Shown: positions 1 through 35,433 of the stretch, piece after piece
How the letters are laid out: every line of letters begins with the position of its first letter
Position numbering within the stretch: the stretch's first letter is position 1
Origin: an uncultured Candidatus Saccharibacteria bacterium
Lineage (GTDB): Bacteria; Patescibacteriota; Minisyncoccia; Phycocordibacterales; DATDWN01
Direction of reading: 5' to 3'
NCBI GenBank assembly: GCA_964552275.1
Contig: CAZKFS010000001.1
Location: 1-35,433 of the forward strand
Length of the DNA stretch: 35,433 nt
Notes under the pieces: model-generated
What the model was told of the DNA's origin: nothing
Databases searched by the model: none
The model's input: the letters and a program-made list of their open reading frames with translations, nothing else
Position numbers and translations under genes: made by a program

Positions 1-551
1 GATATGCTTAACTTTCTTTGAAAAAACTTATCAGAATTAAATCCTATAACAATTGAGTTTGAACATTGACCATGTTCTCCTGCGCATTCGGATTGATAGT
101 CTTCCAGAATTTTATCACCAGAAATTATAACTTCCCTAAAATACATGTCGGAATAAGAATGTGATGACCTCCATTTTTCAATTGTTTGTGTACCGACTCC
201 CGGCCCAAAATCATGGATTGTAAAAAATAAATCTTTATTATTATATGTTTTGTTATTTACAGATAAAATTACTCGACTTTCTGGGTTCTTATAAGTTTGT
301 AACAACCATTCTTGCGGATACTTAAACTCAAACCCATACTGTTCATTTCTATATGTCTTCCAATCAGCTGTTCCATCCACTACCTCAGTTTTAACTTCAC
401 TTACCACCTCCTCTCCCCTGATTTGGAAGTACCAGACGCAAAAAGCTGAGATGAGAAGTAGAGTAAATACGGAAATGAAAATAAATATAAACTTGTGGTT
501 GTGGTTTTTTGGTTCTTGAACTAAAGGAGTTGGGTTTTGCTCTGGATTCAT
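1..551 (-). CDS. hypothetical membrane-anchored protein; C-terminus cut by the window edge
   Basis: My own minus-strand translation from the ATG at 549-551 gives MNPEQNPTPLVQEPKNHNHKFIFIFISVFTLLLISAFCVWYFQIRGEE..., one N-terminal TM helix followed by a soluble domain. The frame stays open to position 1. It is absent from the supplied track because it runs off the edge. Confidence 0.5.
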   Translation of the reverse strand, partial: MNPEQNPTPLVQEPKNHNHKFIFIFISVFTLLLISAFCVWYFQIRGEEVVSEVKTEVVDGTADWKTYRNEQYGFEFKYPQEWLLQTYKNPESRVILSVNNKTYNNKDLFFTIHDFGPGVGTQTIEKWRSSHSYSDMYFREVIISGDKILEDYQSECAGEHGQCSNSIVIGFNSDKFFQRKLSI

Positions 552-579
552 TTAATTTAATTATATTCCTAATTTTAAT

Positions 580-617
580 AAAACAAAACCCTTAACTTAA
601 TAAGGGTTTTGTTTTTT
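580..617. terminator. bidirectional-looking intrinsic terminator hairpin
   Basis: aaaacaaaaccctta / taagggttttgtttt stem with flanking A and T runs. It lies just 3' of the 659-1873 gene. Confidence 0.6.
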
Positions 618-658
618 AATTTTCAAATTCGAAACTAGGAGTTCGCCAAATTTGGAAG

Positions 659-1873
659 TTATTGTTGGTTCATGGAGGCTCGGGTGCGCACTCCGACTAA
701 CCCATACCCCGTAGTCGCCTCAGTTCCAGAACAAATGCCCATCTTTGCACATTGGTATTTTCTAACAGCTGCTTTTGTTAAAGTTCCAAAGTATCCTGTG
801 TTGCTTCCTGCTGAAAGATAGCCTTTTGCTATTAGGAAATTCTGAAGAGAAATAATATCTGATCCTCTCGCACCCATATACACAGTTCTAGTAAGAGCAA
901 TACTTCCTCCAGCAACTGGACTAGGTGTTGGTGTTACCACGTTAACTGGTGTAGGGCTGGGTGCTACAGCTATTCCACCACTCAGGGTAGCTCTGGTTCT
1001 AGCGCCAACCAAACCATACCCCGTAGTCGCCTCACTTCCAGAACAAACAGCTATTTTGTCACATTGATATCTTCTAACTGCAGATTGAGTGAGAGGGCCA
1101 AAGTATCCTGTGTTACTACCATACGTTAAATATCCACTATCGATAAGAAAGTTTTGCAAACTTACAACATCAGAACCCTTACTACCAATATACACTGTTC
1201 TAGATAAACTAACTGACCTTACTGAAGTTCCAGGTGTTGTTGGTTGTGGTGTTAGAACATTGACCGGTGTAGGCGATGGGGTTGGTGTTAAGACGTTAAC
1301 TGGTGTAGGTGATGGAGTAGGTACTGGTGTTGGTGTAACTGTCACTGCACCAGTTATACTGAAACTTGCTGAGCTAGCTGAAGTTAGAACTTCTGCTCCA
1401 GCACTAGCTACGTTTGTATCAGTTGTTCTCCCTGAAACAGCATCAAAAGATAGACTTGGTGTTCCCCCACTCACTGCTTGAAAAGTGATTGAGAGTAGTG
1501 TTCCTGCACCTGTGTAGTGTTGGCCTCCAGCTACAACCTGAGAAAATGTTATTAATCCAGCTGCATTATCTACCGTGTTAGTAAGTGTTGTTGGCATTAG
1601 AGAACCTGGGGTCACTTGTACTCCTGACATGTTTGGGTTTGAATCCACAACCTGCAAAACTCCTGGAGTAAATCTCAAATATCTCAAATCAACTCCGTCA
1701 ATCTGAGCACCAGATGTATTCAACATCACATTTACTGTAAAGGTGGAACCTGAGGAGTATGTTCCAGAAGAAGGACTTATTGATAGTGTTGCAGCACTAG
1801 CTGTAGAAGTTACAAATAAAAGTGCCGCCACTATATAAAATTTAGTCATTTTTGTTTTAATTTTTATTTTCAT
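659..1873 (-). CDS. secreted cohesin-like domain protein with PT linkers and two peptidoglycan-binding (PG_binding_1-like) repeats
   Basis: Signal peptide MTKFYIVAALLFVTSTASA. Cohesin-like module ATLSISPSSGTYSSGSTFTVNVMLNTSGAQIDGVDLRYLRFTPGVLQVVD. Two repeats of GSKGSDVVSLQNFLIDSGYL..GYFGPLTQSAVRRYQ type. Confidence 0.7.
   Translation of the reverse strand: MKIKIKTKMTKFYIVAALLFVTSTASAATLSISPSSGTYSSGSTFTVNVMLNTSGAQIDGVDLRYLRFTPGVLQVVDSNPNMSGVQVTPGSLMPTTLTNTVDNAAGLITFSQVVAGGQHYTGAGTLLSITFQAVSGGTPSLSFDAVSGRTTDTNVASAGAEVLTSASSASFSITGAVTVTPTPVPTPSPTPVNVLTPTPSPTPVNVLTPQPTTPGTSVRSVSLSRTVYIGSKGSDVVSLQNFLIDSGYLTYGSNTGYFGPLTQSAVRRYQCDKIAVCSGSEATTGYGLVGARTRATLSGGIAVAPSPTPVNVVTPTPSPVAGGSIALTRTVYMGARGSDIISLQNFLIAKGYLSAGSNTGYFGTLTKAAVRKYQCAKMGICSGTEATTGYGLVGVRTRASMNQQ
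1248..1319. repeat. 2 x 36-nt tandem repeat encoding the Pro/Thr linker (TPTPSPTPVNVL x2)
   Basis: ggtgttagaacattgaccggtgtaggcgatggggtt is followed by ggtgttaagacgttaactggtgtaggtgatggagta. A third diverged copy lies near 921-957. Confidence 0.8.
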
Positions 1874-1899
1874 ATTTTTATTATAAATTTAATTATACA

Positions 1900-3171
1900 C
1901 TACTGGCCTATTTGCAACCAATTGTTTGATAAGTAAGCAAAATCTAATGAGTTAACAGCACCGTCTTTATTTATATCAGTAAGAGTATTATTTGTTAACC
2001 AATTTAGATTCATATTTGAGAAATCCAGAGAGTTTATTATTTGATCAGCGTTAAAATCCCCTGCTGGAAGATTTGGTGTTGTTGCAACAAGTAATGAGCT
2101 GGACAAAGTATCTACACTCAAAATTCTTCTGGATAGATAACCGCTGATAACAGGGCGTATAGTTATAACACCAGGCAAGCCAGAAGGTATAGTTACAGTT
2201 ACTTGTCCACTAATGTTTGTACTTATAGGAATTTGTCCCAACAAACTATAATCCGAGTTATTAAGATATTGAACTACTCCAGATACATTTCTCTTTGAAG
2301 CACTAGCTCCTTCCAAAAGTAATACTATTTGTCTTTGAATAACAGCTGGGGCACTTGTGTTAAAGACCTGATTGGCAGATGTCGATAGATTCCCGGCAGA
2401 ATCTTTTGATTTAACTCTATAGTTGTATGTACTACCTGGTGATAACCCAGACAAAACAACTGAGTGACTCGTCACTGGAGAAGTATTTAGAGTTGTGGAT
2501 TGTCCATAAGCGGTAGTTAGACCATAGTCCACCTGTGTATCGCTTGCTTCGTTTGTTGTCCAACTTATATTTGCGCTATTTGTAGTTACCCCAGTAGTTA
2601 GTATGGATGAAATTGTTGGGGCTGTTGTATCAACTGGCACCGCAGTCAAAGTGTAAGTTCCGTTTGTTATAGAAGAAAGCAAATCACTTCCGAGACCAGC
2701 AACATTTGTATCAGTACCACTACCAGAAGTGAAGTCGAAAGTTACGTTGGCAGTTCCAGCAGAAATTGCACGAAAAGTAATCGTTGCAAAAGTTCCAGAA
2801 CCGTTATATATATTTCCTGGGTCGGCTAATTGTGAAAGCTGTATTGAACCACCAACATTGTCTACTGAATTTAATGTTGTCACAGACATAAGAGACCCCA
2901 TAGTGATTTGAACACCTGATGTATTACTATCAGCATCGACAACTTGAAGCAGTGCAGGGTTAAAACGTAATCGGTTTATATCAACACCGTACGTTGCTTG
3001 TCCTGAGGCATTCAAAAGTATGTTAACTGTAAAGGTGTTCCCTACGGAAACTGACGAAGATGAAGGTGATAAGGTTAAAGTCGCTGCATAACTAAGACTC
3101 GGAACAACACATAAAAACAAAACTATGGCTATTAATGATTTTTTATACATAATTTTTATCATTTGATTCAT
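1900..3171 (-). CDS. secreted cohesin-FN3-dockerin protein (putative adaptor scaffoldin)
   Basis: Signal peptide MYKKSLIAIVLFLCVVPSLSYA; the start could be 3171, 3162 or 3150, and the track start at 3255 overlaps the upstream gene. It has a cohesin-like module and an FN3 (ISWTTNEASDTQVDYGLTTAYG...YNYRVKSKDSAGN). The C-terminal dockerin-like pair is DFNADQIINSLDF / DINKDGAVNSLDF. Confidence 0.7.
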   Translation of the reverse strand: MNQMIKIMYKKSLIAIVLFLCVVPSLSYAATLTLSPSSSSVSVGNTFTVNILLNASGQATYGVDINRLRFNPALLQVVDADSNTSGVQITMGSLMSVTTLNSVDNVGGSIQLSQLADPGNIYNGSGTFATITFRAISAGTANVTFDFTSGSGTDTNVAGLGSDLLSSITNGTYTLTAVPVDTTAPTISSILTTGVTTNSANISWTTNEASDTQVDYGLTTAYGQSTTLNTSPVTSHSVVLSGLSPGSTYNYRVKSKDSAGNLSTSANQVFNTSAPAVIQRQIVLLLEGASASKRNVSGVVQYLNNSDYSLLGQIPISTNISGQVTVTIPSGLPGVITIRPVISGYLSRRILSVDTLSSSLLVATTPNLPAGDFNADQIINSLDFSNMNLNWLTNNTLTDINKDGAVNSLDFAYLSNNWLQIGQ

Positions 3172-3217
3172 TGTACCAAATACAAACACTGTTCGATACA
3201 AGTATATCCCCACCCCC

Positions 3218-4975
3218 CTACCATGTTCTCCCCCACTGTGACGACAAGGTAGCAAAGTCCAGAGAGTTAACTAGAGAGTCACGGTTCAGGTCAGATATGG
3301 TGTTAGAGGTAAACCAGTGAGAGTTCATGACGGAGTAGTCTAGAGAGTTAACTATACGATCTAGGTTTAGATCTCCTGCAAGTGGTGTAGGTGTTGGAGT
3401 CGGAGTGGGTGTAGGAGTTGGAGATGGAGATGGTGATGAACTACCTGTTAGTGTAGTAAAGGTTTGGTTGTTAGAGTAGGATATGTTGTTTGAAGCATCT
3501 CTAGCTTGGGCACGGTAGTTGTATACAGTGTTAGGTGTTAGTCCAGTTAGAGTTACAGAGTGTGAGACACTACCTGTAGATGACAGTGTACCTCCGTATC
3601 CTGTGGTGAGACCGTACTGTACAGAAGAGTTTGATATTTCGTTTGTTGTGAAGGTGATTGTTGCTCCACTGGAGGTTATGTTTGATATGGATACAGAAGA
3701 GATGGTTGGTGCTGTGTTGTCTATTACTGCTTCTGATGCTCCTGGTCGTACTAGGAGTGAGGATATATTTTGGGGTGGGTTTATCAGAGACGCGAAGTTA
3801 CGGATGTAGGCGACGAAGTCTCGGTCATTACCACGAGTATATAGGTCAGTTGATGTGTTGTATTCAAGGAAGAAACTTTCTATTGAGTTAGGTGGCGTAG
3901 ACCTTGGATCAACTGATATCTGAAGTTTGTCATAAATCTGTACTGGCTCATTATCCTCATCTGCTATCCAGGCACTCACAAGGTCATAATCATTAGCTCT
4001 CTGATCTATTAGATACCAAAAACGCACCCATTTATTTGGCTTGATTATGAAATCATTTAACTGTGGTGACAAATTTTCTGAATAAGTAACATTTGGTCCC
4101 GCATAGCTTCCATCAGTCTTTGTCCAATCTGGGTCACCTCCAACTTTAGTGTAAGATCTTGATTTAAATGTAGACACGGAAGTACTTTGACTAAAACCAG
4201 GTACAACGTTTCCAGTAATAGGTGAATGGCCTGAGAATACTGTATTCGGCTCAAGCCAAATACCATTTGATATAAAGTTGAAAGTCTTGTGATTTTTAAG
4301 CCCAGAATTTAAATATGAGTCAGTCCAATATCCATCCCAAGTAAACAAGTATACGTTCCCATCTGAAGTACCCAAAGGTAGGTAAGTAAGATAAGGAACT
4401 GTGTTTACAGAAATAGCCACATGAGTACCTGCGTTATGACTTGTAGCTGCCGTACCATACTGACCTCTCTTAACATAGAGAACACCAGTAGTCCTATCAT
4501 AACCCTTTAATGGACCATTTCCATCTGGATCAAAAATCACCATTTTTTCAGAATTAACTAAAAGAGTTCTACCGTTGACCTGATACGTTGTCTTATCTGG
4601 TTGTATCAACAAAACTTCTGTTGTGGCATCAATTGGATTTATTAAGGTACCGGAATTATTCGCCCCTACTGGAGAAAAAGCTGGGATAACAATCTTCGTC
4701 GCATCTTGCTTATGCGGATCTGTATCAGAACTAGGTAGATAGCTAACCCATGGATTACCAGTCTCACCTCTTCCATAACCACCATCCTTTCTATCATAAA
4801 GTTGTTTCTCATAGTGAGGGGAAGTTATCGGGGCACCAGCTTTAGGCCTTAAGCTATAACCTTTCCAAAAATCACCCCTAGAGACAAGAGAATCAAAGTA
4901 ATCATGTTCTCCTGCAGCGAAAGTCAAAAATGGAATAAATAAAATAAAAAATAAAAAATATAGTATTTTTTTCAT
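3218..4975 (-). CDS. secreted protein: unassigned ~400-aa N-terminal domain + FN3 + (PT)n linker + dockerin-like C-terminus
   Basis: Signal peptide MKKILYFLFFILFIPFLTFA. FN3 (ITFTTNEISNSSVQYGLTTGYG...YNYRAQARDASNN). SPSPSPTPTPTPTPTPTP linker. DLNLDRIVNSLDY / DLNRDSLVNSLDF repeats. Confidence 0.7.
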   Translation of the reverse strand: MKKILYFLFFILFIPFLTFAAGEHDYFDSLVSRGDFWKGYSLRPKAGAPITSPHYEKQLYDRKDGGYGRGETGNPWVSYLPSSDTDPHKQDATKIVIPAFSPVGANNSGTLINPIDATTEVLLIQPDKTTYQVNGRTLLVNSEKMVIFDPDGNGPLKGYDRTTGVLYVKRGQYGTAATSHNAGTHVAISVNTVPYLTYLPLGTSDGNVYLFTWDGYWTDSYLNSGLKNHKTFNFISNGIWLEPNTVFSGHSPITGNVVPGFSQSTSVSTFKSRSYTKVGGDPDWTKTDGSYAGPNVTYSENLSPQLNDFIIKPNKWVRFWYLIDQRANDYDLVSAWIADEDNEPVQIYDKLQISVDPRSTPPNSIESFFLEYNTSTDLYTRGNDRDFVAYIRNFASLINPPQNISSLLVRPGASEAVIDNTAPTISSVSISNITSSGATITFTTNEISNSSVQYGLTTGYGGTLSSTGSVSHSVTLTGLTPNTVYNYRAQARDASNNISYSNNQTFTTLTGSSSPSPSPTPTPTPTPTPTPLAGDLNLDRIVNSLDYSVMNSHWFTSNTISDLNRDSLVNSLDFATLSSQWGRTW

Positions 4976-4995
4976 AGAATTCTTTTGTAAAATAT

Positions 4996-6372
4996 TTATA
5001 TATTTATATTATACTCCTTTTCTCTATCTGGGTATATAGCATCAACATCTAGCTCGTCACGAATCCTTTGAGCCAGAAAAATGGAAGATTTGGGTTCTCC
5101 CATAACCACAAACACTTTTTTCAGTTTATCAGCACTATCTGCAACCATATCTAGAATGCCATCGGAGTCTTTGTGCGAAGAATAACCAGAAATCATCTCT
5201 ATACGAGCACGAATAGGAACCATGGATCCCTTTATTTCTACAGCCTTTGGTTTATCTTGTATCCTTCTACCCAGTGTTCCTATAGCTTGATAGCCCATAA
5301 GAAGAATCGTACTTTTTGGATCAGGCAGGAAATTTATCTCATGCCAGACCACCCTACCCCCAGAAGACATCCCTGAGCCAGCTATTATAATCTTTGGATT
5401 TGGAGTTTTTATTATTTCTTGAGAATCTCTAGACCCGTGAGTAATATTCAACTTAGGAAAATTAAATATATTATCACCCTTCTTTATCTCTGATTGAACC
5501 CCAGAATTAAAGTCTTGTTTTGCACGAGAATATATCTCTGTTACTTTTAAACCAAGTGGTGAATCAAGAAAAACTGGCACAGATGGTATTTTCTTGTCCT
5601 CTATAAGATTATTCAACTCATACAAAATTACTTGGGTTCGTTCTATAGAAAAAGCAGGTATCACCAAGGCACCTTCATTTTTTATGGTTTCTGTAACTAT
5701 TTGCCTAAATCTTTCATCTCTCTCGTCTTTTGGTTCATGGTTTCTATCTCCATAAACACTGTCTATTATCATATAGTCAGCATCTGTTATTTTTTCCGTA
5801 TCTTTTAAAAGTGGAGCTGGTGAATTGCCGGAATCACCAGTAAAAACAATTTTCTTGCCTTTATGTTTAAACTCATACATTGAAGATCCTAAAATATGTC
5901 CTGCATCTTTTAGGTAAACAGAAAACTCATCGTTTATTTTTGTTTCCTGGTGATATGGAATTGTTTTCCATAAGGAAATAGTTCTATCAAAATCACTCTT
6001 GTCATACAATGGAGTCTGGTGAACACCATCTTTAACTTCTCTTTCTTTCATACTCATGACTTTTAAAGCGTCTAGGAGCATGACTTGGGCAAGTTCTTTT
6101 GTTTCAGGTGTTGAATAAATAATTCCACTAAAACCCTCTTTGACCAACTTACAAGCTCTACCTATGTGGTCCATGTGGGCATGAGTAACAAAAAGAAAAT
6201 CCACGGTTTTAACATCATAAGAAAACGGTTTTCTGTTTTCTTCATCAGAATCTGTTGTGCCTTGTAATAAACCACAGTCTACAAGTATTTTTGTATTAGT
6301 AGATTCAAGTAAAAAATTTGCCCCAGTTACCGTGCCAACACCACCATAAAAAGTTATCTGTAATTTATCCAT
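4996..6372 (-). CDS. metallo-beta-lactamase / beta-CASP family ribonuclease (RNase J/CPSF-like)
   Basis: The HxHxDH motif (VTHAHMDHIGR), the 458-aa length and the C-terminal RNA-metabolising MBL-like tail (SGYSSHKD) support the call. Confidence 0.75.
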   Translation of the reverse strand: MDKLQITFYGGVGTVTGANFLLESTNTKILVDCGLLQGTTDSDEENRKPFSYDVKTVDFLFVTHAHMDHIGRACKLVKEGFSGIIYSTPETKELAQVMLLDALKVMSMKEREVKDGVHQTPLYDKSDFDRTISLWKTIPYHQETKINDEFSVYLKDAGHILGSSMYEFKHKGKKIVFTGDSGNSPAPLLKDTEKITDADYMIIDSVYGDRNHEPKDERDERFRQIVTETIKNEGALVIPAFSIERTQVILYELNNLIEDKKIPSVPVFLDSPLGLKVTEIYSRAKQDFNSGVQSEIKKGDNIFNFPKLNITHGSRDSQEIIKTPNPKIIIAGSGMSSGGRVVWHEINFLPDPKSTILLMGYQAIGTLGRRIQDKPKAVEIKGSMVPIRARIEMISGYSSHKDSDGILDMVADSADKLKKVFVVMGEPKSSIFLAQRIRDELDVDAIYPDREKEYNINI

Positions 6373-6379
6373 ATTAAGT

Positions 6380-6787
6380 CTAGATTTTATTCATATTTCT
6401 TGATAAATGTTTAGCATAAACTGACCCAATAATTGCTCCACATATATCGAGCAATAAATCAGACGTTGTATCTGTAACATAGACGACTCCATCTGAAAAA
6501 GAAGTGACCCCTATAACAAGTTCGTAAATTTCCCATAAAACACCAATAAACAGAATGCTTATGAGAGTTATAGATACCATCTTCGAAAGACTTAGATCTT
6601 TTGTTTTATGGTAAAAATACCAAACCAAAACTGTAGCCATACCCACACAAACACCAGCACTAAAATGCATGAGCATGTCATACCACCAAATAGTCCAATA
6701 AAAATAGAATTTGTTAGCAATATAATCTAAAAAGCCTATTATGGCCAAAAGTATAAAAGTCCTTTTGAAAAGTGGGGTACTTAACAT
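6380..6787 (-). CDS. small 4-TM membrane protein, possibly VanZ-like
   Basis: 135 aa with four hydrophobic segments. It shows an H..(E)..D..D..G..G pattern (MLMHFSAG, WEIYE, SDLLLDICGAIIG). The family assignment is weak. Confidence 0.55.
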   Translation of the reverse strand: MLSTPLFKRTFILLAIIGFLDYIANKFYFYWTIWWYDMLMHFSAGVCVGMATVLVWYFYHKTKDLSLSKMVSITLISILFIGVLWEIYELVIGVTSFSDGVVYVTDTTSDLLLDICGAIIGSVYAKHLSRNMNKI

Positions 6788-6799
6788 GATCTAATTGTA

Positions 6800-6971
6800 A
6801 CAAAATAAAATTAAAATACCCACGCGCTAGCGTGAGTCTCTTAATAGGGCTACCTTTTGATATTCCCCTACTAATGAAGTAAGGTGGGTGCCCTCACTTA
6901 CGGTCCAAGGACCATAAAAATATTGAGCTCCCTGAAAAATTCTTAGGTAGAAAATATCAAACGTAACCCTA
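6800..6971 (-). promoter_or_regulatory. structured 5' leader (riboswitch/attenuator candidate) upstream of the membrane protein gene
   Basis: Long-range helices: 6963-6971 pairs with 6845-6853 (9 bp including one G-U), and 6953-6961 pairs with 6856-6864 (9 bp perfect). They enclose about 90 nt with internal hairpins. A cacgc-gcta-gcgtg hairpin (6821-6834) plus a U-rich tract follows on the minus strand, immediately before the start codon. Confidence 0.5.
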
Positions 6972-6976
6972 AACCA

Positions 6977-7004
6977 ATTATACTTCTCTAGAAATCACCG
7001 ACAA
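6977..7004 (-). promoter_or_regulatory. sigma70-like promoter TTGTCG-16-TATAAT
   Basis: On the minus strand the -35 is at 6999-7004 and the -10 at 6977-6982. This places the TSS at the first helix of the leader. Confidence 0.5.
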
Positions 7005-7081
7005 CTTGTATTTTTTTATAAATAGCGCGTAGTTATTAAAATCTCCTTCTCCTCATGTCTCTAAAAAGAAATTTTTATAAT

Positions 7082-7687
7082 TTACTCTAGCAATCCATCT
7101 AGGTTTACATCATAAAGTATCTGATCCTGAATAAGTCTGTAGTTTATTATTTCTCCATCTTCAAACCAATGCTTTATTTCCATTTCTGCTTCTTTTACTG
7201 AGCCTGATGCGTGAACTAGATTTCTGACAGATCTTTTGTCGGTATCAGATATAGCATATGAATCTATAACAAAATCACCTCGTATAGTACCAACATCTGA
7301 GGAACGTGGCTCTGTTCCTCCTGTTATCTTGCGACCTATTTCCACAACATGCACACCTTCCCAAACCATAGCCACCACAGGACCTGAAGTCATGAACCTT
7401 TTTAAATTCTCCAAAACAACCCTGGTTACTTCTAGAGGATCCATAGTCCATGGTGTTTCACCCTTTTTTACATAACTAGCAATTGTTTTTTCTCCCGTAA
7501 TCCTCCTCCATTCAGGATCAAGGGTATAATGCTTCTCAATATGCTCTGCAGTTGGAACAAGCATCTTCATACCAACAAGTTTCAGACCAGCACGCTCATA
7601 TCTTTTTATTATCTCTCCTATTAGAGTCCTCTGTATTCCATCTGGTTTTATCAAGATAAGTGTTCTTTCTTTTTTTGGGTGTGACAT
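7082..7687 (-). CDS. ndk: nucleoside diphosphate kinase, long form
   Basis: ERTLILIKPDGIQR, FMTSGPVVAMVWEG, GTIRGDF and NLVHASGS (catalytic His) motifs. At 201 aa it is longer than usual, with an internal insertion and a C-terminal tail. Confidence 0.85.
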   Translation of the reverse strand: MSHPKKERTLILIKPDGIQRTLIGEIIKRYERAGLKLVGMKMLVPTAEHIEKHYTLDPEWRRITGEKTIASYVKKGETPWTMDPLEVTRVVLENLKRFMTSGPVVAMVWEGVHVVEIGRKITGGTEPRSSDVGTIRGDFVIDSYAISDTDKRSVRNLVHASGSVKEAEMEIKHWFEDGEIINYRLIQDQILYDVNLDGLLE

Positions 7688-7690
7688 GTT

Positions 7691-8458
7691 TTATTTGGTT
7701 AATATTATAGGATCACCATCTGTTATGACTATTGTGTGTTCAAAGTGAGCTGAGTTTGAACCATCTTTGGTTTTATAGGTATAACCATCAGAACCAAGAA
7801 CTATGTCGTCTGTGCCTAAAGTTATCATGGGCTCAATAGCTATAACCATACCAGGAACAAGTTTTTCTCCTCTTCCTGGCTTTCCTGTGTTGGGAACAAA
7901 AGGATCTTCGTGAACTTTATAACCAACACCATGTCCCGCGAGTCCATCACAAAGCCCATAACCCAGAGGTCTCACGAAAGACTCTATCGCATGACCAATA
8001 TCACCAACATTTCCTCCACCCTTGGCTTGCTTTATACCTAAATACAATGCCTCCTCACAATGTTTTAGTAACTTGGCATTTTCAGGAGAAATTTTTCCCA
8101 CAGGGACAGTTACAGCCCCGTCAGTGATCAAACCTCCATGAGTTAGACCTAGGTCTACAGTAACAATATCACCTTCTTGTAAAATCCTTGGTTTCTCGTT
8201 TGGAATACCATGAACTATTTCGTTGTTTATGGAAACACATAATGCAGAAGGAAAAGGTCTTTTGGCTCCACGTGGTCTGTAATTGAGAAAAGCAGGAATA
8301 TCACCGCCATCACTTATCATTTTCCTAGCATGGTCTTCTAGTAAACCCGTAGAGACTCCTGGAGCAACTTTTTTTGCTACTTCACGCAAAATATGAGCGT
8401 GGCGTTTACCACCCTCTTTCATTATCTCTATCTCCTCTTTTGTCTTTAGCTTTATCAT
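7691..8458 (-). CDS. map: type I methionine aminopeptidase
   Basis: 255 aa with metal-ligand motifs of the GDIVTVDLG, HGVG and IEPM type. Its position after adk is canonical. Confidence 0.9.
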   Translation of the reverse strand: MIKLKTKEEIEIMKEGGKRHAHILREVAKKVAPGVSTGLLEDHARKMISDGGDIPAFLNYRPRGAKRPFPSALCVSINNEIVHGIPNEKPRILQEGDIVTVDLGLTHGGLITDGAVTVPVGKISPENAKLLKHCEEALYLGIKQAKGGGNVGDIGHAIESFVRPLGYGLCDGLAGHGVGYKVHEDPFVPNTGKPGRGEKLVPGMVIAIEPMITLGTDDIVLGSDGYTYKTKDGSNSAHFEHTIVITDGDPIILTK

Positions 8459-8471
8459 TGAATTTACCCTA

Positions 8472-9065
8472 TCACCAACCTAGTCTTTGAACAATATCTG
8501 CATGAACTTCTTCTATGGTTCTTTCTCCAGGAATGTCTATGAGATCAACCTCTGTACTGTTTTTAAAATACTCGATAGCCGGCACCACATCTTTATCAAA
8601 CCAATCCAGTCTCTTCTTTACCTTGTCTGTATCGACATCGTCAAAACGGCCACGCTCGCCCAATCTTTTTTCTGACCACTCTCTGGAAACATCCATATAT
8701 ACAACAGTTACTTTTGGTCTGTTGTAAAACTTCATCGCAGAGACAAAAGATATTGCTTCTGATAAAGACCTCGGTGTTCCATCGGCAATAAGATGCTCTG
8801 TTCCTTTGAAGGACTCAACAAGCAAATGTGACCACATCCAGATGGCCAGAAAATCTGGTTGACGTTCACCTGACTCGTAAATAGTTTTTGCTAGTTTGGC
8901 TGAATAACTTTCTTGTTTTATAAACTCTCGAAACCTTTGCCCTGTTTCTAAATAAAAAATTTCTGAAGATTTATCTTTTTCTTCTAAAAGAGAGTGTAGT
9001 AGTTTTATTTGTGTTCCCTTTCCACATCCAGACCGTTCTATGAATACTAAAGTTTGTGGAGACAT
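8472..9065 (-). CDS. adk: adenylate kinase (short, no zinc lid)
   Basis: P-loop ERSGCGKGTQ, DGTPRS, and the R..D..RL tail. I chose the start at MSPQTLVF (ATG 9063-9065), because the 26 residues upstream in the track look non-coding. Confidence 0.8.
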   Translation of the reverse strand: MSPQTLVFIERSGCGKGTQIKLLHSLLEEKDKSSEIFYLETGQRFREFIKQESYSAKLAKTIYESGERQPDFLAIWMWSHLLVESFKGTEHLIADGTPRSLSEAISFVSAMKFYNRPKVTVVYMDVSREWSEKRLGERGRFDDVDTDKVKKRLDWFDKDVVPAIEYFKNSTEVDLIDIPGERTIEEVHADIVQRLGW

Positions 9066-9144
9066 AATTGGTTTAGATAATACAAAGATTAAGAATGTAT
9101 AATTAACCTTGATTATAACAAGATTATTACTTTTAACCAGCACT

Positions 9145-9172
9145 TTGTTGCACTACATGAATCTGCTAGAAT
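9145..9172 (+). promoter_or_regulatory. promoter TTGTTG-16-(TGc)TAGAAT for the plus-strand cassette gene
   Basis: Extended -10 tgcTAGAAT at 9164-9172. AGGAGGAGG follows at 9179-9187. Confidence 0.45.
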
Positions 9173-9241
9173 CAAACTAGGAGGAGGTGTTGTCTGTCTA
9201 TTTGCGACAAAAACCCACCTGTTGGCCGGTTTTTTGAATCG

Positions 9242-9892
9242 TTGGCTCATGCGATACTGGGAGGTGAACTAACAAGAGATGAGTGGGGAGATATCTGCCT
9301 TTGGAGACAACACACCTCCATTGAGGTCAAAGGCTCTGGGAGTCAGTGTGGCCATGGTTTTCGGTTGAACACAAAACAAATAGGAGACTACCAGAGAATC
9401 CCCAACAAAGTGTGGTACATGTTTTTTGCTTACAGAAACAAAAGCATCAGAAACAAAAGGAGTGGAAAAAGGAGGACACAATTTTCGTACCACAACACGC
9501 CTGTGTCTATAAACCGCTACTTGGCCAGCTCCGTCGAATGGTGTTTGTTGGTAGATCTTTCCATTGTAACTGAGTGGGAGAAGACTATACCATACTCATA
9601 CAAATCAGTGGTTGGTAACTATGGAATGGAGACTGTTGATGTAAAGCGTAAGCACATGGAGCATTTCTCTAATGGAGGCCTGGCTACTGGCCTCTCGGAT
9701 TTAGGTCTAAACCCCCAAGAATTCGATGTATTGCATGGAGAGGTAGAAACCACCATCAAAGTCAAACCTGATCTTTCAAAAGAATACAGAGTTGTGTTGC
9801 CAATCACCACAATTCTCCCCTCTTGTGAGACAAACTCTCTCCGACGAAGAATGTCGCGGAGAGGATTCAAACTAAACAAGAGAGCCTTGTGA
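9242..9892 (+). CDS. hypothetical protein with a PD-(D/E)XK nuclease-like motif; opposite strand, G+C-rich insert
   Basis: WGDICLWRQHTSIEVKGSG....FRLNTKQ matches the D-x(10)-E-x-K ... Q signature of VRR-NUC/YraN-type nucleases. There is no in-frame ATG or GTG. The start is TTG 9242 (track) or CTG 9194, which sits 6 nt after AGGAGGAGG. The frame is open from 9170. Confidence 0.5.
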   Translation: MAHAILGGELTRDEWGDICLWRQHTSIEVKGSGSQCGHGFRLNTKQIGDYQRIPNKVWYMFFAYRNKSIRNKRSGKRRTQFSYHNTPVSINRYLASSVEWCLLVDLSIVTEWEKTIPYSYKSVVGNYGMETVDVKRKHMEHFSNGGLATGLSDLGLNPQEFDVLHGEVETTIKVKPDLSKEYRVVLPITTILPSCETNSLRRRMSRRGFKLNKRAL

Positions 9893-9935
9893 CCGTCGTT
9901 CGCTAGTAGCGGAAGGCGGTTTTCTTTTTATTTTT
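9892..9935 (+). terminator. intrinsic terminator of the plus-strand cassette gene
   Basis: accg..cgcta-g-tagcg..cggt composite stem followed by ttttctttttattttt. Confidence 0.6.
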
Positions 9936-9973
9936 AAGACTTAGAGAAATATTTGAGGGGTTAAACTCTTACA

Positions 9974-10032
9974 ATTTGGATGAAATCCGACGTTGAGAAT
10001 TTGAAAATATGAGTTCGCCAAATTTAGGAGTT
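9974..10032 (-). repeat. secY 3'-flank repeat element (two modules shared with the fusA 3' flank)
   Basis: atttggatgaaatccgacgttgagaa (9974-9999) resembles 27131-27157. gagttcgccaaatttaggagtt (10011-10032) resembles 639-660, 14721-14739 and 27223-27233. Confidence 0.7.
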
Positions 10033-11304
10033 TTAGTATTCTCGTATGGAGACCTGAGCGTCGATTTTCTTGATAAGATCAATTACCACAGAAACCACGA
10101 TAAGTAGAGCTGTACCACCAACAGATAGAGCTGTTATTCCAGTGATTCCTCTCATGATAAGAGGTAGAACTGCGATAAAACCTAGAAACATTGCTCCAAC
10201 TAGTGTAAGACGAGTCAGTATACGAGCAATATGATCTGAAGTTGATTTACCAGGACGAACACCGGGAATAAAAGCTCCGTTCTTCTGTAAGTTCGTTGAG
10301 ATCTGATCTGGATCAAACGTAACTGCTGTATAGAAGTAAGTGAATATAAACACCAACAAGAAGTAAGCTATCGCGTAGAACCAACTGTTAGCCAAAATAT
10401 CAAGAATAGTTCCTGAAACCGACTGAATCATTGTGTTACTAGAGTTCTGTAAAAACTGCAACAACATCTGAGGAAAAAGAAGTATAGATAGAGCAAATAT
10501 TATAGGAATAACTCCAGCCTGATTTATTCTAAGTGGTAGATATGTAGATGTTCCACCGTAAACACGGTTACCTCTAACCTGTTTTGCATATGTTACAGGA
10601 ATAGGTCTTTCTGCTTCGGTTATAACAACGACAGCAACAATAACCACAACTGCTACCACCGCAAAAACCAAATAAACAGGAATCTGTGAAGGGTCTAGTG
10701 AATACCAAAGTTGACCAAGTTGTGTTGGCAAAACAGCGACGATACCAGCAAATATAATAAGTGACAAACCATTTCCTATACCATATTCTGAAACAAGCTC
10801 ACCAATCCACATTAGGAGCACAGATCCAGCTGTGATTACCAATAGGTTGGTTATCAAGGCAAAAGGTGTAAGACCTGTAATAACTTGTTGTGTTTCAAGA
10901 ATTTTTATAAAACTGAAAGATTGTAGTAATGCTAGAGGAACAGATAGTATTCTTCCGTATTGAGAAAACTTTCTTCTTCCAGCCTCCCCTTCTTCTTGAT
11001 ACATCTCCTTTAGTCTAGAAGACATGATTGTAGAAAGTTGCATTATGATAGAAGCGGTAATATATGGACCAACTCCAAGCATAACAATAGATAGCTGTGC
11101 CAAACCTCCTCCAGAGAAGATGTTCAGCAGACCAAAAAACTCACTGCTTCCAAAAAATTGGGCAAGTTTATCATGATCCACTCCAGGGATAAATACATGA
11201 GAAAGAACGCGGAACAAAACTAGCGCAAAAAGTGTAAAAAATATCCGCTTTCTCAATACTTTATCTTGGAAAACGAGTTTGATTTTATTAAGAAATTCTT
11301 TCAT
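10033..11304 (-). CDS. secY: preprotein translocase subunit SecY
   Basis: 423-aa polytopic membrane protein in the canonical position after rplO. Confidence 0.95.
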   Translation of the reverse strand: MKEFLNKIKLVFQDKVLRKRIFFTLFALVLFRVLSHVFIPGVDHDKLAQFFGSSEFFGLLNIFSGGGLAQLSIVMLGVGPYITASIIMQLSTIMSSRLKEMYQEEGEAGRRKFSQYGRILSVPLALLQSFSFIKILETQQVITGLTPFALITNLLVITAGSVLLMWIGELVSEYGIGNGLSLIIFAGIVAVLPTQLGQLWYSLDPSQIPVYLVFAVVAVVVIVAVVVITEAERPIPVTYAKQVRGNRVYGGTSTYLPLRINQAGVIPIIFALSILLFPQMLLQFLQNSSNTMIQSVSGTILDILANSWFYAIAYFLLVFIFTYFYTAVTFDPDQISTNLQKNGAFIPGVRPGKSTSDHIARILTRLTLVGAMFLGFIAVLPLIMRGITGITALSVGGTALLIVVSVVIDLIKKIDAQVSIREY

Positions 11305-11310
11305 GGTATT

Positions 11311-11751
11311 TTATTTTACTGAACCTCCAGCCTTCTCTATTGCAACCTTGGCTGAACCTGAGACTTGGCAATTCTCAAAGCTAAGTTTCTTGTCGAGTTC
11401 TCCAGTGCCCAAAATCTTTACCTTTGGAAGTGAACCTTTGAACATTTTAACAACGTTGTGCTTTACCAAAGTCTCTGGTGATACAACATCTCCATTTTTA
11501 CAAAGTTTATTCAAAGTACCAATATTTACAACAACAGCTTTTGTTTGGATACTTGTGTTTATGTTTTTGCCTCTTCCTCGTAGTTTAGGAATTCTCTTTA
11601 TGAAATCTCTAATCTCTGGTCTCTTCTTGTGTCCAGCACGAGCGTTTTGACCTTTTGTTCCACGTCCAGCAGTCTTGCCACGTGTTCCTCCACGTCCTAC
11701 TTGTTTTGATTTCTTATTTGGATTAGCTCTTTTTAGGTTGTGTGTTTGCAT
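11311..11751 (-). CDS. rplO: 50S ribosomal protein L15
   Basis: GRGGTRGKTAGRGTKGQNARAG motif. It lies directly after rpsE with no L30 gene between them. Confidence 0.95.
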   Translation of the reverse strand: MQTHNLKRANPNKKSKQVGRGGTRGKTAGRGTKGQNARAGHKKRPEIRDFIKRIPKLRGRGKNINTSIQTKAVVVNIGTLNKLCKNGDVVSPETLVKHNVVKMFKGSLPKVKILGTGELDKKLSFENCQVSGSAKVAIEKAGGSVK

Positions 11752-11752
11752 G

Positions 11753-12334
11753 TTATTTTCTTAGTTTCAACTGACCCAAAGCCTTCACTGCAGCCTTTGC
11801 ATTGTTTACTTTGTTTTTACTTCGAGAAAAGATTTTTGAACTAACTTCGTTGATTCCTGCAAATTCTAAAACTGTTCGAACAGATGAACCTGCTAGAATA
11901 CCCTTACCAGGTGCTCTCATGATAAGAACTCTTGAACTTGAATACTTTGCATCAACTTCGTGAGGAATAGAACCAGTCTTTGTTAGGTTTACTTTGATCA
12001 TGTTTTTCTTGGCATCTCTAACTGCTTTATCGATAGCAACCGGTGTGTCACCTGCTTTACCAAGACCCACTCCAACACGACCCTTTCTATCACCTATAAC
12101 AATACCAACTGAAAAACTAAATCTTCTTCCTCCAGTTACCACACGAGTAACACGTCTGATACTAACTATTTTTTGATCGAACTCAGGTCTAACACGAGCC
12201 TCTCTTCTTGGTGCTGATTTTCTAGAATTCTTTTTGAATTCTCTTGGAGAATGCTGAGCAGGAGAATCTGAAACAGCAGGTGTTGCCACACCTCCCTCAA
12301 CCTTTATTTCTTCTGTAATTATTTCTGGTTCCAT
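11753..12334 (-). CDS. rpsE: 30S ribosomal protein S5 (N-terminal extension)
   Basis: RRVTRVVTGGRRFSFSVGIVIGDRKGRVGVGLGKA motif. Confidence 0.95.
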   Translation of the reverse strand: MEPEIITEEIKVEGGVATPAVSDSPAQHSPREFKKNSRKSAPRREARVRPEFDQKIVSIRRVTRVVTGGRRFSFSVGIVIGDRKGRVGVGLGKAGDTPVAIDKAVRDAKKNMIKVNLTKTGSIPHEVDAKYSSSRVLIMRAPGKGILAGSSVRTVLEFAGINEVSSKIFSRSKNKVNNAKAAVKALGQLKLRK

Positions 12335-12343
12335 AATATTTTA

Positions 12344-12694
12344 TTAAAATTGTAGACCTCCTTCTCTGGCAGAATCTGCTAGAGCCTTAACGCAACCTGT
12401 GTAAATAAACCCTCCTCGGTCAAAAACTACTTTACTTACTTTTAGAGCTTTGCCTTTCTCTGCTATGGTTTTACCAACCAATCCTGCTTTTTCCATCATG
12501 GTCTTGCCTTTAACATCTCTAGAGTGCACGCCGATTATAGTCACACCTGTATCGTCGTTAATAAGCTGTGCTGAAATATGTTTGTTTGATTTGTATACAG
12601 AGAGACGAGGTCTTTCATTAGTACCAGAAATCTGTGTGCGAATTTTCGCATGTCTTCTAGTTCTTTTTTGTATTTTTGCGTTTAATGATTTCAT
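12344..12694 (-). CDS. rplR: 50S ribosomal protein L18
   Basis: RLSVYKSNKHISAQLI ... DRGGFIYTGCVKALADSAREGGLQF. Confidence 0.95.
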   Translation of the reverse strand: MKSLNAKIQKRTRRHAKIRTQISGTNERPRLSVYKSNKHISAQLINDDTGVTIIGVHSRDVKGKTMMEKAGLVGKTIAEKGKALKVSKVVFDRGGFIYTGCVKALADSAREGGLQF

Positions 12695-12707
12695 CTTTTT
12701 TGAAATT

Positions 12708-13241
12708 TTATGCGGTCTTCTTACCTTGTTTTCTCTTTATAACCTCACCTTCGTATCTAATACCTTTTCCTTTGTATGGTTCTGGTTTCTTTAGAGATCT
12801 TACTTTGGCAACGAAATCTCCCACAACTTCTTTATCCATTCCTGTAACAGTAATAACGTTTTTCTCTGCAGTAACTTTCAAAATTTCTGGAATAGGAACA
12901 TTTACTGGATGAGAGAAACCTAGTGCAAGAACCAAGTTTGTTCCCTTTACTTCTGATTTGTAACCAATACCTTCGATAATTAGTTTTCTAACGAAAGGAG
13001 TAGTTGCACCAGCTGTCATGTTCATAATATGAGAAGCGTATGTTCCCCAAAGAGCTTTGTTTTCTAGAGTCTCTCTCTTTGGTGTAAGAGTGATTTCTCC
13101 TGGAGCAATATTGATAACAATATCCTCTTTAAACTTTTTTGAAAGAGTTCCTAGTGGTCCTTTCACAGTCAAAAGGCCGTTCAAAAGTGTTACTTCTGTC
13201 TTTGCTGGGATTGCTATTACTTTTTTACCGATTCGTGACAT
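12708..13241 (-). CDS. rplF: 50S ribosomal protein L6
   Basis: MSRIGKKVIAIP...KGPLGTL start and spc-operon position. Confidence 0.95.
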   Translation of the reverse strand: MSRIGKKVIAIPAKTEVTLLNGLLTVKGPLGTLSKKFKEDIVINIAPGEITLTPKRETLENKALWGTYASHIMNMTAGATTPFVRKLIIEGIGYKSEVKGTNLVLALGFSHPVNVPIPEILKVTAEKNVITVTGMDKEVVGDFVAKVRSLKKPEPYKGKGIRYEGEVIKRKQGKKTA

Positions 13242-13259
13242 TTTATTATTTAAAATTTA

Positions 13260-13649
13260 TTACCATATTTTGAACATAGCTTCTCCTCCCACTTTTGCCT
13301 CCTTTGCCATCTTGTCAGTCATAATACCCTTTGGAGTTGAAAGTATGAGAGAACCAACACCGTTCTTAACTTTTCTGATATCTTTTGTTTTGTTGTAAAT
13401 TCTTTTTGAAGTCTTTGAAACTCTCTCTACACCAGAAATACGAGATGCACCATCATCATAGATCAAACCAACCTCAATCCACTTTGCTATTTTCTTTCCT
13501 TTCTTTCCAAAAGATTTTATAAATCCTTCTTTCAAAAGAACATCTAGAATAGCGAGCTTTAGCTTTGAATGAGGAAAAACTACTGACTCTTTCTTTGAAT
13601 CAGAAGCATTCTTCATTCTTATAATCATGTCTGCGATTGGGTCTGTCAT
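13260..13649 (-). CDS. rpsH: 30S ribosomal protein S8
   Basis: MTDPIADMIIRMKNA start and spc-operon position. Confidence 0.95.
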   Translation of the reverse strand: MTDPIADMIIRMKNASDSKKESVVFPHSKLKLAILDVLLKEGFIKSFGKKGKKIAKWIEVGLIYDDGASRISGVERVSKTSKRIYNKTKDIRKVKNGVGSLILSTPKGIMTDKMAKEAKVGGEAMFKIW

Positions 13650-13724
13650 GTATTTTATATTATATCTGGGTAGTTTCTCTTCCCTAGTGGGTCAAGACTT
13701 GCCTAGTCAACTTGTCCAATCTAC

Positions 13725-13843
13725 CAGGATTTTTGTTCGAGTTCAAGGCTCGAGGTTTTGTTTCTGACCAAGCTGTACATTTAGTACTACGCGTGGAGGA
13801 AACAAAACCGAGAACGAAGAAATCGGACAAAAAGACGGTAGAT
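13725..13843 (-). repeat. ~120-nt intergenic element abutting the rpsN stop; homologous to 22088-22208
   Basis: Aligned by eye to the rpsJ 3' flank: shared aggatttttgtt, gaccaa, tgtaca..gtac, aaaaccgagaac and acaaaaagac blocks. Internal perfect 11-bp stem ggttttgtttc (13754-13764) / gaaacaaaacc (13799-13809). Confidence 0.75.
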
Positions 13844-14029
13844 TTACCAGGAGGACTTTTTCACGCCTGGAATTTTTCCCTCATTGGCAAGTTCACGGAA
13901 GCAGATTCTGCACAAAGCAAAGTCTCTCATAAATGCTCTTCCGCGTCCACATCTAAAGCATCGATTAGTAGCCCGAGTTGAGAATTTCGGTTTTTTTGCT
14001 GCTCTTGCTTTTACTGATGTTTTTGCCAT
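13844..14029 (-). CDS. rpsN: 30S ribosomal protein S14, zinc-binding type Z
   Basis: 61 aa with CFRCGR...CRIC two CxxC pairs. Position between L5 and S8. Confidence 0.95.
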
Positions 14030-14034
14030 AAATT

Positions 14035-14094
14035 AAGGAATGCAATGACTATAATTTATGAGCATGTCGGACTACTGTCCGACGGCCATTCCTT
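14035..14094 (-). promoter_or_regulatory. structured rpsN 5' leader hairpin ending 5 nt before the start codon
   Basis: Outer stem aaggaatg (14035-14042) / cattcctt (14087-14094). Inner stem gtcggac (14066-14072) / gtccgac (14077-14083). Confidence 0.45.
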
Positions 14095-14130
14095 ATAATC
14101 AAATAAAAAAGCTCTTTTGAAGCTGGGGTA

Positions 14131-14159
14131 ATACTAGCAATTATGGTTTAAAAAGTCAA
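14131..14159 (-). promoter_or_regulatory. promoter module copy 1: TTGACT-17-(TGc)TAGTAT, upstream of rpsN
   Basis: Minus strand ttgactttttaaaccataattgctagtat. It resembles the modules at 21450-21478 and 22620-22648 beyond the hexamers. Confidence 0.6.
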
Positions 14160-14172
14160 CGTATACGACGAT

Positions 14173-14199
14173 GCCCGGGATCCTCTCGGTATCCCGGGC
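14173..14199 (-). other. perfect 9-bp GC-rich inverted repeat 3' of the orphan ORF (possible terminator, no U tract)
   Basis: gcccgggat - 9 nt - atcccgggc, starting 14 nt after the ORF stop codon. Confidence 0.5.
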
Positions 14200-14212
14200 A
14201 CAGGTCAGGTGG

Positions 14213-14575
14213 TCAGCACGTACCCCAGGTGAAGACTGTGGCAGACTCCAGATCGGAGTAGGTCCTCTGAATCGAGAACCTCTTTCCGAGCCTCACGACC
14301 CTCAAGACCACCGATGAATTACTATCGATGCTCTGAAGGAGGAAATCGGCGAGTTTCACCTGGGCGGCGAGCGAAAACTCGCCGAAGGTGTCATGAATAT
14401 CCTTCCTGGTTGTCTGGAAGGTGACATAGTTCTCACCCACCCTGATGTAGGTGTGGTAGAGTCTAGACCTACTTGTGAGATCCAGACCATTCAACTCCTC
14501 ATGGACAATGTAAAGCGGGTTCCTATGGTCCTCATGTCGAACCACAGGAAGAACGACTTCTCTTACTTTTTCCAT
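14213..14575 (-). CDS. orphan hypothetical protein (120 aa) in a G+C-rich insert between rplE and rpsN
   Basis: ATG at 14573-14575 is preceded by AGGTGG with a 5-nt spacer, so the track's longer start at 14638 is less likely. I recognise no family motif. I counted 33/60 G+C in 14221-14280. Confidence 0.6.
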   Translation of the reverse strand: MEKVREVVLPVVRHEDHRNPLYIVHEELNGLDLTSRSRLYHTYIRVGENYVTFQTTRKDIHDTFGEFSLAAQVKLADFLLQSIDSNSSVVLRVVRLGKRFSIQRTYSDLESATVFTWGTC

Positions 14576-14652
14576 TTTGACCACCTGTTTTGCAGAACTT
14601 ATGGCACGTCGCAGCCATTTGTCTGCGAAAAAGAACATGCGACGTTTCTATA

Positions 14653-14681
14653 ATTATACCATATATTACATAAAAATACAA
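14653..14681 (-). promoter_or_regulatory. promoter TTGTAT-17-(TGg)TATAAT for the orphan ORF
   Basis: Minus strand ttgtatttttatgtaatatatggtataat, immediately downstream of the rplE terminator. Confidence 0.55.
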
Positions 14682-14682
14682 G

Positions 14683-14717
14683 ATAATAAAAACCCTTGTT
14701 TAAAGGGTTTTTATTAT
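14683..14717. terminator. intrinsic terminator after rplE
   Basis: ataataaaaaccctt - loop - aagggtttttattat. Confidence 0.7.
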
Positions 14718-14743
14718 CTTTTCGCCAAACTTGGAAGTTGTAG

Positions 14744-15346
14744 CTATTTCTTTGGAGCTCGAGACCCGCCTTTTTTGTTTGCATCCGCCTTAGGCTTTGC
14801 CTCTTTTGTTTCTACTTTTTTAAATGGGAATCCTAGATGTGTTAGGAAAGCTTTTGTCTCCTTTGGATCTTTTATGTTAGTTACAACTGCAACTGAAAGT
14901 CCGAAAACATCTTTCAAGTCCTCGTCAGATGATTCTGGGAAGATTGTGTTTTCTTTGATACCTAGAGTATAGTTCCCCATCTCATCGATACCGCTCGCAG
15001 AAATACCACGGAAGTCTTTTGTTCTAGGAAGAGCTATGTTAACTAGTCTGTCTAGGAAATCATACATTCTCTGTCCTCTAAGAGTTATTTGCATTCCAAC
15101 TGGATCTCCTTCTCGAACTTTGAAAGCTGCGATAGAAATCTTTGCACCTTTTCTAGCTGGCTTTTGTCCTGTGATTTTTGAAAGTCTGTCTGCAACAAGC
15201 TCTATCTTCTTTTTGTCTTTGATTGATCCGATACCAGAAGCTATCACCACTTTCATTATCTTTGGTGCTTGCATCGCGTTTTTGTAGCCAAACTCACCTT
15301 TTAGAGCTTCGAATGACTTTGCTGTTTTTGATTTAATAGTTTCCAT
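14744..15346 (-). CDS. rplE: 50S ribosomal protein L5 (Lys-rich C-terminal tail)
   Basis: KGEFGYKNAMQAPKIMKVVIASGIG motif and spc-operon position. Confidence 0.95.
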   Translation of the reverse strand: METIKSKTAKSFEALKGEFGYKNAMQAPKIMKVVIASGIGSIKDKKKIELVADRLSKITGQKPARKGAKISIAAFKVREGDPVGMQITLRGQRMYDFLDRLVNIALPRTKDFRGISASGIDEMGNYTLGIKENTIFPESSDEDLKDVFGLSVAVVTNIKDPKETKAFLTHLGFPFKKVETKEAKPKADANKKGGSRAPKK

Positions 15347-15370
15347 AACTTTCGTAGCTTACGCCTAATA

Positions 15371-15619
15371 TTAATTTGCCTTCGCCTTTTTCTTGGTTTT
15401 CTTCTCTGATAATTTAACGTTTGATACGTGGATAGGCATTGTCTTGTCGATTATCTGACCCTTTTCTCCACTCTTTCGAGGTTTCTGGTGTACCTTTAAA
15501 ACATTGACCCCAGAAACAATCACTTTGTTTTCTTTTGGTAATGACTTAACAACAGTGCCTGTTTTGCCCTTATCCTTACCTGAGAGAACTATTACTTTGT
15601 CGTCTTTTTTTACATGCAT
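15371..15619 (-). CDS. rplX: 50S ribosomal protein L24
   Basis: MHVKKDDKVIVLSGKDKGKTGTV (KOW motif). Confidence 0.95.
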   Translation of the reverse strand: MHVKKDDKVIVLSGKDKGKTGTVVKSLPKENKVIVSGVNVLKVHQKPRKSGEKGQIIDKTMPIHVSNVKLSEKKTKKKAKAN

Positions 15620-15636
15620 AATATTGAAATTAAGTT

Positions 15637-16014
15637 TTATACAACCTCAGGTGCTAGAGAAATAATCTTTTGATAACCAGCATCACCGATTTCTCGTGGG
15701 ATTGGACCGAATACACGACCTGCTACTGGCTCTTTCTTCTTTGCATCTTTCATAACAATAACAACTGCGTTCTCATCAAATCTTATGTATGATCCGTCTT
15801 TTCTTCTGAAAGGAGCTTTTTGTCTAACAACGATAGCGTAAAGTACGTCTTTCTTCTTTGTTGTTTTTCTTGGTTCAGCTTTTTGTACAGAGATAACCAC
15901 TAGTTCGCCGATAGATGCGTATCTCTTCTTTGAACTTCCAAGCACTTTGAAAACTCGTCCGATCTTTCCTCCGGAGTTGTCAGCTATTTTGACGATTGAT
16001 TGTGGTTGGACCAT
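15637..16014 (-). CDS. rplN: 50S ribosomal protein L14
   Basis: VKIADNSGGK motif and position. Confidence 0.95.
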   Translation of the reverse strand: MVQPQSIVKIADNSGGKIGRVFKVLGSSKKRYASIGELVVISVQKAEPRKTTKKKDVLYAIVVRQKAPFRRKDGSYIRFDENAVVIVMKDAKKKEPVAGRVFGPIPREIGDAGYQKIISLAPEVV

Positions 16015-16028
16015 GGTAGTTTGTTAAA

Positions 16029-16292
16029 TTAAATTACTCTGAATTTCTTATCTTTTGATATTGGAGCACATTCTTCTATAGTGACCTTGTCCCCTACTTT
16101 CTTTGTGTTTCCAGCATCATGCGCTTTAAACTTTTTGTTTACAGTAGTGTATTTACCATACTTTGGGTGTTTTACAAAGCGGCTCACTTCAACAACAACT
16201 GTGTCCTTCATTTTGTCAGATACTACAGTTCCAACAACTTTTCTAGAAGTTTTTGCTGTGACTTGTTCTTTTGTTGTTTTTGTTTTTGCCAT
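16029..16292 (-). CDS. rpsQ: 30S ribosomal protein S17
   Basis: VVGTVVSDKMKDTVVVEVSRFVKHPKYGKY. Confidence 0.95.
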   Translation of the reverse strand: MAKTKTTKEQVTAKTSRKVVGTVVSDKMKDTVVVEVSRFVKHPKYGKYTTVNKKFKAHDAGNTKKVGDKVTIEECAPISKDKKFRVI

Positions 16293-16303
16293 GTTTTTTA
16301 AAA

Positions 16304-16486
16304 TTACTTAGTTTTTGTTTTCATTACTGTAAGAATTCTCGCGATATCTTTCTTCAAGCTCTTACCCTCTTTTACGTTTCTTGTATTACTTCCTGCAACT
16401 GAAAAGCGGAAATTCCTCAAAGCCAATCGCTTCTCTCCAAGCATTGTGACCAACTCTTTTGTGCTTTTGTTTAATATTTCTTTCAT
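16304..16486 (-). CDS. rpmC: 50S ribosomal protein L29
   Basis: 60 aa with STKELVTMLGEKRLALRNFRF. Position between L16 and S17. Confidence 0.9.
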   Translation of the reverse strand: MKEILNKSTKELVTMLGEKRLALRNFRFSVAGSNTRNVKEGKSLKKDIARILTVMKTKTK

Positions 16487-16492
16487 GGCTTT

Positions 16493-16918
16493 TTAGTTAT
16501 GAGTAGCTGAGATTATTTTCGTATTCAAAGGAAGTTTTGTTCCAGCTTTTCTTAGAGCTTCTCTTGCTACAGCATCTGTAACACCATCAACTTCAAAAAT
16601 CACTCTTCCTGGTTTTACTGGAGCACAGTATCCAAACAAATCCCCCTTACCCTTTCCAAGCTTTACTTCCGCAGGTTTCTTTGTAAGTGGCATGTCTGGG
16701 AAAATTCTAATCCAAACCTTTCCTGTCTTACCAACAGCTCGAGACAAAGCTTTTCTAGCCGCCTCTATTTGGTTAGACATTATACGAGCAGGAGTTATAG
16801 CCTTTAGACCATGTGAACCAAAAGCCACTGTTGTACCACGAGAAGCAACACCAACCTTGTTAGCGTTTTTTCTCATTGTGTGCCATTTTCTATATTTTAC
16901 TTTTTTAGGTAACAACAT
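16493..16918 (-). CDS. rplP: 50S ribosomal protein L16
   Basis: MLLPKKVKYRKWH...FGSHGLKA. Confidence 0.95.
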   Translation of the reverse strand: MLLPKKVKYRKWHTMRKNANKVGVASRGTTVAFGSHGLKAITPARIMSNQIEAARKALSRAVGKTGKVWIRIFPDMPLTKKPAEVKLGKGKGDLFGYCAPVKPGRVIFEVDGVTDAVAREALRKAGTKLPLNTKIISATHN

Positions 16919-16932
16919 GGTAGTTAATTAAA

Positions 16933-17589
16933 TTATTTTGAGAATATTTCTCCTTTGTATATCCAAACTTTTATTCCCAATCCTCCGTATGGAAGTCTTG
17001 CCTCAAATTTTGCAAAATCAACATCTGCTCGGAAAGTCTGAAGAGGGATTCTTCCTCTCTTTATTTTCTCTTGGCGAGCCATTGAAGCACCTCCAAGTCT
17101 TCCTGACAACTCTATCTTTACACCCAAAACATCTCTGTTTGCCATAACCTTCTCAACCATTTGCTTTGTTACACGTCTGAAAGGAAGTCTTTTTTCCAAA
17201 CCATCTGCAACCATTTGAGCAACTATCATAGCGTTTGATTCTGGAGATTTAACTTCTTTTATATCAACTTTTACTTCACCACCAGCTGAAAGTTTCTTCT
17301 TTGATAGAAAAGCCAAGATATCATTCTTTAACTTCACTGCGCCATCACCAGATCGTCCAATGATCATACCTGGTCTTGATGTCTCAATAATAATTCGAAG
17401 AACCTTCTCTCCTCTTTCCATCTCTATGTTACTTATGTATAGGCCTCGAAGTTTCTTCTCTAGGTGTTCTCTCAAAAGAACGTCGCTCTTTAGAAACTCT
17501 TTGTATTTACCTTTTACTCCAAACCATCGAGACTTCCAGTCTCTGATAATTCCTAGTCTATGTGAATATGGGTGTACTGTATGAGTCAT
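16933..17589 (-). CDS. rpsC: 30S ribosomal protein S3
   Basis: HPYSHRLGIIRDWKSRWF and a KH domain. S10-operon position. Confidence 0.95.
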   Translation of the reverse strand: MTHTVHPYSHRLGIIRDWKSRWFGVKGKYKEFLKSDVLLREHLEKKLRGLYISNIEMERGEKVLRIIIETSRPGMIIGRSGDGAVKLKNDILAFLSKKKLSAGGEVKVDIKEVKSPESNAMIVAQMVADGLEKRLPFRRVTKQMVEKVMANRDVLGVKIELSGRLGGASMARQEKIKRGRIPLQTFRADVDFAKFEARLPYGGLGIKVWIYKGEIFSK

Positions 17590-17590
17590 A

Positions 17591-18022
17591 TTATTTTGTG
17601 ATTTTCTTAGCTCTTGGTTTTTTTACAGATTTAGCTTCTGCAACTTCTGTAGCTTTAACCTCTTTTACAATCTTTACTTTCTTCTTTGAATCAGCCTCAC
17701 CAAGCTCAACAAAAATAGCTGATGTTCTCTTTCGTATTGGATGAGCAGAACCACGAGCAGCTGGCATTCGTCTGTACATTATTTTTCCACCATCTACTTT
17801 TATAGTTTTAACTATAAGGTTTTCTGTTGGAATATCTTGAGCCTTTGCGTTTGCAAGAGCTGACATAATAAGAGTCTTGATAGGAAGAGAAGCTTTCTTT
17901 GCAACGAAATCTAGGTTTACCAAAACCTCAGAAACTTTCTTTCCTCTCACAGCATTTGCAACCAATCGCATTTTGCGAGGAGCTTGTCTGAAATTTGATA
18001 ATGTTGCTTTTGCTGTTGCCAT
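17591..18022 (-). CDS. rplV: 50S ribosomal protein L22 (Lys-rich C-terminal extension)
   Basis: FRQAPRKMRLVANAVRGKKVSEVLVNLDF. Confidence 0.95.
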   Translation of the reverse strand: MATAKATLSNFRQAPRKMRLVANAVRGKKVSEVLVNLDFVAKKASLPIKTLIMSALANAKAQDIPTENLIVKTIKVDGGKIMYRRMPAARGSAHPIRKRTSAIFVELGEADSKKKVKIVKEVKATEVAEAKSVKKPRAKKITK

Positions 18023-18031
18023 ATAAATATA

Positions 18032-18379
18032 TTATTTCTTCTTAGCGTCAGTTGTAGCGGCCTTTGCAGATTGAGCAGCAGCTATCTCACCCTCTTTCTT
18101 CTTCTGCTCTAGCTCCTTCTGCATTTTACCTCCGTGTTTTATGAACTTTTTAGTAGGAGAAAACTCGCCTAGTCTGTGACCCACCATATCTTCATTTACG
18201 GAAACTTCAATATGAACCTTGCCGTTATGAACACCAAAAATAAAACCTACCATCTCAGGAGAGATCACGCATGCACGAGACCAAGTCTTAATAACCCCAG
18301 TTTCACTGGATTTTTTACCCTCAATTTTCTTGAGTAGTCTCTCGTCTACGTATGGACCTTTTTTAGATGATCTTGTCAT
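18032..18379 (-). CDS. rpsS: 30S ribosomal protein S19 (C-terminal extension)
   Basis: [29 protein letters not shown]. Confidence 0.95.
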
Positions 18380-18475
18380 TTTAATTTGTTGAAAACAAAA
18401 ACCACATTGTTAGTGGTACTGACTAGCTAATACCTCAAACAGAATGTATAAGACGTGTAGTCTTACGTGGCGTCT

Positions 18476-18504
18476 ATACTATACAAAATGCCTCAGAATG
18501 TCAA
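18476..18504 (-). promoter_or_regulatory. promoter TTGACA-17-TAGTAT upstream of rpsS
   Basis: Minus strand ttgacattctgaggcattttgtatagtat. It lies directly downstream of the UUCG-loop terminator of the RNA candidate. Confidence 0.55.
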
Positions 18505-18520
18505 CACATTTAATCAATGT

Positions 18521-18748
18521 AAGGAAAAGGCCTCCCGAAGGAGGCCGTGTTGGAGGGAGAGGGCCTAGAGCACCCCTGCGCCATGGGTGGTAGTCGCCCA
18601 AGGTAACTAGTATTTACCGGATTTTCGCAGTGCCCCAATCGACACAAGGACCATAGTTTTTCACTCTTTCATCAAACGAGTTGCAACTCGCTGAATCCCC
18701 AAGCGTTGCGGTCTGGTCCAAGGATGTTGCCACCACCTCTCCCCCAAA
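18521..18748 (-). ncRNA. unclassified G+C-rich structured RNA candidate (~225 nt) between rplB and rpsS
   Basis: No ORF longer than about 24 codons on either strand. Closing helix gggagagg (18555-18562) pairs with cctctccc (18736-18743). Second helix GGUGG/CCACC. Internal hairpins include CGAGU-UGCA-ACUCG. The minus-strand 3' end is GGCCUCC-UUCG-GGAGGCC plus UUUUCCUU (18521-18546). I counted 41/60 G+C in 18541-18600. Class unknown. Confidence 0.5.
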
Positions 18749-18785
18749 ATAAGACTATACTTTTTAATACATAAGTCAATTAAAC

Positions 18786-18816
18786 AAAAACACCGTTCGA
18801 GTTCGAACGGTGTTTT
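18786..18816. terminator. strong bidirectional terminator directly after the rplB stop
   Basis: aaaaacaccgttcga-gt-tcgaacggtgttttt, a perfect 11-bp stem with flanking A and T runs. Confidence 0.8.
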
Positions 18817-18821
18817 TGTTT

Positions 18822-19664
18822 TTACTTCTTTTTACCTACCTTCCTTCTACTTACGATGAATTTATTTGAATATTTCTTTGGAGTTCTAGATTTCTGTCCC
18901 TTACCTGTTGGTTTACCGTACACAGAGATAGCTCTCTTGCGTCCTCGGCCTTGTCTACCCTCTCCACCTCCGTATGGGTGATCAACTGGGTTTTGAGCAG
19001 TACCTCGAACTGTAGGGCGAATACCCAACCATCGTGATCGTCCAGCTTTTCCTAGGTTTACTAGTCTGTTTTCATTGTTTGAAACTTCTCCAACAGATGC
19101 CCATGCAGTGTCTTTTACTTTTCTAACTTCTGTTGAAGGAAGTTTGATATCCACGTAACCAGCGTCCTTTGCAATAACTTCTACGAAGTTTCCAGCTGAA
19201 CGAGCTAGTTTTGCTCCACCTTGTGGCTTAACCTCTACGTTGTAAACAAAAGTTCCAATAGTTATATTTTTAAGAGGTAATCTGTTTCCAGATTTTATTT
19301 CTGCTGTTTCAGATGTGATGAGTGTATCTCCAACTCTGACAGATGATGGTAGAAGAACATATCTCTTTGCACCGTCTCTGTACTGAGCAAGACCAATAAA
19401 TCCTGATCGGTTTGGATCGTATTCTACTGTTTTTATAGTATAAGGAACGTTTATTTTGTCGTATTTGAAATCAATCTCTCTAAACAGTCTTTTTGCTCCA
19501 CCTCCTTTGTGTCTAGTAGTTATTTTACCATGGTGGTTTCGGCCCATCTTTCTTCTAAAACCGTGAGTTAGTGACTTCACTGGTTCTGTAGCTGTAACAA
19601 AGTCACCAAAAGAGATGGTTGTCATTCCTCTACGACTTTTTGATGTTGGTTTATATCTCTTCAT
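18822..19664 (-). CDS. rplB: 50S ribosomal protein L2
   Basis: 280 aa with GGGAKRLFREIDF and HPYGGGEGR motifs. Confidence 0.95.
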   Translation of the reverse strand: MKRYKPTSKSRRGMTTISFGDFVTATEPVKSLTHGFRRKMGRNHHGKITTRHKGGGAKRLFREIDFKYDKINVPYTIKTVEYDPNRSGFIGLAQYRDGAKRYVLLPSSVRVGDTLITSETAEIKSGNRLPLKNITIGTFVYNVEVKPQGGAKLARSAGNFVEVIAKDAGYVDIKLPSTEVRKVKDTAWASVGEVSNNENRLVNLGKAGRSRWLGIRPTVRGTAQNPVDHPYGGGEGRQGRGRKRAISVYGKPTGKGQKSRTPKKYSNKFIVSRRKVGKKK

Positions 19665-19674
19665 GGTAATTTTA

Positions 19675-19956
19675 TTATATGTTCTCTATTTGAGTCCCCT
19701 TTTTAAGATATATGTAGGCTTTCTTATATCCTGATTTTTTACCGACTTTTCCTCTAACAAAAACTTTCTTTGCATGAATAGTAACTGTACTTATCTTGAT
19801 TGGGTTGATTTTGTATTTCTCGATAAAAGCTTTCTCGATTAGAACTTTTGTTGATTTTGGATCAACTTCAAATACGTAAACTGAAGACTCTGCAGTACGA
19901 GTTGCCTTCTCTGTGATGTGTGGACTTATTAAAACTGAGTTAAGATCTTTTTTCAT
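19675..19956 (-). CDS. rplW: 50S ribosomal protein L23
   Basis: ISPHITEKATRTAE.. and position between L4 and L2. Confidence 0.9.
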   Translation of the reverse strand: MKKDLNSVLISPHITEKATRTAESSVYVFEVDPKSTKVLIEKAFIEKYKINPIKISTVTIHAKKVFVRGKVGKKSGYKKAYIYLKKGTQIENI

Positions 19957-19980
19957 AGCTGTCGTAGCTTGCGCCTAATG

Positions 19981-20685
19981 TTAATTTGCCTTCGGCGCTT
20001 CCACCTTCTTATTTGATAATTTTTCTCCTATTTTTTGACTGATCTGAGGAATACCTTTCTCTGGATTAGAAATAACTACATACTTGTATTTCATTAGGTG
20101 AACTGGACTGATGTTTCTTATTTCATCAACGATCAAGTTGTTGAAGTTAGCAAAACTTTTTTCTGTATTAGCATCTTTTGAAGACAAAGCAACATATGCT
20201 GAGTTTCTTTTCTTTGAAAGAAGATCTTTGAATCCTGAAACTTTTGAAAGTGAAGATAGAACCTCTCTAGCGCCTTTTGTTTTGATAGCTTTCAAAGACA
20301 TATCATCCACAAACAGAACATGACCATTCTTGAATTTATCAGAAAGAATAGTGTAAAGAGCTTTTGCCTTCATTTTCTTATTTATTTTTCTATCAAAATT
20401 CTTGTCACTTCTAGGACCATGAGTAACACCTCCGTGTCTCCATATAGGTGAACGTGTAGAACCGTGTCGAGCACGACCAGTTCCCTTTTGTTGCCAAGGT
20501 TTCTTACCTCCTCCACTTACCTCACCTCTGTTTTTTGTGTGAGCAACGTTTGGACGAGCAATTGATTCCATAGAAACAACAACTTGGTGAACCAAGTCAG
20601 CATTCCACTTCAAACCAAAAACTGACTCTGGCAAAGCCACTTTTCCTGATTCCTTTCCTTTTTGATTGTATACTACAGCTTCCAT
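19981..20685 (-). CDS. rplD: 50S ribosomal protein L4
   Basis: SGGGKKPWQQKGTGRARHGSTRSPIWRHGG motif. Confidence 0.95.
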   Translation of the reverse strand: MEAVVYNQKGKESGKVALPESVFGLKWNADLVHQVVVSMESIARPNVAHTKNRGEVSGGGKKPWQQKGTGRARHGSTRSPIWRHGGVTHGPRSDKNFDRKINKKMKAKALYTILSDKFKNGHVLFVDDMSLKAIKTKGAREVLSSLSKVSGFKDLLSKKRNSAYVALSSKDANTEKSFANFNNLIVDEIRNISPVHLMKYKYVVISNPEKGIPQISQKIGEKLSNKKVEAPKAN

Positions 20686-20695
20686 ATTTTTATTA

Positions 20696-21307
20696 TTATC
20701 CGTTTAGTTCAACTAGAGTTCCTCGTCTTCCAGATATAGCACCTCGTACAAAAATCTCTCCAGTTTCTGGTTTAACAGAAACAACAGTTAGACCTTTAGT
20801 TGTGATCCTATCACCACCCATTCTTCCGGCCATTCTCTTGCCTTTTGCAACACGACCTCCATCTCTACCTCCTCCACCAATAGAACCTGGCTCACGCTCT
20901 GAGTGCTTCTGTCCGTGTGAACGAGGTCCACCTTTGAATCCATGTCTTTTGACAGTACCTTGAAAGCCCTTACCTTTTGATAGTGAAGATGCAGTTATCA
21001 TATCTCCAGCTGAAAATGTAGAAAGATCAATACTATCTCCAACTTTAAATGCAGGTTCGCCCTCTGTTCTAAATTCTCTGAGGTACATGTAGTTACCACC
21101 CTTCATCTGACCTTTCTGCGCCTTGTTAATATTTTTCTCTGCTCTCTCTCCAAAACCAACTTGAACAGCATTGTAACCATCTGTAGAAACAGTTTTGATA
21201 GCAGTAACAACCATAGGTCCAGCTTTTATAGCTGTGACAGGATGAACAACCCCTTTGTCGTCAAAGATTTGGGTCATATTTAGTTTTGTTCCTAAAATAA
21301 ATTTCAT
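20696..21307 (-). CDS. rplC: 50S ribosomal protein L3
   Basis: I chose the start at MKFILGTKLNMTQIFD (ATG 21305-21307). The 23 residues upstream in the track are probably leader read-through. FKGGPRSHGQ motif. Confidence 0.9.
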   Translation of the reverse strand: MKFILGTKLNMTQIFDDKGVVHPVTAIKAGPMVVTAIKTVSTDGYNAVQVGFGERAEKNINKAQKGQMKGGNYMYLREFRTEGEPAFKVGDSIDLSTFSAGDMITASSLSKGKGFQGTVKRHGFKGGPRSHGQKHSEREPGSIGGGGRDGGRVAKGKRMAGRMGGDRITTKGLTVVSVKPETGEIFVRGAISGRRGTLVELNG

Positions 21308-21391
21308 ATTATTTTGATTTCTTGGAAACATTTTTCGGACAGTAATGAGAAAAGTGTTTTTCCCAACATTGCCCATCGCTAGTCTCCTGAA

Positions 21392-21425
21392 TCCGCCTCT
21401 TCGGCGGACCCGCCGACGAGGCGGG
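21392..21425 (-). promoter_or_regulatory. two tandem GC-rich hairpins in the rplC 5' leader
   Basis: tccgcc-tcttc-ggcgga (21392-21408) and cccgcc-gacga-ggcggg (21409-21425), each a 6-bp stem with a 5-nt loop. Confidence 0.45.
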
Positions 21426-21449
21426 AAAGTCCATTTGAAAGACTTGACT

Positions 21450-21478
21450 ACATTAGCAGATATCGGTTTTTAATTCAA
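21450..21478 (-). promoter_or_regulatory. promoter module copy 2: TTGAAT-17-(TGc)TAATGT, upstream of rplC
   Basis: Minus strand ttgaattaaaaaccgatatctgctaatgt, similar to copies 1 and 3. Confidence 0.55.
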
Positions 21479-21545
21479 GTCCTTTTAAAATAAATAAAAA
21501 AAACCGTGAATCAGGCAGAAGCCAACCCATAGGTTTTGTGTGGTC

Positions 21546-21579
21546 CCGCGGGCTGGTGGGGTGCTCCCACCGCCCGCGG
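21546..21579 (-). other. 14-bp GC-rich hairpin 3' of the secreted-protein ORF (terminator-like, no U tract)
   Basis: ccgcgggc(t)ggtggg - gtgct - cccaccgcccgcgg. Confidence 0.5.
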
Positions 21580-21610
21580 TCATATGTGTTCTCGGTGGGG
21601 ACTTGAAGGA

Positions 21611-21970
21611 TCAGCCCACCGCGAACGAGCCCGTCGTGTTCGAGGTGCCAATCGCACCAACCCAGGCCGGCGCCGAGGAGTGTTGTCTGTCTCCCAGGCC
21701 GACGGTGTTGTTGGGGCGTATCGACATGTCGGCGATGGTGTCGACTTCCGGAAGGGCGTCCTCGTAGGTGTTGATCGAGTGTTGAACAGTAAATCCTGGC
21801 ATGACGACTTCCATCAAGGAGGGTTCCACCTGGACATCCTCCTCGATCATCGTCACGCTGCCGACCGCGATGGTGACGATGTTGTGCTTGTTGTCATCGA
21901 CCTTCTGGACCGGTGACGACGGAAGGAGCAGCGCGAACACCGCCCCGAGTAGAACCAAGAGCTTCCTCAT
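21611..21970 (-). CDS. small secreted hypothetical protein (119 aa) in a high-G+C insert between rpsJ and rplC
   Basis: AGGAGG lies 4 nt upstream of the ATG. Signal peptide MRKLLVLLGAVFALLLPSS. Third codon positions are visibly G/C-rich. I counted 43/60 G+C in 21541-21600 (3' hairpin region just outside the ORF) and 41/60 in 21661-21720 (inside the ORF). Confidence 0.65.
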   Translation of the reverse strand: MRKLLVLLGAVFALLLPSSPVQKVDDNKHNIVTIAVGSVTMIEEDVQVEPSLMEVVMPGFTVQHSINTYEDALPEVDTIADMSIRPNNTVGLGDRQHSSAPAWVGAIGTSNTTGSFAVG

Positions 21971-22051
21971 GAGTCCTCCTAATAGTTAGAACGAATGGTC
22001 ACCAGACCACCCTATTTCCTATGGTATAACAACAAATATTTAAGTGCAAAC

Positions 22052-22077
22052 AAAAAACCACCTCTCGGTGGTTTTTT
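22052..22077. terminator. terminator aaaaaaccacc-tctc-ggtggtttttt
   Basis: Same hairpin family as 23022-23047 and 34410-35. It lies after the rpsJ 3' element. Confidence 0.75.
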
Positions 22078-22087
22078 GTTTATTTCT

Positions 22088-22208
22088 GAGGATTTTTGTT
22101 GAAGTTCGAAGTTCGCAGTTTTTATGTACGACCAAAATGTACAAAAGTACATTGCGGGAGTAGATAAAACCGAGAACAAAGAAATTCTACAAAAAGACCG
22201 GAAATAAC
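22088..22208 (-). repeat. ~120-nt intergenic element abutting the rpsJ stop; homologous to 13725-13843
   Basis: See the 13725-13843 feature. Inner perfect hairpin aatgtac-aaaa-gtacatt (22136-22153). Outer stem gtttttat / ataaaac at the position equivalent to the 11-bp stem of the other copy. Confidence 0.75.
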
Positions 22209-22598
22209 TTAGATGATTTTTACGTCGATATTAACCCCTGACGGAAGTGACATGTTTGTCAGAGCTTCCATTATCTTTGGTGTAGGGTTTAGGATATCGA
22301 TTACTCTTTTGTGAGTTCTCATTTCAAACTGCTCACGAGCATTTTTGAAAACGAAAGCAGATCGGTTTACTGTATATTTCTTTATTTCTGTAGGAAGAGG
22401 AATAGGTCCTTCTACTTTTGCATCATATCGAAGAGCTGTATCTATAATCTGCTTTACAGACAAATCAAGAATCTTGTATTCATAAGCACGAACGCGAATT
22501 CTGAGCTTTGAAATAACATCTGATTTAGCTGCCTTTGGAGCAGCTTTTGCTGTAGTCTTTTTTACAGATGCCTTTTTAGTTGTTTCCTTTGCAGTCAT
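22209..22598 (-). CDS. rpsJ: 30S ribosomal protein S10 (about 30-aa Lys/Ala-rich N-terminal extension)
   Basis: LRIRVRAYEYKILDLSVKQIIDTA core and position ahead of rplC. Confidence 0.95.
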   Translation of the reverse strand: MTAKETTKKASVKKTTAKAAPKAAKSDVISKLRIRVRAYEYKILDLSVKQIIDTALRYDAKVEGPIPLPTEIKKYTVNRSAFVFKNAREQFEMRTHKRVIDILNPTPKIMEALTNMSLPSGVNIDVKII

Positions 22599-22619
22599 GT
22601 CAATTTAGTTGTACCCCAG

Positions 22620-22648
22620 ATACTAGCAGATAATGGTTTTTTGTTCAA
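22620..22648 (-). promoter_or_regulatory. promoter module copy 3: TTGAAC-17-(TGc)TAGTAT, upstream of rpsJ
   Basis: Minus strand ttgaacaaaaaaccattatctgctagtat. Confidence 0.6.
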
Positions 22649-22678
22649 GGGGTGTGAACATTTTAATTCAATCTTATC

Positions 22679-22706
22679 TTGACAAAATGCAAACAACTGT
22701 TATAAT
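22679..22706 (+). promoter_or_regulatory. near-consensus promoter TTGACA-16-(TGt)TATAAT
   Basis: ttgacaaaatgcaaacaactgttataat. GGGAG follows at 22714-22718 and the ATG at 22726. Confidence 0.7.
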
Positions 22707-22725
22707 GTAATTAGGGAGTTGAAAA

Positions 22726-22926
22726 ATGTTAATCTGGATTTTGAGCACTGGGCTAACAGTACTACTGACCATATTCGGCACCATTTTCGTCGGGTCGGTA
22801 GTCGTCTGTACCGCATTGATGGGTGGAGACAAGAGAAATTCTGTGTACTCTTACTCACTTCAATCTCTGCTCGTTTCTTTGCTAATACTAATAGGACTCC
22901 TCGCACTCAAGGCAAAATTCGCTTGA
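22726..22926 (+). CDS. 66-aa two-TM hydrophobic peptide, antisense to the operon direction
   Basis: MLIWILSTGLTVLLTIFGTIFVGSVVVCTAL-MGGDKRNSVYSYSLQ-SLLVSLLILIGLLALKAKFA. It is the only one of three overlapping ORFs that has an SD plus an ATG. Confidence 0.6.
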   Translation: MLIWILSTGLTVLLTIFGTIFVGSVVVCTALMGGDKRNSVYSYSLQSLLVSLLILIGLLALKAKFA

Positions 22927-22978
22927 TGGTGGGTGGCCCTAAAAAGGATGTCCGCTAGAATTAACGAGTTCATCACGA

Positions 22979-23004
22979 GGGCTGCTCCGGCAGTCCTTTC
23001 TTTT
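22979..23004 (+). terminator. terminator of the small peptide transcript
   Basis: gggctgc-tccg-gcagtcc stem followed by tttctttt. Confidence 0.5.
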
Positions 23005-23021
23005 ATGTAAAATATCATTTC

Positions 23022-23047
23022 AAAAAACCACCTTTCGGTGGTTTTTT
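23022..23047. terminator. terminator aaaaaaccacc-tttc-ggtggtttttt after tuf
   Basis: Perfect 5-bp GC core extended by A/T runs. Confidence 0.75.
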
Positions 23048-23090
23048 GAAAACTTTTTAAAGTTAAGAATTCTTCTTGAAAGGGCTGTGA

Positions 23091-24296
23091 CTAAGCAATA
23101 ATCTTAGTAACAACTCCAGCTCCAACAGTCTTACCTCCCTCTCGAATAGCAAACTTAGTATTATCCTCTAGAGCAACTGGTGCTACTAGTTTAACTTTGA
23201 ATGTAACTTGATCTCCTGGCATAACCATTTCTACTCCCTCATTTAGAGTCACATCTCCTGTAACGTCTGTAGTTCGGATATAGAATTGTGGTTTGTAACC
23301 AGAGAAGAATGGTGTGTGTCTTCCCCCTTCTTCTTTCTTCAAGATGTAAACCTCAGCTGTAAACTCTGTGTGTGGAGTCACTGACTTTGGTTTTGAAAGA
23401 ACCTGACCTCGGTGAATTTCTTCTTTCTTTGCACCTCTAAGTAGGATTCCGGCGTTATCTCCAGCCTCTCCTTGGTTTAGAGATTTGTTGAACATTTCGA
23501 TACCAGTAACTGTGTATTTCTGTGTATCCTTTAGACCAACACATTCGATTTCTTCACCTACTTTCACGATTCCTCTCTCGATTCTTCCTGTTACCACTGT
23601 TCCTCTTCCTTCAATTGAGAAAATGTCTTCAACTGGCATAAGGAATGGCTTATCAAGATCTCTTTCTGGAACTGGGAAGTATGTATCTAGAGCTGTTGCA
23701 AGATCTAGAACTTTCTTTGCCCACTCGTCATCGTTGTTAGCTGATTCAAGAGCTTTCAATCCTGATCCTCTAATAATAGGTGCGCCTGCTCCGTCGAAAC
23801 CTTGTTTTGTAAGGAGTTCTCGAACTTCCTCCTCAACTAGATCGATAAGCTCTGCATCTGGCACCATGTCACATTTGTTTAGGAAAACAATGATCTTTGG
23901 TACTCCAACTTGTTTAGCAAGTAGAACATGCTCTCTTGTTTGAGGCATCACACCGTCTGTAGCTGCTACCACTAGCACTGCACCGTCCATTTGAGCGGCA
24001 CCAGTAATCATGTTTTTGATGTAGTCAGCGTGTCCAGGAGCATCTACGTGAGCATAGTGTCTTGTAGGTGTCTCGTATTCGTTGTGAGAAAGAGCAATAG
24101 TAATTCCTCTTGCTTTTTCCTCTGGAGCAGAGTCGATTTCACCAACTCCTTTTAGTTTAGCTCCGTAACCATTTCCCTGTCGTGAAAGAACAGTCAAAAT
24201 AGCTGCTGTTAATGTTGTCTTACCATGGTCAACGTGACCGATAGTTCCCACATTCATGTGTGGCTTACTTCGATCGAATTGTGCTGATTCTGCCAT
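23091..24296 (-). CDS. tuf: elongation factor Tu
   Basis: [22 protein letters not shown] motifs; 401 aa. Confidence 0.97.
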
Positions 24297-24462
24297 ATTG
24301 TTTTTTATTATTATATTAGTAAATAAAAACTAAGCCATTTTGGAAACTCCAAAAACTCAATGCTCGAGAAACCTGAATTTCGAGAACTTCCAATAGGAAA
24401 AATCGCGCTTAAGCGACAAACAACATGTTATTAAAATAAAAACAAATAGTCAAGCAAAACCC

Positions 24463-24762
24463 CTAAGAAACTGGCATATATAGATCTTCTCTCAATTTTC
24501 TCATCTCATCTTTTATCAACAACTCCAATGTAGGGATTTTTGTCCTCAAAAACAACATCACATCCTGTACTGTGGTCGCATCTTTGTCCAATATACCATC
24601 TAGTTCGTCCTCCTCTTTATCAGACAAGAAATCCAGAGACCTGACTAGGATCGCTTGGTATAGCATAGTGCCCAGACGGTCCATTATCTCAAACCTCTTC
24701 TTCTCCGGAAGAGATTCCAGGCCCCAATCTTTTATTAGATCTTTTGATAAAATGTCGTTCAT
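24463..24762 (-). CDS. small acidic helical hypothetical protein (99 aa)
   Basis: ORF track. It starts 5 nt after the upstream 756-aa gene and has native AT-rich composition. I recognise no motif with certainty. Confidence 0.6.
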   Translation of the reverse strand: MNDILSKDLIKDWGLESLPEKKRFEIMDRLGTMLYQAILVRSLDFLSDKEEDELDGILDKDATTVQDVMLFLRTKIPTLELLIKDEMRKLREDLYMPVS

Positions 24763-24767
24763 AATAT

Positions 24768-27038
24768 TTAGACTTTTTTATTTATCCTATCTAATTCCCT
24801 TACAGCTAACTTAAAAGCCTCCTCTTCATCTGTTCCCAAGAACCATGAACCCTTGAACTCTGGCTTTACTGACAACTTTCCACCCACAGGGCCTCCTCCT
24901 ATCTCTCTACCATTCAAAACTATTCTAAAAGCATCAGAGTCTCTAATAACTTTTATTTCACCAGACTCGTACGGTATTCTATGAAAAACTTCACTCTTCA
25001 TAAAATCACCTTCTTCACTATGCATTATTCCAGAAAACTTCTTTATATTTCCAGTAGAAACATCATATAAAACATCTTTACTACCATCCAATTTTTCATA
25101 TACAACGTTTCCTTCTTCGGTAACAACCAAACTCTCCCCTTTAAAACCGACACCACTCAATTTTTTGGCTGGGTTATAAAAACCAAAAGTCTCAGCCAAA
25201 TATTCTGTTGGAATATCTATAATGTTGGTTTTTATTTTTTCAGGAATATTATTCGCAGAACCATAATTCTGCTTAATCTTTTCCTTGAGCTCATCTAGAG
25301 TTTTTATAAAACCTTTGGGAGAAACCTCTACTCTGTTTTCTGTTTTTTTAGTTTCAGCACTGTCTTTCAGTTCTACATCAGAAACTGCAGTTCCTTTGCC
25401 CGACAACCCATCCAGCATATTCAAATCTGGTGAGCCAGCATTATTTGGAGTCAAACCAAGAATAGCTGTAACTGCAAGTATATGAGCAGTTCTTGGAATA
25501 AGAGACAGTTTTTTAAAACTTTTTGCTATAATCCTCTGCTCAACTGGTTTTCTCTGCTCAAGCATCTCTTTTTCCAAAATATTGCGCTCTTCTTCAACCT
25601 CTTCCAGAAGTTTGACGTTCACCTCATAAGTTTCCATGTTGCTAAGTCCGATCAAAGATCCTGGTTGATTGTCCTCCCTAAATCTAGTCTCTGTAGGTAG
25701 TTTGTGTATACCCAAAGCTTTTATCTTTGCTTGGTGAGCTTCTCTGTACTTTGTCTCAGCGAGATCTATCTCTTTATTAAAAATTTCCAAAGAAACTGGT
25801 TTTGTTACACCCAAATCTGAAAAGATTCTACCTATAACATTTTGTCTTTCACGAATTTTATTTCTATGTTGAAAATATTGACTTACATATTCTGTACGAG
25901 CCTCAACCAGCCTAGCCTCTACAGCTTCTAAGGCATCCTCAGCCTTACTCTCTACAACTTCATCTGTGACGACAGCTTCTTTTTTTTCTGTGACAAAATC
26001 ATCAACCTTACTCTCCACAACTTTCTCACCATTTTTTTTCTTTAATTCTACTTTTTCTTCTTCTCGTAACTCAGTCTCCAACCTTAGTACTTCGGCTTCG
26101 TCTCTATATTTTTCTGCAACCGCAATACGATCCCTGAGCTCAGCTATTCTACCTGTATATTTTGGTTTAGTAGGTTCATTATCTTCCTCAGGCTTTGCTT
26201 CTTTTTTAGAAGAACCTTCCTGTTCCGCTAAACGCAATTCATTTTCCAAGCGTAAAACTTCTTCTTCATCATCTTTTGCCTCTGCTTTTTTAATTAGCTT
26301 TCTGAGCCCTACTACTCTATCTGTCTTTTCTGGTTTATCCAAAGAAACTTCAGGTGAAACTTCATCATCTTCCACTGGAAAATCTTCAGCAACTACTTCA
26401 TCTTGATGAGTATCTTCAAAACCCAAAATTTCCAATAATTCTTCATAATCTCCTCTTATCTTCGAAAGAGCTCCCTTCTTTTTTGATAACTTATCTATGA
26501 TCATTCTTGCTTCATCTTTAGTTTCTGCATGTGTTAAATCCCACTTAGCATCCCTGAGAGAAGTCTTTATAGAGTGGTTACCTTCAGTGCTTATGAGTCC
26601 ATTCAGATAGTTGATCGCTCCTTTTCTAGCTTTTGGTGACAAGTCTAAAACTTTAAAGTCTGACTCGACTTTTTCTGGTTCTGGTATTTTTTCTGGTTGC
26701 ACTTCAACAACTGGGGCTGGTTCACCAACCTCTTCCTCACTAATAAAATCACCAGACTCTTCTGCTGTTACGGGTTCTTCAGATTTTTTATCATCATCAA
26801 ATGATAATATTTTGTCTCCATCTTCAGCATCAAACTCACTTAAATAATCTTCTTCATCATCTATAATTACTCCATCCCTATCAACTCTCTCCATAATTCT
26901 AATAGGCACGTGACGACCACCTTCTCTTTGAGAGTCTAAAATGGAATGTCTGTTGTGTTCTGGCACAACATATTCAGGATTTATTTGTCCGTATTGAACT
27001 CTTCTTTCTTTTCCCCCAGATTCAATAGTAGTGTGCAT
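24768..27038 (-). CDS. large acidic coiled-coil protein with one TM segment (756 aa), unknown function
   Basis: Very high E/D/K content. Internal repeat EVLRLENELR / EVLRLETELR. Hydrophobic segment AHILAVTAILGLT. The C-terminal ~200 aa are less biased. Confidence 0.65.
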   Translation of the reverse strand: MHTTIESGGKERRVQYGQINPEYVVPEHNRHSILDSQREGGRHVPIRIMERVDRDGVIIDDEEDYLSEFDAEDGDKILSFDDDKKSEEPVTAEESGDFISEEEVGEPAPVVEVQPEKIPEPEKVESDFKVLDLSPKARKGAINYLNGLISTEGNHSIKTSLRDAKWDLTHAETKDEARMIIDKLSKKKGALSKIRGDYEELLEILGFEDTHQDEVVAEDFPVEDDEVSPEVSLDKPEKTDRVVGLRKLIKKAEAKDDEEEVLRLENELRLAEQEGSSKKEAKPEEDNEPTKPKYTGRIAELRDRIAVAEKYRDEAEVLRLETELREEEKVELKKKNGEKVVESKVDDFVTEKKEAVVTDEVVESKAEDALEAVEARLVEARTEYVSQYFQHRNKIRERQNVIGRIFSDLGVTKPVSLEIFNKEIDLAETKYREAHQAKIKALGIHKLPTETRFREDNQPGSLIGLSNMETYEVNVKLLEEVEEERNILEKEMLEQRKPVEQRIIAKSFKKLSLIPRTAHILAVTAILGLTPNNAGSPDLNMLDGLSGKGTAVSDVELKDSAETKKTENRVEVSPKGFIKTLDELKEKIKQNYGSANNIPEKIKTNIIDIPTEYLAETFGFYNPAKKLSGVGFKGESLVVTEEGNVVYEKLDGSKDVLYDVSTGNIKKFSGIMHSEEGDFMKSEVFHRIPYESGEIKVIRDSDAFRIVLNGREIGGGPVGGKLSVKPEFKGSWFLGTDEEEAFKLAVRELDRINKKV

Positions 27039-27159
27039 ATGAATATATTGTATCGCTTTTAAAAATACTGCGCAATAAAAAATTGCTAGGTTAAAACAAA
27101 ATTGTCACCAGAACCACCAAAGAAAGTAATTTGATTGGATGAAATGCGACGTGAGAAAA

Positions 27160-27208
27160 CAAAAAACACCCGGAGGTGTACATGTAGTACATTGACGGGT
27201 GTTTTTTG
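27160..27208. terminator. terminator after fusA with a TGTAC-core inner hairpin
   Basis: acacccg (27166-27172) / cgggtgt (27196-27202) encloses gtgtacatgtagtacat and is flanked by A and T runs. Confidence 0.7.
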
Positions 27209-27237
27209 TTTTGGGAACGAGTAGTTCGCCAATAAAA

Positions 27238-29379
27238 TTACTTTCTTGATTCCACTATTGTTTTCTCAATATTTGGTGGCACCACCTCATAATGATCAAA
27301 CTCCATCATTATACTTCCTCTTCCTTGAGTCATTGATCTTATATCTGTTGTATAACCAAACATTTCAGATAGTGGAACTTTTGCGTGAATAACTCGGAGC
27401 ATTCCTCTCTCATCCATACCTTCTATTTGACCACGTTTACCAGAAAGTGAACCTGTTATATCTCCCATGAACTGTTCTGGCATTATAGCTTCAACTTTCA
27501 TAATAGGCTCTAGAATAACTGGCTTTGCTCTCTTGGCTGCGTCTTGGAAAGCTTGCGATGCTGCGATTTTATAAGCGATTTCAGATGAGTCCACGTCGTG
27601 ATAAGAACCAAAAGTAAGTTCACAAGAAATATTTACCATTTTGTATCCAGCGACTATACCTCTATCCATTGCTTCGTGAACACCTTTTTCAACTGCAGGA
27701 ATAAACTCTTGTGGAATAACACCTCCTTTGATTGAATCGATGAATTCGAAGTCTTCATATCGATGAACGTTCTTTGGAATTTTTGCACCTTCTTCCAATT
27801 TCTCTAGAGGTTTGATAGTAAGCTTTACGTGACCGTACTGACCCTTACCTCCAGTTTGTTTTATGTATTTGTGTTCAGCGTCAGCAGATGCCAAGATAGT
27901 TTCTCTGTATGCTACTTGTGGTTTACCGACATTTACTTCCACACCGAACTCTCTTTTCATACGATCCACCATGATTTCAAGATGTAGTTCTCCCATTCCA
28001 GAAATAATACTTTCACCGGTATCAGTGTTTGATGAAATAATGAAAGTTGGATCCTCATCAGAAAGTTTTTTCATGGCCATACCCATTTTCTCTTGGTCAG
28101 CTTTTGTTTTTGGTTCTATTCTTAGAGACACCACTGGATCAACGAACTTGATAGGGTCAAGCAAAATAGGGTTACTCTCATCACAAAATGTATGTGATGT
28201 TTTTGCAGACTTTAGTCCCACAGCTGCTGCTATTTCTCCAGCAAAAACTTTCTTTACCTCTTCACGTTTGTCAGCCTGAAGTCTTACTATACGTCCCAGT
28301 CTTTCTTTTTCACCTGTTGTTGAGTTATATATATATGAACCAGCTTCTATTGTTCCAGAGTAAACTCTAAAGAATGTTAGCTGTCCCACGAATGGATCGT
28401 TTTGAAGTTTGAAAGCAAGAGCAGAAAAAGGCTCAGTATCAGAAGCTTTTCTATAAATTTCTTCGTTTGTTTTTGGATCAAGTCCGTGAACTGGAGGAAT
28501 ATCTAGTGGAGATGGTAGATAATCAACCACGCCATCTAGAACCAACTGAACACCTTTGTTTTTCAAAGCTGAACCAGCAAATACTGGGATGATTTTTACA
28601 GCGAGAGAAGCGGCTCTCAAAGTTGCTTTCAAAACATCGTATGATGGCTCTTTGCCTTCTAGATAACCCGCCATCAAAGCATCGTCTTGCTCAACGATTT
28701 TCTCCACAAGTTCTGCTCGATATTTCTTGGCCTCATCCAAATATTCTGCAGGTATTTCCTCTTCACGAATACTCATACCCATATTTCCTTCGAAATAAAA
28801 GGCTTTCATTTTCATTAGATCGATAACTCCTTCGAACTTATCTTCTAGTCCCATTGGGATTTGCACACGAACTGCATTTTTATTTAGTCGGTCTAGAATA
28901 GATGCGTATGAACGCTCAAAAGATGCTCCTGTTCTATCTAGTTTGTTGATAAAACAAATTCTTGGAACATTTCCATCGTCTGCGTATCTCCAGTTTGTTT
29001 CTGATTGAGGTTCTACACCAGCAACTCCATCGAAAACCACAACCGCACCGTCCAAAACTCTAAGAGATCTTTTCACTTCAGCTGTAAAGTCGATGTGACC
29101 AGGAGTATCGATAACGTTGAAACGATATTCTGGTTTTTGGCCTCTTGGCATATATGTAGGGTTCCAGAAACATGTAATAGCCGCTGCTGTAATAGTGATA
29201 CCACGTTCTCGCTCTTGCTCCATCCAGTCTGTAACTGTTGCACCGTCATGCACCTCACCTATTTTGTGAGTCATTCCTGTGTAGAACAAAACGCGCTCTG
29301 ATGTTGTTGTTTTACCAGCATCAATGTGAGCTATAATACCGAAGTTTCTAACCTTATCTAATGTATAATCGCGGTTCAT
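27238..29379 (-). CDS. fusA: elongation factor G
   Basis: [23 protein letters not shown] motifs; 713 aa. Confidence 0.97.
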
Positions 29380-29545
29380 AAATAATTGATAATTTCTATT
29401 AAGTTAAATAAAAAAGCCCTTAGGCGTCAAGGAAAACTATATACCAAAAGCCCTTTTTGAGCAATGACTATATAATCAATATCTAAGGTGTCAGAAATCA
29501 CCAAACTCGTCGAATCCACAACTTTTTTCATCACCAGCAAGATAC

Positions 29546-32287
29546 CTATTTCTTGTACTTCTTCAAAATGTTAGCTTCGATTTCTGCCCTATCCCCTCCA
29601 TAAGTCATATAGGAAAGTTGTTTTAAGTTTTCAATAATAGCAGGGTTGCCTTTTGGTGCTGGTTCAGCTTTCATATTAAATGCTTTTGCTGGTCTTCCAC
29701 CTACGAGCATTTTTACAATAGCATTGTAGTTATCAATACTCATTATATCTTTAGCGGTAAATACGGGACTGAACTGTTTCTCTAAATACTCAGCATCTTC
29801 TGCTCCAACTCGGTAAGAAATAATAGAGCCCACGTTACCAAACACAGCATCTCGAATGTCATCTTGCAATTGAGCGATAAACTGATGCGCAATATTTAGA
29901 GATAGTTTATATTTTCTAGCTTCAGACAAAATAGTGGCTATAGAATTTGTGGTTATATTTTGAAACTCATCTATATATAGATAAAATGGCGGGAAATCCT
30001 TACCTATTGAATCCACTCTAGAAAGAGCTGCCATCAAAATCTTTCCTACTAGGATAAGACCTATAAGGTTGGCGTTAATATCTCCCAATCTTCCTTTAGA
30101 TAGATTGACCAGAAGAATCTTCTTTTCATCCATTATTTGTCGGAAATTGAAAGATGATTTTTCTTGAGCAATAATAGGTCGCATAATATCGTTAGCCAAA
30201 AACACATCAAATTTTGAAGTTATATATGGAACAATGTTAGCAAGTGACGCCTCCCCTCCAGCTTTTTCTGCAACCTCTGTCCAGAACTGATAAACAACAG
30301 GGTTTTTACATTTCGACAACTTCATCATTCTGAATTCTTTATTTGTCATCACCCTAGAAACATCGAGAAGAGTGCACCCTGAATCTGGATCTTCTATTAC
30401 AAGCATTGTCGCATTACGAAAATACTGTTCAAACATTGGCCCTAGAGATTCTGGCACACCACCATAAAGTTTTTGGAATATGCTAAACAATTCATTGACC
30501 ACAAAAGTTTTTTGTTCTGGGAATCTTGGATCGTACTCCAGCATATTAAGAGCCATCGGTCTGTCTGTATAACTAGGATCAAAATATATAACATCTGTTA
30601 ACCTCTCCTGTGGAATATTCGAGAGTATATCCAAAACATCAGAACCATGAGGATCGATAAAACAAGCACCGAGTCCCGCCTTTATATCCTGAACTATCAT
30701 GTTTTTTAGCAAAGTTGTTTTACCTGTACCAGTTTGTCCGATAGTGTAGGTGTGTCTGAGTCTGTCTTCGTCCTGCATATATATAGGTGTATCGACATTA
30801 CGATAAGAATTCACCCCAAGTCTAGTGCCAGATCCCACCATATCAGATGGGGCTGGCGCAGAAACAGATTGTGTTTGTTTTAGTTGAGGTGTCGGTGAAA
30901 GTGCTGTTGTGTGGAAATGAATCAGGGTTGTAAATTCATGGAGGTTGAGTGGCAAAACCTTTGCGGAATCATAAGTTCTAAAAGAAAAATCTCTTAGCAT
31001 TTTATTTAGAGCACTCTTCTCTAACCTTCTAGGTCTTAGGCCTGTTGAAGCAGAATCAGTGAACTGATTGAAGCTTGATTCCAAACTGGTGAGTATCCTC
31101 TCTGCATCAGGGCGACTTTGTGCCGATGCAACCAGACGAATATTTGTAGCAACAATAGTACTGGATATTTTTTGTTTTATTTTTTGTATTGCCTCACTAT
31201 CGATAGGCTTTTTCTCCTCATCTGGTTTTGGAGCTGATTTAAAGAGAGAAGACAAAGTTTTGCCCAGTTCTCCACCAAAAGTCTCTGGAATATCTATGGC
31301 CTCCTTTGTTGGTATACCTTTTTCTATTTTTTCAATAGCGTATTCATATTTTTTATTATAATAATCACCTCTTGGAGAGAAAATTATTTGAATACCGGCT
31401 CCCTCCCCCTCTTTTTGTATTTTAGAAAAACTATTCAATATAACGTTGAGTGGATCATGATCAAAAGACTCATATGTTTTTATTTGATAGATAGGATTGT
31501 TACTAGATTCTAGATATGAACCTATAGAAACTCCGTCACTGTTAAAAATATTGTAGTCCGAAGTAGTTTCAGTTAACTTGGCGTTGTGAAAAACTGATAT
31601 CATCTGTCTCTCAAACAAATCTTTGTGTAGGTTAGGTACGGCAACATAGAAAACAAACTGGTCGCTTCCGTTTGGGTTAGCGATCTCGAGAACAATATAA
31701 TTCTCTCTATAATTCTTCGTACTATCTTTTGACACAACCGAAAGCATGCCGGCCAAAAACTGCTCCATACTCGAAACCACCTCCTTTAGACTCTTTGTTT
31801 TTTCTTGACCTTTGTCTTCAGGCAAAATCACCTCGTACAATGCCATGTCGAGACCCATGAATTCCTTACTCCTCACATCAATATCTTTACCCTTATAACC
31901 ATTTTTTAAGTATTGAACTAAGAATCTATGAAAATCGTCTTCTAGGTGAGGATCTTTGAAACCGGATATAACTGACATTGTGTTTTTTATACCATTTTCG
32001 TTTAGAACAACGAGAAGTTCTGTCATCTTTTTATCGTGAGTTTCTGGAGCAAGGTTTAATATAATAGTCTCAGCGTCATGTTTAGCTATTGCATAAGTCT
32101 CATCTAAAACCTCCTTTGGTAACACATCCCTATAACGAGATATTTCTTCTCCTACAACTTGATCAAGTTTTACATCAAAACTCTTTTCTCTATACTCTGC
32201 TTCTTTTTGGGAAATCTTTTCTCTCAGAAAAGCGATTTCTTGTTCTGGGCTAGTAAACTGAGGTAGTGTCTCTGCATTTTTTTCCAT
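29546..32287 (-). CDS. TraD/VirD4 (type IV coupling protein)-like or HerA/FtsK-superfamily P-loop ATPase with a large unassigned N-terminal domain
   Basis: Walker A GQTGTGKTT, then FIDPHGSD. Walker B LYIDEFQN. ARKYKLSLNIAHQFIAQL. No obvious TM helix in the first ~480 aa. Confidence 0.65.
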   Translation of the reverse strand: MEKNAETLPQFTSPEQEIAFLREKISQKEAEYREKSFDVKLDQVVGEEISRYRDVLPKEVLDETYAIAKHDAETIILNLAPETHDKKMTELLVVLNENGIKNTMSVISGFKDPHLEDDFHRFLVQYLKNGYKGKDIDVRSKEFMGLDMALYEVILPEDKGQEKTKSLKEVVSSMEQFLAGMLSVVSKDSTKNYRENYIVLEIANPNGSDQFVFYVAVPNLHKDLFERQMISVFHNAKLTETTSDYNIFNSDGVSIGSYLESSNNPIYQIKTYESFDHDPLNVILNSFSKIQKEGEGAGIQIIFSPRGDYYNKKYEYAIEKIEKGIPTKEAIDIPETFGGELGKTLSSLFKSAPKPDEEKKPIDSEAIQKIKQKISSTIVATNIRLVASAQSRPDAERILTSLESSFNQFTDSASTGLRPRRLEKSALNKMLRDFSFRTYDSAKVLPLNLHEFTTLIHFHTTALSPTPQLKQTQSVSAPAPSDMVGSGTRLGVNSYRNVDTPIYMQDEDRLRHTYTIGQTGTGKTTLLKNMIVQDIKAGLGACFIDPHGSDVLDILSNIPQERLTDVIYFDPSYTDRPMALNMLEYDPRFPEQKTFVVNELFSIFQKLYGGVPESLGPMFEQYFRNATMLVIEDPDSGCTLLDVSRVMTNKEFRMMKLSKCKNPVVYQFWTEVAEKAGGEASLANIVPYITSKFDVFLANDIMRPIIAQEKSSFNFRQIMDEKKILLVNLSKGRLGDINANLIGLILVGKILMAALSRVDSIGKDFPPFYLYIDEFQNITTNSIATILSEARKYKLSLNIAHQFIAQLQDDIRDAVFGNVGSIISYRVGAEDAEYLEKQFSPVFTAKDIMSIDNYNAIVKMLVGGRPAKAFNMKAEPAPKGNPAIIENLKQLSYMTYGGDRAEIEANILKKYKK

Positions 32288-32331
32288 GAGTTTATTATAT
32301 ACGATTGATTAAACAGTGGCTATTTATATAT

Positions 32332-32374
32332 TGTTATATTCACTTTGCATGGTAACAAAAATCCCCTTTCGGGG
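32332..32374. repeat. 43-nt perfect direct repeat, copy 1
   Basis: tgttatattcactttgcatggtaacaaaaatcccctttcgggg is identical to 32430-32472. Confidence 0.9.
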
Positions 32375-32429
32375 GAAATTCGTCCCGGAAGAAAAATTAA
32401 TGAAGTAATTTTTCTTACCGACCAAGCAC

Positions 32430-32472
32430 TGTTATATTCACTTTGCATGGTAACAAAAATCCCCTTTCGGGG
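32430..32472. repeat. 43-nt perfect direct repeat, copy 2 (forms the left arm of the rpsG hairpin)
   Basis: Compared character by character with 32332-32374. Confidence 0.9.
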
Positions 32473-32494
32473 ATTTTTGTTACCATGCAAAGTG
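32439..32494 (-). terminator. perfect 26-bp hairpin incorporating the last four codons and the stop codon of rpsG
   Basis: cactttgcatggtaacaaaaatcccc - tttc - ggggatttttgttaccatgcaaagtg. On the RNA the loop is GAAA. Confidence 0.7.
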
Positions 32495-32956
32495 AGCGAA
32501 GGCCTTGTTTGCCTCAGCCATCTTGTGAGTATCCTCTCTTTTCTTTACTGCCTTACCCTCGTTTTTAGCTGCTAGGATGATTTCATCTGCAAGTCTAGAA
32601 GCCATAGGAGCGCCTTTGCCTTCTCTGGCAGCCTCAATAATCCACTTCATAGACAAGAAAGATCTTCTCTCTGGTCTAACCTCTCTAGGAATCTGATAGT
32701 TAGCACCTCCAACTCTTCGTGATCGAACTTCTGTAATAGGACCTGTATTTTTCATCGCAGTATCGAAAACCTCCATTGGATCTACTACCGTAGCTCCGCC
32801 TTTTGTCTTAATGATCTCAAGGGCCTCATAAACAATACCTCTAGCTGTCTCCTTTTGACCACGTAGCATTACGTAGTTAATAAATTTACCAATCTTCTCT
32901 GAGTTGAAGACATGATCTGGACCTACTATGTTTCTGTTAGTTACTTTTCTTCGCAT
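32480..32956 (-). CDS. rpsG: 30S ribosomal protein S7
   Basis: MRRKVTNRNIVGPD..., KFINYVMLRGQKETA. Confidence 0.95.
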   Translation of the reverse strand: MRRKVTNRNIVGPDHVFNSEKIGKFINYVMLRGQKETARGIVYEALEIIKTKGGATVVDPMEVFDTAMKNTGPITEVRSRRVGGANYQIPREVRPERRSFLSMKWIIEAAREGKGAPMASRLADEIILAAKNEGKAVKKREDTHKMAEANKAFAHFAW

Positions 32957-33035
32957 TTGTTTTTATTCTTTATTCTAAATTATGATTTCCTTTGCCTGAG
33001 GACTACCTCATGCATAAGTGTTCGCTTACGCTCCC

Positions 33036-33452
33036 TTACTTACCTGCCTTAGGACGCTTTGCTCCGTATCTTGATCTACCCTTCATTCTCTTCTCCACTC
33101 CAGTAGCATCGAGCATACCTCTAACGACTGTATATCTAACTCCAACGTCCTTTACCTTACCCCCTCGAAGCAATACCACTGAGTGCTCCTGAAGGTTGTG
33201 TCCCATTCCTGGAATATAAGCTGTTACCTCTAGACCGTTTGTAAGACGAACACGAGCAATCTTTCGAATAGCTGAGTTAGGCTTCTTTGGAGTCTTTGTT
33301 GTAACCTTTGTACAAACCCCTCTTTTGAACGGAGCTGGGTAAAGTACAGGTCTGTTAGTAAGAGTATTGAATCCACGAGTAAGAGCCACAGCTTTAGGCT
33401 TTGTTTTTATACTCTTTCGCTTTCGTCTTATTAACTGATTGATTGTTGACAT
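33036..33452 (-). CDS. rpsL: 30S ribosomal protein S12
   Basis: I chose the start at [14 protein letters not shown] (ATG 33450-33452). [15 protein letters not shown] motif. Confidence 0.95.
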
Positions 33453-33515
33453 TGCAGGGTTTACTCTAATATATCTTATTAAAAAACACAAGTGACTGAC
33501 TCATAGTAACAAAAA

Positions 33516-34121
33516 TTATCTCAGCAAGCCTGTTATTAGGTCAAACTCTATGTATACCAAAGGAACTATATACTGCCAGAGGAAAAAGATGAAAAACAAT
33601 AACAAGAAGAAGCCGTTTCTTTCTAGAAAATCCCTCGTACCAGATAAACTATTTGGAAATACAGAAAACAGGATTTTTGAACCATCTAGAGGTGGTATTG
33701 GGATGAGATTAAACGTAGCTAGAACCAGATTGATCAATACTATATATATGAAAGACTCAGCTAGTGACACAAACAAACCAAATCTGAGCATCAAACCAAA
33801 AACTACAGCTATAAATATGTTGGATAGTGGTCCAGCTAGGGCAACCATCGCCTCTCCCCACCTCTGATTCCGGAGATTATATGGATTAAATGGAACAGGT
33901 TTAGCCCAACCTATTATCATAGGAGAACCGGATATAAAAAGCAGCCCGGGTATAACAATAGATCCCATCAAATCAATATGGGGCATTGGATTTAAGGTGA
34001 GTCTTCCAGAAAACTTGGCTGTATTGTCCCCTTGCAGATAAGCCGCATAGCCATGTGAAACCTCATGGATTATGACCGAAAAAATGAAAATTATTATGTT
34101 AAAAATGAAATCTATTTGCAT
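33516..34121 (-). CDS. M50-family (site-2 protease-like) membrane metalloprotease
   Basis: HEVSHGY HExxH motif inside a TM helix, NLIPIPPLDGSK motif, multiple TM segments. Confidence 0.8.
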   Translation of the reverse strand: MQIDFIFNIIIFIFSVIIHEVSHGYAAYLQGDNTAKFSGRLTLNPMPHIDLMGSIVIPGLLFISGSPMIIGWAKPVPFNPYNLRNQRWGEAMVALAGPLSNIFIAVVFGLMLRFGLFVSLAESFIYIVLINLVLATFNLIPIPPLDGSKILFSVFPNSLSGTRDFLERNGFFLLLFFIFFLWQYIVPLVYIEFDLITGLLR

Positions 34122-34162
34122 ATTATTGCTTTTATGTTAACATAACCAAGCAATAAAAACAT

Positions 34163-34405
34163 ATGGCAAAGACATGCGAAATTACAGGTAAATCATCTCA
34201 AATGGGGGGCGGATACTCTAACCGAACTCGTGCGACTCAGTTCAACCCAATTGGCATGAAGAGAAGATATGTAAATCTCCAAAAAAAGAGAATCTATATT
34301 CCTGAACTTAAAAAATCAGTGACTCTAACTCTTTCTACAGACGCAATCAAAACTATTCAAAAGAACGGGGCGTACGCCACCCTCAAAAAAGCCGGATTGA
34401 TATAA
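34163..34405 (+). CDS. rpmB: 50S ribosomal protein L28
   Basis: MAKTCEITGKSSQMGGGYSNRTRAT...; 80 aa. Confidence 0.9.
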   Translation: MAKTCEITGKSSQMGGGYSNRTRATQFNPIGMKRRYVNLQKKRIYIPELKKSVTLTLSTDAIKTIQKNGAYATLKKAGLI

Positions 34406-34409
34406 GTTT

Positions 34410-34435
34410 AAAAAACCACCAAATGGTGGTTTTTT
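34410..34435. terminator. bidirectional terminator aaaaaaccacc-aaat-ggtggtttttt between convergent genes
   Basis: It sits between the rpmB stop and overlaps the stop codon of the ComEC-like gene. Confidence 0.75.
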
Positions 34436-35342
34436 AAGTTTTACAACCAACTACAGCTTCTTTAAGATTTTCATTTTTCAAAACAAACTCTTTGCCATCA
34501 GACTGAAAGACTATCCTGCCATTGTTACAAGTATTTATAGTTTTAATTTTTAACTTCTCCATTGTATCCAAAACCTCTTTGTGCGGATGACCATAACTGT
34601 TGTTTTGACCAGAAGAAACAACTGTCCATTTTGGAGAAACTTTTGAAACATACTCTTCTACACTACTAGTACGAGAACCATGGTGTCCGGCTTTCAAAAT
34701 ATCACTTTTCAAATAATCTCCGTCTATCTCCAGCAAATACTGTTCTATGTTTGATATAGAATCTCCTTGCAGGAGAACACTAGTATCTCCATATACAAGT
34801 TTCATAACTATTGACCCTGCGTTAGAACTAACTTCTGAAACATTTCTATCTGGAAAAAGTATCTGCAGATATGCTCCCCCACCCAAATCAATCACCTGAC
34901 CTCGTCTAGCTAGAATTTTGGTGATTTTCTTATCAACTATCTCTTTTTGAAAAACATCATAAGCAGAGTTGTCATTTATTGTTCCAGGTTCAAGTACCAC
35001 ATCAGTAGAATATTTTTTCATAAAAGGAATAAAACCTTCGTAGTGATCTCTGTCTGGGTTTGTCACAACAATCATATCTACATGTCTGTCATACCAAGGC
35101 AAGACTTGTGAAATTTCCTTCATCAAATTTTTATTTGGACCACCATCTATCAAAACCTGCACACCCGTTGGCGACTCAATAAAAAGCGAGTCTCCTTGTC
35201 CAATATCAAGCACAGCAAAAGTAAGTAGATTGCCTCGATTTTCATGAAAAACAACTGACCAAATAACACAGCTGACCATAATAAGAAACAACAATATATA
35301 CCAACGTAAATAAGTCCTCACATGGGAGAAAAACCTCTGCAT
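34434..35342 (-). CDS. ComEC/Rec2-type metallo-beta-lactamase domain protein with an N-terminal TM anchor
   Basis: I chose the start at MQRFFSHVRTYLRWYILLFLIMVSCVIWSV (ATG 35340-35342). LDIGQGDSLFIE, VVTNPDRDHYEG, AGHHGSRTS, SYGHPH motifs. The multi-TM ComEC channel domain is absent. Confidence 0.7.
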   Translation of the reverse strand: MQRFFSHVRTYLRWYILLFLIMVSCVIWSVVFHENRGNLLTFAVLDIGQGDSLFIESPTGVQVLIDGGPNKNLMKEISQVLPWYDRHVDMIVVTNPDRDHYEGFIPFMKKYSTDVVLEPGTINDNSAYDVFQKEIVDKKITKILARRGQVIDLGGGAYLQILFPDRNVSEVSSNAGSIVMKLVYGDTSVLLQGDSISNIEQYLLEIDGDYLKSDILKAGHHGSRTSSVEEYVSKVSPKWTVVSSGQNNSYGHPHKEVLDTMEKLKIKTINTCNNGRIVFQSDGKEFVLKNENLKEAVVGCKT

Positions 35343-35433
35343 ATGGTATATTATACATATTAGAACTTTGAAAATCTCTTTCTCCTCATAACTTTTCTGG
35401 AGCACGGATATTTTTCTGCTGAAAAATTCCTCG

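What the first reader, a model, noticed from the sequence alone, without database searches (positions are those of the whole stretch)
659..4975. Three-gene cohesin-dockerin module predicts a peptidoglycan-anchored anchor / adaptor / cargo surface assembly
Three consecutive secreted proteins have complementary modules:
- 3218-4975: an unassigned ~400-aa domain, FN3, a PT linker and a dockerin-like pair (DLNLDRIVNSLDY / DLNRDSLVNSLDF).
- 1900-3171: a cohesin-like module, FN3, a beta-rich region and a dockerin-like pair (DFNADQIINSLDF / DINKDGAVNSLDF).
- 659-1873: a cohesin-like module, PT linkers and two PG_binding_1-like repeats, with no dockerin.
The simplest reading is a minimal cellulosome-style hierarchy. 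The PG-bound anchor binds the adaptor, and the adaptor displays the cargo domain.
In a small-genome, probably episymbiotic organism, such a display system could serve attachment or host-surface degradation rather than cellulose breakdown. The cargo N-terminal domain is the unknown of interest. The two cohesin modules are clearly paralogous (ATL(S/T)(I/L)SPSS...TFTVN(V/I)(M/L)LN(T/A)SG...).
Basis: partly seen in the sequence, partly recalled or inferred. Interest (0 to 1): 0.65.

Follow-up and report, generated by a model that had tools for sequence, protein, structure and literature searches.

The report
Wall-anchored cohesin-dockerin display system in CPR
Three neighbouring genes of a tiny-genome (CPR/Parcubacteria-type) bacterium encode a cellulosome-style protein "plug-and-socket" kit - a wall-binding anchor, an adaptor and a lyase-like cargo - that most likely displays a polysaccharide-cutting or -binding domain on the cell surface, and the same kit with other cargos recurs across this poorly understood bacterial group.

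Summary
Three co-oriented genes on the - strand encode secreted proteins.

A (659-1873) has a cohesin and two PG_binding_1 repeats. B (1900-3171) has a cohesin, FN3, a beta module and a dockerin. C (3218-4975) has an unknown 400-aa domain, FN3, a PT linker and a dockerin. Pfam scores B's cohesin and both dockerins above gathering thresholds. All four calcium loops are canonical.

New evidence supports the proposed hierarchy:
- B's beta module plus dockerin is predicted to fold as a type II X-Doc dyad, the module that fixes scaffoldins to wall anchors.
- The gene order cargo, adaptor, anchor recurs in Zambryskibacteria with an unrelated cargo.
- In a Saccharibacteria relative, the cargo domain is fused directly to PG_binding_1 repeats.

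The cargo domain contains a ConA-like jelly-roll closest to polysaccharide lyases. Stand-alone homologues sit in exopolysaccharide gene clusters.

Cohesin-dockerin binding, its specificity and any enzymatic activity remain untested. It is not a cellulosome. It is a new variant of a known kind, and its components are already auto-annotated in databases.

The parts
3218..4975 (-). Gene C, cargo protein (585 aa): signal peptide, lyase-like domain, FN3, PT linker, dockerin
   Evidence: ORF; Pfam Dockerin_1 and FN3-like hits
4916..4975 (-). C signal peptide (res 1-20, MKKILYFLFFILFIPFLTFA|A)
   Evidence: Read from the sequence
3716..4915 (-). C cargo domain (res 21-420): ConA-like beta-jelly-roll resembling polysaccharide lyases, with a small inserted phage-tail-like subdomain
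   Evidence: AF2 pLDDT 92.5, pTM 0.90. Foldseek best matches are PL14/PL36/PL20/PL28/PL7 lyases. Family of 2144 representative clusters. Homologues lie in EPS clusters. The subdomain matches phage tip attachment protein J, E=0.0073
3446..3730 (-). C FN3 domain (res ~416-510)
   Evidence: Pfam Pur_ac_phosph_N 33.2 bits, fn3 24.8 bits
3392..3445 (-). C Pro/Thr/Ser-rich flexible linker
   Evidence: Sequence SSSPSPSPTPTPTPTPTPTP
3221..3391 (-). C dockerin, cargo type: no X module, two canonical calcium loops
   Evidence: Pfam Dockerin_1 26.8 bits; loops D1 N3 D5 N9 D12
1900..3171 (-). Gene B, adaptor/scaffoldin-like protein (423 aa; 416 aa from Met8)
   Evidence: ORF; Pfam; adaptor family across CPR within 351 hits at E<=1e-8
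3085..3171 (-). B signal peptide (res 1-29, ...VVPSLSYA|A)
   Evidence: Read from the sequence
2638..3084 (-). B cohesin module (res 30-178)
   Evidence: Pfam Cohesin 27.5 bits, cut-off 24.1. Family profile best matches PDB cohesins
2347..2631 (-). B FN3 domain (res 181-275)
   Evidence: Pfam fn3 31.7 bits, Pur_ac_phosph_N 38.6 bits; PDB chitinase A1 FN3, E=5e-5
2077..2346 (-). B X-like beta-sandwich module (res 276-365) abutting the dockerin
   Evidence: AF2 model. Foldseek top 10 are all type II X-Doc dyads. The (G/P)(Y/F)L(S/T/A)R...VD motif is seen in every adaptor inspected in the related loci
1903..2076 (-). B dockerin, adaptor type (signature GDFN...FAYLSNNWLxxGQ)
   Evidence: Pfam Dockerin_1 33.8 bits; signature shared by CPR adaptors; two helices in the model
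659..1873 (-). Gene A, anchor protein (404 aa; 396 aa from Met9)
   Evidence: ORF; small family of cohesin+PG_binding_1 proteins
1793..1873 (-). A signal peptide (res 1-27, ...TSTASA|A)
   Evidence: Read from the sequence
1349..1792 (-). A cohesin module (res 28-175), paralogue of B's cohesin
   Evidence: 48% identity to B, E=2e-45. No direct Pfam hit, but orthologues hit PF00963. Profile matches PDB cohesins
1229..1348 (-). A Pro/Thr-rich linker with repeated TPTPSPTPVNVLTP
   Evidence: Sequence
974..1228 (-). A PG_binding_1 repeat 1 (with its leader segment)
   Evidence: Pfam PG_binding_1, 69.6 bits in total, 2 stretches; PDB 4xxt, E=0.0024
662..913 (-). A PG_binding_1 repeat 2
   Evidence: Pfam; 68% identical to repeat 1
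580..615 (.). Terminator-like hairpin just downstream of gene A; none found between C, B and A
   Evidence: sequence

Best explanation
The three genes encode a two-tier, non-cellulosomal cohesin-dockerin surface-display system of a CPR (Parcubacteria/Paceibacteria-type) bacterium.

All three proteins are exported by Sec. This is shown by the sequence.
- A attaches non-covalently to peptidoglycan through two PG_binding_1 repeats and holds out one cohesin on a Pro/Thr linker. The modules are shown; the binding is inferred.
- B is a one-cohesin scaffoldin. Its C-terminal X-module-dockerin dyad, structurally type II-like, plugs into A's cohesin. An FN3 spacer presents B's own cohesin further out. 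The fold is predicted; the pairing is inferred.
- C docks into B's cohesin through its linker-borne, calcium-dependent dockerin. This pairing is inferred.

C therefore exposes a ConA-like jelly-roll domain resembling polysaccharide lyases at the cell periphery. There it most likely binds or cleaves an acidic exopolysaccharide, capsule or wall glycan. In an episymbiont, that glycan would be the host's or a neighbour's.

Adaptor plus anchor form the conserved chassis. Cargos are interchangeable and lineage-specific.
For: Modules:
- Pfam hits are above gathering cut-offs for the cohesin (B), both dockerins (B, C) and PG_binding_1 x2 (A).
- The A and B cohesins are paralogous, E=2e-45.
- The calcium loops are canonical in all four repeats.
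- A profile of 15 cohesins matches cellulosomal cohesins in the PDB; best is A. cellulolyticus ScaB, E=0.0016.

Hierarchy:
- B residues 276-423 model at pLDDT 87.5, pTM 0.77.
- The ten best PDB matches are all type II X-Doc dyads (CipA, CipB, ScaA), E=6.5e-9 to 2e-6, TMq 0.66-0.76. The next match drops to E=5e-5 and covers the beta module only.
- Every cohesin+dockerin protein inspected in the related loci has this X-like module abutting its dockerin. Cargo dockerins follow linkers or Ig domains.
- Adaptor dockerins share a signature and a WLxxG(E/Q) tail that cargo dockerins lack.

Gene neighbourhoods:
- The order cargo, adaptor, cohesin+PG_binding_1 anchor recurs in Zambryskibacteria with an unrelated 5099-aa dockerin cargo.
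- The adaptor+anchor pair recurs in syntenic L018 without any cargo and in L019-L022.
- Larger dockerin/cohesin clusters occur in L001, L017 and L028.

Rosetta-stone fusion: in Saccharibacteria L002, the cargo domain (63% identical), FN3 and two PG_binding_1 repeats form one 1095-aa protein.

Cargo:
- AF2 pLDDT 92.5.
- Best structural matches are PL14, PL36, PL20, PL28, PL7 and PL13 lyases, plus chlorovirus and alginate-lyase-2 proteins.
- Two homologues weakly hit Pfam Polysacc_lyase.
- Three of three stand-alone homologues examined sit in EPS clusters. Two of these (L023, L025) include a UDP-sugar dehydrogenase.

A dockerin protein is essential in a cultivated Saccharibacterium (PMC10633639).
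Against:
- The two dockerins are 61% identical and share S-L at the classical recognition positions 10/11 in all four repeats.
- The two cohesins are about 50% identical, and cohesins cluster only partly by role. Distinct specificities are therefore not demonstrated.
- A's cohesin does not reach the Pfam model on its own.
- The cohesin-to-PDB profile match is weak (E=0.0016).
- The cargo's structural similarity to lyases is moderate (TMt 0.45-0.48, about 200-250 of 400 residues). Legume lectins score only slightly worse.
- No PL-family HMM matches the window protein, and catalytic residues could not be mapped.
- L018 lacks the cargo gene, so C is a recent addition to the locus. It could equally bind A directly.
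Confidence: 0.62

Rival explanations
1. There is one specificity and no fixed hierarchy. Both dockerins bind both cohesins. C and B then compete for A. B, which has a cohesin and a dockerin, can also chain head-to-tail into variable-length fibres that are rooted on A and capped by C.
For: The dockerins are 61% identical, with identical residues at positions 10/11 in all four repeats. The cohesins are about 50% identical and only partly separate by role. In L018 the locus has only B and A, so B's cohesin has no partner in view other than another B. The L002 fusion shows the cargo works when tied directly to the PG-binding module.
Against: X-Doc and linker-Doc architectures separate consistently by role, as do the dockerin signatures, across the adaptor homologues inspected. 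Anchor-type and adaptor-type cohesins form orthologous pairs across genomes: L001_603 with L019_A at 67%, and L001_555 with L019_531 at 61%. In known cellulosomes, X-Doc marks a separate specificity class.
Confidence: 0.22
2. The PG_binding_1 repeats of A grip the host's peptidoglycan rather than the cell's own wall. The assembly would then be an adhesin or attack complex. Its base on the producer would be another protein, such as the membrane-anchored cohesin-only proteins seen in related loci.
For: Related loci encode ~200-aa cohesin proteins with an N-terminal transmembrane helix that could hold an X-Doc. A has no covalent anchor: no LPXTG and no lipobox in the sequence. CPR bacteria are commonly episymbionts, and dockerin proteins matter in co-culture (PMC10633639).
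Against: A has a cohesin but no dockerin, and B has one of each. With A on the host, no module would be left to tie the chain back to the producer. No membrane cohesin lies in this window. The L002 fusion protein also has no other anchor than its PG-binding repeats.
Confidence: 0.1
3. The cargo domain is a non-catalytic lectin or adhesin (a large CBM-like module) rather than a lyase. The system would then be purely for adhesion.
For: The ConA-like fold is shared with legume lectins and botulinum toxin receptor-binding domains, which score within two orders of magnitude of the lyases. No PL HMM hits the window protein. The fusion partners in the family are all non-catalytic.
Against: The top-ranked structural matches are lyases from six PL families. 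The jelly-roll half has invariant or near-invariant K, R, Y, Q and D residues. Two of the three EPS clusters examined encode a UDP-sugar dehydrogenase, and one also encodes heparinase II/III-like proteins.
Confidence: 0.3
4. The cohesin-like and dockerin-like modules do not pair with each other. They are independent structural or calcium-binding modules that happen to be neighbours.
For: Many non-cellulosomal dockerins and cohesins have no identified partner (general knowledge). The Pfam scores are only a few bits above the cut-offs.
Against: Cohesin and dockerin genes are adjacent in at least nine independent loci from several CPR lineages. The calcium loops are intact. The X-Doc fold match is specific.
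Confidence: 0.05

Closest known systems
Cell-surface attachment tier of clostridial cellulosomes (C. thermocellum CipA X-Doc II binding SdbA/OlpB/Orf2p; A. cellulolyticus ScaA-ScaB-ScaC)
   Same: - Same three-level logic: a wall-bound cohesin protein, a scaffoldin/adaptor with cohesin plus X-module-dockerin, and a dockerin-bearing cargo.
- B's C-terminus matches X-Doc II structures.
- The dockerin calcium loops are canonical.
   Different: - The anchor uses PG_binding_1 repeats instead of SLH modules or sortase. The 2025 review lists only those two mechanisms (PMC12484212).
- Each protein carries a single cohesin, so there is no multi-enzyme scaffold.
- There is no CBM3 and there are no glycoside hydrolases.
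- The repeat spacing in the dockerin is short, 27 residues between loop starts.
- The organism is a small-genome CPR bacterium, not a cellulolytic Firmicute.
Non-cellulosomal cohesin-dockerin modules (for example C. perfringens glycosidase/toxin complexes, Archaeoglobus fulgidus proteins); comparison from general knowledge, with PDB 2jnk/2ozn appearing as weak hits
   Same: Cohesin-dockerin pairs are used outside plant-cell-wall degradation to assemble secreted proteins. As in A. fulgidus, one protein carries both a cohesin and a dockerin.
   Different: Here there is a dedicated peptidoglycan-binding anchor. There is also a conserved X-Doc adaptor family spread across CPR lineages, and a conserved operon order.
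Saccharibacteria L002 fusion protein (cargo domain-FN3-unassigned stretch-FN3-PG_binding_1 x2, 1095 aa)
   Same: It has the same cargo family (63% identity), the same FN3 type and the same unusual Cys-containing PG_binding_1 repeats.
   Different: It is a covalent single chain with no cohesin or dockerin. The window achieves the same connectivity non-covalently through two plug-socket joints.
Beta-jelly-roll polysaccharide lyases (PL14 AkAly30 5gmt, PL36 Aly36B 6kcw, PL20 glucuronan lyase 2zzj, PL7, PL28, PL13)
   Same: The ConA-like jelly-roll core is shared (Foldseek E=1e-6 to 1e-4, probability 1.00). Conserved basic and aromatic residues are present. The family is associated with uronate-type EPS loci.
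   Different: - Sequence identity is only about 10-13%, and TM-scores are only 0.45-0.48 on the target.
- The domain is about 150 residues larger, with an N-terminal region and a phage-tail-like insert.
- It matches no Pfam/PL HMM.
- Activity is unknown.

Membership tests
Cohesin (PF00963) | Sequence matches the family HMM above the gathering score | tested here: met
   B scores 27.5 bits against a cut-off of 24.1. A has no direct hit but is 48% identical to B's module, E=2e-45. Orthologous anchors and related cohesins do hit PF00963.
Cohesin (PF00963) | Nine-stranded beta-sandwich fold like solved cohesins | tested here: inconclusive
   No 3D model of the cohesins was made. A profile of 15 modules finds PDB cohesins as its best matches, but weakly (3l8q, E=0.0016; six of the top eight are cohesins).
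Cohesin (PF00963) | Binds a dockerin in a Ca2+-dependent way | not testable with these tools
   This needs multimer modelling or biochemistry.
Dockerin type I (PF00404) | HMM match above the gathering score | tested here: met
   B scores 33.8 bits and C 26.8 bits, against a cut-off of 22.9.
Dockerin type I (PF00404) | Two duplicated segments, each an EF-hand-like 12-residue loop with D/N at positions 1, 3, 5, 9 and 12, followed by a helix | tested here: met
   All four loops read D-x-N-x-D-x-x-x-N-x-x-D. The model of B shows two helices, at residues 106-114 and 133-141 of the fragment.
Type II X-module-dockerin dyad | An Ig-like X module lies directly N-terminal to the dockerin and packs against it | tested here: met
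   B's AF2 model has pTM 0.77. The Foldseek top 10 are all X-Doc II chains, with TMq 0.66-0.76 over the whole fragment. This rests on a predicted structure, not a solved one. C lacks such a module.
Type II X-module-dockerin dyad | Binds the cohesin of a wall-anchoring protein, not the enzyme-binding cohesins | not testable with these tools
   Only indirect evidence exists: a conserved adjacency of adaptor and anchor genes.
PG_binding_1 (PF01471) | HMM match above the gathering score | tested here: met
   A scores 69.6 bits against a cut-off of 23, with two repeats. There are weak matches to PG-binding domains of solved wall hydrolases.
PG_binding_1 (PF01471) | Binds peptidoglycan | not testable with these tools
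   This needs a sacculus pull-down.
Cellulosome (in the strict sense) | A scaffoldin with several cohesins that integrates several enzymes | tested here: not met
   Each of A and B has one cohesin.
Cellulosome (in the strict sense) | Dockerin-borne glycoside hydrolases and a cellulose-binding CBM | tested here: not met
   No GH or CBM family was found in A, B or C. The only cargo is a lyase-like jelly-roll.
Anchoring scaffoldins (SLH or sortase type) | SLH modules or an LPXTG sorting signal | tested here: not met
   A has no SLH hit and no LPXTG in its sequence. It has PG_binding_1 instead.
Beta-jelly-roll polysaccharide lyases (PL7/14/20/36 etc.) | ConA-like jelly-roll fold | tested here: met
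   Foldseek probability 1.00, E=1e-6 to 1e-4, TMt 0.42-0.48.
Beta-jelly-roll polysaccharide lyases (PL7/14/20/36 etc.) | Sequence membership of a PL family model | tested here: not met
   The window protein has no Pfam hit. Two of 43 homologues hit PF14099 at E=0.01, below threshold.
Beta-jelly-roll polysaccharide lyases (PL7/14/20/36 etc.) | Catalytic Tyr/His/Lys base-acid residues plus an Arg/Gln neutraliser lining the cleft | tested here: inconclusive
   Invariant K210, R253 and R298, and near-invariant Y255, Q305, R306, Y310, Y370 and R372, exist in the jelly-roll half. They could not be superposed on known active sites.

The most novel reading that the evidence does not exclude
CPR/Patescibacteria of the Parcubacteria type carry a conserved, modular 'plug-and-socket' surface platform. 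It consists of a wall-binding or membrane-anchored cohesin anchor plus a single-cohesin X-Doc adaptor. Lineage-specific dockerin cargos are swapped onto this platform, including lyase-like jelly-rolls, beta-helix lyase-like giants and Laminin_G lectins. The platform would be a principal means by which these ultra-small episymbionts attach to hosts and breach host capsules or walls. That would make it a genetic handle on host range.
Probability: 0.3. Interest if true: 0.78.

Novelty: new variant of a known kind. Interest (0 to 1): 0.6.

Why it matters
How CPR bacteria attach to and exploit their hosts is a major open question. Only type IV pili and a few essential envelope proteins have been implicated, including one dockerin protein in Southlakia (PMC10633639).

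This locus gives a concrete, testable architecture with three parts:
- a peptidoglycan-bound anchor;
- a type II-like X-Doc adaptor;
- an exchangeable cargo.

The same chassis recurs in Zambryskibacteria, Doudnabacteria, Saccharibacteria and related lineages with different cargos.

It also extends the cohesin-dockerin paradigm in two ways. It adds a new anchoring chemistry (PG_binding_1). It also shows a minimal scaffold with one cohesin per tier, outside cellulolysis.

Finally, it flags a large uncharacterised protein family (over 2000 representative clusters, no Pfam model). This family is a likely new group of polysaccharide lyases or glycan-binding proteins linked to exopolysaccharide loci.

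Tried and rejected
- Direct sequence searches of the cargo against the PDB, Pfam and NCBIfam gave nothing for its N-terminal 400 aa. A family profile against the PDB found only a weak match of a small subdomain to phage tip attachment protein J.
- I tried to infer cohesin-dockerin specificity from recognition positions 10/11/17/18. They do not separate adaptor from cargo dockerins. Only the X module, the GDFN start and the WLxxG(E/Q) tail do.
- A neighbour-joining tree of 15 cohesins resolves roles only partly.
- The promoter scan found fewer sites than in shuffled sequence. It therefore says nothing about a separate promoter for the module.
- Literature searches (CPR, Patescibacteria or Saccharibacteria with cohesin and dockerin) found no description of such a system. 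They found only CAZyme tallies, the Omnitrophota giant dockerin proteins and the essential Southlakia dockerin protein.
- I considered a cohesin-linker-dockerin fusion as a stand-in for multimer prediction and dropped it. The tool reports no interface or PAE data, and a single-sequence fold would be unreliable.
- A cellulosome in the strict sense is rejected: there is no multi-cohesin scaffoldin, no GH and no CBM.

Full report
**Observation**

Three co-oriented ORFs on the - strand occupy 659-1873 (A, 404 aa), 1900-3171 (B, 423 aa) and 3218-4975 (C, 585 aa). They lie at the downstream end of a long housekeeping run: EF-G, the ribosomal protein operons, SecY, Adk, Map, Ndk and a beta-CASP RNase. 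A terminator-like hairpin follows at 580-615.

Each protein begins with a typical Sec signal peptide, read directly from the sequence. Pfam gives the following:
- A: two PG_binding_1 repeats (69.6 bits, cut-off 23).
- B: Cohesin (27.5 bits, cut-off 24.1), FN3 (31.7 bits) and Dockerin_1 (33.8 bits, cut-off 22.9).
- C: an FN3-like domain and Dockerin_1 (26.8 bits).

A's N-terminal module does not reach the Cohesin model itself. It is 48% identical to B's over 194 residues (E=2e-45), and orthologous anchors do hit PF00963. A profile of 15 such modules finds cellulosomal cohesins as its best PDB matches, but weakly (E=0.0016).

All four dockerin loops carry D/N at positions 1, 3, 5, 9 and 12. No other cohesin or dockerin lies in the window.

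**Organism**

The closest relatives of all three proteins come from CPR metagenome-assembled genomes.
- Locus L018 is named 'Parcubacteria group bacterium' by NCBI. It is syntenic with the window from ribosomal protein S5 to the anchor gene.
- Adaptor homologues carry source names such as Zambryskibacteria, Paceibacterota, Doudnabacteria and Azambacteria.
- The nearest cargo homologue in reference genomes is from a Saccharibacteria MAG.

The 'small-genome, probably episymbiotic' context is therefore reasonable, though the exact lineage is not fixed.

**The adaptor**

B's 'beta-rich region' (residues 276-365) abuts the dockerin directly. With an alignment of 50 homologues, residues 276-423 fold confidently (pLDDT 87.5, pTM 0.77). 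The model has a seven- to eight-stranded sandwich followed by two helices.

The ten best PDB matches are all type II X-module-dockerin dyads: CipA (4fl4, 5g5d, 3kcp, 2b59, 5k39), CipB (5m0y) and A. cellulolyticus ScaA (4u3s, 4wi0). Their E-values run from 6.5e-9 to 2e-6, with TMq 0.66-0.76 over the whole fragment. The next hits drop to E=5e-5 and cover only the sandwich. In cellulosomes, X-Doc II is the module that fixes a scaffoldin to a wall-anchored cohesin (established knowledge; PMC12484212).

Two patterns separate adaptors from cargos:
- Every cohesin+dockerin protein inspected in the related loci has this module, with a conserved (G/P)(Y/F)L(S/T/A)R...VD motif. Cargo dockerins, including C's, follow Pro/Thr linkers or Ig/SH3-like domains.
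- Adaptor dockerins share a signature (GDFN...NSLDFAYLSNNWLxxG[EQ]) that cargo dockerins lack.

**Conservation of the system**

| Locus | Content |
|---|---|
| L018 | orthologues of B (cohesin 78.5%, dockerin 85% identical) and A (78%), no cargo gene; C is therefore a lineage-specific addition |
| L019/L020 | membrane-anchored cohesin, cohesin-Big_7-dockerin adaptor, cohesin+PG_binding_1 anchor |
| L021/L022 | cohesin-PKD-dockerin adaptor, anchor, small membrane cohesin |
| L026/L027 (Zambryskibacteria) | window's gene order: a 5099-aa cargo (Laminin_G_3, FN3, Pel9A-like beta-helix, C-terminal dockerin), a 725-aa adaptor, a 347-aa cohesin+PG_binding_1 anchor |
| L001, L017, L028, L029 | larger sets of dockerin cargos with one to three cohesin proteins; some anchors carry a different C-terminal putative wall-binding domain |

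The anchor architecture is rare, about a dozen clusters in 5.8 billion proteins. The adaptor search returned 351 hits at E≤1e-8, many of the best-scoring ones carrying both Cohesin and Dockerin_1.

**Rosetta-stone fusion**

In Saccharibacteria locus L002, the cargo domain (63% identical), FN3, an unassigned stretch, a second FN3 and two PG_binding_1 repeats lie in one 1095-aa protein. It has no cohesin or dockerin. The PG_binding_1 repeats are of the same Cys-containing type as A's. This links cargo and peptidoglycan-binding module functionally. It argues that the window reaches the same end state non-covalently.

**The cargo**

Residues 21-420 have no Pfam, NCBIfam or PDB sequence match. They define a large family: 108 clusters by word-indexed search and 2144 representative clusters by exhaustive HMM search.

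The AF2 model is confident (pLDDT 92.5, pTM 0.90). Its jelly-roll half matches the following:
- PL14, PL36, PL20, PL28, PL7 and PL13 lyases;
- GH131 and the TtX122 domains;
- slightly behind these, legume lectins.

The scores are E=1e-6 to 1e-4 and TMt 0.42-0.48. The viral library returns chlorovirus proteins and an alginate-lyase-2 protein. Two homologues weakly hit Pfam Polysacc_lyase.

A small inserted subdomain (E..RG..GT.A..H..G motif) resembles phage tail-tip and tail-fibre modules. One 7472-aa protein matches it in 32 separate stretches.

Outside CPR the family occurs in Acidobacteriota, Gemmatimonadota and Myxococcota. All three stand-alone members examined sit inside exopolysaccharide biosynthesis clusters. 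The neighbours include glycosyltransferases, a Wzx flippase, methyltransferases, sulfatase or sulfotransferases and heparinase II/III-like proteins. Two of the three clusters also encode a UDP-sugar dehydrogenase. The fusion partners are only extracellular spacers or sorting signals.

I infer a polysaccharide lyase, or at least a binding module for acidic glycans. Catalytic residues could not be mapped, so a lectin role remains a live alternative.

**Mechanism**

*Shown:*
- export signals;
- module identities;
- calcium-loop integrity;
- the predicted X-Doc-like fold;
- conserved gene order;
- the fusion in a relative.

*Inferred:*
- A binds the cell's own peptidoglycan;
- B's X-Doc binds A's cohesin;
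- C's dockerin binds B's cohesin;
- the cargo acts on an extracellular acidic polysaccharide.

The main rival is a single-specificity system, in which C and B compete for both cohesins and B can chain. Supporting it, the dockerins are 61% identical with the same residues at positions 10/11. The cohesins also cluster only partly by role. Multimer modelling or a 2x2 binding matrix would settle this.

**Comparison and novelty**

The logic matches the attachment tier of clostridial cellulosomes, but the system fails the defining features of a cellulosome:
- it has one cohesin per protein;
- it has no GH and no CBM;
- its anchor uses PG_binding_1 rather than SLH or sortase, the two mechanisms listed in the 2025 review.

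Non-cellulosomal cohesin-dockerin pairs are known. A dockerin protein has been reported as essential in a cultivated Saccharibacterium (PMC10633639). I found no description of a CPR anchor-adaptor-cargo system in the searchable literature. The individual proteins already carry automatic names such as 'dockerin type I domain-containing protein'.

I rate it a new variant of a known kind, with moderate to good interest. It offers a testable surface-display and host-interaction platform for CPR bacteria, and it points to a large uncharacterised lyase-like family.

Noticed in passing
window 24768-27038 (-): A 756-aa ORF with no Pfam match lies between EF-G (27238-29379) and a 401-aa ORF at 23091-24296. 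This is an unusual place for an unknown large gene, inside a translation-factor and ribosomal-protein run.
   Followed up: no
window 29546-32287 (-): A 913-aa protein has a TraG/VirD4-type coupling-protein C-terminal domain (TraG-D_C, 24.3 bits). It may be part of a type IV secretion or competence-related system, as reported for Saccharibacteria.
   Followed up: no
window 1-551 (-), runs off the window edge: The gene downstream of the anchor encodes a membrane-anchored protein (MNPEQNPTP...). It has a repeated 'WKTYRNE(E/Q)YGFEFKYP' type domain and is conserved at the same position in L018 (325 aa). It contains no cohesin or dockerin.
   Followed up: partly
window 662-1228 (-); also L002 and L018: The PG_binding_1 repeats of the anchor carry a conserved Cys pair and an extension (YQC....CSG(S/T)EATTGYGLVG.RTRA). 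The Cys pair is absent from the single PG_binding_1 domain of the Zambryskibacteria anchor in L027. It may be a disulfide-stabilised subtype.
   Followed up: no
L001 6155-7966; L029 2644-3804: Some cohesin 'anchors' replace PG_binding_1 with another C-terminal repeated domain (motif ...VYLI..G.(K/R)R.(F/I)......F...GF......V..). It has no Pfam match and may be an alternative wall-binding module of CPR bacteria.
   Followed up: partly
L001 3933-4583; L017 4844-5461; L019 5500-6144; L021 4781-5344: Small cohesin-only proteins of ~200 aa with an N-terminal transmembrane helix form a third, membrane-anchored class of cohesin carrier in related loci. None is visible in this window.
   Followed up: partly
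P0310 (7472 aa): A giant protein matches the small E..RG..GT.A..H..G subdomain of the cargo family in 32 separate stretches. The same motif matches phage tip attachment protein J (PDB 8rk3).
   Followed up: no
P0152 (580 aa): This protein combines dockerin, cohesin and an Amidase_2 (peptidoglycan amidase) domain. It is an example of a wall-lytic enzyme wired into the same kind of system.
   Followed up: no
window 7082-7687 (-): The nucleoside diphosphate kinase is unusually long (201 aa) and matches the NDK model in two stretches, which suggests an insertion. The same length is seen in L018.
   Followed up: no

Follow-up and report, generated by a model that had tools for sequence, protein, structure and literature searches.

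Few bacterial gene arrays are as conserved as the ribosomal-protein array, and its usual in-operon junctions are short, with medians between about -40 and 25 nt across 80 related loci. The stretch of DNA analyzed here (35,433 nt, hereafter the window) corresponds to contig JAKFZD010000055.1 of GCA_021733565.1, a metagenome-assembled genome assigned to the Parcubacteria (Paceibacteria/Zambryskibacteria-like). Its str-S10-spc operon, on the minus strand, has five much longer junctions: adk|secY (967 nt, with the adk start taken as 9065 from the end of homology to the nearest relative and the aligned N-terminus), rpsN|rplE (714 nt), rpsS|rplB (442 nt), rplC|rpsJ (832 nt), and rpsJ|tuf (492 nt). 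What is this additional DNA, and how did it come to lie there? We defined the inserts as DNA without a counterpart in that nearest relative, L001 (~85% nucleotide identity in genes), which placed insert 1 at roughly 9068-9962, insert 2 at roughly 14160-14744, insert 3 at roughly 18507-18740, insert 4 at roughly 21480-22047, and insert 5 at roughly 22719-23013. The preliminary description, that five junctions carry extra DNA and no ribosomal-protein gene is disrupted, was borne out: 234-895 nt at each junction are missing from L001, and no ribosomal-protein gene is broken. We consider it likely that the five cassettes are moron-like islets of horizontal transfer housed in terminator-promoter spacers; as with the morons of phages, they would be accessory cargo with rapid turnover.

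The array is natively split into several transcription units, and each boundary consists of a bidirectional terminator, ~20 nt, and a promoter. At the empty sites of three relatives (L005, L009, and L013) there was nothing more than this. That the inserts sit between a terminator and the next promoter was upheld in the window, where each insert directly meets conserved terminators and promoters, with clean joins. Insert 2 is bordered by the native rpsN promoter (TTGACT-17-TAGTAT, 14131..14159, minus strand, kept in L001) and the bidirectional rplE terminator (14680..14720, 18-bp perfect stem). Insert 3 is bordered by the native rpsS promoter (TTGACA-17-TAGTAT, 18476..18504, minus strand, kept in relatives), and the terminator scan placed the bidirectional rplB terminator (perfect stem of 19 bp) at 18782..18821. 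The native rplC promoter (TTGAAT-17-TAATGT, 21450..21478, minus strand, kept in L001) borders insert 4, and the bidirectional tuf terminator (23018..23051) borders insert 5. The native rpsJ promoter is TTGAAC-17-TAGTAT (22620..22648, minus strand), and the same motif was found at the empty sites of L005 and L013. Nowhere in the array except in such short spacers can DNA be added without interrupting a gene or a transcription unit, and we infer that they act as permissive landing pads.

Each insert had been said to carry its own terminator or terminator-like hairpin, and this was confirmed, with canonical terminators in inserts 3 and 5 and hairpins in inserts 1, 2, and 4. Between 9000 and 24400 there were 23 terminator-like sites, compared to 11.1 ± 3.2 in shuffled sequences. 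Promoter-like sites showed no excess (33 in total versus 29.2 ± 5.7 by chance), and only insert 5 had a perfect 12/12 match. To call the cassettes self-contained was too strong: the promoters are consensus matches only, and at least two lie in flank shared with L001. Such flank holds the promoter-like sequences for inserts 3 and 5, which could thus be part of the site instead of the cassette.

Composition sets the inserts apart to differing degrees. Seven of seven hand counts of G+C in 60-nt lines were exact on recount. Native G+C was 0.379, and that of inserts 1-5 was 0.422, 0.472, 0.526, 0.551, and 0.444. The claim that they are compositionally foreign was well founded for inserts 2, 3, and 4, which exceeded all equal-length native windows (z = 3.6, 3.9, and 6.7), whereas inserts 1 and 5 were mild in bulk G+C, being only in the top 4-5% of native windows (z about 2). 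GC3 of the cassette ORFs (inserts 1, 2, 4, and 5) was 0.48, 0.62-0.64, 0.80, and 0.49, compared to 0.21-0.40 in native genes with a single exception (o99, 0.48), and tetranucleotide composition of the cassettes also deviated from native. GC3 far exceeded GC2 in inserts 2 and 4, as is characteristic of coding sequence from a G+C-rich background. The anti-Shine-Dalgarno (SD) duplex energy was about -6.6 to -10.2 kcal/mol at cassette starts and mostly above -2 kcal/mol at native starts. The reported SD contrast thus stood for the cassettes and most native genes, but not for rplC, which has AGGAG at -13 to -9 (-7.4), or for rpsJ, listed as lacking a motif, whose start scores -6.0. In relatives, SD-like motifs were found in 3% of native genes versus 34% of junction ORFs, and in 50% of junction ORFs with GC3 > 0.55; all 80 of 80 related loci were SD-poor. 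The anti-SD motif has been detected in just 48% of Parcubacteria 16S rRNA sequences, and one subgroup is without it (PMC9297842).

Two inserts encode orphan proteins on the minus strand. In insert 2, a 120-aa ORF in operon sense (14213..14575, GC3 0.64) has the SD AGGTGG (14581-14586) 5 nt ahead of its ATG and a G+C-rich, terminator-like hairpin that lacks an immediate U-run (14166..14207, -27.9 kcal/mol, z = -4.1). A promoter-like TTGTAT-17-(TGg)TATAAT 5' of the ORF (14653..14681, minus strand) was noted by eye and is unlisted in the promoter scan; a similar site, TTGACT-17-TATAAA, occupies the equivalent place in L001. The gene call was also 120 aa in independent assemblies. Searches with this protein returned only itself from 5.8 billion proteins, and only itself and one partial repeat match from 1.84 billion representatives. 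Insert 4 has a 119-aa ORF (21611..21970, GC1/2/3 = 0.58/0.41/0.80) with the SD AGGAGG (21975-21980, duplex energy -10.2) and a pair of 3' hairpins of which the second runs into U8 (21500..21579, -44.6 kcal/mol, z = -3.8). The N-terminus of its protein is signal-peptide-like (MRKLLVLLGAVFALLL), a protein database search found only the protein itself, and a single-sequence AlphaFold2 model was unreliable (pLDDT 43).

Insert 3 had no convincing ORF (a 40-aa ORF was without codon-position G+C signal). On its minus strand is a G+C-rich transcript candidate of ~220 nt (18525..18747) with a fold of -85.5 kcal/mol (z = -2.1, and -0.9 for the plus strand). Its 5' and 3' ends are predicted to pair in a closing helix (18550-18562 with 18736-18748), and the terminator scan placed a canonical terminator at 18529-18546. 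The candidate had no Rfam match and no homologue in related loci. A promoter-like TTGACT-14-TATAGT of poor spacing (18754..18779, minus strand), in flank common to L001, leads into it. Insert 5, which like insert 1 is antisense to the operon as had been claimed, is preceded by the perfect consensus promoter TTGACA-16-TATAAT with TG (22679..22706, plus strand), divergent from the rpsJ promoter and located in sequence common to L001. The SD scan placed GGGAG at 22714-22718, ahead of a 66-aa ORF with two hydrophobic segments (22726..22926) and a terminator of its own (22977..22998, terminator scan), all on the plus strand. An independent assembly, L082, has this ORF among its gene calls.

Comparison with related loci, the presence/absence check that had been proposed, found the four cassette proteins and the DNA of inserts 2-5 in 0 of 165 (tblastn, nhmmer), and L001 has other cargo at four of the five sites. 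Across 24 close relatives, we observed gaps of 300 nt or more at tuf|rpsJ in 14/22, rpsJ|rplC in 16/22, rplB|rpsS in 17/18, and rplE|rpsN in 11/17, and rarely at secY|adk (1/8). The rpsG|fusA and fusA|tuf junctions were likewise expanded, and the other 19 junctions had no such gap. In close relatives, four of the five gaps hold other, unrelated cargo, as secY|adk does in one of eight, so the gaps are clade-wide hot spots of gene gain and turnover. Relatives carry there the kinds of genes typical of accessory or mobile DNA: toxin-antitoxin pairs (HicAB, YafQ/RelE), an IS30 transposase, pilin, a DksA/TraR-like protein, a CheY-like receiver, and a reverse transcriptase with its target (a diversity-generating retroelement). 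The same cargo families recur at differing junctions.

These data (absence from relatives, the G+C, GC3, and SD contrast, other cargo at the junctions, and the bare terminator-promoter layout of empty sites) support the earlier proposal of repeated horizontal acquisition into terminator-promoter sites. As judged from sequence, composition and absence from relatives both show the fixed DNA to be of apparent outside origin. DNA from outside the family, of higher G+C and with SD-led genes, would have been repeatedly fixed in the spacers, each small unit comprising an SD, an ORF or RNA, and a hairpin terminator. In relatives, scars in the form of direct repeats suggest recombination anchored by homology as the probable route: in L012 two copies of the final 42 nt of rpsJ (93% identity) enclose a 1.1-kb cassette, in L010 a 43-nt terminator repeat without mismatch lies on both sides of a 1162-nt segment, and in L001 500 nt are flanked by a 41-nt repeat. 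The surroundings of the window's own five cassettes show neither direct repeats nor any other scar; the mechanism is extrapolated from those relatives. Entry and subsequent replacement would most likely occur by recombination in conserved flanking ribosomal-protein genes or repeated terminators, with an illegitimate or short-homology join at the other end following DNA uptake. The cassettes would then be insulated by terminators and driven by their own or pre-existing site promoters. Together they do not constitute one pathway.

Some observations weigh against this explanation: no donor was found for inserts 2-5, two full orphans are odd for recent transfer from well-sampled high-G+C groups, and the bulk G+C of inserts 1 and 5 is only mildly unusual. 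The suggestion that the donors were high-G+C hosts of an episymbiont had no support, with inserts 2 and 4 being orphans and relatives of insert 1 being only Patescibacteria-like. Transfers that involve Patescibacteria are mostly intra-phylum; of the translation and transcription genes transferred, most are ribosomal-protein genes and tuf (PMC12455944). Hot spots of horizontal transfer that lie between core genes are a widespread phenomenon (PMC5635113).

An alternative that we consider unlikely is that the inserts are native and fast-evolving, either regulatory RNAs with structure (leaders or 3' UTRs of ribosomal-protein genes, their high G+C due to folding) or de novo genes, rather than transferred DNA. 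Structured RNAs are G+C-rich in A+T-rich genomes, insert 3 combines its closing helix and terminator with the lack of a convincing ORF, tuf|rpsJ is the expected place of an S10-type leader, two of the proteins are orphans, and a genuinely conserved hairpin RNA element does occur at the boundaries. However, a native origin does not sit well with the large excess of GC3 over GC2 in inserts 2 and 4, properly spaced SD sites in an SD-poor genome, homologues of insert 1 at unrelated loci elsewhere, or two cassettes antisense to the operon; moreover, inserts 2-5 share nothing with close relatives, in which the neighboring true leaders and promoters are conserved.

Repeat comparison revealed several elements that recur at the boundaries. 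The rpsJ terminator, AAAAAACCACC-TCTC-GGTGGTTTTTT (22048..22081), belongs to a family with further copies at 23018-23051 (the tuf terminator) and 34407-34435. Directly past the secY stop is a 3' flank repeat (family D17, 9963..10032, minus strand), with further copies after the gene at 659 in the window and after tuf in L001. A long-hairpin element of ~124 nt is located directly past the stops of rpsN (13722..13845, z = -7.2) and rpsJ (22085..22208, z = -6.7), on the minus strand in both cases, and relatives have copies 3' of other genes. Its 44-pair structure was 80% paired, versus 67% in shuffles and 32-46% when slid. The rpsN copy fills rpsN|rpsH, a sixth expanded junction of 194 nt.

A further idea is a dedicated site-specific capture system, in which terminators or the 124-nt hairpins serve as integron attC/attI-like sites and an enzyme encoded elsewhere inserts and swaps the cassettes in set expression slots. 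Near-identical terminator copies bracket cassettes in L001 and L010, one terminator family recurs at several boundaries, some promoters of the conserved site point into cargo that varies, and cargo families are shared between junctions. We nevertheless regard this idea as improbable. There is no integrase or transposase within the 35-kb window, attC-like core pairs are absent in and near the inserts, and the cassettes occur in both orientations, several with promoters of their own. Furthermore, the L012 scar is duplicated coding sequence and not a hairpin, terminator sequences vary among relatives, and the window's cassettes are without flanking repeats. Moron-like transfer by recombination remains the better account.

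Insert 1 is the sole traceable cassette, with relatives confined to other Patescibacteria-like contigs. On the plus strand it has a promoter-like TTGTTG-16 nt-(TGc)TAGAAT (9145..9172; consensus level, by eye, unlisted in the promoter scan), an SD, AGGAGGAGG (9179..9187), 6 nt ahead of a CTG start, a PD-(D/E)xK-like ORF of 232 aa (9194..9892), and a terminator hairpin followed by a U-run (9891..9935, -16.9 kcal/mol, z = -1.8). A TTG at 9242 was dropped as the start, as the SD serves the in-frame CTG at 9194. From 9194 the N-terminus aligned with nine homologues (42-59% identity), and D33...E44-V-K46 was invariant. The AlphaFold2 model (pLDDT 83.8) had no significant Foldseek match in the PDB, the best weak ones being restriction endonucleases, and neither fold nor sequence searches gave a significant match. 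Homologues stand alone at unrelated intergenic sites, with their own SD in four of five loci, their own terminator in the two loci examined, and foreign-looking composition in 5/5. These features, with the invariant D...E-x-K, would suit a selfish free-standing homing-endonuclease-like gene that copied itself into secY|adk by cutting an empty allele, the other inserts being unrelated hitch-hikers. We think this very unlikely: all matches are non-significant, a VanY gene directly adjoins the homologue in two of five other genomes (and is ~4 kb off in a third), which suggests a conserved cellular role, and only one insert of five would be accounted for.

The four cassette ORFs were also found in ribosomal context in single-run Logan assemblies from twelve distinct runs (SRR10388232-248): that of insert 1 in five runs, that of insert 2 in six to seven single-run assemblies, that of insert 4 in five runs, and that of insert 5 in one. 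Chimeric joining of high-G+C reads into the contig, conceivable for short, compositionally distinct inserts in a metagenome-assembled genome, is largely refuted by this shared context across separate assemblies, by the 100% identity to the window of the five single-run contigs compared (spanning inserts 4 and 5, some covering several junctions at once), and by the clean junctions with conserved terminators and promoters, and can be given almost no credence. Elsewhere in the window, a 913-aa ATPase gene sits in the fusA|rpsG junction.

Few bacterial gene orders are as conserved as that of the str-S10-spc array, which is also a phylogenetic backbone for uncultured phyla. In the window its genes lie on the minus strand in the order rpsL, rpsG, fusA, tuf, rpsJ, rplC-D-W-B, rpsS...rplE, rpsN...secY, adk, map and ndk, and the array contains no L30 gene. 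The analysis placed the window in contig JAKFZD010000055.1 of MAG GCA_021733565.1. Its RplB protein shares 97% identity with the RplB of a "Parcubacteria group" MAG, and other near relatives of the window carry the labels Zambryskibacteria, Paceibacterota or Minisyncoccia. Five junctions hold extra DNA, with lengths of 967 nt (adk/secY), 714 nt (rpsN/rplE), 442 nt (rpsS/rplB), 832 nt (rplC/rpsJ) and 492 nt (rpsJ/tuf); the medians for ordinary junctions of the same array are ~-40 to 25 nt in 80 related loci. The limits of the non-homologous DNA were set by alignment with L001, the closest available relative (~85% nucleotide identity in genes), at 9068-9962 (insert 1, adk/secY), 14160-14744 (insert 2, rpsN/rplE), 18507-18740 (insert 3, rpsS/rplB), 21480-22047 (insert 4, rplC/rpsJ) and 22719-23013 (insert 5, rpsJ/tuf). 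The best match in a scan of metagenomes for closer relatives was a 1-kb contig with 92% RpsC identity, so these limits are approximate.

For the ORF-bearing cassettes (inserts 1, 2, 4 and 5), an assembly artefact was excluded based on Logan assemblies of individual sequencing runs, in which each of them was found within ribosomal context. Insert 1 was present in five runs, insert 2 in at least six, insert 4 in five and insert 5 in one (12 distinct runs in total). Several single-run contigs each span two junctions, and the five contigs compared with the window, across inserts 4 and 5, were 100% identical to it.

The preliminary description of this DNA had judged the inserts foreign from hand counts of G+C in 60-nt lines, every one of which was exact on recount. 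Computed G+C, third-position G+C (GC3) and tetranucleotide profiles also deviated, strongly for inserts 2-4 and mildly for inserts 1 and 5. Native DNA has a G+C content of 37.9%, and inserts 1-5 have 42.2, 47.2, 52.6, 55.1 and 44.4%, respectively. The values for inserts 2, 3 and 4 are above those of all native windows of equal length, and 4-5% of native windows reach those of inserts 1 and 5; tetranucleotide distances rank the inserts as bulk G+C does. Cassette ORFs were better discriminated by GC3, which is 0.48, 0.62-0.64, 0.80 and 0.49 for inserts 1, 2, 4 and 5 and 0.21-0.40 for native genes, with the one exception of the gene o99 (0.48). In inserts 2 and 4 GC3 greatly exceeds GC2, a pattern characteristic of real coding sequence from a G+C-richer background.

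The cassettes were also distinguished by their translation signals. A/T-rich sequence lies ahead of native starts, whose anti-Shine-Dalgarno (anti-SD) duplex energies are mostly above -2 kcal/mol, versus approximately -6.6 to -10.2 kcal/mol at cassette starts. The contrast noted in the preliminary description, of SD-led cassettes among native genes lacking such motifs, holds for most native genes, with the exception of rplC, which carries AGGAG (-7.4). The start of the insert 1 gene had been placed at TTG 9242; instead, AGGAGGAGG serves an in-frame CTG at 9194, which adds 16 residues that align residue by residue with the N-termini of nine homologues. The same contrast was observed in loci L001-L024, the close clade of the window, where an SD-like motif was present upstream of 3% of 387 native genes versus 34% of junction ORFs; among junction ORFs with GC3 >0.55 the share was 50%. 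The near-absence of SD motifs at native genes fits the published account of Parcubacteria, in which an anti-SD motif was detected in only 48% of 16S rRNA sequences and one subgroup was without it (PMC9297842). Donation by G+C-rich relatives of the same family was considered as a source of the SD signals and was rejected, because native genes there are equally SD-poor: all 80 related loci are SD-poor, G+C-rich ones among them, and across G+C classes only 1-7% of native genes in the window and L001-L080 have SD motifs. The proposal that the donors were high-G+C hosts found no support.

Comparison with relatives showed that the sites are common to the clade and that their contents are not. No match to the four cassette proteins was found by tblastn in 80 related genome loci, nor to inserts 2-5 by nhmmer in 165 loci (2.2 Mb total). 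When junction gaps of at least 300 nt were scored in L001-L024, expansion was observed at tuf/rpsJ in 14 of 22 loci, at rpsJ/rplC in 16 of 22, at rplB/rpsS in 17 of 18 and at rplE/rpsN in 11 of 17. These four insert junctions are therefore expanded in most close relatives; secY/adk is expanded rarely (one of eight loci). The rpsG/fusA and fusA/tuf junctions were expanded in 3/3 and 14/14 loci, respectively, and the remaining 19 junctions in none. Junction content varies by genome and is often G+C-rich. The cargo includes HicA/HicB and YafQ/RelE toxin-antitoxin pairs, an IS30-type transposase, a type IV pilin-like protein, a DksA/TraR-like protein, a CheY-like receiver, and a reverse transcriptase (325/330 aa, Pfam RVT_1) accompanied by a target gene. 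The C-terminal segment of that target reappears downstream as an Asn-rich near-copy, and for this reason the units in two of the relatives (L011 14816-17432 at rplE/rpsN and L016 11950-14737 at rplB/rpsS) were read as putative diversity-generating retroelements. The junction occupied by several small cargo families changes from genome to genome. In a more distant clade, a block of three to four genes is conserved at rplB/rpsS, which indicates that some insertions are old and fixed. Overall, these data support the earlier reading of horizontal acquisition, since the cassettes are foreign in composition and SD usage and absent from relatives, and cargo varies by genome.

The str region also has long intervals outside the five inserts. 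Between fusA and tuf (24463-27038, minus strand) there is a 99-aa gene, whose GC3 of 0.48 is unusually high for a native gene, and a 756-aa gene, both without a Pfam match; their position is conserved across the close clade, so they represent clade-specific residents of the str region rather than cassettes. Between rpsG and fusA (29546-32287, minus strand) lies a gene whose 913-aa product has a TraG/TraD domain at its C-terminus and matches HerA-type or coupling-protein ATPases more weakly (DUF8128; PADLOC mad8-like). It has native-like composition (GC3 0.30) and a homologue in only one (L079) of 80 related loci. This gene is a further and larger interruption of the str region, beyond the span of the five inserts.

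Sites without cargo indicate how the junctions are organized. In the "empty" sites of three relatives (L005, L009 and L013), a stop codon is followed by a bidirectional terminator, ~20 nt, and then the promoter of the next unit. The array was thus already segmented, and cassettes fill the spacer between terminator and promoter. The region has more terminator-like sites than expected (23 versus 11.1 +/- 3.2), among them bidirectional terminators after tuf, rplB and rplE as well as those belonging to inserts 3 and 5. The rpsJ terminator, a 15-bp perfect inverted repeat, was missed by the terminator scan, and inserts 1, 2 and 4 have stable hairpins at their ends. Promoter-like sites, all of them identified by consensus match only, had no overall enrichment, although insert 5 is entered by a perfect promoter (12/12 consensus match). 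Conserved native promoters of the type TTGAAy/TTGACw-17-TAGTAT precede rpsJ, rplC, rpsS and rpsN. The promoter-like sites leading into inserts 3 and 5 lie within sequence common to the window and L001, and at rplE/rpsN L001 has a similar element before its own, different cassette. The description of the cassettes as self-contained is therefore only partly right: all five have a terminator or hairpin, but some may borrow promoters that belong to the site. Two of the five are antisense to the operon, as had been reported.

The product of insert 1 is a protein of 232 aa in a small family, with nine homologues at 42-59% identity and a motif, D33...E44-V-K46, that is invariant in the 10 sequences. 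Its structural model was confident (pLDDT 83.8), and the best Foldseek matches were EcoRV, chains of the SPARDA complex, DpnI, PvuII and HincII, all non-significant (E >=0.15, TM ~0.27). A PDB profile search, Pfam and PADLOC had no match to the family. The protein is therefore a plausible candidate member of the PD-(D/E)xK nuclease superfamily, which is marked by a conserved D...(D/E)-x-K catalytic motif on an alpha/beta core like that of restriction endonucleases. The homologues are at unrelated sites in other Patescibacteria-like contigs, with a VanY gene adjoining in two loci and ~4 kb away in a third. In the five homologue loci examined (L098, L100, L183, L185 and L187) the GC3 of the homologue was always above that of its neighbours, and in four it had an SD motif that the neighbours did not. 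Other SD-led, high-GC3 genes are dispersed across these five loci, which hints at a compositionally distinct gene pool in SD-poor Patescibacteria genomes.

Insert 2 encodes an orphan protein of 120 aa, for which a HMMER search of 1.84 billion representatives returned itself and one spurious repeat match. The insert 4 protein (119 aa) has a signal-peptide-like N-terminus and matched itself alone in a large protein search; AlphaFold2 without an alignment gave an unusable model (pLDDT 43). Insert 5, under the perfect consensus promoter, encodes a 66-aa peptide with two hydrophobic segments. No credible ORF was found in insert 3, and a 40-aa ORF was rejected as a peptide gene as it had zero codon-position signal. 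Insert 3 is probably a small RNA, based on its predicted fold on the operon strand, with a long-range closing helix and a canonical terminator at the end (z = -2.1 versus -0.9 for the other strand). Rfam had no family in the whole window at gathering (curated) thresholds, and at E-value level in three junction regions it had no genuine family for insert 3 or the hairpin elements. Pfam, PHROGs and PADLOC gave nothing for the cassette proteins or alternative-frame ORFs. There was no match to insert 4 DNA in plasmid records, to insert 4 DNA or the insert 2 protein in phage records, or to the proteins of inserts 1, 2 and 4 in IMG/VR viral contigs. Nothing links the five cassettes functionally.

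Around the five cassettes of the window, a search for flanking repeats or target-site duplications gave only weak A-run or terminator-arm resemblances. Clearer repeats were observed in relatives. In L012 (1916-3063) the final 42 nt of rpsJ occur twice, at 93% identity, with one copy on each side of a 1.1-kb G+C-rich cassette, and the terminator usual in the clade comes after the inner copy. In L010 (5477-6681) 1162 nt with toxin-antitoxin genes lie between the two copies of a perfect 43-nt repeat, made up of the terminator and another 9 nt, and in L001 (6313-6853) two tandem cassettes both end in the same terminator (41-nt repeat). These direct repeats are candidate integration scars, and they suggest that homology-anchored recombination is the likeliest route of entry. 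A segment from a related donor would pair homologously, by way of either a conserved gene or a repeated terminator, and its other end would be joined illegitimately; alternatively, a circular intermediate would integrate via short homology. Homology-anchored routes are preferred because the repeats of the three relatives are their expected products. A published study of Patescibacteria reports that genes move mostly between members of the phylum and that, of the translation and transcription genes transferred, those for ribosomal proteins and tuf are the predominant ones (PMC12455944). The proposed route agrees with these findings and with the general hot-spot model, as given in the available portions of PMC5635113.

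A more elaborate possibility is that the terminator-promoter spacers are a functional platform for cassette capture, fed by a Patescibacteria-wide mobile pool of higher-G+C, SD-led genes. The repeated terminator hairpins, and perhaps a 124-nt 3' hairpin element, would be recombination sites, the resident promoters would be expression slots, and the pool would keep its higher G+C and SD signals inside hosts that do not use SD. This would fit the "foreign" appearance of the insert 1 family in 5/5 homologue loci; nevertheless, we consider it improbable. Pfam scans of the four cassette ORFs and most larger non-ribosomal ORFs of the window revealed no integrase, transposase or recombinase, and with zero tRNA and tmRNA genes the window has no classical island target. 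An integrase-borne island would be marked by an integrase gene, a tRNA or tmRNA target and flanking att repeats; the ORFs scanned, the tRNA and tmRNA search and the repeat search around the five cassettes showed none of these.

Integrons are defined by the tyrosine recombinase intI, an attC site at the cassette end, and mostly promoterless, one-way cassettes read from Pc. The cassettes resemble those of integrons in being small single-gene units with a hairpin-forming repeat end that accumulate at a defined site by a resident promoter. Unlike in integrons, the ORFs scanned in the window include no intI and there is no pair of attC cores (RYYYAAC...GTTRRRY) inside or within 80 nt of any insert. 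Two of five cassettes are antisense, several have putative promoters of their own, and instead of forming one array the cassettes are spread over several sites, each with its own promoter-like element.

In how the cassettes work, phage morons are the closest analogue. As described by Hendrix and colleagues, these are additional units, set between conserved genes, that bring their own signals, deviate in G+C and occupy hot spots at which different units are found (PMC2920897). Likewise, the cassettes lie between neighbours in a conserved, co-linear gene array, are patchy in relatives and unlike their neighbours in G+C, share positions filled by different units in related genomes, and have cargo that includes toxin-antitoxin modules and putative nucleases. 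All five have a terminator or hairpin, and some may have a promoter of their own (the candidates are consensus matches). They differ in being in the ribosomal-protein supercluster of a cellular chromosome with no phage genes nearby, and as they are flanked by ribosomal-protein genes, tuf, secY and adk rather than located in a phage, they are not members of the moron class.

The junctions also qualify as horizontal-transfer hot spots between core genes, as the accessory content of a given core-gene interval varies among relatives and most intervals hold none. Oliveira, Touchon and Rocha described such hot spots as a general pattern in 2017 (PMC5635113, available portions), and the likeness extends to the concentration of diverse accessory genes in few core-flanked intervals, to their fast turnover and to homologous recombination in flanking DNA. 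The differences are that the sites here are inside canonical S10/spc operons (rpsJ/rplC, rplB/rpsS and rplE/rpsN), and that the units are very small (0.2-0.9 kb) and in a streamlined Patescibacteria host. Insertions into the ribosomal operon cluster are known in Gammaproteobacteria and Bacilli (PMC8046335, PMC6735719), where the insertion of a few genes between ribosomal operons is the first step of cluster break-up. In the available portions of PMC8046335 the examples are mostly native metabolic genes between operons (tusDCB, bfd-bfr, ilv-leu), the exception being nrdHEF inside the rpoBC operon; for none of these examples is there a sign of distant transfer. In contrast, the cassettes described here are within classical operons, at many junctions at once, with foreign-looking cargo and fast turnover. 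What is new is the location of the sites within classical S10/spc operons, the simultaneous occupation of many junctions, cargo that differs among close relatives in a streamlined phylum, and the SD contrast with the host. Full-text literature searches returned no account of such junction cassettes in Parcubacteria.

In one Patescibacteria family, therefore, the array is divided into many transcription units, and foreign cargo turns over at their boundaries. The result is an easily scored system for gene gain in streamlined, possibly symbiotic bacteria, as the presence or absence of cassettes can be scored at four fixed junctions between universal genes. SD-led, G+C-rich cassettes among SD-free native genes represent a built-in marker of foreign origin, and the contrast raises the testable question of whether SD-led genes are translated in these hosts. 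Composition-based island finders and marker-gene pipelines can go wrong at these ribosomal loci.

During these analyses we noted several repeated sequences at the ends of transcription units. An element of ~124 nt, absent from Rfam, forms a long imperfect hairpin, and copies were found in the window (13722-13845 and 22085-22208, minus strand) and in L003, L006, L010, L012, L016, L017, L019, L022, L049, L109 and L115. Most forward-strand copies start 0-15 nt past a stop codon, usually after the last gene of a transcription unit, although the gene varies by genome (rpsN, rpsJ, tuf, rplB, rpsG, adk or rplF); two inverted copies lie a short way upstream of rplC. An alignment of 17 copies showed changes on both sides at 24 of the 44 pairs, G-U pairs on the sense strand and a conserved apical motif, CTCCACGCGCAGTAC...GTACAGCTTGGTC. 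The element could be a 3' UTR stabiliser, a processing site or a MITE-like mobile hairpin. A second 3'-flank repeat family (window 9963-10037 and 619-665; L001 14529-14648, reverse-complement coordinates) directly follows secY and a PG_binding_1 domain gene (659-1873) in the window and tuf in L001. The 3' flank and terminator of fusA (27135-27232) resemble the rplB 3' flank of L002, L004 and L012, another example of terminator-region sequence common to the ends of different transcription units. At 32332-32495 an inverted copy of the final 15 nt of rpsG lengthens the rpsG terminator into a perfect 27-bp stem, and that arm has a perfect 43-nt direct repeat 98 nt away, just upstream of the 913-aa gene. 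This structure looks like a recent template-switch or recombination scar. Finally, two large, secreted-looking proteins (1900-4975, minus strand) with dockerin and fibronectin type III domains, one of them also with cohesin, adjoin a protein with PG_binding_1 repeats, and are predicted to be cellulosome-type adhesion hardware in a Parcubacterium.

Follow-up and report, generated by a model that had tools for sequence, protein, structure and literature searches.

Extended -10 (TGn) promoters of the sigma-70/SigA type are characterized in Gram-positive bacteria by the '-16 region' TRTG motif. In E. coli, the S10, spc and alpha operons have separate promoters, and the B. subtilis cluster contains internal promoters. 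The S10 leader of E. coli, which is bound by L4, is an autoregulatory ribosomal-protein leader. The leader attenuator of B. subtilis L20 belongs to the same kind (PMC1865079), and leaders of this kind have been surveyed (PMC3616713).

The window, i.e. the whole stretch of 35,433 nucleotides that was analysed, contains the fragmented S10-spc ribosomal-protein cluster of a tiny-genome (Parcubacteria-type) bacterium with a genome of 642 kb. An assembly chimera was ruled out because the locus context recurs in six other public assemblies. Similarly to the S10-spc-alpha clusters of model bacteria, the long cluster appears to be divided by promoters, with putative regulatory leaders after some of them. 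Unlike in the model clusters as they are generally known, the breaks lie before rplC, rpsS and rpsN and not before rplN and rpsM, rpsJ would be monocistronic, a terminator-like hairpin would close each unit, and the gaps hold variable orphan cargo. Four transcription units are proposed: rpsJ alone, rplC-rplD-rplW-rplB, rpsS to rplE, and rpsN to secY. The last gene of each unit would be followed by the terminator-like hairpin, after which the next promoter would restart transcription. The candidate unit promoters are:

22620-22648, minus strand: rpsJ promoter, a twin member; TTGAAC, 17-nt spacer, TGcTAGTAT; the -10 ends 21 nt before the ATG at 22598
21450-21478, minus strand: rplC promoter, a twin member; TTGAAT, 17-nt spacer, TGcTAATGT; followed by a 142-nt leader
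18476-18504, minus strand: rpsS promoter, the fourth unit promoter; TTGACAT-N9-TTTTGTATAGTAT
14131-14159, minus strand: rpsN promoter; TTGACT, 17-nt spacer, TGcTAGTAT; order-wide family gTTGACTT-N12-TTGcTAGTAT

The sequence-only reading had described the sites at rpsN, rplC and rpsJ as copies of one module and had missed the rpsS promoter. The three sequences were confirmed at these minus-strand coordinates, each with TTGA, a 17-nt spacer and TG at -15/-14, and the extended -10 reads TGCTAGTAT or TGCTAATGT. The -10 TAGTAT is common to all four unit promoters, the rplC copy in the window reading TGcTAATGT. Because the general promoter form in the genome is cTTGACa-N17-TGnTAtaaT, the three sites fit the sigma-70 class. 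As in extended -10 promoters, a TTGAnn -35, a 17-nt spacer, TG at -15/-14 and TAnnnT are present, the T at -17 is in agreement with TRTG, and the sites are intergenic and on the strand of the gene. In contrast to those promoters, the putative twin promoters have conserved non-consensus bases (TTGAAy, TAGTAT, C at -16) and a conserved spacer, and their element is confined to one family, with two sites per genome.

We consider it probable that the look-alike sites, with their extended -10 (TGn) and 17-nt spacer, serve as resident promoters of the sigma-70 type at the heads of the units of the fragmented cluster, that the rpsJ and rplC sites are true twins, and that the inserts are not their carriers. 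Across the genus, each promoter stands out as a conserved island at a fixed position: the mean frequency of the commonest base was 0.75-0.85 within the promoters vs 0.42-0.45 in the 30 nt upstream. These islands support the earlier proposal that the promoters restore transcription after terminators. From sequence and conservation, on which the promoter activity and the unit boundaries are predicted, it is very probable that the three sites are genuine promoters at which transcription inside the S10-spc cluster starts anew.

A single module, CTTGAAyAAAAAAnnnnTATCTGyTAGTAT (29 nt, spacer included), unites the sites at rpsJ and rplC only. When the matrix was derived solely from relatives, these two scored 42.6 and 36.1 bits, respectively, and the next genome match 20.1 bits. 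The two sites are identical at 14 of 20 unconstrained positions, joint first among 435 extended -10 site pairs, and within the top 9 of 133,903 pairs in a gapped comparison. The one-module claim thus stands for this pair and fails for rpsN: the rpsN site scored 29.2 bits on the matrix of its own class and 12.4 bits on the rpsJ/rplC matrix, no better than unrelated promoters (13.5-20.1 bits), and shared 9-10 of 20 free positions with rpsJ and rplC (places 59 and 105 among the 435 pairs). The AAACC put forward as part of the shared pattern is not kept by the orthologous promoters in relatives, whose spacer positions 13-16 vary.

Whole-genome scans of 21 genus genomes with up to three mismatches detected the module in 18 of them, the window's own included, with 0-2 matches per genome and none for a reversed control pattern. 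All 25 matches lay on the rpsJ contig, no copy was found away from it in these genomes, and every match with flanks read was the promoter of rpsJ or rplC. Outside the family, the module was present in 3 of 149 further genomes from the order, none of the three sites being near tuf or these ribosomal genes. Since the module is limited to the rpsJ and rplC sites in the genus and is almost absent elsewhere in the order, it is not the housekeeping consensus of the organism in the case of these two promoters, and the genome-wide matrix search agrees that their extended consensus is not a generic promoter. The kind of element is ordinary, and the rpsJ/rplC twin is lineage-specific.

Orthologues of the rpsJ promoter were found in 17 of 18 same-genus loci, and those of the rplC promoter at every locus with a readable rplC start (13 of 14 in the anchored set); the spacer was invariably 17 nt. 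The conservation is confined to the promoter (0.82-0.85 vs 0.45 in the upstream flank). The twin-to-twin identity of 21.2-21.8 of 29 positions is at the level of orthologous copies between genomes (21.0-23.1 of 29), and no concerted evolution of the twins within genomes was detected (permutation p 0.94); duplication and convergence fit both results alike. In a sister genus, the module and the leader are present at rplC only, a hint that of the two copies the one at rpsJ is derived. Since one genus member (G009) has a tuf-rpsJ gap of 22 nt without a promoter, the promoter of rpsJ can be dispensed with. Most likely, the likeness of the twins reflects an old duplication under shared functional constraint, in which the rplC copy would be the older and both would be maintained so that the units are driven alike. 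The earlier suggestion of a duplication compensating for operon fragmentation is possible for the rpsJ/rplC pair only, and its date would be that of the genus or family ancestor, not that of the present inserts.

The conservation of the twin spacer, 0.80-0.82, equals that of the hexamers and exceeds what sigma-70 contacts alone explain. This, together with the retained non-consensus TTGAAy and TAGTAT, the use of TAGTAT by all four unit promoters and a twin identity as high as that of orthologues, would suit a spacer (A-tract and TATCTG) serving as the site of a dedicated regulator or as a special RNA-polymerase requirement, so that co-regulation and not descent keeps the twins alike. We regard this as a tentative and rather unlikely explanation: the candidate site, read directly, lacks clear two-fold symmetry, other spacers occur in the promoters of rpsS and rpsN, and such a site would supplement the promoter explanation, not replace it.

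The rpsN and rpsS promoters were conserved in their own right, with orthologues at 14 of 14 loci each. The rpsS promoter scored 40.0 bits on its own class matrix vs 21.0 for the next genome match, and the rpsN promoter persists also where rplE is adjacent to rpsN (gap of 50 in G016) or overlaps it (gap of -11 in G026). Both have spacers other than that of the twins. They would be resident promoters of independent and older origin, having in common with the twins only generic elements and the unusual -10 TAGTAT.

It is improbable that no special module exists and that the sites are ordinary instances of the housekeeping consensus, alike by chance. The extended -10 and TTGA are generic in the genome, two unrelated promoters (C6 22691 and C26 5703) are as alike as the twins at 14 of 20 positions, and the rpsN copy is no nearer to the twins than many generic pairs. 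However, TTGA-N16-TGCTARTRT has three matches in the window vs a mean of 0.02 in dinucleotide shuffles (0 of 100 shuffles reached three), and three of its four sites in the 642 kb genome lie inside this cluster; the one further core-pattern site, C3 12884, was found when 30 genome matches to TTGA-N16-TGnTAnnnT were read. The whole-genome scans refute chance likeness for rpsJ and rplC, whose full 29-nt consensus with spacer is kept across the genus and is exclusive to these sites, and the explanation holds in good part for the inclusion of rpsN. Two smaller likenesses had also been pointed out. The plus-strand cassette promoter at 9145-9172 does contain ATCTGCTAGAAT, but ATCTGCTAG, with six occurrences in the genome, is not meaningful. 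Likewise, the reverse complements TACCCCAG and CTGGGGTA do follow the rpsN and rpsJ copies, but the genome has 19 occurrences of the pair, and relatives do not keep it downstream of their rpsJ promoter.

Upstream of each promoter, variable content is preceded by a terminator or terminator-like hairpin:

23018-23051, no strand assigned: bidirectional intrinsic terminator after tuf, AAAAAACCACCGAAAGGTGGTTTTTT; -20.9 kcal/mol, z -6.3
22649-23017, plus strand: cargo of the tuf-rpsJ junction; antisense 66-aa two-helix membrane ORF (22726-22926)
22047-22082, no strand assigned: near-identical terminator ending the rpsJ unit; -21.5 kcal/mol, z -7.2
21479-22046, minus strand: cargo of the rpsJ-rplC junction; 119-aa ORF (21611-21970), 60% G+C, GC3 0.81, signal-peptide-like N-terminus
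18782-18821, no strand assigned: terminator-like hairpin directly after rplB; called on the plus strand by the scan, the palindromic stem being T-rich also on the operon strand
18505-18781, minus strand: variable content of the rplB-rpsS junction; ORF-free G+C-rich segment of ~210 nt with its own terminator (18529-18546)
14680-14720, minus strand: intrinsic terminator directly after rplE
14160-14679, minus strand: cargo of the rplE-rpsN junction; orphan ORF (14213-14638), with a GC hairpin (14173-14199) at the end of the cargo

Both unit terminators for which folds were computed, those after tuf and after rpsJ, are strong. The former is of a stereotyped type with eight loci in the genome and is kept at the 5' junction edge in relatives; the latter, preceded by a ~120-nt 3' element (22088-22208), also matches 5' junction edges in relatives. 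For the GC hairpin immediately upstream of the promoter of rpsN, the energy was -27.9 kcal/mol; it lacks a U tract, therefore read-through from the cargo is possible and the restart role at rpsN is less clear.

The 66-aa ORF has its own perfect TTGACA-16-TATAAT promoter (22679-22706). No DNA similarity to the tuf-rpsJ cargo was found in relatives between the conserved edges, and none to the rplE-rpsN cargo; the rplB-rpsS segment is not conserved in relatives at the DNA level and had no Rfam match above noise. In a word-indexed search of 5.8 billion proteins, the 119-aa ORF and the orphan ORF at 14213-14638 each matched only themselves. No relative among the other inserts was found for 83 of 93 cargo ORFs. 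Among relatives, the gaps were 121-1335 bp at tuf-rpsJ (22 in G009), 168-2095 bp at rpsJ-rplC, 442-2550 bp at rplB-rpsS and 50-2874 bp at rplE-rpsN (-11 in G026), the remaining cluster junctions all being tight. Promoter positions were constant while the adjoining inserts ranged from 22 to 2874 bp, and matches between genomes were limited to the terminator edge and the promoter-plus-leader edge. In G002, the tuf-rpsJ and rpsJ-rplC gaps of 121 and 168 bp consist of terminator and promoter without cargo. Cargo lies in the short gaps between a resident terminator and the next resident promoter. These gaps are probably the place in the essential cluster where foreign or orphan DNA is tolerated without polar damage; cargo would therefore accumulate there, and it does turn over.

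The 29-mers might, instead of or besides being promoters, be recombination or landing sites steering cargo insertion immediately upstream, since cargo always lies within ~5-40 nt of the module and the same four or five junctions are repeatedly hit across the genus and order. This is very doubtful: a scan of five window cargo ORFs gave no Pfam match, the cargo is not known to contain a recombinase- or integrase-like gene, and neither direct repeats nor shared cargo ends were seen. Moreover, the rplB-rpsS and rplE-rpsN junctions are equally variable with different promoter sequences, and ~24 other places in the genome have G+C-rich islands carrying orphan-looking ORFs. Least credible of all is a cassette-borne or outward-facing promoter arriving with each foreign cassette, the earlier 'module spreads with the inserts', which every site at the downstream edge of an insert in this genome and self-contained inserts with own promoters and hairpins would suggest, but which is contradicted by promoters kept in place in relatives with unrelated cargo, inserts of other lengths or none, by the missing copies off the rpsJ contig in 21 genomes, and by the position of the conserved/variable break, about -35 to -40, which leaves the promoter on the conserved gene side. 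The promoters are thus resident and not brought by the inserts. Like integron Pc or outward-facing IS promoters, they adjoin variable self-contained gene cassettes; unlike those, they are part of the backbone and would drive the resident downstream gene instead of the cargo, neither an integrase nor attachment sites nor repeated cassette ends were found here, and the module never moves.

Structured leaders would follow three of the four unit promoters (rplC, rpsS and rpsN):

21308-21449, minus strand: rplC leader; early small hairpin, two genome-specific GC hairpins, conserved long stem-loop GACTAGCGATGGGCAATGTTGGG...CATTACTGTCC
18380-18475, minus strand: rpsS leader; conserved ACCACTAACAATGTGGTTTTTGTTTT hairpin and U tract
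14030-14130, minus strand: rpsN leader; conserved AGCTTnAAAGAGCT hairpin and U tract, then a stem-loop ending ~17 nt before the start codon

As structured and conserved 5' leaders, they resemble ribosomal-protein autoregulatory leaders, and each has an attenuator-like early hairpin and U tract. Unlike in the known leaders, no Rfam family match was found, also in the case of the rplC leader, and the covariation is modest: 6 of 23 pairs in its consensus fold have compensatory changes. Its frame is noncoding in relatives, where stop codons are present. The rpsS leader was 74-88% identical to 10 relatives over ~115-133 nt, with shorter matches in two more. The fold energy of the rpsN leader at 14030-14100 was -22.9 kcal/mol (z -5.2). 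The rplC promoter and leader are kept together in the genus and the sister genus.

The genome bin to which the window belongs comprises 642 kb in 53 contigs with 37.5% G+C, and the window is one entire contig of 35.4 kb. The genes relevant to the present analysis and the gaps behind them are the following.

23091-24296, minus strand: tuf, with a gap of 492 bp to rpsJ
22209-22598, minus strand: rpsJ, with a gap of 901 bp to the true start of rplC
20696-21307, minus strand: rplC, followed by rplD and rplW
18822-19664, minus strand: rplB, with a gap of 442 bp to rpsS
18032-18379, minus strand: rpsS, heading the genes that run through to rplE
14744-15346, minus strand: rplE, with a gap of 714 bp to rpsN
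13844-14029, minus strand: rpsN, followed by rpsH and onward to secY
10033-11304, minus strand: secY, with a gap of 889 bp to adk
8472-9143, minus strand: adk

The five junctions with the listed gaps are abnormally wide. The arrangement of S10, ORF119 (cargo ORF 21611-21970 of the rpsJ-rplC junction) and L3 was found again in a 167-kb NCBI contig and, incompletely, in five Logan assemblies that derive from different sequencing runs; therefore, the locus is not an assembly artefact. It is present in the DNA runs SRR10388235, -237, -240, -246 and -248. No tRNA was detected in the window with ARAGORN.

The three sequences noticed in the sequence-only reading were confirmed at their positions. Each contains TTGAnn, a 17-nt spacer, TGC and a TAnnnT hexamer.

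22620-22648, minus strand: rpsJ promoter, -35 TTGAAC, -10 TAGTAT
21450-21478, minus strand: rplC promoter, -35 TTGAAT, -10 TAATGT
14131-14159, minus strand: rpsN promoter, -35 TTGACT, -10 TAGTAT

The -35 hexamers resemble TTGACA, the TGC ahead of the -10 places TG at -15/-14 in all three sites, and the 17-nt spacer is retained in all 27 instances in relatives. The sites are intergenic, lie in the orientation of the downstream gene and keep their position in relatives. In sequence and position they conform to putative sigma-70-type extended -10 promoters. We infer promoter activity, start sites and unit boundaries for these three and for the fourth unit promoter, that of rpsS. The pattern TTGA-N16-TGCTARTRT occurred three times in the window compared with 0.02 from dinucleotide shuffles, and of the 30 sites matching TTGA-N16-TGnTAnnnT across the genome, just one besides these three, on contig C3, fitted the stricter pattern. 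The three sites are thus not a chance set. Rfam gave nothing downstream of the C3 site, the sole other TGCTAGTAT promoter.

Several details of the sequence-only reading were not sustained. AAACC, proposed as a shared element, is not conserved in the orthologous promoters. The reverse-complementary 8-mers TACCCCAG and CTGGGGTA following the rpsN and rpsJ promoters, respectively, were taken as a chance pairing because of 19 genome copies and because CTGGGGTA is not conserved after the rpsJ promoter of relatives; TACCCCAG is part of the conserved rpsN leader (tACCCcAGCTT). ATCTGCTAG is indeed present at 9161, yet it is one of 6 genome copies and was dropped as a meaningful detail.

Additional promoter-like sites were observed. 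TTGAAC-17-TGgTAGATT lies at 13718-13746 (minus strand) in the 194-nt gap between rpsN and rpsH. The site upstream of tuf, 24425-24453 (minus strand), has a near twin on another contig (C7 19460-19488, minus strand; 17 of 22 free positions identical), which stands before a basic ORF of 51 aa. Such look-alike pairs are found repeatedly in the genome, another set being C7 2593, C19 9002 and C9 3613.

The similarity of the three sites was uneven. The rpsJ and rplC promoters share 14 of 20 unconstrained positions, which is the joint top value among 435 pairs of extended -10 sites; the rpsN promoter matches the other two at 9 and 10 of 20 positions, ranking 105 and 59, respectively. With gaps permitted, the rpsJ/rplC pair ranked among the best 9 of 133,903 pairs, those with rpsN falling in the top 0.4-0.9%. 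A matrix was derived from relatives, using 27 orthologous promoters of rpsJ and rplC and leaving out the window's own copies. When the window's genome was scored with this twin matrix, the rpsJ and rplC promoters reached 42.6 and 36.1 bits, and the next best site 20.1 bits. The rpsN promoter scored 12.4 bits, which is typical of unrelated promoters and lower than unrelated sites at 13.5-20.1 bits. The third-best match, C24 9383, was rejected as an rRNA promoter since no rRNA motif is nearby.

The possibility that the module is simply the housekeeping consensus was weighed by genome-wide searches. The general promoter form, obtained from intergenic TTGA-N19-TAnnnT matches, is cTTGACa, an A/T-rich spacer and TGnTAtaaT; hence, the extended -10 is generic in this genome, and TG is enriched in its intergenic promoter-like sites (T 59%, G 47%). 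The pattern TTGAAYAAAAAANNNNTATCTGYTAGTAT was scanned, allowing 3 mismatches at most. The 21 genomes searched in the genus, the window's included, gave 0-2 matches each (at least one in 18), and all 25 were located on the rpsJ contig; those with flanks examined belonged to rpsJ or rplC as promoters. As a control, the reversed pattern was run on the same 21 genomes and gave 0 matches. Among 150 other genomes of the order, a perfect match was found in one, a member of a second genus of the same family, and only 3 of the remaining 149 had a match at 3 mismatches, none of them near tuf or the ribosomal genes. Based on these scans and on the matrix search, with only two strong matches in 642 kb, the generic explanation was rejected for rpsJ and rplC: their extended consensus is rare across the order and does not stand upstream of many genes of the genome.

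Among relatives, each unit promoter is more conserved than the DNA around it.

Conservation of the four unit promoters and their flanks, expressed as the frequency of the most common base, averaged over columns
Promoter; upstream 30 nt; promoter (29 nt); spacer; downstream 30 nt
rpsJ; 0.45; 0.85; 0.82; 0.54
rplC; 0.45; 0.82; 0.80; 0.69
rpsN; 0.42; 0.75; 0.61; 0.61
rpsS; 0.42; 0.85; 0.75; 0.57

The sequence cTTGAAyAAAAAAnnATTATCTGyTAGTATCT precedes the rpsJ start in 17 of 18 same-genus loci, irrespective of the upstream DNA, and in relatives this 29-mer also stands upstream of rplC, where a conserved leader comes after it. Two further unit promoters are conserved in their own right: that of rpsN, with the consensus gTTGACTT-N12-TTGcTAGTAT, and that of rpsS (18476-18504 in the window), with tGTTGACAT-N9-TTTTGTATAGTAT. 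Each is the highest-scoring site of its own class matrix (29.2 and 40.0 bits, respectively). The rpsN promoter also occurs in other families of the order and is kept even when rplE and rpsN abut or overlap, as in two other genomes with gaps of 50 (G016) and -11 (G026). The -10 TAGTAT is common to all four unit promoters; among the 30 generic extended -10 sites it is found only at rpsJ, rpsN and one other site. Of the three-member module, the rpsJ and rplC promoters stand on their high matrix scores, and rpsN falls out owing to its low score and different genus consensus. The original observation was partly confirmed, as a real twin plus one look-alike.

The relation of the promoters to the inserts was determined by comparison with other genomes. 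Four junctions are wide in the genus, with strongly varying lengths, and all others are tight.

Range of junction widths in the genus
tuf-rpsJ: 121-1335 bp (22 in genome G009)
rpsJ-rplC: 168-2095 bp
rplB-rpsS: 442-2550 bp
rplE-rpsN: 50-2874 bp

At the DNA level, each junction of the window matches its relatives only at the two edges: the 5' edge is the terminator, in places plus a 3' element, and the 3' edge is the promoter and leader. Of the 93 cargo ORFs with a length of 60 aa or more, 83 had no relative among the others. When ORF119 and ORF141 (cargo ORF 14213-14638 of the rplE-rpsN junction) were searched against 5.8 billion proteins, each matched nothing but itself, and the five window cargo ORFs scanned had no match in Pfam. 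In genome G002, the order tuf[121]rpsJ[168]rplC consists of terminator and promoter with the cargo absent; in G009, tuf and rpsJ are 22 nt apart with neither terminator nor promoter. Since the edges are conserved, the cargo varies and G002 and G009 have these arrangements, the promoters are associated with the unit boundaries rather than the cargo. The idea that the module spread with the inserts, as a mobile or cassette-borne promoter, was rejected: no copies were found away from the rpsJ contig in the 21 genomes searched (25 of 25 matches on it), and the cargo changes while the promoter remains.

Two unit terminators were folded and both were strong, resulting in -20.9 kcal/mol (z -6.3) after tuf and -21.5 kcal/mol (z -7.2) after rpsJ. 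The two hairpins are near-identical, AAAAAACCACC-N4-GGTGGTTTTTT. This stereotyped bidirectional terminator occurs at 8 genome loci and also forms the 5' edge of junctions in relatives. Three copies are in the window:

23025-23044: stereotyped terminator
22055-22074: stereotyped terminator
34413-34432: stereotyped terminator

The following mechanism is proposed. A sigma-70-type extended -10 promoter at each unit head would restart transcription. Insertions landing downstream of a resident terminator and ahead of the following resident promoter would then enter the essential cluster without a polar effect, and orphan cargo could therefore be kept and turned over in these gaps. The sequence-only interpretation is partly supported as to restart promoters and contradicted as to their spread by, or dependence on, the present inserts. 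The picture of cassettes in the ribosomal operon is corrected in its order of events: the division of the operon into units bounded by terminators and promoters came first, and the variable cargo fills the gaps.

The same four or five S10-spc junctions are insertion hot spots across the genus (window 8472-24296, loci L031-L049 of other genomes), with almost entirely species-specific contents, and two of them, rplB-rpsS and rpsJ-rplC, are hot spots in further families of the order as well. The genome also holds about 25 dispersed islands of high G+C (at least 55%, against 37.5% overall), which are not peculiar to the ribosomal cluster (for example C2 23101-23600, C5 19101-19850, C26 4701-6600, C39 1501-2400); their ORFs are GC3-rich, orphan-looking and without mutual similarity. 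Of the 30 TTGA-N16-TGnTAnnnT sites, 13 are immediately followed by DNA whose G+C is 50% or more. Cassettes of foreign appearance, equipped with textbook signals, are a feature of the whole genome. Contig C50 (2.5 kb), with 64-68% G+C throughout and GC3 up to 0.87, is probably contamination of the bin.

The rpsJ and rplC promoters could resemble each other by descent or by constraint. Their mutual identity was 21.2/29 within a genome and 21.8/29 between genomes, and the orthologous identities were 23.1/29 (rpsJ) and 21.0/29 (rplC). Concerted evolution or gene conversion was rejected due to the missing within-genome excess (permutation p 0.94); nothing points to recent conversion, and the rpsJ and rplC sets act like a single sequence family held by one shared constraint. 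Sister genus G079 carries the module and leader at rplC, and before rpsJ only a terminator and a degenerate TTGTCT-like stretch. Because this one genome has the module only at rplC, its sequence hints that rplC may hold the older copy and rpsJ a derived one. The genes tuf, rpsJ and rplC are tightly packed, and lack such promoters, in the order's other families.

The element is of an ordinary kind, the twin being lineage-specific and unusually constrained. The conservation of the twin spacer is not explained by sigma contacts. A regulator site or a DNA-shape requirement in the spacer, added to the restart explanation and not replacing it, is considered rather unlikely. Less probable still is a dedicated operator-promoter, in which the A-tract and TATCTG would be read by some factor or a lineage-specific RNA polymerase feature, co-regulating S10 (NusE) and the L3-L2 unit, with the terminator-promoter pairs serving as stable 'landing pads' for orphan, often G+C-rich genes gained and lost in this Parcubacteria family.

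To our knowledge, promoter architecture in Parcubacteria lineages is essentially unstudied, and the literature search found nothing on Parcubacteria ribosomal-operon promoters. The present data, while not revealing a new kind of element, provide position-anchored, conserved promoter sequences for an uncultured Parcubacteria lineage, including a family-specific twin and TAGTAT, the non-consensus -10 that the ribosomal units share. They can help to annotate the transcription units of related genomes and can serve for testing how promoter spacers are constrained.

Rfam gave no family at gathering score anywhere in the window, known ribosomal-protein leaders included. In the rplC leader (21308-21449, minus strand), GACTAGCGATGGGCAATGTTGGG...CATTACTGTCC is common to eleven species and folds, after an early hairpin with a U tract, into a long stem-loop with 23 pairs, of which 6 show compensatory changes; two additional G+C-rich hairpins, at 21400-21430, are present in the window's copy. 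It is a candidate autoregulatory leader of ribosomal-protein type. Between rplB and rpsS (18505-18781, minus strand) lies a G+C-rich segment of ~210 nt without an ORF, with its own promoter-like site and terminator (18529-18546) and with ends that can pair (GGGAGAGG / CCTCTCCC). In this gap Rfam gave only terminator-like noise and no match to the segment, which is not conserved at the DNA level in relatives. In five loci of other genomes (L031, L034, L037, L042, L043), an extra element of ~100-130 nt, e.g. ...ttcgaggcgg...cttacaagt.gtaa.gtgacgag..., stands between the conserved leader and the start codon of rplC or rpsN; it turns up ahead of more than one gene and resembles a small, structured insertion present in repeated copies.

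The predicted 5' UTR of rpsJ would be ~14 nt. No Shine-Dalgarno sequence precedes the starts of rpsJ (22598, aaattgacATG), rplC (21307, aaaataatATG), rpsS (18379, aaattaaaATG) or rpsN (14029, ccttaatttATG). Unlike these ribosomal genes, the cargo ORF119 has a strong AGGAGG ahead of its start (21970).

What the first reader, a model, noticed from the sequence alone, without database searches (positions are those of the whole stretch)
18521..18748. ORF-free, G+C-rich, highly structured ~225-nt RNA candidate between rplB and rpsS
L2 and S19 are normally adjacent, but here they are 442 nt apart. The central ~230 nt is G+C-rich (41/60 in 18541-18600), and the longest ORF on either strand is about 24 codons.
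On the minus strand the segment ends in a textbook terminator, GGCCUCC-UUCG-GGAGGCC plus a U tract. A long-range 8-10 bp helix (GGGAGAGG / CCUCUCCC) joins its ends. A second helix is GGUGG/CCACC. Internal hairpins include CGAGU-UGCA-ACUCG and GCGC-AGGG-GUGC. A UUGGGG motif recurs twice, plus a UUGGG variant.
It does not match the signatures I know for tmRNA, SRP RNA, RNase P RNA or common riboswitches. I could not find a convincing promoter, because the TTGACT at 18774-18779 has poor spacing to any -10. It may therefore be processed from rplB read-through or use a non-canonical promoter.
Basis: partly seen in the sequence, partly recalled or inferred. Interest (0 to 1): 0.65.

Follow-up and report, generated by a model that had tools for sequence, protein, structure and literature searches.

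The report
Orphan RNA cassette between rplB and rpsS
The G+C-rich 225-base stretch is the one-off cargo of a small self-contained expression cassette, in a spot of the ribosomal-protein gene cluster where related bacteria carry ever-changing small protein genes; nothing shows it to be a conserved structured RNA.

Summary
Most of the described sequence features are real: the 442-nt rplB–rpsS gap, 55% G+C, a strong minus-strand terminator and a stable 5'–3' closing helix. Two claims fail. "ORF-free" is wrong, because there is a 40-codon GTG ORF, about what shuffles give. "Highly structured" does not hold beyond the closing helix (whole-fold z about -1.4 to -1.9).

The window comes from a Parcubacteria/Zambryskibacteria-like genome. 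In this clade rplB ends one operon and rpsS starts another, and the junction is hypervariable (55 nt to about 3.8 kb). Close relatives carry 0–2 cassettes there, each with promoter, SD, small orphan ORF and terminator.

The nearest relative (L001, 97% identical L2) shares the window's cassette promoter and SD. It then encodes a 92-aa protein that has orthologues in L119 and L095. In the window that ORF has been replaced by about 197 nt of unrelated sequence.

This cargo matched nothing: 128 fetched loci, the exact-word scans of JGI metagenomes and IMG/VR, phages, plasmids, Rfam, and 5.8 billion protein clusters. Covariation therefore cannot be tested.

Best reading: a lineage-specific, probably untranslated transcript from a replaceable cassette. 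It could be a young relic or filler, or an orphan sRNA. Interest is low to moderate. The conserved rpsS leader next to it is the better RNA candidate.

The parts
18822..19664 (-). rplB (L2), last gene of the upstream operon
   Evidence: 280-aa ORF. Pfam Ribosomal_L2_N/C on the identical public gene.
18782..18821 (.). Bidirectional intrinsic terminator directly after rplB
   Evidence: The scan, which lists it on the + strand, counts an 18-pair stem because the A-run and T-run pair with each other. The core hairpin is CACCGTTCGA..TCGAACGGTG, and the A-run/T-run flanks give a T tract in either direction. An equivalent terminator follows rplB in relatives.
18752..18779 (-). Cassette promoter: -35 TTGACT (18774-18779); -10 TATAGT (18754-18759, 14-nt spacer) or TAGTCT (18752-18757, 16-nt spacer)
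   Evidence: Sequence. Orthologous element in L001; L119 has the same geometry with TTGACA as its -35; cassette 2 of L086 has TTGACT-N14-GATAGT. All stand upstream of SD+ORF. About 12% diverged from L001, against 25-33% at third codon positions.
18522..18746 (-). Predicted transcript of about 225 nt (the cargo plus its terminator); this is the finding itself
   Evidence: Start inferred about 7 nt after the -10; end at the terminator U tract. The sequence is identical in the GenBank MAG and in 3 independent Logan assemblies.
18736..18746 (-). 5' G-run UGGGGGAGAGG: an SD look-alike retained from the ancestral cassette, and the 5' strand of the closing helix
   Evidence: Aligns with the TTTTGGAGG SD of L001 and L119. 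Pair probabilities 0.66-1.0.
18614..18736 (-). Best ORF: 40 codons, GTG start, probably not a real gene
   Evidence: Listed. Codon-position G+C is flat at 0.49/0.51/0.51, whereas real cargo ORFs have GC1 above GC2. Length matches shuffle expectation. No true homolog.
18677..18690 (.). Perfect 14-nt palindrome CGAGTTGCAACTCG (internal hairpin)
18552..18563 (-). 3' C-run CCCUCUCCCUCC: an anti-SD look-alike, and the 3' strand of the closing helix
18521..18546 (-). Intrinsic terminator GGCCUCC-UUCG-GGAGGCC plus UUUUCCUU
18476..18504 (-). rpsS promoter TTGACA-17-TAGTAT (not part of the candidate RNA)
   Evidence: Detected. TTGACATT...TTTTGTATAGTAT is invariant in the 5-sequence alignment and present in 35 loci.
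18380..18469 (-). Conserved rpsS 5' leader with invariant ACCAC/GUGGU hairpin plus U tract (18401-18417)
18032..18379 (-). rpsS (S19), first gene of the downstream operon

Best explanation
The segment is the cargo of a small, self-contained expression cassette lodged in an operon break between rplB and rpsS.

Shown:
- In this Parcubacteria (Zambryskibacteria-like) clade, rplB is followed by a terminator and rpsS has its own conserved promoter and leader.
- The space between them is a hypervariable slot. In close relatives it holds 0, 1 or 2 monocistronic cassettes, each with promoter, SD, small orphan ORF and intrinsic terminator.
- The window keeps the ancestral cassette promoter and SD. These are shared with L001, where they drive a 92-aa protein that also has orthologues in L119 and L095.
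- Everything from just after the SD to the terminator, about 197 nt, has been replaced by unrelated G+C-rich sequence that exists nowhere else in the data searched.

Inferred:
- Transcription starts near 18746 and stops at the UUCG hairpin near 18522. That hairpin also insulates the rpsS promoter 25 nt downstream.
- The RNA closes on itself through an 11-bp helix. This helix pairs the leftover SD-like G-run with an anti-SD-like C-run just before the terminator, so the only ribosome-binding site is buried.
- The best ORF (39-40 codons, GUG start, poor SD spacing, flat codon-position G+C) is probably not translated.

The product is therefore most likely an untranslated, lineage-specific RNA. It is more likely a young replacement or relic riding on a still-active promoter than a member of a structured-RNA family. 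A role as an orphan sRNA is not excluded.
For: Context:
- 80 related loci were recovered by L2 similarity. The rplB–rpsS spacer ranges from 55 to 3811 nt in the 46 loci that hold both genes.
- Cassettes with promoter, SD, ORF and terminator are seen in L001, L012, L013, L014, L039, L049, L086 (two cassettes), L105, L111, L117, L119 and L124. L003, L005, L009 and L087 have no cassette.

Replacement:
- A profile of the L001+L119 cassette aligns to the window only over the rplB terminator, promoter and SD (IGR 6-83) and over the distal terminator half, rpsS promoter and leader (IGR 281-425).
- The L001-type protein has orthologues in L119 and L095.
- Protein HMMs of the slot family find no window fragment.

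Promoter under constraint: about 12% divergence against 25-33% at third codon positions.

Orphan status:
- blastn, nhmmer and tblastx against all fetched loci find nothing.
- Phages and plasmids give nothing real. IMG/VR gives 0 for 3 exact words. JGI metagenomes give 0 for one exact 20-mer.
- A six-frame protein search gives no hit at E <= 1.
- Rfam gives nothing, and there is no tRNA or tmRNA.

The sequence is real: the identical intergenic region appears in 4 independent assemblies.

Fold and coding tests.

Orphan G+C-rich cargo is normal here. A 119-aa orphan gene in the rpsJ|rplC slot of the same window also has no homolog among 5.8 billion clusters.
Against: - Streamlined CPR genomes keep little junk, and empty slots in relatives show that deletion is easy. 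Yet the promoter, a -27 kcal/mol closing helix and a textbook UUCG terminator are all intact, and G+C has not decayed towards the genomic 38%. This fits either recency or selection on the RNA.
- Coding cassettes of relatives lack such a 5'–3' closure, so the helix is special to this cargo.
- There is no expression data, and no sequence variation among the four copies. Neither neutrality nor constraint on the cargo can be measured.
- The origin of the 197 nt is unknown.
Confidence: 0.55

Rival explanations
1. A functional, lineage-specific trans-acting small RNA. It is expressed from the cassette promoter and stabilised by the 5'–3' closing helix and the terminator. It would act through its unpaired G-rich segments (UUGGGG) or through its SD/anti-SD look-alike ends, for example by pairing with C-rich RNA or competing for the 16S 3' end.
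For: - Own promoter under constraint and own strong terminator.
- Closing helix with pair probabilities of 0.66-1.0 (0.8 or more for all but the outermost pair) and p = 0.003 against whole-sequence shuffles.
- No codon periodicity and poor start-codon geometry (sequence).
- This helix is absent from the coding cassettes of relatives.
- G+C is kept at 55% in a 38% genome.
Against: - No homolog anywhere, so no conservation or covariation.
- The interior fold is no better defined than shuffles (z = -0.5), and whole-fold MFE z is only -1.4 to -1.9.
- The helix is explained by base-composition segregation (p = 0.17). Its 5' strand is simply the inherited SD.
- The UUGGGG repeat is marginal.
- The slot normally carries protein genes.
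Confidence: 0.22
2. An mRNA for a 39-40-aa microprotein (MVATSLDQTATLGDSASCNSFDERVKNYGPCVDWGTAKIR). It would be translated from GUG behind the retained SD, with the 3' C-run folding back to shut off translation of the finished transcript.
For: - The slot carries small proteins in relatives, down to 51 aa in L014, and a GTG start is used by L086 cassette 1.
- GGAG lies 5 nt before the second GUG (sequence).
- The SD is inherited from a coding cassette.
Against: - Codon-position G+C is flat (0.49/0.51/0.51), whereas GC1 exceeds GC2 by 0.06-0.23 (about 0.16 on average) in the 13 real cargo ORFs.
- The ORF length equals chance expectation.
- 67 nt lie between the stop codon and the terminator hairpin, against about 10-25 nt in several relatives (L012, L013, L014, L039, L049).
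- The best SD core, GAGGUG, overlaps the first GUG.
- No homolog was found. The single hit, at E = 2e-4, is a summed match to a 14-aa tandem repeat in a BAH-domain protein. There is no Pfam match.
Confidence: 0.15
3. A miniature mobile element, or a captured fragment of foreign high-G+C DNA, whose imperfect terminal inverted repeats (TGGGGGAGAGG / CCTCTCCC-TCCA) produce the 'closing helix'.
For: - About 200 bp in size, with inverted ends and a G+C content foreign to the genome.
- It abruptly replaces an ancestral ORF.
Against: - No second copy in the 35-kb window or in about 128 related loci.
- No target-site duplication at the ends (sequence).
- No match in phage, plasmid, IMG/VR or JGI data.
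- No protein-coding remnant in any frame.
- The left 'repeat' is the inherited SD.
Confidence: 0.06
4. A cis-acting leader or attenuator that regulates rpsS and the downstream ribosomal protein genes.
For: It sits inside the ribosomal protein cluster and ends in a terminator upstream of rpsS.
Against: - A conserved promoter (18476-18504) and the truly conserved leader (18380-18469) lie downstream of its terminator.
- The segment is absent from every relative, whereas that promoter and leader are retained.
Confidence: 0.02

Closest known systems
Species-specific trans-encoded bacterial sRNA genes (free-standing promoter plus Rho-independent terminator, 50-300 nt)
   Same: Independent promoter, strong intrinsic terminator, length of about 225 nt, no convincing ORF, 5'/3' closure.
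   Different: No conservation even in a relative with 97% identical L2. No expression or target evidence. The unit sits on a promoter and SD inherited from a protein-coding cassette.
Flexible genomic islets or replacement hot spots between conserved genes, in which cargo is swapped between conserved flanks
   Same: A fixed chromosomal site with conserved flanks (rplB terminator and promoter on one side, rpsS promoter on the other). Unrelated cargo in close relatives; empty in some.
   Different: Tiny scale (0.2-1.3 kb). Each cargo is a single promoter-to-terminator unit. The site lies in the middle of the ribosomal-protein gene cluster. No integrase, tRNA or repeats were seen.
Autoregulatory ribosomal-protein leaders (for example the E. 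coli S10 leader bound by L4, or the spc operon site bound by S8)
   Same: A structured-looking RNA inside a ribosomal-protein cluster.
   Different: It is separated from rpsS by its own terminator and by the rpsS promoter, and it is not conserved. The element that does fit this class is the neighbouring leader at 18380-18469.
hok-type type I toxin mRNAs with fold-back inhibition (the 5' end pairs with the 3' end to bury the SD)
   Same: A long-range 5'–3' helix that buries the SD and start region of a short ORF.
   Different: The peptide is hydrophilic, not a membrane toxin. No antisense RNA promoter was found, and there is no homology.
6S RNA and other ~200-nt RNAs closed by a terminal helix
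   Same: Size and terminal helix.
   Different: No covariance-model hit at E <= 10. No conserved central bubble can be defined, and the RNA is not conserved.

Membership tests
Any Rfam 15 family (4227 models, including 6S, SRP, RNase P, tmRNA, riboswitches, ribozymes, r-protein leaders) | Covariance-model score at or above the family's gathering threshold | tested here: not met
   0 hits at gathering score in the whole window. In E-value mode on 601 nt and on 251 nt, the only hits over the cargo are noise, with Atu_C8 best at 17.3 bits against a threshold of 50, driven by the terminator.
tmRNA / tRNA-like RNAs | tRNA-like acceptor and T-arm domain (plus a tag reading frame for tmRNA) | tested here: not met
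   ARAGORN finds no tRNA or tmRNA in the window.
Conserved structured ncRNA (generic criterion) | Homologs in other genomes with compensatory base changes supporting the fold | tested here: not met
   No homolog in 80+ syntenic loci from species-representative genomes, the 17 true rpsS-leader loci among the 37 metagenome hits (none of the 37 matched), IMG/VR, phages or plasmids. The four copies available are identical.
Conserved structured ncRNA (generic criterion) | Thermodynamic stability or definition clearly beyond shuffled controls | tested here: inconclusive
   MFE z is -1.85 (p about 0.05), or -1.43 without the terminator. Ensemble diversity z is -0.5. Only the closing helix stands out, at p = 0.003, falling to p = 0.17 under a composition-matched local shuffle.
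Free-standing sRNA gene | Own promoter | tested here: met
   In silico only. TTGACT-N14-TATAGT (or N16-TAGTCT) is orthologous to the L001 cassette promoter, and L119 has the same geometry with TTGACA. It is more conserved than synonymous sites.
Free-standing sRNA gene | Rho-independent terminator at the 3' end | tested here: met
   7-bp stem with 6 G-C pairs, UUCG loop, U tract.
Free-standing sRNA gene | A discrete, stable transcript is detected | not testable with these tools
   No transcriptome data available.
Slot-resident small-protein family (motifs NP[VI]..A[IV] and AWExY) of the relatives | Significant match to the family HMM in some reading frame | tested here: not met
   No window fragment at E <= 10, at E <= 20 after iteration, or among the best 20 matches to the L001+L119 profile (search run to E <= 1000).
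Ribosomal-protein leader (cis-regulator of rpsS) | Part of the regulated mRNA and co-conserved with the gene | tested here: not met
   A terminator and the rpsS promoter lie between it and rpsS. It is absent from all relatives, which retain the true leader.
MITE-like mobile element | Terminal inverted repeats, target-site duplication and multiple copies | tested here: not met
   The ends form an imperfect 11-12-bp inverted repeat. There is no flanking duplication and no second copy in the window or fetched loci. The rest of the source genome could not be searched.
hok-like type I toxin mRNA | A short hydrophobic toxin ORF plus 5'–3' fold-back and an antisense RNA | tested here: not met
   The fold-back is present, but the peptide is hydrophilic and no antisense promoter was found in the scan.

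The most novel reading that the evidence does not exclude
A protein-coding cargo in a ready-made promoter-to-terminator 'expression slot' was replaced by a new RNA gene. The result would be a lineage-specific regulatory RNA in a CPR bacterium. Its SD look-alike 5' end and anti-SD look-alike 3' end form a clamp, and its G-rich single strands would act on C-rich RNAs or on the ribosome. That would be a caught-in-the-act case of sRNA birth inside the ribosomal-protein cluster.
Probability: 0.15. Interest if true: 0.55.

Novelty: new member of a known kind. Interest (0 to 1): 0.28.

Why it matters
For the finding itself, little. It is a single-lineage sequence with no homologs, so it cannot anchor a new RNA family and cannot be tested by comparative methods.

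The context is more interesting. In this Parcubacteria clade the normally contiguous S10 ribosomal-protein operon is cut into separately promoted pieces. The cuts (tuf|rpsJ, rpsJ|rplC, rplB|rpsS) hold small, G+C-rich, fast-turnover orphan cassettes.

That makes the junctions a natural place to study gene turnover, and possibly gene or sRNA birth, in streamlined symbiont genomes. It also exposes a conserved, uncatalogued rpsS leader that could be a new ribosomal-protein autoregulatory element.

The case is also a caution. In A+T-rich genomes, "G+C-rich and ORF-poor" does not on its own indicate a structured RNA.

Tried and rejected
- Rfam at gathering score and at E <= 10 on 601 nt and 251 nt: only noise. 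ARAGORN: nothing.
- blastn, blastn-short, nhmmer and tblastx of the cargo against 80 genome loci, 10 look-up loci and 37 metagenome loci: only the flanks match.
- Phage and plasmid BLAST: only chance 26-33-nt hits, or none.
- Exact-word scans: three in IMG/VR and one in JGI metagenomes, all zero. These only detect near-identical copies.
- Six-frame concatenated protein search of 5.8 billion clusters: none at E <= 1.
- Exhaustive HMMER search with the 40-aa ORF against 1.84 billion representatives: one hit, at E = 2e-4, rejected as a summed match to a 14-aa tandem repeat in a BAH-domain protein.
- A decayed member of the slot's small-protein family: no HMM signal. The ENPV and NAW tripeptide-like resemblances seen by eye are in the wrong order, so this was rejected.
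- Closer relatives, for variation: the 90% clusters of L2 and S19 were inspected and the nearest members fetched (L001 96.8%, L086 95.4%, L087 93.9%, L128). None has the cargo. The three Logan contigs with identical L2 carry an identical intergenic region, so there is no variation to use.
- SD-sequestering closure as a general cassette feature: not seen in 8 coding cassettes.
- An alternative genetic code (UGA as sense): rejected, because cargo ORFs of relatives end in TGA.
- A single-sequence covariance-model search was considered. It was not run, because calibration time for about 200 positions is prohibitive and the chance of a hit is negligible without any sequence similarity.
- Literature searches for CPR ribosomal-operon RNAs gave nothing specific.

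Full report
**1. What is in the sequence**

The ribosomal-protein genes lie on the minus strand. rplB is at 18822-19664 and rpsS at 18032-18379, leaving a 442-nt gap. The flagged stretch, 18521-18748, is 54.8% G+C in a window that averages about 38%, and 41 of 60 bases in 18541-18600 are G or C.

The pattern scan found three relevant sites:
- a hairpin directly after rplB (18782-18821), flanked by an A-run and a T-run so that it can terminate in both directions (the scan counts 18 pairs);
- the minus-strand terminator GGCCTCC-TTCG-GGAGGCC-TTTTCCTT (18546-18521);
- a minus-strand promoter, TTGACA-17-TAGTAT (18504-18476), only 25 nt further on.

So is the CGAGUUGCAACUCG hairpin, a perfect 14-nt palindrome at 18677-18690.

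"Longest ORF about 24 codons" is wrong. A 40-codon GTG ORF (18614-18736, minus) lies inside the segment. That is exactly what dinucleotide shuffles give (43 +/- 13 codons).

**2. Is it more structured than chance?**

Only in one respect. I folded the inferred transcript, 18746 to 18522.
- The MFE is -86.2 kcal/mol, z = -1.85 (p about 0.05).
- Without the terminator, z = -1.43.
- Ensemble diversity is ordinary, z = -0.5.

The 11-bp closing helix is UGGGGGAGAGG (18746-18736) paired with CCCUCUCCCUCC (18563-18552). Its pair probabilities are 0.66-1.0 and its duplex energy is -27.1 kcal/mol. That is rarer than 99.7% of whole-sequence shuffles.

The significance falls to p = 0.17 if only the C-rich last 40 nt are shuffled. 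The signal is therefore a G-run at one end and a C-run at the other. The UUGGGG recurrence is marginal, p about 0.03 before any correction.

**3. Known RNA families**

Rfam 15 gives no hit at gathering thresholds anywhere in the 35-kb window. In permissive mode nothing credible covers the cargo. The best is Atu_C8 at 17 bits against a threshold of 50, which comes from the terminator. ARAGORN finds no tRNA or tmRNA.

**4. Organism and synteny**

L2-based retrieval from species-representative genomes gave 80 loci at 70-97% L2 identity. All are Parcubacteria, Zambryskibacteria or Paceibacterota MAGs. The source record is GCA_021733565.1, contig JAKFZD010000055.1. The 442-nt spacer is base-for-base identical in three independent Logan assemblies (SRR10388245, SRR10388236, SRR10388246). 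It is therefore not an assembly artefact, but it offers no variation to analyse.

The rplB–rpsS spacer is extraordinarily variable. It ranges from 55 to 3811 nt in the 46 loci that hold both genes, and rpsS is absent from the downstream DNA fetched (up to 4 kb; some contigs end sooner) in the remaining loci. In more distant relatives rplJ–rplL (plus an MscS-like gene), or rplS, directly follow rplB. The junction is thus an operon break throughout the clade.

**5. What is conserved and what is not**

blastn and nhmmer with the window's spacer recover only two parts from relatives. One is the rpsS-proximal ~125 nt (18504-18380: promoter plus 5' leader). The other, found in L001 only, is the rplB terminator plus about 40 nt after it.

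The alignment shows an invariant TTGACATT-N8-TTTTGTATAGTAT promoter. It also shows a leader with an invariant AAGUCAGUACCAC-loop-GUGGUUUU hairpin. The G+C-rich cargo matches nothing, even in L001 (97% L2) or L086 (95%).

A second metagenome scan used the leader motif and added 37 loci. Seventeen are genuine rpsS leaders, with spacers of 449-1322 nt in the 11 that also hold rplB, and none has the cargo.

**6. The slot model**

Reading the spacers of close relatives shows a repeated architecture:
- the rplB terminator;
- then 0, 1 or 2 units, each consisting of a sigma-70-type promoter, an SD, a small ORF of 51-180 aa and an intrinsic terminator;
- then the rpsS promoter and leader.

The cargo ORFs have no Pfam domain. 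They are G+C-rich (0.45-0.59) and show normal coding periodicity, with GC1 above GC2 by about 0.16 on average (range 0.06-0.23). Many belong to one fast-evolving family. An iterative HMM converges on 11 members, and L001, L119 and L095 form an orthologous subgroup.

L003, L005, L009 and L087 have no cassette.

The same window has two more such junction inserts:
- a 55-65% G+C cassette with a 119-aa, signal-peptide-bearing orphan gene between rpsJ and rplC (21611-21970), whose only match among 5.8 billion clusters is itself;
- a plus-strand unit between tuf and rpsJ, with a perfect promoter and a 66-aa hydrophobic ORF.

High G+C and lack of homologs are therefore the norm for cargo at these junctions. 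They are not a mark of RNA structure.

**7. The window's cassette is a replacement**

The window and L001 share the post-terminator promoter: TTGACTTATGT(A/C)TTAAAAAGTATA(G/A)TCTT, followed by TTTTGG of the SD. L119 has the same arrangement with TTGACA as its -35, and cassette 2 of L086 has TTGACT-N14-GATAGT.

This promoter is about 12% diverged between the window and L001. Third codon positions of rplB and rpsS differ by 25-33%. The promoter is therefore under constraint.

In L001 and L119 the promoter and SD drive orthologous proteins (MTSEFAM...AWEEYQK), and even the terminator is conserved. A profile of those two cassettes aligns to the window only at IGR 6-83 and 281-425. These correspond to roughly 18816-18739 and 18541-18397. 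The profile skips the roughly 197 nt in between.

The window lineage therefore replaced the ancestral coding region, from just after the SD to the terminator, with unrelated sequence. Extreme decay in situ is unlikely, because the more distant pair L001/L119 remains readily alignable across the ORF, with a long near-identical stretch at its 3' end.

**8. Is the cargo coding?**

Probably not.
- The 40-codon ORF has flat codon-position G+C (0.49/0.51/0.51). No frame of the cargo shows periodicity.
- The best SD core, GAGGUG, abuts the first GUG. Only the weaker GGAG has usable spacing, 5 nt to the second GUG.
- The stop codon lies 67 nt before the terminator, against about 10-25 nt in several relatives (L012, L013, L014, L039, L049).
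- A six-frame search of 5.8 billion protein clusters found nothing at E <= 1.
- An exhaustive HMMER search with the peptide gave one hit, at E = 2e-4. It is a summed match to a 14-residue tandem repeat in a BAH-domain protein and was dismissed.

**9. Other origins**

- There is no second copy in the window or in any fetched locus, and no target-site duplication.
- There are no phage, plasmid or IMG/VR matches, and no exact 20-mer match in JGI metagenomes.
- The donor of the 197 nt is unknown.

**10. Most likely mechanism**

Shown: the promoter is conserved, the terminator is strong, and the cargo is an orphan replacement.

Inferred: transcription starts near 18746 and ends near 18522. The terminator shields the rpsS promoter from upstream transcription. 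The RNA clamps its leftover SD to an anti-SD-like C-run, which leaves it untranslated.

Sequence alone cannot tell whether this RNA does anything. I rate the readings as follows:
- a young, functionless or function-unknown replacement: about 0.55;
- an orphan regulatory sRNA: about 0.2;
- a microprotein mRNA: about 0.15;
- a mobile or foreign fragment: about 0.06;
- an rpsS leader: negligible.

**11. Comparison with known systems and verdict**

The unit has the anatomy of a free-standing sRNA gene and sits in what behaves like a miniature replacement islet. It fails the tests for every catalogued RNA family, for a ribosomal-protein leader, for the slot's own protein family, for a MITE, and for a hok-type mRNA.

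It is a new, single-lineage member of a known kind: an orphan transcription unit in a variable islet. It is not a new class of structured RNA.

The more promising RNA element in the region is the conserved rpsS leader at 18380-18469.

Noticed in passing
window 18380-18504 (minus): A conserved rpsS promoter (TTGACATT-N8-TTTTGTATAGTAT) and a ~90-nt 5' leader. The leader has an AAGUCAGUACCAC-loop-GUGGUUUUU hairpin plus U tract (18401-18417); its ACCAC/GUGGU stem is invariant in the 20 sequences aligned, out of 29 distinct leaders recovered from related genomes and metagenomes. A variable upstream hairpin shows compensatory changes by eye, and a variable hairpin sits downstream. No obvious SD precedes the rpsS ATG. 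There is no Rfam match. It is a candidate new ribosomal-protein leader or attenuator.
   Followed up: partly
L001:4925-5203, L119 (spacer 55-357), L095, L086:3031-3348, and others: In relatives the rplB|rpsS slot holds a fast-evolving small-protein family of about 90-140 aa, with recurring motifs NP[VI]..A[IV] and AWExY[QE]K. It has no Pfam domain. An iterative HMM gathers 11 members, and L001, L119 and L095 are orthologous.
   Followed up: partly
window 21377-22208 (minus); ORF 21611-21970: The rpsJ|rplC junction holds a 55-65% G+C cassette with a strong SD (AGGAGG). It encodes a 119-aa ORF with a signal-peptide-like N-terminus and GC3 of 0.80. The ORF is a true orphan, matching only itself among 5.8 billion clusters.
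   Followed up: partly
window 22599-23090 (plus strand unit): Between tuf and rpsJ, on the opposite strand, lies a perfect extended promoter TTGACA-16-TATAAT (22679-22706). It is followed by a 66-aa strongly hydrophobic ORF (22726-22926) and terminators at 22977-22998 and 23018-23051. This is a small membrane peptide gene or a toxin-like unit.
   Followed up: no
window 22620-22648 and 21450-21478 (minus): The promoters in front of rpsJ and rplC are near-duplicates: TTGAAY-N17-TARTRT, sharing the spacer AAAAACCnnTATCTGC. This suggests promoter duplication when the operon was split. G+C-rich hairpins lie in the rplC leader, around 21380-21440.
   Followed up: no
window 19665-19669: The window differs from the public record JAKFZD010000055.1, and from a Logan contig, at three clustered bases immediately upstream of the rplB ATG. 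The window reads AAAATTACCATG and the record reads AAAAATAATATG. The other ~5.3 kb compared are identical.
   Followed up: partly
L025-L074 (many), downstream of rplB: In more distant relatives rplJ–rplL, a conserved ~185-aa protein without a Pfam domain and an MscS-like membrane protein lie between rplB and rpsS. In others rplS lies there instead. The junction is therefore an ancient rearrangement point.
   Followed up: partly

What the first reader, a model, noticed from the sequence alone, without database searches (positions are those of the whole stretch)
21527..22050. High-G+C, GC3-rich secreted 119-aa protein gene inserted between rpsJ and rplC
S10 and L3 are normally contiguous. Here a minus-strand ORF (21611-21970) has AGGAGG 4 nt before the ATG and a classic signal peptide (MRKLLVLLGAVFALLLPSS).
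The region is roughly two thirds G+C: 41/60 in 21661-21720 inside the ORF and 43/60 in 21541-21600 over its 3' hairpin. The bias concentrates at third codon positions, which is typical of genuine coding sequence evolved in a high-GC genome.
The ORF is followed by a 14-bp GC hairpin (21546-21579).
Weak imperfect inverted repeats flank the segment: ccatagg-n6-gtggtc at 21527-21545 and its complement gaccac-n7-cctatgg at 22005-22024. They may mark insert boundaries, but 13 matched bases could be chance.
In a CPR-like episymbiont, a recently acquired secreted protein placed in the most highly expressed locus is a plausible host-interaction factor. That is inference.
Basis: partly seen in the sequence, partly recalled or inferred. 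Interest (0 to 1): 0.65.

Follow-up and report, generated by a model that had tools for sequence, protein, structure and literature searches.

The report
Foreign orphan gene in ribosomal cluster
A small, complete gene with the base composition and translation signal of a different, G+C-rich organism sits in a gap between two ribosomal-protein genes of a tiny-genome (CPR/Paceibacteria) bacterium; the gap is a recurrent landing place for stray genes in this lineage, and what the gene does is unknown.

Summary
The minus-strand ORF 21611-21970 (119 aa) has GC1/2/3 of 0.58/0.41/0.80, against GC3 of about 0.25 in host genes. It has AGGAGG 4 nt before the ATG, an N-terminal hydrophobic helix, and a 14-bp GC hairpin (-31.7 kcal/mol).

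The junctions are identical in six independent assemblies, so this is not a chimera. The protein has no real homolog in about 15 billion proteins, or in phage, plasmid, viral, metagenome and PDB searches.

The flanking inverted repeats are at chance level.

In this Paceibacteria lineage rpsJ ends in its own terminator. rplC has its own conserved promoter and structured leader. The space between them is a hypervariable slot: over 400 nt in 22% of 130 relatives, with nearly all cargo unique, including ParE/RelE and HicAB modules.

None of 39 host genes has a Shine-Dalgarno motif, so the cassette brought its own.

Verdict: a recently acquired foreign orphan cassette in an inter-operon hotspot. 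It is not embedded in the operon. It probably encodes a small acidic exported or membrane-anchored protein. Expression and the proposed host-interaction role are untested.

The parts
22209..22598 (-). rpsJ (ribosomal protein S10), the upstream flank of the slot
   Evidence: Pfam Ribosomal_S10, E=1.9e-31
22080..22207 (-). About 125-nt imperfect palindromic (MITE-like) repeat directly after rpsJ. A second copy lies at 13726-13840 after rpsN, and one lies at the same place in relative L009.
   Evidence: blastn: 76% identity to the second copy, and 71% self-match to its own reverse complement. Fold of -37.9 kcal/mol, z=-8.2.
22048..22081 (-). rpsJ intrinsic (bidirectional-type) terminator AAACAAAAAACCACC-GAGA-GGTGGTTTTTTGTTT. 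It is conserved in relatives and nearly identical to the tuf terminator at 23018-23051.
   Evidence: Perfect 15-nt arms. Fold of -21.5 kcal/mol, z=-7.6. Aligned in L008, L012, L019 and L009. tuf copy found. The consensus scanner missed it because the A/T runs extend the stem.
21506..22024 (-). Compositionally foreign segment of about 520 bp, 50-77% G+C in 30-nt bins, against 38.6% for the window. The boundaries are approximate.
   Evidence: 30-nt G+C profile. It is the only region of 200 nt or more in the window with 100-nt G+C of 0.55 or higher.
21975..21980 (-). Shine-Dalgarno AGGAGG, 4 nt upstream of the ATG. It is the only SD motif among about 40 genes in the window.
21611..21970 (-). ORF119. 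It has an N-terminal signal or anchor sequence (MRK + LLVLLGAVFALLL + PSS). The mature part is acidic (pI about 4.3), has no Cys, and has a Gly/Ser/Thr-rich C-terminus. It is an ORFan.
   Evidence: coding signal; no real homologs; AF2 confident only for helix 3-15
21546..21579 (-). G+C-rich hairpin 31 nt after the stop codon, with 14 pairs and no U-tract. It resembles a terminator of a high-G+C organism.
   Evidence: Fold of -31.7 kcal/mol, z=-5.3
21496..21535 (-). Second, weaker hairpin followed by U8, a host-type intrinsic-terminator candidate.
   Evidence: Fold of -12.9 kcal/mol, z=-3.2
21450..21479 (-). rplC promoter: -35 cTTGAAT (21473-21479), 17-nt spacer, -10 TAATGT (21450-21455; TAGTAT in relatives)
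   Evidence: Conserved in 13 aligned relatives. Coordinates. Function inferred from conservation and consensus.
21308..21445 (-). Conserved structured 5' leader of rplC. The window-specific 34-nt G+C palindrome insertion lies at 21392-21425.
   Evidence: RNAalifold: 19 pairs, 8 with compensatory changes. The insertion is absent from 12 relatives. It folds at -27 kcal/mol, z=-4.95.
20696..21307 (-). rplC (L3), the downstream flank. The real start is MKFILG at 21307, not the longer ORF start at 21376.
   Evidence: Pfam Ribosomal_L3. Start conserved in alignment A1.

Best explanation
A single-gene piece of foreign DNA, about 0.5 kb, from a G+C-rich, SD-using organism was recently integrated into this Paceibacteria (CPR) genome. 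The piece carries its own SD, a 119-codon ORF and a G+C hairpin terminator.

It lies in the non-essential spacer between the rpsJ terminator and the rplC promoter and leader. That spacer is a lineage-wide hypervariable slot. In relatives it holds unrelated small cargo, including toxin-antitoxin pairs, mini zinc-finger ORFs and other orphans, many of them also SD-bearing and G+C-enriched.

Shown:
- foreign composition and a coding periodicity
- completeness of the cassette
- real junctions
- absence from relatives
- the terminator / slot / promoter architecture
- hotspot behaviour of the slot

Inferred:
- DNA entered by uptake (natural competence has been demonstrated in CPR Saccharibacteria) and integrated by illegitimate or homology-facilitated recombination. 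There are no transposase or recombinase signatures.
- If transcribed, transcription comes from read-through of the rpsJ terminator or from a weak TTGCAC-17-TACCAT promoter.
- Transcripts end at the two hairpins before the rplC promoter.
- The product would be a small acidic protein exported by Sec or anchored by its N-terminal helix at the cell surface.

I put roughly even odds on whether it is expressed and useful or is a near-neutral passenger.
For: Composition and coding:
- GC3 is 0.80 against about 0.25 in host genes, with a classic G-rich position 1 and G-poor position 2.
- Codons are GCG/GTC/TCG/CCG/ACC-biased.
- It is the only SD among about 40 genes in the window.
- Core translation genes of relatives carry a 5-mer SD in 6 of 428 cases, close to the 2.2% background frequency measured in slot sequence.
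- A published analysis found the anti-SD motif in only 48% of Parcubacteria (PMC9297842).

Real insertion:
- Junctions are 100% identical in the MAG contig and in five per-run assemblies. Three of these (L002, L005, L006) cover the whole 580-nt insert query, from just after the rpsJ terminator into the rplC promoter region, in one contig.

Absence elsewhere:
- No real homolog in the 5.8-billion cluster search or the 1.84-billion representative search. The three weak hits in the latter are eukaryotic repeat proteins.
- Nothing in plasmids or phages, JGI metagenomes, IMG/VR, PDB, or Pfam, NCBIfam, PHROGs and PADLOC.

Architecture and hotspot:
- The terminator, empty sites in L008 and L016, and the promoter and leader are all conserved.
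- The S10|L3 gap exceeds 400 nt in 22% of 130 relatives, against 0-2% for L3|L4, L4|L23 and L23|L2.
- 33 slots of 300 nt or more fall into 24 tblastx clusters, 21 of them singletons.
- Cargo includes ParE/RelE and HicA/HicB.
- Slot ORFs of relatives carry a 5-mer SD in 11 of 49 cases against 6 of 428 core genes (p=3.5e-8). The SD-bearing ones have higher GC3 (p=7e-4).

Other:
- Natural competence plus homologous recombination in CPR (PMC10633639).
- N-terminal helix 3-15 at pLDDT about 80.
Against: - No donor or homolog was found, so foreignness rests on composition, the SD and phyletic absence alone.
- No expression data exist.
- The host appears not to use SD, and no host-type promoter precedes the ORF (0 promoter calls). 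The best hand-found candidate matches only 8 of 12 positions.
- The signal peptide was judged by inspection and by an AF2 helix, not by SignalP. The cleavage site is poor (LPS|S).
- Everything after residue 18 is unpredicted (pLDDT below 50).
- All six assemblies come from one sampling project, so population-level presence/absence is unknown.
- The integration mechanism is pure inference. There is no target-site duplication or clear microhomology, only a T-rich 15/21 direct repeat.
Confidence: 0.72

Rival explanations
1. The segment is a silent passenger. The foreign gene is intact only because it arrived recently. It is not transcribed or translated usefully in this SD-less host and will decay.
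For: - No host-type promoter.
- It lies behind a strong terminator.
- Host genes lack SD, and anti-SD is often missing in Parcubacteria.
- Codon usage is opposite to the host's.
- Slot cargo across relatives is almost all unique, as expected for fast turnover.
Against: - The ORF is intact, with a start codon, a signal-like N-terminus and a stop.
- It is identical in six assemblies, although those may all represent one population.
- The AU-containing 5' UTR could still allow SD-independent initiation.
Confidence: 0.4
2. The segment is a small non-autonomous transposable element (MITE/IS-derived) bounded by the terminal inverted repeats CCATAGG-n6-GTGGTC / GACCAC-n7-CCTATGG and carrying a passenger ORF.
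For: The two motifs sit close to the composition boundaries. A different, MITE-like palindromic repeat does exist in this genome.
Against: - The inverted-repeat score is reached in 5% of shuffles and in 12.5% of genomic pairs.
- The repeat finder did not report it.
- There is no target-site duplication.
- There is no second copy in the window or in 160 related loci.
- No transposase is present.
- The left half-site is explained as part of a terminator stem.
Confidence: 0.05
3. Assembly or binning artefact: a high-G+C read cluster from another organism was spliced into a low-G+C contig.
For: There is an abrupt G+C change, and there are no homologs anywhere.
Against: - Five per-run Logan assemblies and the MAG give identical sequence.
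- Single contigs (L002, L005, L006) cover the entire insert query from just after the rpsJ terminator into the rplC promoter region, and L002 also carries the complete rpsJ gene upstream.
- Both flanks match the conserved terminator and promoter of relatives exactly where an insertion is expected.
Confidence: 0.03
4. The gene is native and lineage-specific, and its unusual composition comes from selection or local mutation bias. It would be a normal part of the r-protein region.
For: Other gaps of the same cluster also hold orphan ORFs, for example ORF141 with GC3 of 0.62.
Against: - GC3 of 0.80 is far outside the host range.
- It has the only SD in the window.
- It is absent from every relative, including empty-site genomes L008 and L016.
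- It has a terminator hairpin typical of G+C-rich organisms.
Confidence: 0.03

Closest known systems
Chromosomal integration hotspots or 'islets' flanked by core genes (the concept of Oliveira, Touchon & Rocha 2017; cited from my own knowledge, not checked here)
   Same: The variable accessory content sits between two highly conserved core genes. Content differs between related genomes. Typical mobile cargo such as type II toxin-antitoxin modules is present.
   Different: The slot is tiny (0-2 kb, one to four small genes). It lies inside the universally conserved S10-spc ribosomal cluster, at a terminator/promoter boundary. No integrase, tRNA or att site is evident.
Compositionally atypical 'alien' ORFan genes acquired by horizontal transfer (the amelioration framework of Lawrence & Ochman; cited from my own knowledge)
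   Same: The G+C and GC3 are far from the host's, there is no amelioration, the gene is absent from relatives, and the ORF is short with no homologs.
   Different: The transfer also imported a translation signal (SD) that the recipient lineage does not appear to use. No donor could be named.
Integron gene cassette
   Same: It is a promoter-poor single ORF followed by an imperfect palindrome. It lies downstream of a strongly expressed unit, in an array-like variable position.
   Different: There are no attC core sites (RYYYAAC / GTTRRRY) around the hairpin, no integrase in the 35-kb window, and no cassette array (by inspection).
MITE or IS-type element with terminal inverted repeats
   Same: A short segment has inverted motifs near its ends.
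   Different: The repeats are at chance level. There is no target-site duplication, no other copy and no transposase.
E. coli-type S10 operon (rpsJ-rplC-rplD..., one transcript, with the L4-controlled leader upstream of rpsJ; established knowledge)
   Same: The gene order S10-L3-L4-L23-L2-S19-L22-S3 is kept.
   Different: Here rpsJ is a separate unit with its own terminator. The conserved promoter and structured leader sit in front of rplC. The 'insertion into the operon' is therefore an insertion between two operons.

Membership tests
Horizontally acquired (alien) gene | Base composition and codon usage far from the recipient genome | tested here: met
   G+C is 0.60 and GC3 is 0.80. The other 38 genes in the window have GC3 of 0.21-0.62, most about 0.25.
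Horizontally acquired (alien) gene | Absent from close relatives at the orthologous position | tested here: met
   L008 and L016 have empty sites. Other relatives hold unrelated cargo. blastn and tblastx found no match in 160 loci.
Horizontally acquired (alien) gene | Homologs in an identifiable donor lineage | tested here: not met
   No true homolog was found in any protein or DNA collection searched.
Genuine protein-coding sequence | Period-3 composition in the proposed frame and strand | tested here: met
   Chi-square p=4.6e-9, and 0 of 20000 shuffles reach the observed gap. G1 is 0.39 and G2 is 0.12. The other frames have stops or shadow composition.
Sec-type secreted protein | N-terminal n-h-c signal peptide with a cleavage site | tested here: inconclusive
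   MRK, a 13-residue hydrophobic core and PSS are seen by inspection. AF2 gives helix 3-15. No AxA-type site is present. SignalP is not available, so an uncleaved membrane anchor is equally possible.
Lipoprotein | Lipobox with an invariant Cys | tested here: not met
   The protein has no cysteine. The NCBIfam LP_plasma hit has E=0.47, below its cutoff.
MITE / IS transposable element | Terminal inverted repeats above chance | tested here: not met
   A Smith-Waterman score of 9 is reached in 5% of shuffles and in 12.5% of genomic pairs.
MITE / IS transposable element | Target-site duplication, multiple copies, or a transposase | tested here: not met
   None was seen. No transposase ORF lies in the segment.
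Integron gene cassette | attC with R''/R' core sites, and an integrase or attI nearby | tested here: not met
   Inspection of 21480-21625 shows no GTTRRRY / RYYYAAC pair. No integrase was found among the window ORFs examined.
Intrinsic terminator | G+C-rich hairpin immediately followed by a U-tract | tested here: inconclusive
   Hairpin 1 (21546-21579) is very stable but lacks a U-tract. Hairpin 2 (21496-21535) is weaker but is followed by U8. The consensus scanner called neither.
Core-gene-flanked integration hotspot | The same interval holds different accessory content in different genomes, more so than neighbouring intervals | tested here: met
   22% of S10|L3 gaps exceed 400 nt, against 0-2% at three neighbouring junctions. 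There are 24 clusters among 33 slots. TA modules are present.

The most novel reading that the evidence does not exclude
The transcription-unit boundaries inside the Paceibacteria ribosomal-protein cluster (S10|L3, and apparently L2|S19 and L5|S14) may act as recurrent capture sites for foreign single-gene cassettes from SD-using, G+C-richer organisms, possibly the hosts or prey whose DNA these cells import.

In that reading the captured genes would be expressed by read-through from very strong r-protein promoters. This would be an integrase-less, integron-like 'gene nursery'. ORF119 would then be a newly recruited surface or secreted effector. The SD motifs, in a lineage that otherwise does not use them, would give the genes special (or no) translation.
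Probability: 0.12. Interest if true: 0.7.

Novelty: new member of a known kind. Interest (0 to 1): 0.4.

Why it matters
ORF119 alone is an ordinary case of a horizontally acquired orphan gene.

The context is more useful. In Paceibacteria the 'universal' S10-spc cluster is cut into separate transcription units. The cuts are hypervariable slots. They collect toxin-antitoxin modules and small foreign genes that carry Shine-Dalgarno sites, in a lineage whose own genes lack them.

This gives a concrete, alignable locus for studying three things in CPR bacteria: how much foreign DNA they fix, where it comes from, and whether SD-dependent initiation still works.

It is also a caution for phylogenomic and binning pipelines that assume the syntenic r-protein block is contiguous and compositionally uniform.

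Tried and rejected
- Protein homology for ORF119 found only itself. This covered the 5.8-billion k-mer/HMMER search, the exhaustive phmmer search of 1.84 billion representatives, Pfam, NCBIfam, PHROGs and PADLOC, PDB sequences, tblastn against plasmids and phages, JGI metagenome contigs and IMG/VR.
- The three weak hits are eukaryotic tandem-repeat proteins with inflated scores. I rejected them.
- The opposite-strand 126-aa ORF also has no homolog.
- An exact search for the hairpin in viral contigs found nothing.
- AlphaFold2 without an alignment gave mean pLDDT of 43, with only the N-terminal helix confident. I therefore ran no fold search.
- Rfam found nothing at gathering thresholds for the whole window. 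With permissive E-values it found only terminator-like chance matches.
- The promoter/terminator scanner returned nothing for 21250-22250. It misses the obvious rpsJ terminator because the A/T tracts extend the stem.
- A closer sibling genome was sought through L3 in JGI metagenomes. The best hit was 81% identical, no closer than the GTDB representatives.
- A literature search for the assembly and run accessions found nothing, so the habitat is unknown.
- Considered and rejected: integron attC, lipoprotein, a REP-like family of G+C hairpins (no other copies), and terminal inverted repeats.

Full report
**What is there**

The window (35,433 bp, 38.6% G+C) carries the str-S10-spc translation cluster on the minus strand. 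Between rpsJ (22209-22598) and rplC lies a 901-nt spacer.
- AGGAGG at 21975-21980, 4 nt before the ATG.
- A 14-pair hairpin at 21546-21579.

**Is it coding, and on which strand**

- G+C by codon position is 0.58/0.41/0.80. Chi-square gives p=4.6e-9, and no shuffle out of 20,000 reaches the GC3-GC2 gap.
- Position 1 is G-rich (0.39) and position 2 is G-poor (0.12), which is the normal signature of a sense strand.
- The plus-strand ORFs (126 and 75 aa) are shadow frames. They are interrupted elsewhere by stops or are Arg-rich. The 126-aa one has no homolog.
- ORF length alone would not be convincing at 60% G+C. The periodicity is what makes the case.

**Is it foreign**

- The 38 other genes of the window have GC3 of 0.21-0.62, mostly about 0.25.
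- None of them has an SD-like motif upstream. ORF119 has the only one.
- In 160 related loci, core translation genes carry a 5-mer SD in 6 of 428 cases. That is close to the 2.2% background frequency measured in slot sequence.
- This fits a published report that the anti-SD motif is detectable in only 48% of Parcubacteria (PMC9297842).
- The codons are GCG/GTC/TCG/CCG/ACC/ATC/GAC/AAC-biased.
- The SD, the ORF and the U-tract-less G+C hairpin therefore all look imported together.

**Is it real**

The identical protein is encoded on the 167-kb MAG contig (GCA_021733565.1) and on five separately assembled per-run contigs (SRR10388235, 37, 40, 46, 48). Three of these (L002, L005, L006) cover the whole 580-nt insert query in one contig, from just after the rpsJ terminator into the rplC promoter region. 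L002 also carries the complete rpsJ gene upstream. All are 100% identical over the 580 nt. Chimerism is very unlikely, although read-level data could not be examined.

**Homology**

Nothing real was found:
- Only itself in the 5.8-billion-cluster search.
- In the exhaustive search of 1.84 billion representatives, itself plus three eukaryotic tandem-repeat proteins whose scores are repeat artefacts.
- No Pfam, NCBIfam, PHROG or PADLOC family.
- No PDB relative.
- No tblastn hit in plasmids, phages, JGI metagenomes or IMG/VR.

AlphaFold2 without an alignment is confident only for helix 3-15.

**The flanking inverted repeats**

The motifs are at the stated positions, but the best local alignment of the two boundary zones scores 9. 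That is reached by 5% of shuffles and by 12.5% of equally spaced pairs of 60-mers in the window. The repeat finder does not list them. The left half-site is part of a second hairpin (21496-21535, -12.9 kcal/mol) that is followed by U8 and looks like a host-type terminator. There is no target-site duplication, no second copy and no transposase.

**Context changes the picture**

The organism is Paceibacteria/Zambryskibacteria-like. Aligning the spacer with close relatives shows a fixed frame:
- The rpsJ stop codon.
- In the window and L009, a 125-nt palindromic MITE-like repeat.
- A conserved intrinsic terminator, AAAAAACCACC-n4-GGTGGTTTTTT (window 22048-22081). It is nearly identical to the tuf terminator at 23018-23051.
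- A variable interval.
- A conserved promoter, cTTGAAT-17-TAGTAT (window 21450-21479).
- A conserved leader with two stems and compensatory changes in 8 of 19 pairs.
- rplC, starting at 21307.

L008 and L016 have the terminator abutting the promoter, so they are empty sites. ORF119 therefore lies between two transcription units, not inside an operon.

**The interval is a hotspot**

- Among 130 relatives the S10|L3 gap has a median of 102 nt. It exceeds 150 nt in 37% and exceeds 400 nt in 22%, with a maximum of 2.1 kb.
- L3|L4, L4|L23 and L23|L2 exceed 400 nt in only 0-2%.
- The 33 slots of 300 nt or more fall into 24 tblastx clusters, 21 of them singletons.
- Recognisable cargo includes ParE/RelE-family toxins with partners, HicA/HicB, and small zinc-finger-like ORFs.
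- Excluding the window, 11 of 49 slot ORFs have a 5-mer SD, against 6 of 428 core genes (Fisher p=3.5e-8).
- The SD-bearing slot ORFs have GC3 about 0.09 above their locus G+C, against -0.03 for the others (p=7e-4).

ORF119 is thus the most extreme example of a recurrent class: small, SD-bearing, G+C-richer genes deposited in this slot of SD-less genomes.

**How it most likely works**

Shown:
- A complete foreign cassette sits in a permissive inter-operon spacer.

Inferred:
- Entry was by DNA uptake. Natural competence and homologous recombination have been demonstrated in CPR Saccharibacteria (PMC10633639).
- Integration was by illegitimate or homology-facilitated recombination.
- Transcription, if any, comes from leakage through the rpsJ terminator or from a weak TTGCAC-17-TACCAT promoter. 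That candidate matches 8 of 12 positions, below the scanner's threshold.
- Termination occurs at the two hairpins.
- The product would have a positively charged N-terminus, a 13-residue hydrophobic core and an acidic (pI about 4.3), Cys-free, 100-residue remainder. That suggests a Sec-exported or N-terminally anchored surface protein.

Whether it is made at all is open. The host lacks SD usage and the codon usage is opposite to the host's. I rate 'expressed and functional' and 'silent recent passenger' as about equally likely.

**Comparison with known systems**

It behaves like cargo of a core-gene-flanked integration hotspot and like a classic un-ameliorated alien ORFan. It fails the tests for an IS/MITE, an integron cassette and a lipoprotein (see the membership table). 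Relative to the textbook S10 operon, this lineage has moved the promoter and leader from upstream of rpsJ to upstream of rplC.

**Verdict**

It is wrong about operon embedding and about the boundary repeats. The proposed host-interaction role is untested. This is a new member of a known kind. The hotspot and the SD contrast give it moderate interest.

Noticed in passing
window 21308-21479 (-); L008, L009, L012-L017, L019, L023, L087, L093: rplC has its own conserved promoter (cTTGAAT-17-TAGTAT) and a conserved structured 5' leader. The leader has an outer 6-bp stem and a long inner hairpin, and 8 of 19 pairs show compensatory changes. It is a candidate ribosomal-protein autoregulatory leader with no Rfam match.
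   Followed up: partly
window 21392-21425: A 34-nt G+C-rich palindrome (CCCGCC..GGCGGG / TCCGCC..GGCGGA; -27 kcal/mol) is inserted inside the rplC leader. It occurs only in this genome's population and is absent from 12 aligned relatives. No other copy exists in the window.
   Followed up: partly
window 22080-22207 and 13726-13840; L009 3371-3496: An imperfect palindromic repeat of about 125 nt (MITE-like; -38 kcal/mol, z of -8 and -5) sits directly after rpsJ and after rpsN. It is also present after rpsJ in relative L009.
   Followed up: partly
window 14213-14638 (-), hairpin about 14170-14200: A second orphan insert lies between rplE (L5) and rpsN (S14). It is a 141-aa ORF with G+C of 0.50 and GC3 of 0.62. 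It has its own TTGTAT-17-TATAAT promoter and a G+C hairpin. It has no Pfam or PADLOC hit and no homolog other than itself.
   Followed up: partly
window 18380-18821 (-): The L2|S19 gap (442 nt) holds the L2 terminator, a TTGACT-17-TATAGT promoter, a G+C-rich stretch of about 200 nt that ends in the terminator GGCCTCC-TTCG-GGAGGCC, and then a second promoter for rpsS. This may be a small RNA. The fold z-score is only -2.2, there is no Rfam hit, and there is no similarity in relatives.
   Followed up: partly
L2|S19 junction in 26 related loci (e.g. L088, L092, L117): The L2|S19 gap is also long and variable in the wider lineage (median 585 nt, up to about 950 nt) with unrelated ORFs. It looks like a second variable slot in the cluster.
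   Followed up: partly
whole window; 160 related loci: Host genes have no Shine-Dalgarno motifs (0 of 38 native genes in the window; 6 of 428 core genes in relatives). Many have a TATAAT-like box 10-25 nt before the ATG, which suggests very short leaders and SD-independent initiation.
   Followed up: partly
window 24463-32287 (-): The str cluster is interrupted as well. The order is S12-S7, then a 913-aa protein (DUF8128 / weak TraG-D_C hit), then EF-G, then a 756-aa and a 99-aa protein with no Pfam match, then EF-Tu.
   Followed up: no
window 23018-23051 and 22048-22081: The tuf and rpsJ terminators are nearly identical (AAAAAACCACC-TTTC/TCTC-GGTGGTTTTTT). This makes rpsJ a monocistronic unit bracketed by the same terminator sequence.
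   Followed up: no
window 20696-21376: The longest rplC ORF (226 aa, start 21376) over-extends into the leader. The conserved start is MKFILG at 21307 (203 aa).
   Followed up: yes

What the first reader, a model, noticed from the sequence alone, without database searches (positions are those of the whole stretch)
29546..32287. 913-aa coupling-protein-like ATPase wedged between rpsG and fusA
rpsL-rpsG-fusA-tuf is among the most conserved gene strings in bacteria, yet here a 2.7-kb gene separates S7 from EF-G.
Its C-terminal half has Walker A GQTGTGKTT, FIDPHGSD, Walker B LYIDEFQN and ARKYKLSLNIAHQFIAQL. These are characteristic of TraD/VirD4/TrwB-type coupling proteins and HerA/FtsK-like translocases.
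The N-terminal ~480 aa are unassigned and lack the TM anchor usual for coupling proteins.
Composition and the absence of an SD are native, so this is not a recent insert like the GC-rich cassettes. No other type IV secretion or conjugation genes are visible in the window. A ComEC-type gene lies 2 kb away, which hints at a DNA-uptake or translocation role. That hint is speculative.
Basis: partly seen in the sequence, partly recalled or inferred. Interest (0 to 1): 0.6.

Follow-up and report, generated by a model that had tools for sequence, protein, structure and literature searches.

The report
Relocated orphan secretion-type ATPase gene
The big gene between ribosomal protein S7 and EF-G is a motor ATPase related to type IV secretion proteins that nearly all ultra-small Patescibacteria carry, and it moved into this slot only recently, so the position is a curiosity, not a new system.

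Summary
A 913-aa ORF (29546-32287, minus strand) lies between rpsG and fusA and carries the quoted Walker A, Walker B and ARKY...QL motifs.

The protein is not a local oddity. It belongs to a core family found in 398 of 401 sampled Patescibacteria genomes. Public sources name it a 'T4SS conjugative DNA transfer family' or 'TraM recognition domain' protein, and Pfam lists its front part as DUF8128. A 2025 survey counted the family among the orphan VirD4-type homologues of this phylum.

It has three parts:
- Residues 486-880 are a TrwB/VirD4-like P-loop motor.
- Residues 140-485 (DUF8128) fold like the N-terminal domain of VirB4.
- Residues 1-135 are a fused copy of a small helical protein. Other classes encode this protein just upstream, and in them the ATPase starts with a membrane anchor instead.

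The placement in the str operon is real. Two genome assemblies span it and four run assemblies support the fusA side. It is not conserved: 0 of 29 genus members and 0 of 29 phylum loci from other genomes show it. One sister species shares it. The usual site, between dgkA and yqeY, is empty in this genome. The gene moved once, with its own promoter, into an rpsG-fusA gap that varies across the genus.

Its function is untested. I infer a hexameric translocase motor that does not act in conjugation.

The parts
29546..32287 (-). 913-aa ORF (P0001), an orphan DUF8128 + VirD4-like ATPase
   Evidence: More than 8000 homologues, all labelled Patescibacteria or Parcubacteria. Present in 398 of 401 genomes of the phylum.
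31883..32287 (-). Residues 1-135: soluble helical N-terminal extension, a fused copy of a small partner protein that takes the place of the membrane anchor
   Evidence: hhalign of this region (A3) against the small proteins encoded just upstream of the ATPase in other classes (A2): probability 92.7%, E 4e-7, over residues 79-133. 15 of 85 family representatives have this fused form and none of them has a hydrophobic segment.
30833..31870 (-). Residues 140-485: DUF8128 domain with a VirB4 N-terminal-domain-like fold
   Evidence: AF2 model of the domain: pLDDT 85, pTM 0.84. All 14 significant PDB hits are TrwK/VirB4 of R388 (E 1.6e-7 to 4e-4, TMq 0.39-0.48), and the next hit has E 7e-3. The PF26449 label comes from precomputed hits.
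29648..30832 (-). Residues 486-880: TrwB/VirD4-type P-loop ATPase with a helical insert (about residues 592-720)
   Evidence: Pfam TraG-D_C 24.3 bits against a cut-off of 22. Family profile against PDB sequences: TrwB 1e-6, DotL 3e-6. Foldseek: TrwB E 6e-11, 417 columns, TMt 0.65, rmsd 4.7.
30713..30739 (-). Walker A, GQTGTGKTT (residues 517-525)
   Evidence: G517, G520 and K523 are invariant in 67 diverse homologues.
29957..29980 (-). Walker B, LYIDEFQN (residues 770-777)
   Evidence: D773 and E774 are invariant.
29867..29920 (-). ARKYKLSLNIAHQFIAQL, the TraG-D_C-type arginine and sensor motif (residues 790-807)
   Evidence: R791, K792, Q802 and Q806 are invariant.
32294..32322 (-). The gene's own promoter-like site, TAGCCA-17-TATAAT. 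The ATG follows 6 nt after the -10 box, so the mRNA is probably leaderless
   Evidence: The same ATCGTATATAAT...ATGGAA precedes the orthologue at its ancestral site (L032), so the promoter moved with the gene.
32332..32494 (-). rpsG terminator hairpin built on the last rpsG codons (32439-32494), plus a duplicated 43-nt arm that forms a second terminator-like hairpin (32362-32377)
   Evidence: Logan contigs end inside the repeat, at 32361 or 32331. The sister species has the equivalent hairpin.
29467..29494 (-). Promoter-like site for fusA, downstream of the inserted gene
   Evidence: The motif TTGCTCAAAA...GTATATAGTTTT is shared with the sister species upstream of fusA.
32480..32956 (-). rpsG (S7), upstream flank of the landing gap
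27238..29379 (-). fusA (EF-G), downstream flank of the landing gap
   Evidence: TIGR00484, 1035 bits.

Best explanation
The ORF is this genome's copy of a core, vertically inherited Patescibacteria protein. It is an 'orphan' ATPase of the VirB4/VirD4 branch of FtsK-HerA P-loop motors.

Its architecture has three parts:
1. A fused helical partner domain (residues 1-135). In most other lineages this is a separate small protein encoded directly upstream, and the ATPase there begins with a single membrane anchor.
2. DUF8128 (residues 140-485), which folds like the VirB4 N-terminal (docking) domain.
3. A TrwB/VirD4-like nucleotide-binding domain with a helical insert (residues 486-880). All its catalytic residues are invariant across the family.

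Inferred mechanism, not shown: it forms a ring that hydrolyses ATP and threads or hands over a macromolecular substrate (DNA or protein) at the cell envelope. It would be recruited through the VirB4-like domain and the partner domain. It does not act in relaxase-dependent conjugation, and it is not genetically tied to the virB4 cluster.

Its position between rpsG and fusA has no functional meaning for translation. The gene moved once, as a self-contained unit with its own leaderless promoter. It went from the ancestral dgkA|yqeY site into an rpsG-fusA spacer that is a variable cargo-holding gap in this genus. The move happened in the common ancestor of this species and one sister species.
For: Family and distribution:
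- More than 8000 homologues, named 'T4SS conjugative DNA transfer family' or 'TraM recognition domain', with PF26449.
- 398 of 401 genomes of the phylum have a match, mostly one full-length copy plus an ATPase-only paralogue.
- 20,335 clusters at 50% identity match at E <= 1e-3.
- Literature: 5,713 VirD4-type homologues in 2,918 of 3,035 Patescibacteria genomes, only 148 of them near virB4, and relaxases are rare (PMC12102498).

Architecture:
- Sequence and fold matches to T4CPs and VirB4.
- Partner fusion.
- 64 of 70 non-fused representatives have a hydrophobic N-terminus.
- Catalytic residues are invariant.

Relocation:
- rpsG or fusA lies next to the orthologue in 0 of 29 loci from other genomes across the phylum and 0 of 29 loci from the genus and family.
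- The same arrangement occurs in one other species, carrying P0008 at 79% identity.
- P0001 and P0008 are sisters (support 100/94). The next branch, P0005, sits at dgkA|yqeY.
- That context is shared by orthologues at 78, 75 and 68% identity.
- In this genome, dgkA and yqeY lie about 290 bp apart on contig C36 with no ATPase between them.
- The promoter sequence is conserved between the old and new sites.
- The rpsG-fusA gap ranges from 78 bp to more than 1.5 kb in the genus, and most of its ORFs have no relative in the other gaps.

Separate transcription unit: terminator-like hairpins follow rpsG and the gene has its own promoter.

The T4SS lies elsewhere in this genome: the VirB4 and TrsD-like genes are on contig C18.
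Against: - No experiment or expression data bears on function. Substrate, oligomeric state and partners are all inferred.
- The structural match of DUF8128 to the VirB4 N-terminal domain is moderate (TMq 0.39-0.48, 8-10% identity). No sequence profile comparison supported it.
- Only Pfam TraG-D_C passes a curated threshold. All NCBIfam T4CP models fall far below their cut-offs.
- The reported non-essentiality of 't4cp' in S. epibionticum (PMC12102498) could refer to either paralogue.
- Duplication followed by loss of the original copy, instead of a direct move, is not excluded.
Confidence: 0.75

Rival explanations
1. It is a classical conjugative coupling protein (TraD/VirD4). It would be the remnant or part of an integrative conjugative element that landed in the str operon.
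For: The ATPase motifs and the TraG-D_C match. T4CP-like hits of 24-34% identity on conjugative plasmids of Bacillus, Streptomyces and archaea.
Against: - The family is near-universal and single-copy in the phylum, and its tree tracks taxonomy.
- Its composition is native.
- No integrase, relaxase or T4SS gene flanks it, here or at the ancestral site.
- It has no membrane domain.
- Its N-terminal domain has no tblastn match on plasmids.
- Relaxases are rare in the phylum (PMC12102498).
Confidence: 0.03
2. The str-operon position is adaptive. The ATPase would be co-expressed with ribosomal proteins and EF-G and would act on translation or ribosome biogenesis.
For: It points the same way as rpsL-rpsG-fusA-tuf and the spacers are short.
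Against: - The position is shared by only two sister species.
- Two terminator-like hairpins and a private promoter separate it from rpsG.
- fusA has its own promoter-like site.
- The same gap holds unrelated cargo in other species.
Confidence: 0.04
3. It is the cytoplasmic motor for DNA uptake and works with the ComEC channel in natural transformation.
For: - Patescibacteria are naturally competent and depend on ComEC for this (PMC12857230).
- A ComEC-type MBL gene lies 2 kb away, and the ComEC channel gene lies just beyond it on the longer contig.
- The motor belongs to the family of DNA-pumping ATPases.
Against: - The nearness to ComEC results from the relocation. At the ancestral site the neighbours are dgkA, alkD-like, yqeY and rmuC.
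- No conserved linkage to competence genes appeared in 29 phylum loci.
- There are no functional data.
Confidence: 0.12
4. It is really a second, very divergent VirB4-type assembly ATPase and not a coupling-type substrate motor.
For: The best full-length Foldseek hits are full-length TrwK/VirB4 (E 1e-15, about 900 aligned columns). The N-domain hits only VirB4. The TM-anchored form found in most lineages resembles VirB3-VirB4 fusions.
Against: - Sequence profiles favour T4CPs (TrwB, DotL, TraD, TraG-D_C). VirB4 models match only at the Walker A motif.
- The C-terminal domain superposes better on TrwB (TMt 0.65, rmsd 4.7) than on VirB4.
- A canonical TrsD + VirB4 pair already exists on contig C18.
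- It is not linked to VirB3/6/8-like genes.
Confidence: 0.15
5. It is a domesticated phage gene or a defence or exclusion ATPase.
For: - Full-length homologues occur in Bacillus and Geobacillus phages. phrog_5156 matches at E 8e-80.
- TP-84 gp48 aligns with hhalign probability 99.8% over 650 columns.
- BFVD hits reach TMq 0.63.
- There is a weak PADLOC mad8 hit.
Against: - It is a core, single-copy, vertically inherited gene in a whole phylum.
- Its neighbours are housekeeping genes.
- The PADLOC hit is only 40 bits and covers the generic P-loop region.
- The direction of transfer, phage to cell or cell to phage, is unknown.
Confidence: 0.06

Closest known systems
Type IV coupling proteins (VirD4 / TrwB / TraD / DotL / Cag-beta)
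   Same: The C-terminal 400 aa share the RecA-like nucleotide-binding fold with a helical insert, the Walker A and B motifs, and the TraG-D_C arginine and Q motifs. Among solved structures, TrwB (1e9r) is the best-superposing match for the ATPase domain (TMt 0.65). With DotL it is also the best sequence-profile match.
   Different: - There is no two-helix membrane domain.
- A 345-aa VirB4-like domain and a fused partner domain lie in front of the motor.
- The gene is chromosomal, core, and not linked to a relaxase or T4SS genes.
- It scores far below the curated cut-offs of all NCBIfam T4CP models.
VirB4 / TrwK (R388) type IV secretion ATPase
   Same: The layout has two domains, and the N-terminal domain has the same fold. 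TrwK gives the best full-length Foldseek hits and the only significant hits for the isolated N-domain.
   Different: - Sequence identity is 8-12% and the relative domain orientation differs (rmsd 16-17).
- VirB4 sequence models match only at the Walker A motif.
- A separate, much more conserved TrsD + VirB4 pair exists in the same genome.
Orphan VirD4-type T4CP homologues of Patescibacteria (Quinonero-Coronel et al. 2025, PMC12102498); Pfam DUF8128
   Same: This is the same family, with about two copies per genome that are rarely near virB4. The paper raises the possibility of exaptation to another function.
   Different: In the passages read, the paper does not describe the VirB4-like N-domain, the partner fusion in place of the anchor, or any str-operon copy.
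phrog_5156 proteins of Bacillus/Geobacillus phages (phage G gp156, TP-84 gp48, PBC5_050)
   Same: They are full-length homologues covering DUF8128 and the ATPase. The PHROG matches at E 8e-80, and hhalign gives 99.8% probability.
   Different: They are phage-borne and lie in the early or recombination gene region. Identity is 19-26% and their function is also unknown.
HerA / FtsK hexameric translocases
   Same: They belong to the same superfamily of ring ATPases. HerA 4d2i is a Foldseek hit at E 1e-11.
   Different: They are more distant than TrwB and VirB4. No HAS-barrel or FtsK gamma domain is present. A bona fide FtsK exists on contig C9.

Membership tests
Type IV coupling protein (VirD4/TraG/TraD/TrwB) | N-terminal transmembrane domain (usually two helices) that anchors the hexamer in the membrane | tested here: not met
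   No hydrophobic 19-residue window lies outside the ATPase core. In other lineages the family has a single N-terminal hydrophobic segment (64 of 70 non-fused representatives).
Type IV coupling protein (VirD4/TraG/TraD/TrwB) | TrwB-like nucleotide-binding domain with Walker A and B motifs and an inserted all-alpha domain | tested here: met
   Foldseek against TrwB: E 6e-11, 417 of about 420 residues aligned, TMt 0.65. Profile against TrwB: E 1e-6. Helical insert at 592-720 in the model. Catalytic residues are invariant.
Type IV coupling protein (VirD4/TraG/TraD/TrwB) | Passes a curated family model | tested here: inconclusive
   Pfam TraG-D_C scores 24.3 against a cut-off of 22, so it passes. 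TrwB_AAD_bind scores 17.6 against 20.5 and fails. NCBIfam TraD, VirD4 and MobC models score 27-49 bits against cut-offs of 250-900 and fail.
Type IV coupling protein (VirD4/TraG/TraD/TrwB) | Genetic and functional coupling to a relaxase or oriT and a mating-pair-formation system | tested here: not met
   No such genes lie within the window or within 6-8 kb in five related loci. The genome's VirB4 cluster is on another contig. I did not search this genome for a relaxase; the literature reports relaxases in only 103 of 3,035 genomes of the phylum.
VirB4 (TrwK/TraC/CagE) | VirB4-type N-terminal domain fold | tested here: met
   The isolated N-domain model gives 14 significant PDB hits, all of them TrwK/VirB4 (E 1.6e-7 to 4e-4, TMq 0.39-0.48). 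This is similarity of fold only. No sequence-level support was found.
VirB4 (TrwK/TraC/CagE) | Matches VirB4 sequence models (PF03135, TIGR00929) | tested here: not met
   TIGR00929 scores 25.6 bits against a cut-off of 643, at the Walker A motif only. PF03135 has no hit in the genome.
VirB4 (TrwK/TraC/CagE) | Encoded within the T4SS cluster next to VirB3/VirB6/VirB8-type genes | tested here: not met
   Its neighbours are rpsG and fusA here, and dgkA, yqeY and rmuC at the ancestral site.
Patescibacterial DUF8128 + T4CP-like orphan ATPase family | Full-length homology covering DUF8128 and the ATPase, present as a core gene | tested here: met
   Orthologues at 40-81% identity cover at least residues 145-910 in 398 of 401 genomes. 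The PF26449 label comes from precomputed hits. That model is not in the local Pfam copy.
FtsK/SpoIIIE | FtsK_SpoIIIE motor domain over the Pfam cut-off | tested here: not met
   PF01580 scores 16.1 bits against a cut-off of 24 on this ORF. The real FtsK is on contig C9 (197 bits).

The most novel reading that the evidence does not exclude
DUF8128 ATPases would be a third, unrecognised class of type IV secretion-related motor. They keep a VirB4-type docking domain and carry a VirD4-type substrate motor. They work with a dedicated small helical partner, which is encoded upstream or, as here, fused in place of the membrane anchor. The class would be universal in Patescibacteria and shared with Bacillus-type phages. 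It would act independently of the virB4 cluster in an envelope DNA- or protein-handling process that has not been described.
Probability: 0.3. Interest if true: 0.65.

Novelty: new member of a known kind. Interest (0 to 1): 0.3.

Why it matters
The locus shows that even rpsL-rpsG-fusA-tuf, one of the most conserved gene strings in bacteria, is loose in these tiny genomes. Its spacers take up cargo, and that cargo can be a relocated core gene carrying its own promoter.

The protein matters more than its address. A motor ATPase kept by almost every member of a huge uncultured phylum, and by some phages, still has no known substrate. Three new leads give concrete handles for experiments in the few Patescibacteria that can be cultivated:
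- its front half looks like the VirB4 docking domain;
- it has a dedicated small partner, fused in this order;
- most relatives are membrane-anchored.

Tried and rejected
- A single-sequence search against PDB sequences gave only chance hits. The profile search was needed.
- hhalign of the family against this genome's own TrsD-like and VirB4 proteins, given as single sequences, was uninformative. The VirB4 homologues I collected are 87-93% identical, too alike to make a useful profile, so I did not pursue it.
- Pfam on 23 isolated N-domains gave nothing. PF26449 is not in the local library.
The spread of DUF8128 outside the phylum therefore rests only on the phage and plasmid searches.
- The N-domain has no tblastn hit on plasmids.
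- The small ORF upstream of the TP-84 phage homologue is not similar to the partner protein.
- The recurrent downstream 190-250-aa neighbour has no Pfam match and is absent from this genome.
- I considered replacement of FtsK and rejected it, because FtsK is present.
- I considered a defence role. The only support is a weak mad8 hit.
- Rfam on the vacated dgkA|yqeY spacer found nothing credible.
Full report
**Observation.**
The window encodes a 913-aa ORF on the minus strand at 29546-32287. It lies between rpsG (32480-32956) and fusA (27238-29379). rpsL lies upstream. A second wedge, a 756-aa acidic ORF, separates fusA from tuf.

G+C matches the flanks. There is no transmembrane segment; the only hydrophobic stretch lies inside the ATPase core.

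The arrangement is not an assembly artefact. A 167-kb contig of a second genome assembly is 100% identical over 27000-34200. Contigs assembled from four separate sequencing runs carry the ORF-fusA junction. Those contigs stop inside a 43-nt repeat upstream of the ORF.

**What the protein is.**
A homology search returned more than 8000 proteins. Every source name on the listed hits places them in Patescibacteria or Parcubacteria, apart from one MAG labelled Nitrospira among the VirB4 hits. Public sources name them 'TraM recognition domain-containing' or 'type IV secretory system conjugative DNA transfer family protein'. They carry the precomputed Pfam family PF26449 (DUF8128) in front of T4CP-type domains.

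In a sample of 401 genomes spread over the phylum, 398 have a match. Most have two. In this genome the second match is a paralogue of about 607 aa on contig C25. It consists of the ATPase domain and a low-complexity tail. An exhaustive search of cluster representatives found 20,335 clusters at E <= 1e-3.

This agrees with a 2025 survey. It counted 5,713 VirD4-type homologues in 2,918 of 3,035 Patescibacteria genomes, only 148 of them near virB4. Relaxases were found in only 103 genomes. The authors noted that the Saccharibacterial t4cp was not essential for epibiotic growth and might have been exapted (PMC12102498). Wang et al. 2023 state that the essential T4SS cluster of S. epibionticum lacks a recognisable coupling protein and relaxase (PMC10633639).

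**Domain anatomy.**
- *ATPase half.* At sequence level the C-terminal half is closest to coupling proteins. Pfam TraG-D_C just passes its cut-off. NCBIfam TraD and VirD4 models match weakly and far below their cut-offs. A 67-sequence family profile finds TrwB (E 1e-6) and DotL (3e-6) among solved structures.
- *Full-length model.* An AlphaFold2 model of the whole protein (pLDDT 85.7, pTM 0.71) superposes on TrwB over 417 columns, with TMt 0.65 and rmsd 4.7. Its best Foldseek hits, however, are full-length VirB4/TrwK chains of the R388 system (E about 1e-15, about 900 aligned columns).
- *DUF8128.* I modelled residues 140-485 on their own (pLDDT 85.1, pTM 0.84). All 14 significant PDB hits are TrwK/VirB4 (E 1.6e-7 to 4e-4, TMq 0.39-0.48). 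The next hit is an unrelated fold at E 7e-3. DUF8128 therefore has the fold of the VirB4 N-terminal domain. This is a resemblance of fold only, and I could not support it with sequence profiles.
- *N-terminal extension.* Orthologues from other classes are 780-860 aa long and begin with a hydrophobic segment. Among 85 representatives, 64 of the 70 non-fused ones have such an anchor, and the 15 fused ones have none. In 10 of the 25 loci with anchored, shorter orthologues, a 130-195-aa protein is encoded immediately upstream. Its C-terminal motif is homologous to residues 79-133 of this protein (hhalign probability 92.7%, E 4e-7). In this order of bacteria the partner has therefore been fused to the ATPase in place of the anchor.
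- *Catalytic residues.* G517, G520, K523, D773, E774, R791, K792, Q802 and Q806 are invariant across 67 homologues that are 30-80% identical to this protein. The family is very probably an active ATPase.

**Relatives outside the phylum.**
The family has full-length homologues in phages of Bacillus and Geobacillus:
- phrog_5156 matches residues 147-910 at E 8e-80.
- TP-84 gp48 aligns over 650 columns with 99.8% hhalign probability.
- The N-domain model hits phage G gp156 and related proteins with TMq 0.63-0.64.

In the phages the gene lies among early genes, next to the recombination and replication modules. On plasmids only the ATPase half finds relatives, annotated 'T4SS DNA-binding domain' proteins at 24-34% identity. 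The N-domain finds none.

**The str-operon position.**
The position is not conserved. None of the 29 orthologous loci from other genomes across the phylum has rpsG or fusA within 1.5 kb. Neither does any of 29 loci from other species of the genus and family.

Orthologues at 78, 75 and 68% identity lie in a shared context: murE-like ligase, dgkA, (alkD-like), the ATPase, small ORFs, yqeY, rmuC, rplU, recR, dnaB. An 80% orthologue lies next to pilus genes. Only one other species shows S12-S7-ATPase-(65-aa ORF)-EF-G. Its protein, P0008, is 79% identical.

In a maximum-likelihood tree the two str-located proteins are sisters (support 100/94). The next branch, P0005 (98/90), sits at dgkA|yqeY. In this genome that ancestral site is empty. 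On contig C36, dgkA and yqeY lie about 290 bp apart, with rmuC beyond them.

The sequence just upstream of the ATG, ATCGTATATAAT...ATGGAA, is the same at the old site and the new one, so the promoter travelled with the gene. The two str-located species also share the sequence downstream of rpsG.

The landing place is a variable gap. Across the genus the rpsG-fusA spacer ranges from 78 bp to more than 1.5 kb. Most of its ORFs have no relative in the other gaps.

The gene forms its own transcription unit. The rpsG terminator hairpin and a duplicated second hairpin precede it. A TAGCCA-17-TATAAT site ends 6 nt before the ATG, which explains the missing Shine-Dalgarno sequence. fusA keeps its own promoter-like site.

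The ComEC-type genes near the window's end belong to the conserved surroundings of the str region, and they are present in the sister species too. They are not neighbours of the ATPase at its ancestral site. The DNA-uptake hint therefore rests on a coincidence.

**How it probably works.**
Shown:
- It belongs to a core family.
- It has a VirD4-like motor with intact catalytic residues.
- It has a VirB4-like N-domain fold.
- Its partner protein is fused, and most relatives are membrane-anchored.
- It is not linked to T4SS or relaxase genes. The genome's TrsD + VirB4 cluster lies on contig C18, and a true FtsK lies on C9.

Inferred: like its relatives, it forms a ring that uses ATP to move or deliver a macromolecule at the membrane. 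It would dock through DUF8128 and the partner domain. The process is not classical conjugation. I cannot tell whether the substrate is DNA or protein, or whether the motor serves the T4SS-like machine, competence or something else. I give the rival readings low to moderate odds.

**Comparison and verdict.**
The protein works like a member of the VirB4/VirD4 group. It fails defining features of both families:
- T4CP: no two-helix membrane domain, no linkage to a relaxase or T4SS, and scores below the curated NCBIfam cut-offs.
- VirB4: no match to the VirB4 sequence models and not encoded in a T4SS cluster.

It is best filed in the already catalogued Patescibacterial DUF8128 + T4CP-like family. 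Earlier follow-ups of this scan, on orthologues in other genomes, reached the same family assignment and the same VirB4-like N-domain. I reproduced both points independently here.

Three things are specific to this locus: the single, recent relocation into the rpsG-fusA gap; the fusion of the partner in place of the anchor; and the full-length phage homologues. The finding is real but largely explained, so its interest is modest.

Noticed in passing
window 24463-27038 (minus strand): A second wedge in the str string. A 756-aa acidic ORF with no Pfam match and a 99-aa ORF lie between fusA and tuf. The sister species (L044) has different cargo in that gap (a PaaX_M-like 130-aa ORF, a 393-aa ORF and a 94-aa ORF), with only a short 42% match to the C-terminus of the 756-aa ORF.
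   Followed up: partly
L044 8742-8939, and the rpsG-fusA gaps of L080, L082, L083, L089, L097, L099, L104 and L105: A conserved ORF of about 64 aa with one transmembrane segment (ME.F.DL.KDPAHW.FE...HHKSDHERLEDLEREV) lies directly upstream of fusA in at least 8 genomes of the genus and in the sister species. It is absent from this genome (no tblastn hit at E <= 10).
   Followed up: partly
G000 contig C36, 2022-2313 (L111): The vacated dgkA|yqeY site holds a spacer of about 290 bp that is much more G+C-rich than the genome. It contains the hairpin GGGCCGATCGC...GCGATCAGCCC. No Rfam family matched.
   Followed up: partly
G000 contig C25, 6620-8464 (L045): An ATPase-only paralogue (45% identical to residues 497-882) with a long low-complexity tail. 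It lies directly after a type IV pilin-like gene (N_methyl motif) and has its own TGTGTTATAAT box 9 nt before the ATG, so it also looks leaderless.
   Followed up: partly
L018, L019, L020, L022, L024, L025, L027, L029 and L031, downstream of the ATPase gene: A 190-250-aa protein with the motif EGVFDG..M.G.DGK.Y.VP.NYASKSKLVEGD.LKL follows the ATPase gene in 9 of 29 phylum loci. It has no Pfam match and no homologue in this genome. It may be a second partner.
   Followed up: partly
window 32439-32494 and L044 5790-5830: The terminator hairpin built from the last rpsG codons and the stop codon is also present in the sister species, with a different inner stem. The structure, not the sequence, is conserved. 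In this genome its 3' arm is duplicated 98 nt downstream.
   Followed up: partly
proteins P0179, P0180, P0186, P0188 and P0192-P0197: Some family members are 1,400-2,000 aa long. The DUF8128 + ATPase unit lies at the N-terminus and is followed by very long C-terminal extensions of unknown nature.
   Followed up: no
G000 contig C18, 6529-9023: The genome's TrsD-like and VirB4 genes are adjacent. This VirB4 is 87-93% identical in its 120 best database matches, while the 120 best matches of the orphan ATPase are only 67-81% identical. The orphan ATPase appears to evolve much faster.
   Followed up: no
L022 208-603: A short second DUF8128-like fragment (26% identity to residues 172-308) lies next to the full-length gene in one genome of another family.
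   Followed up: no
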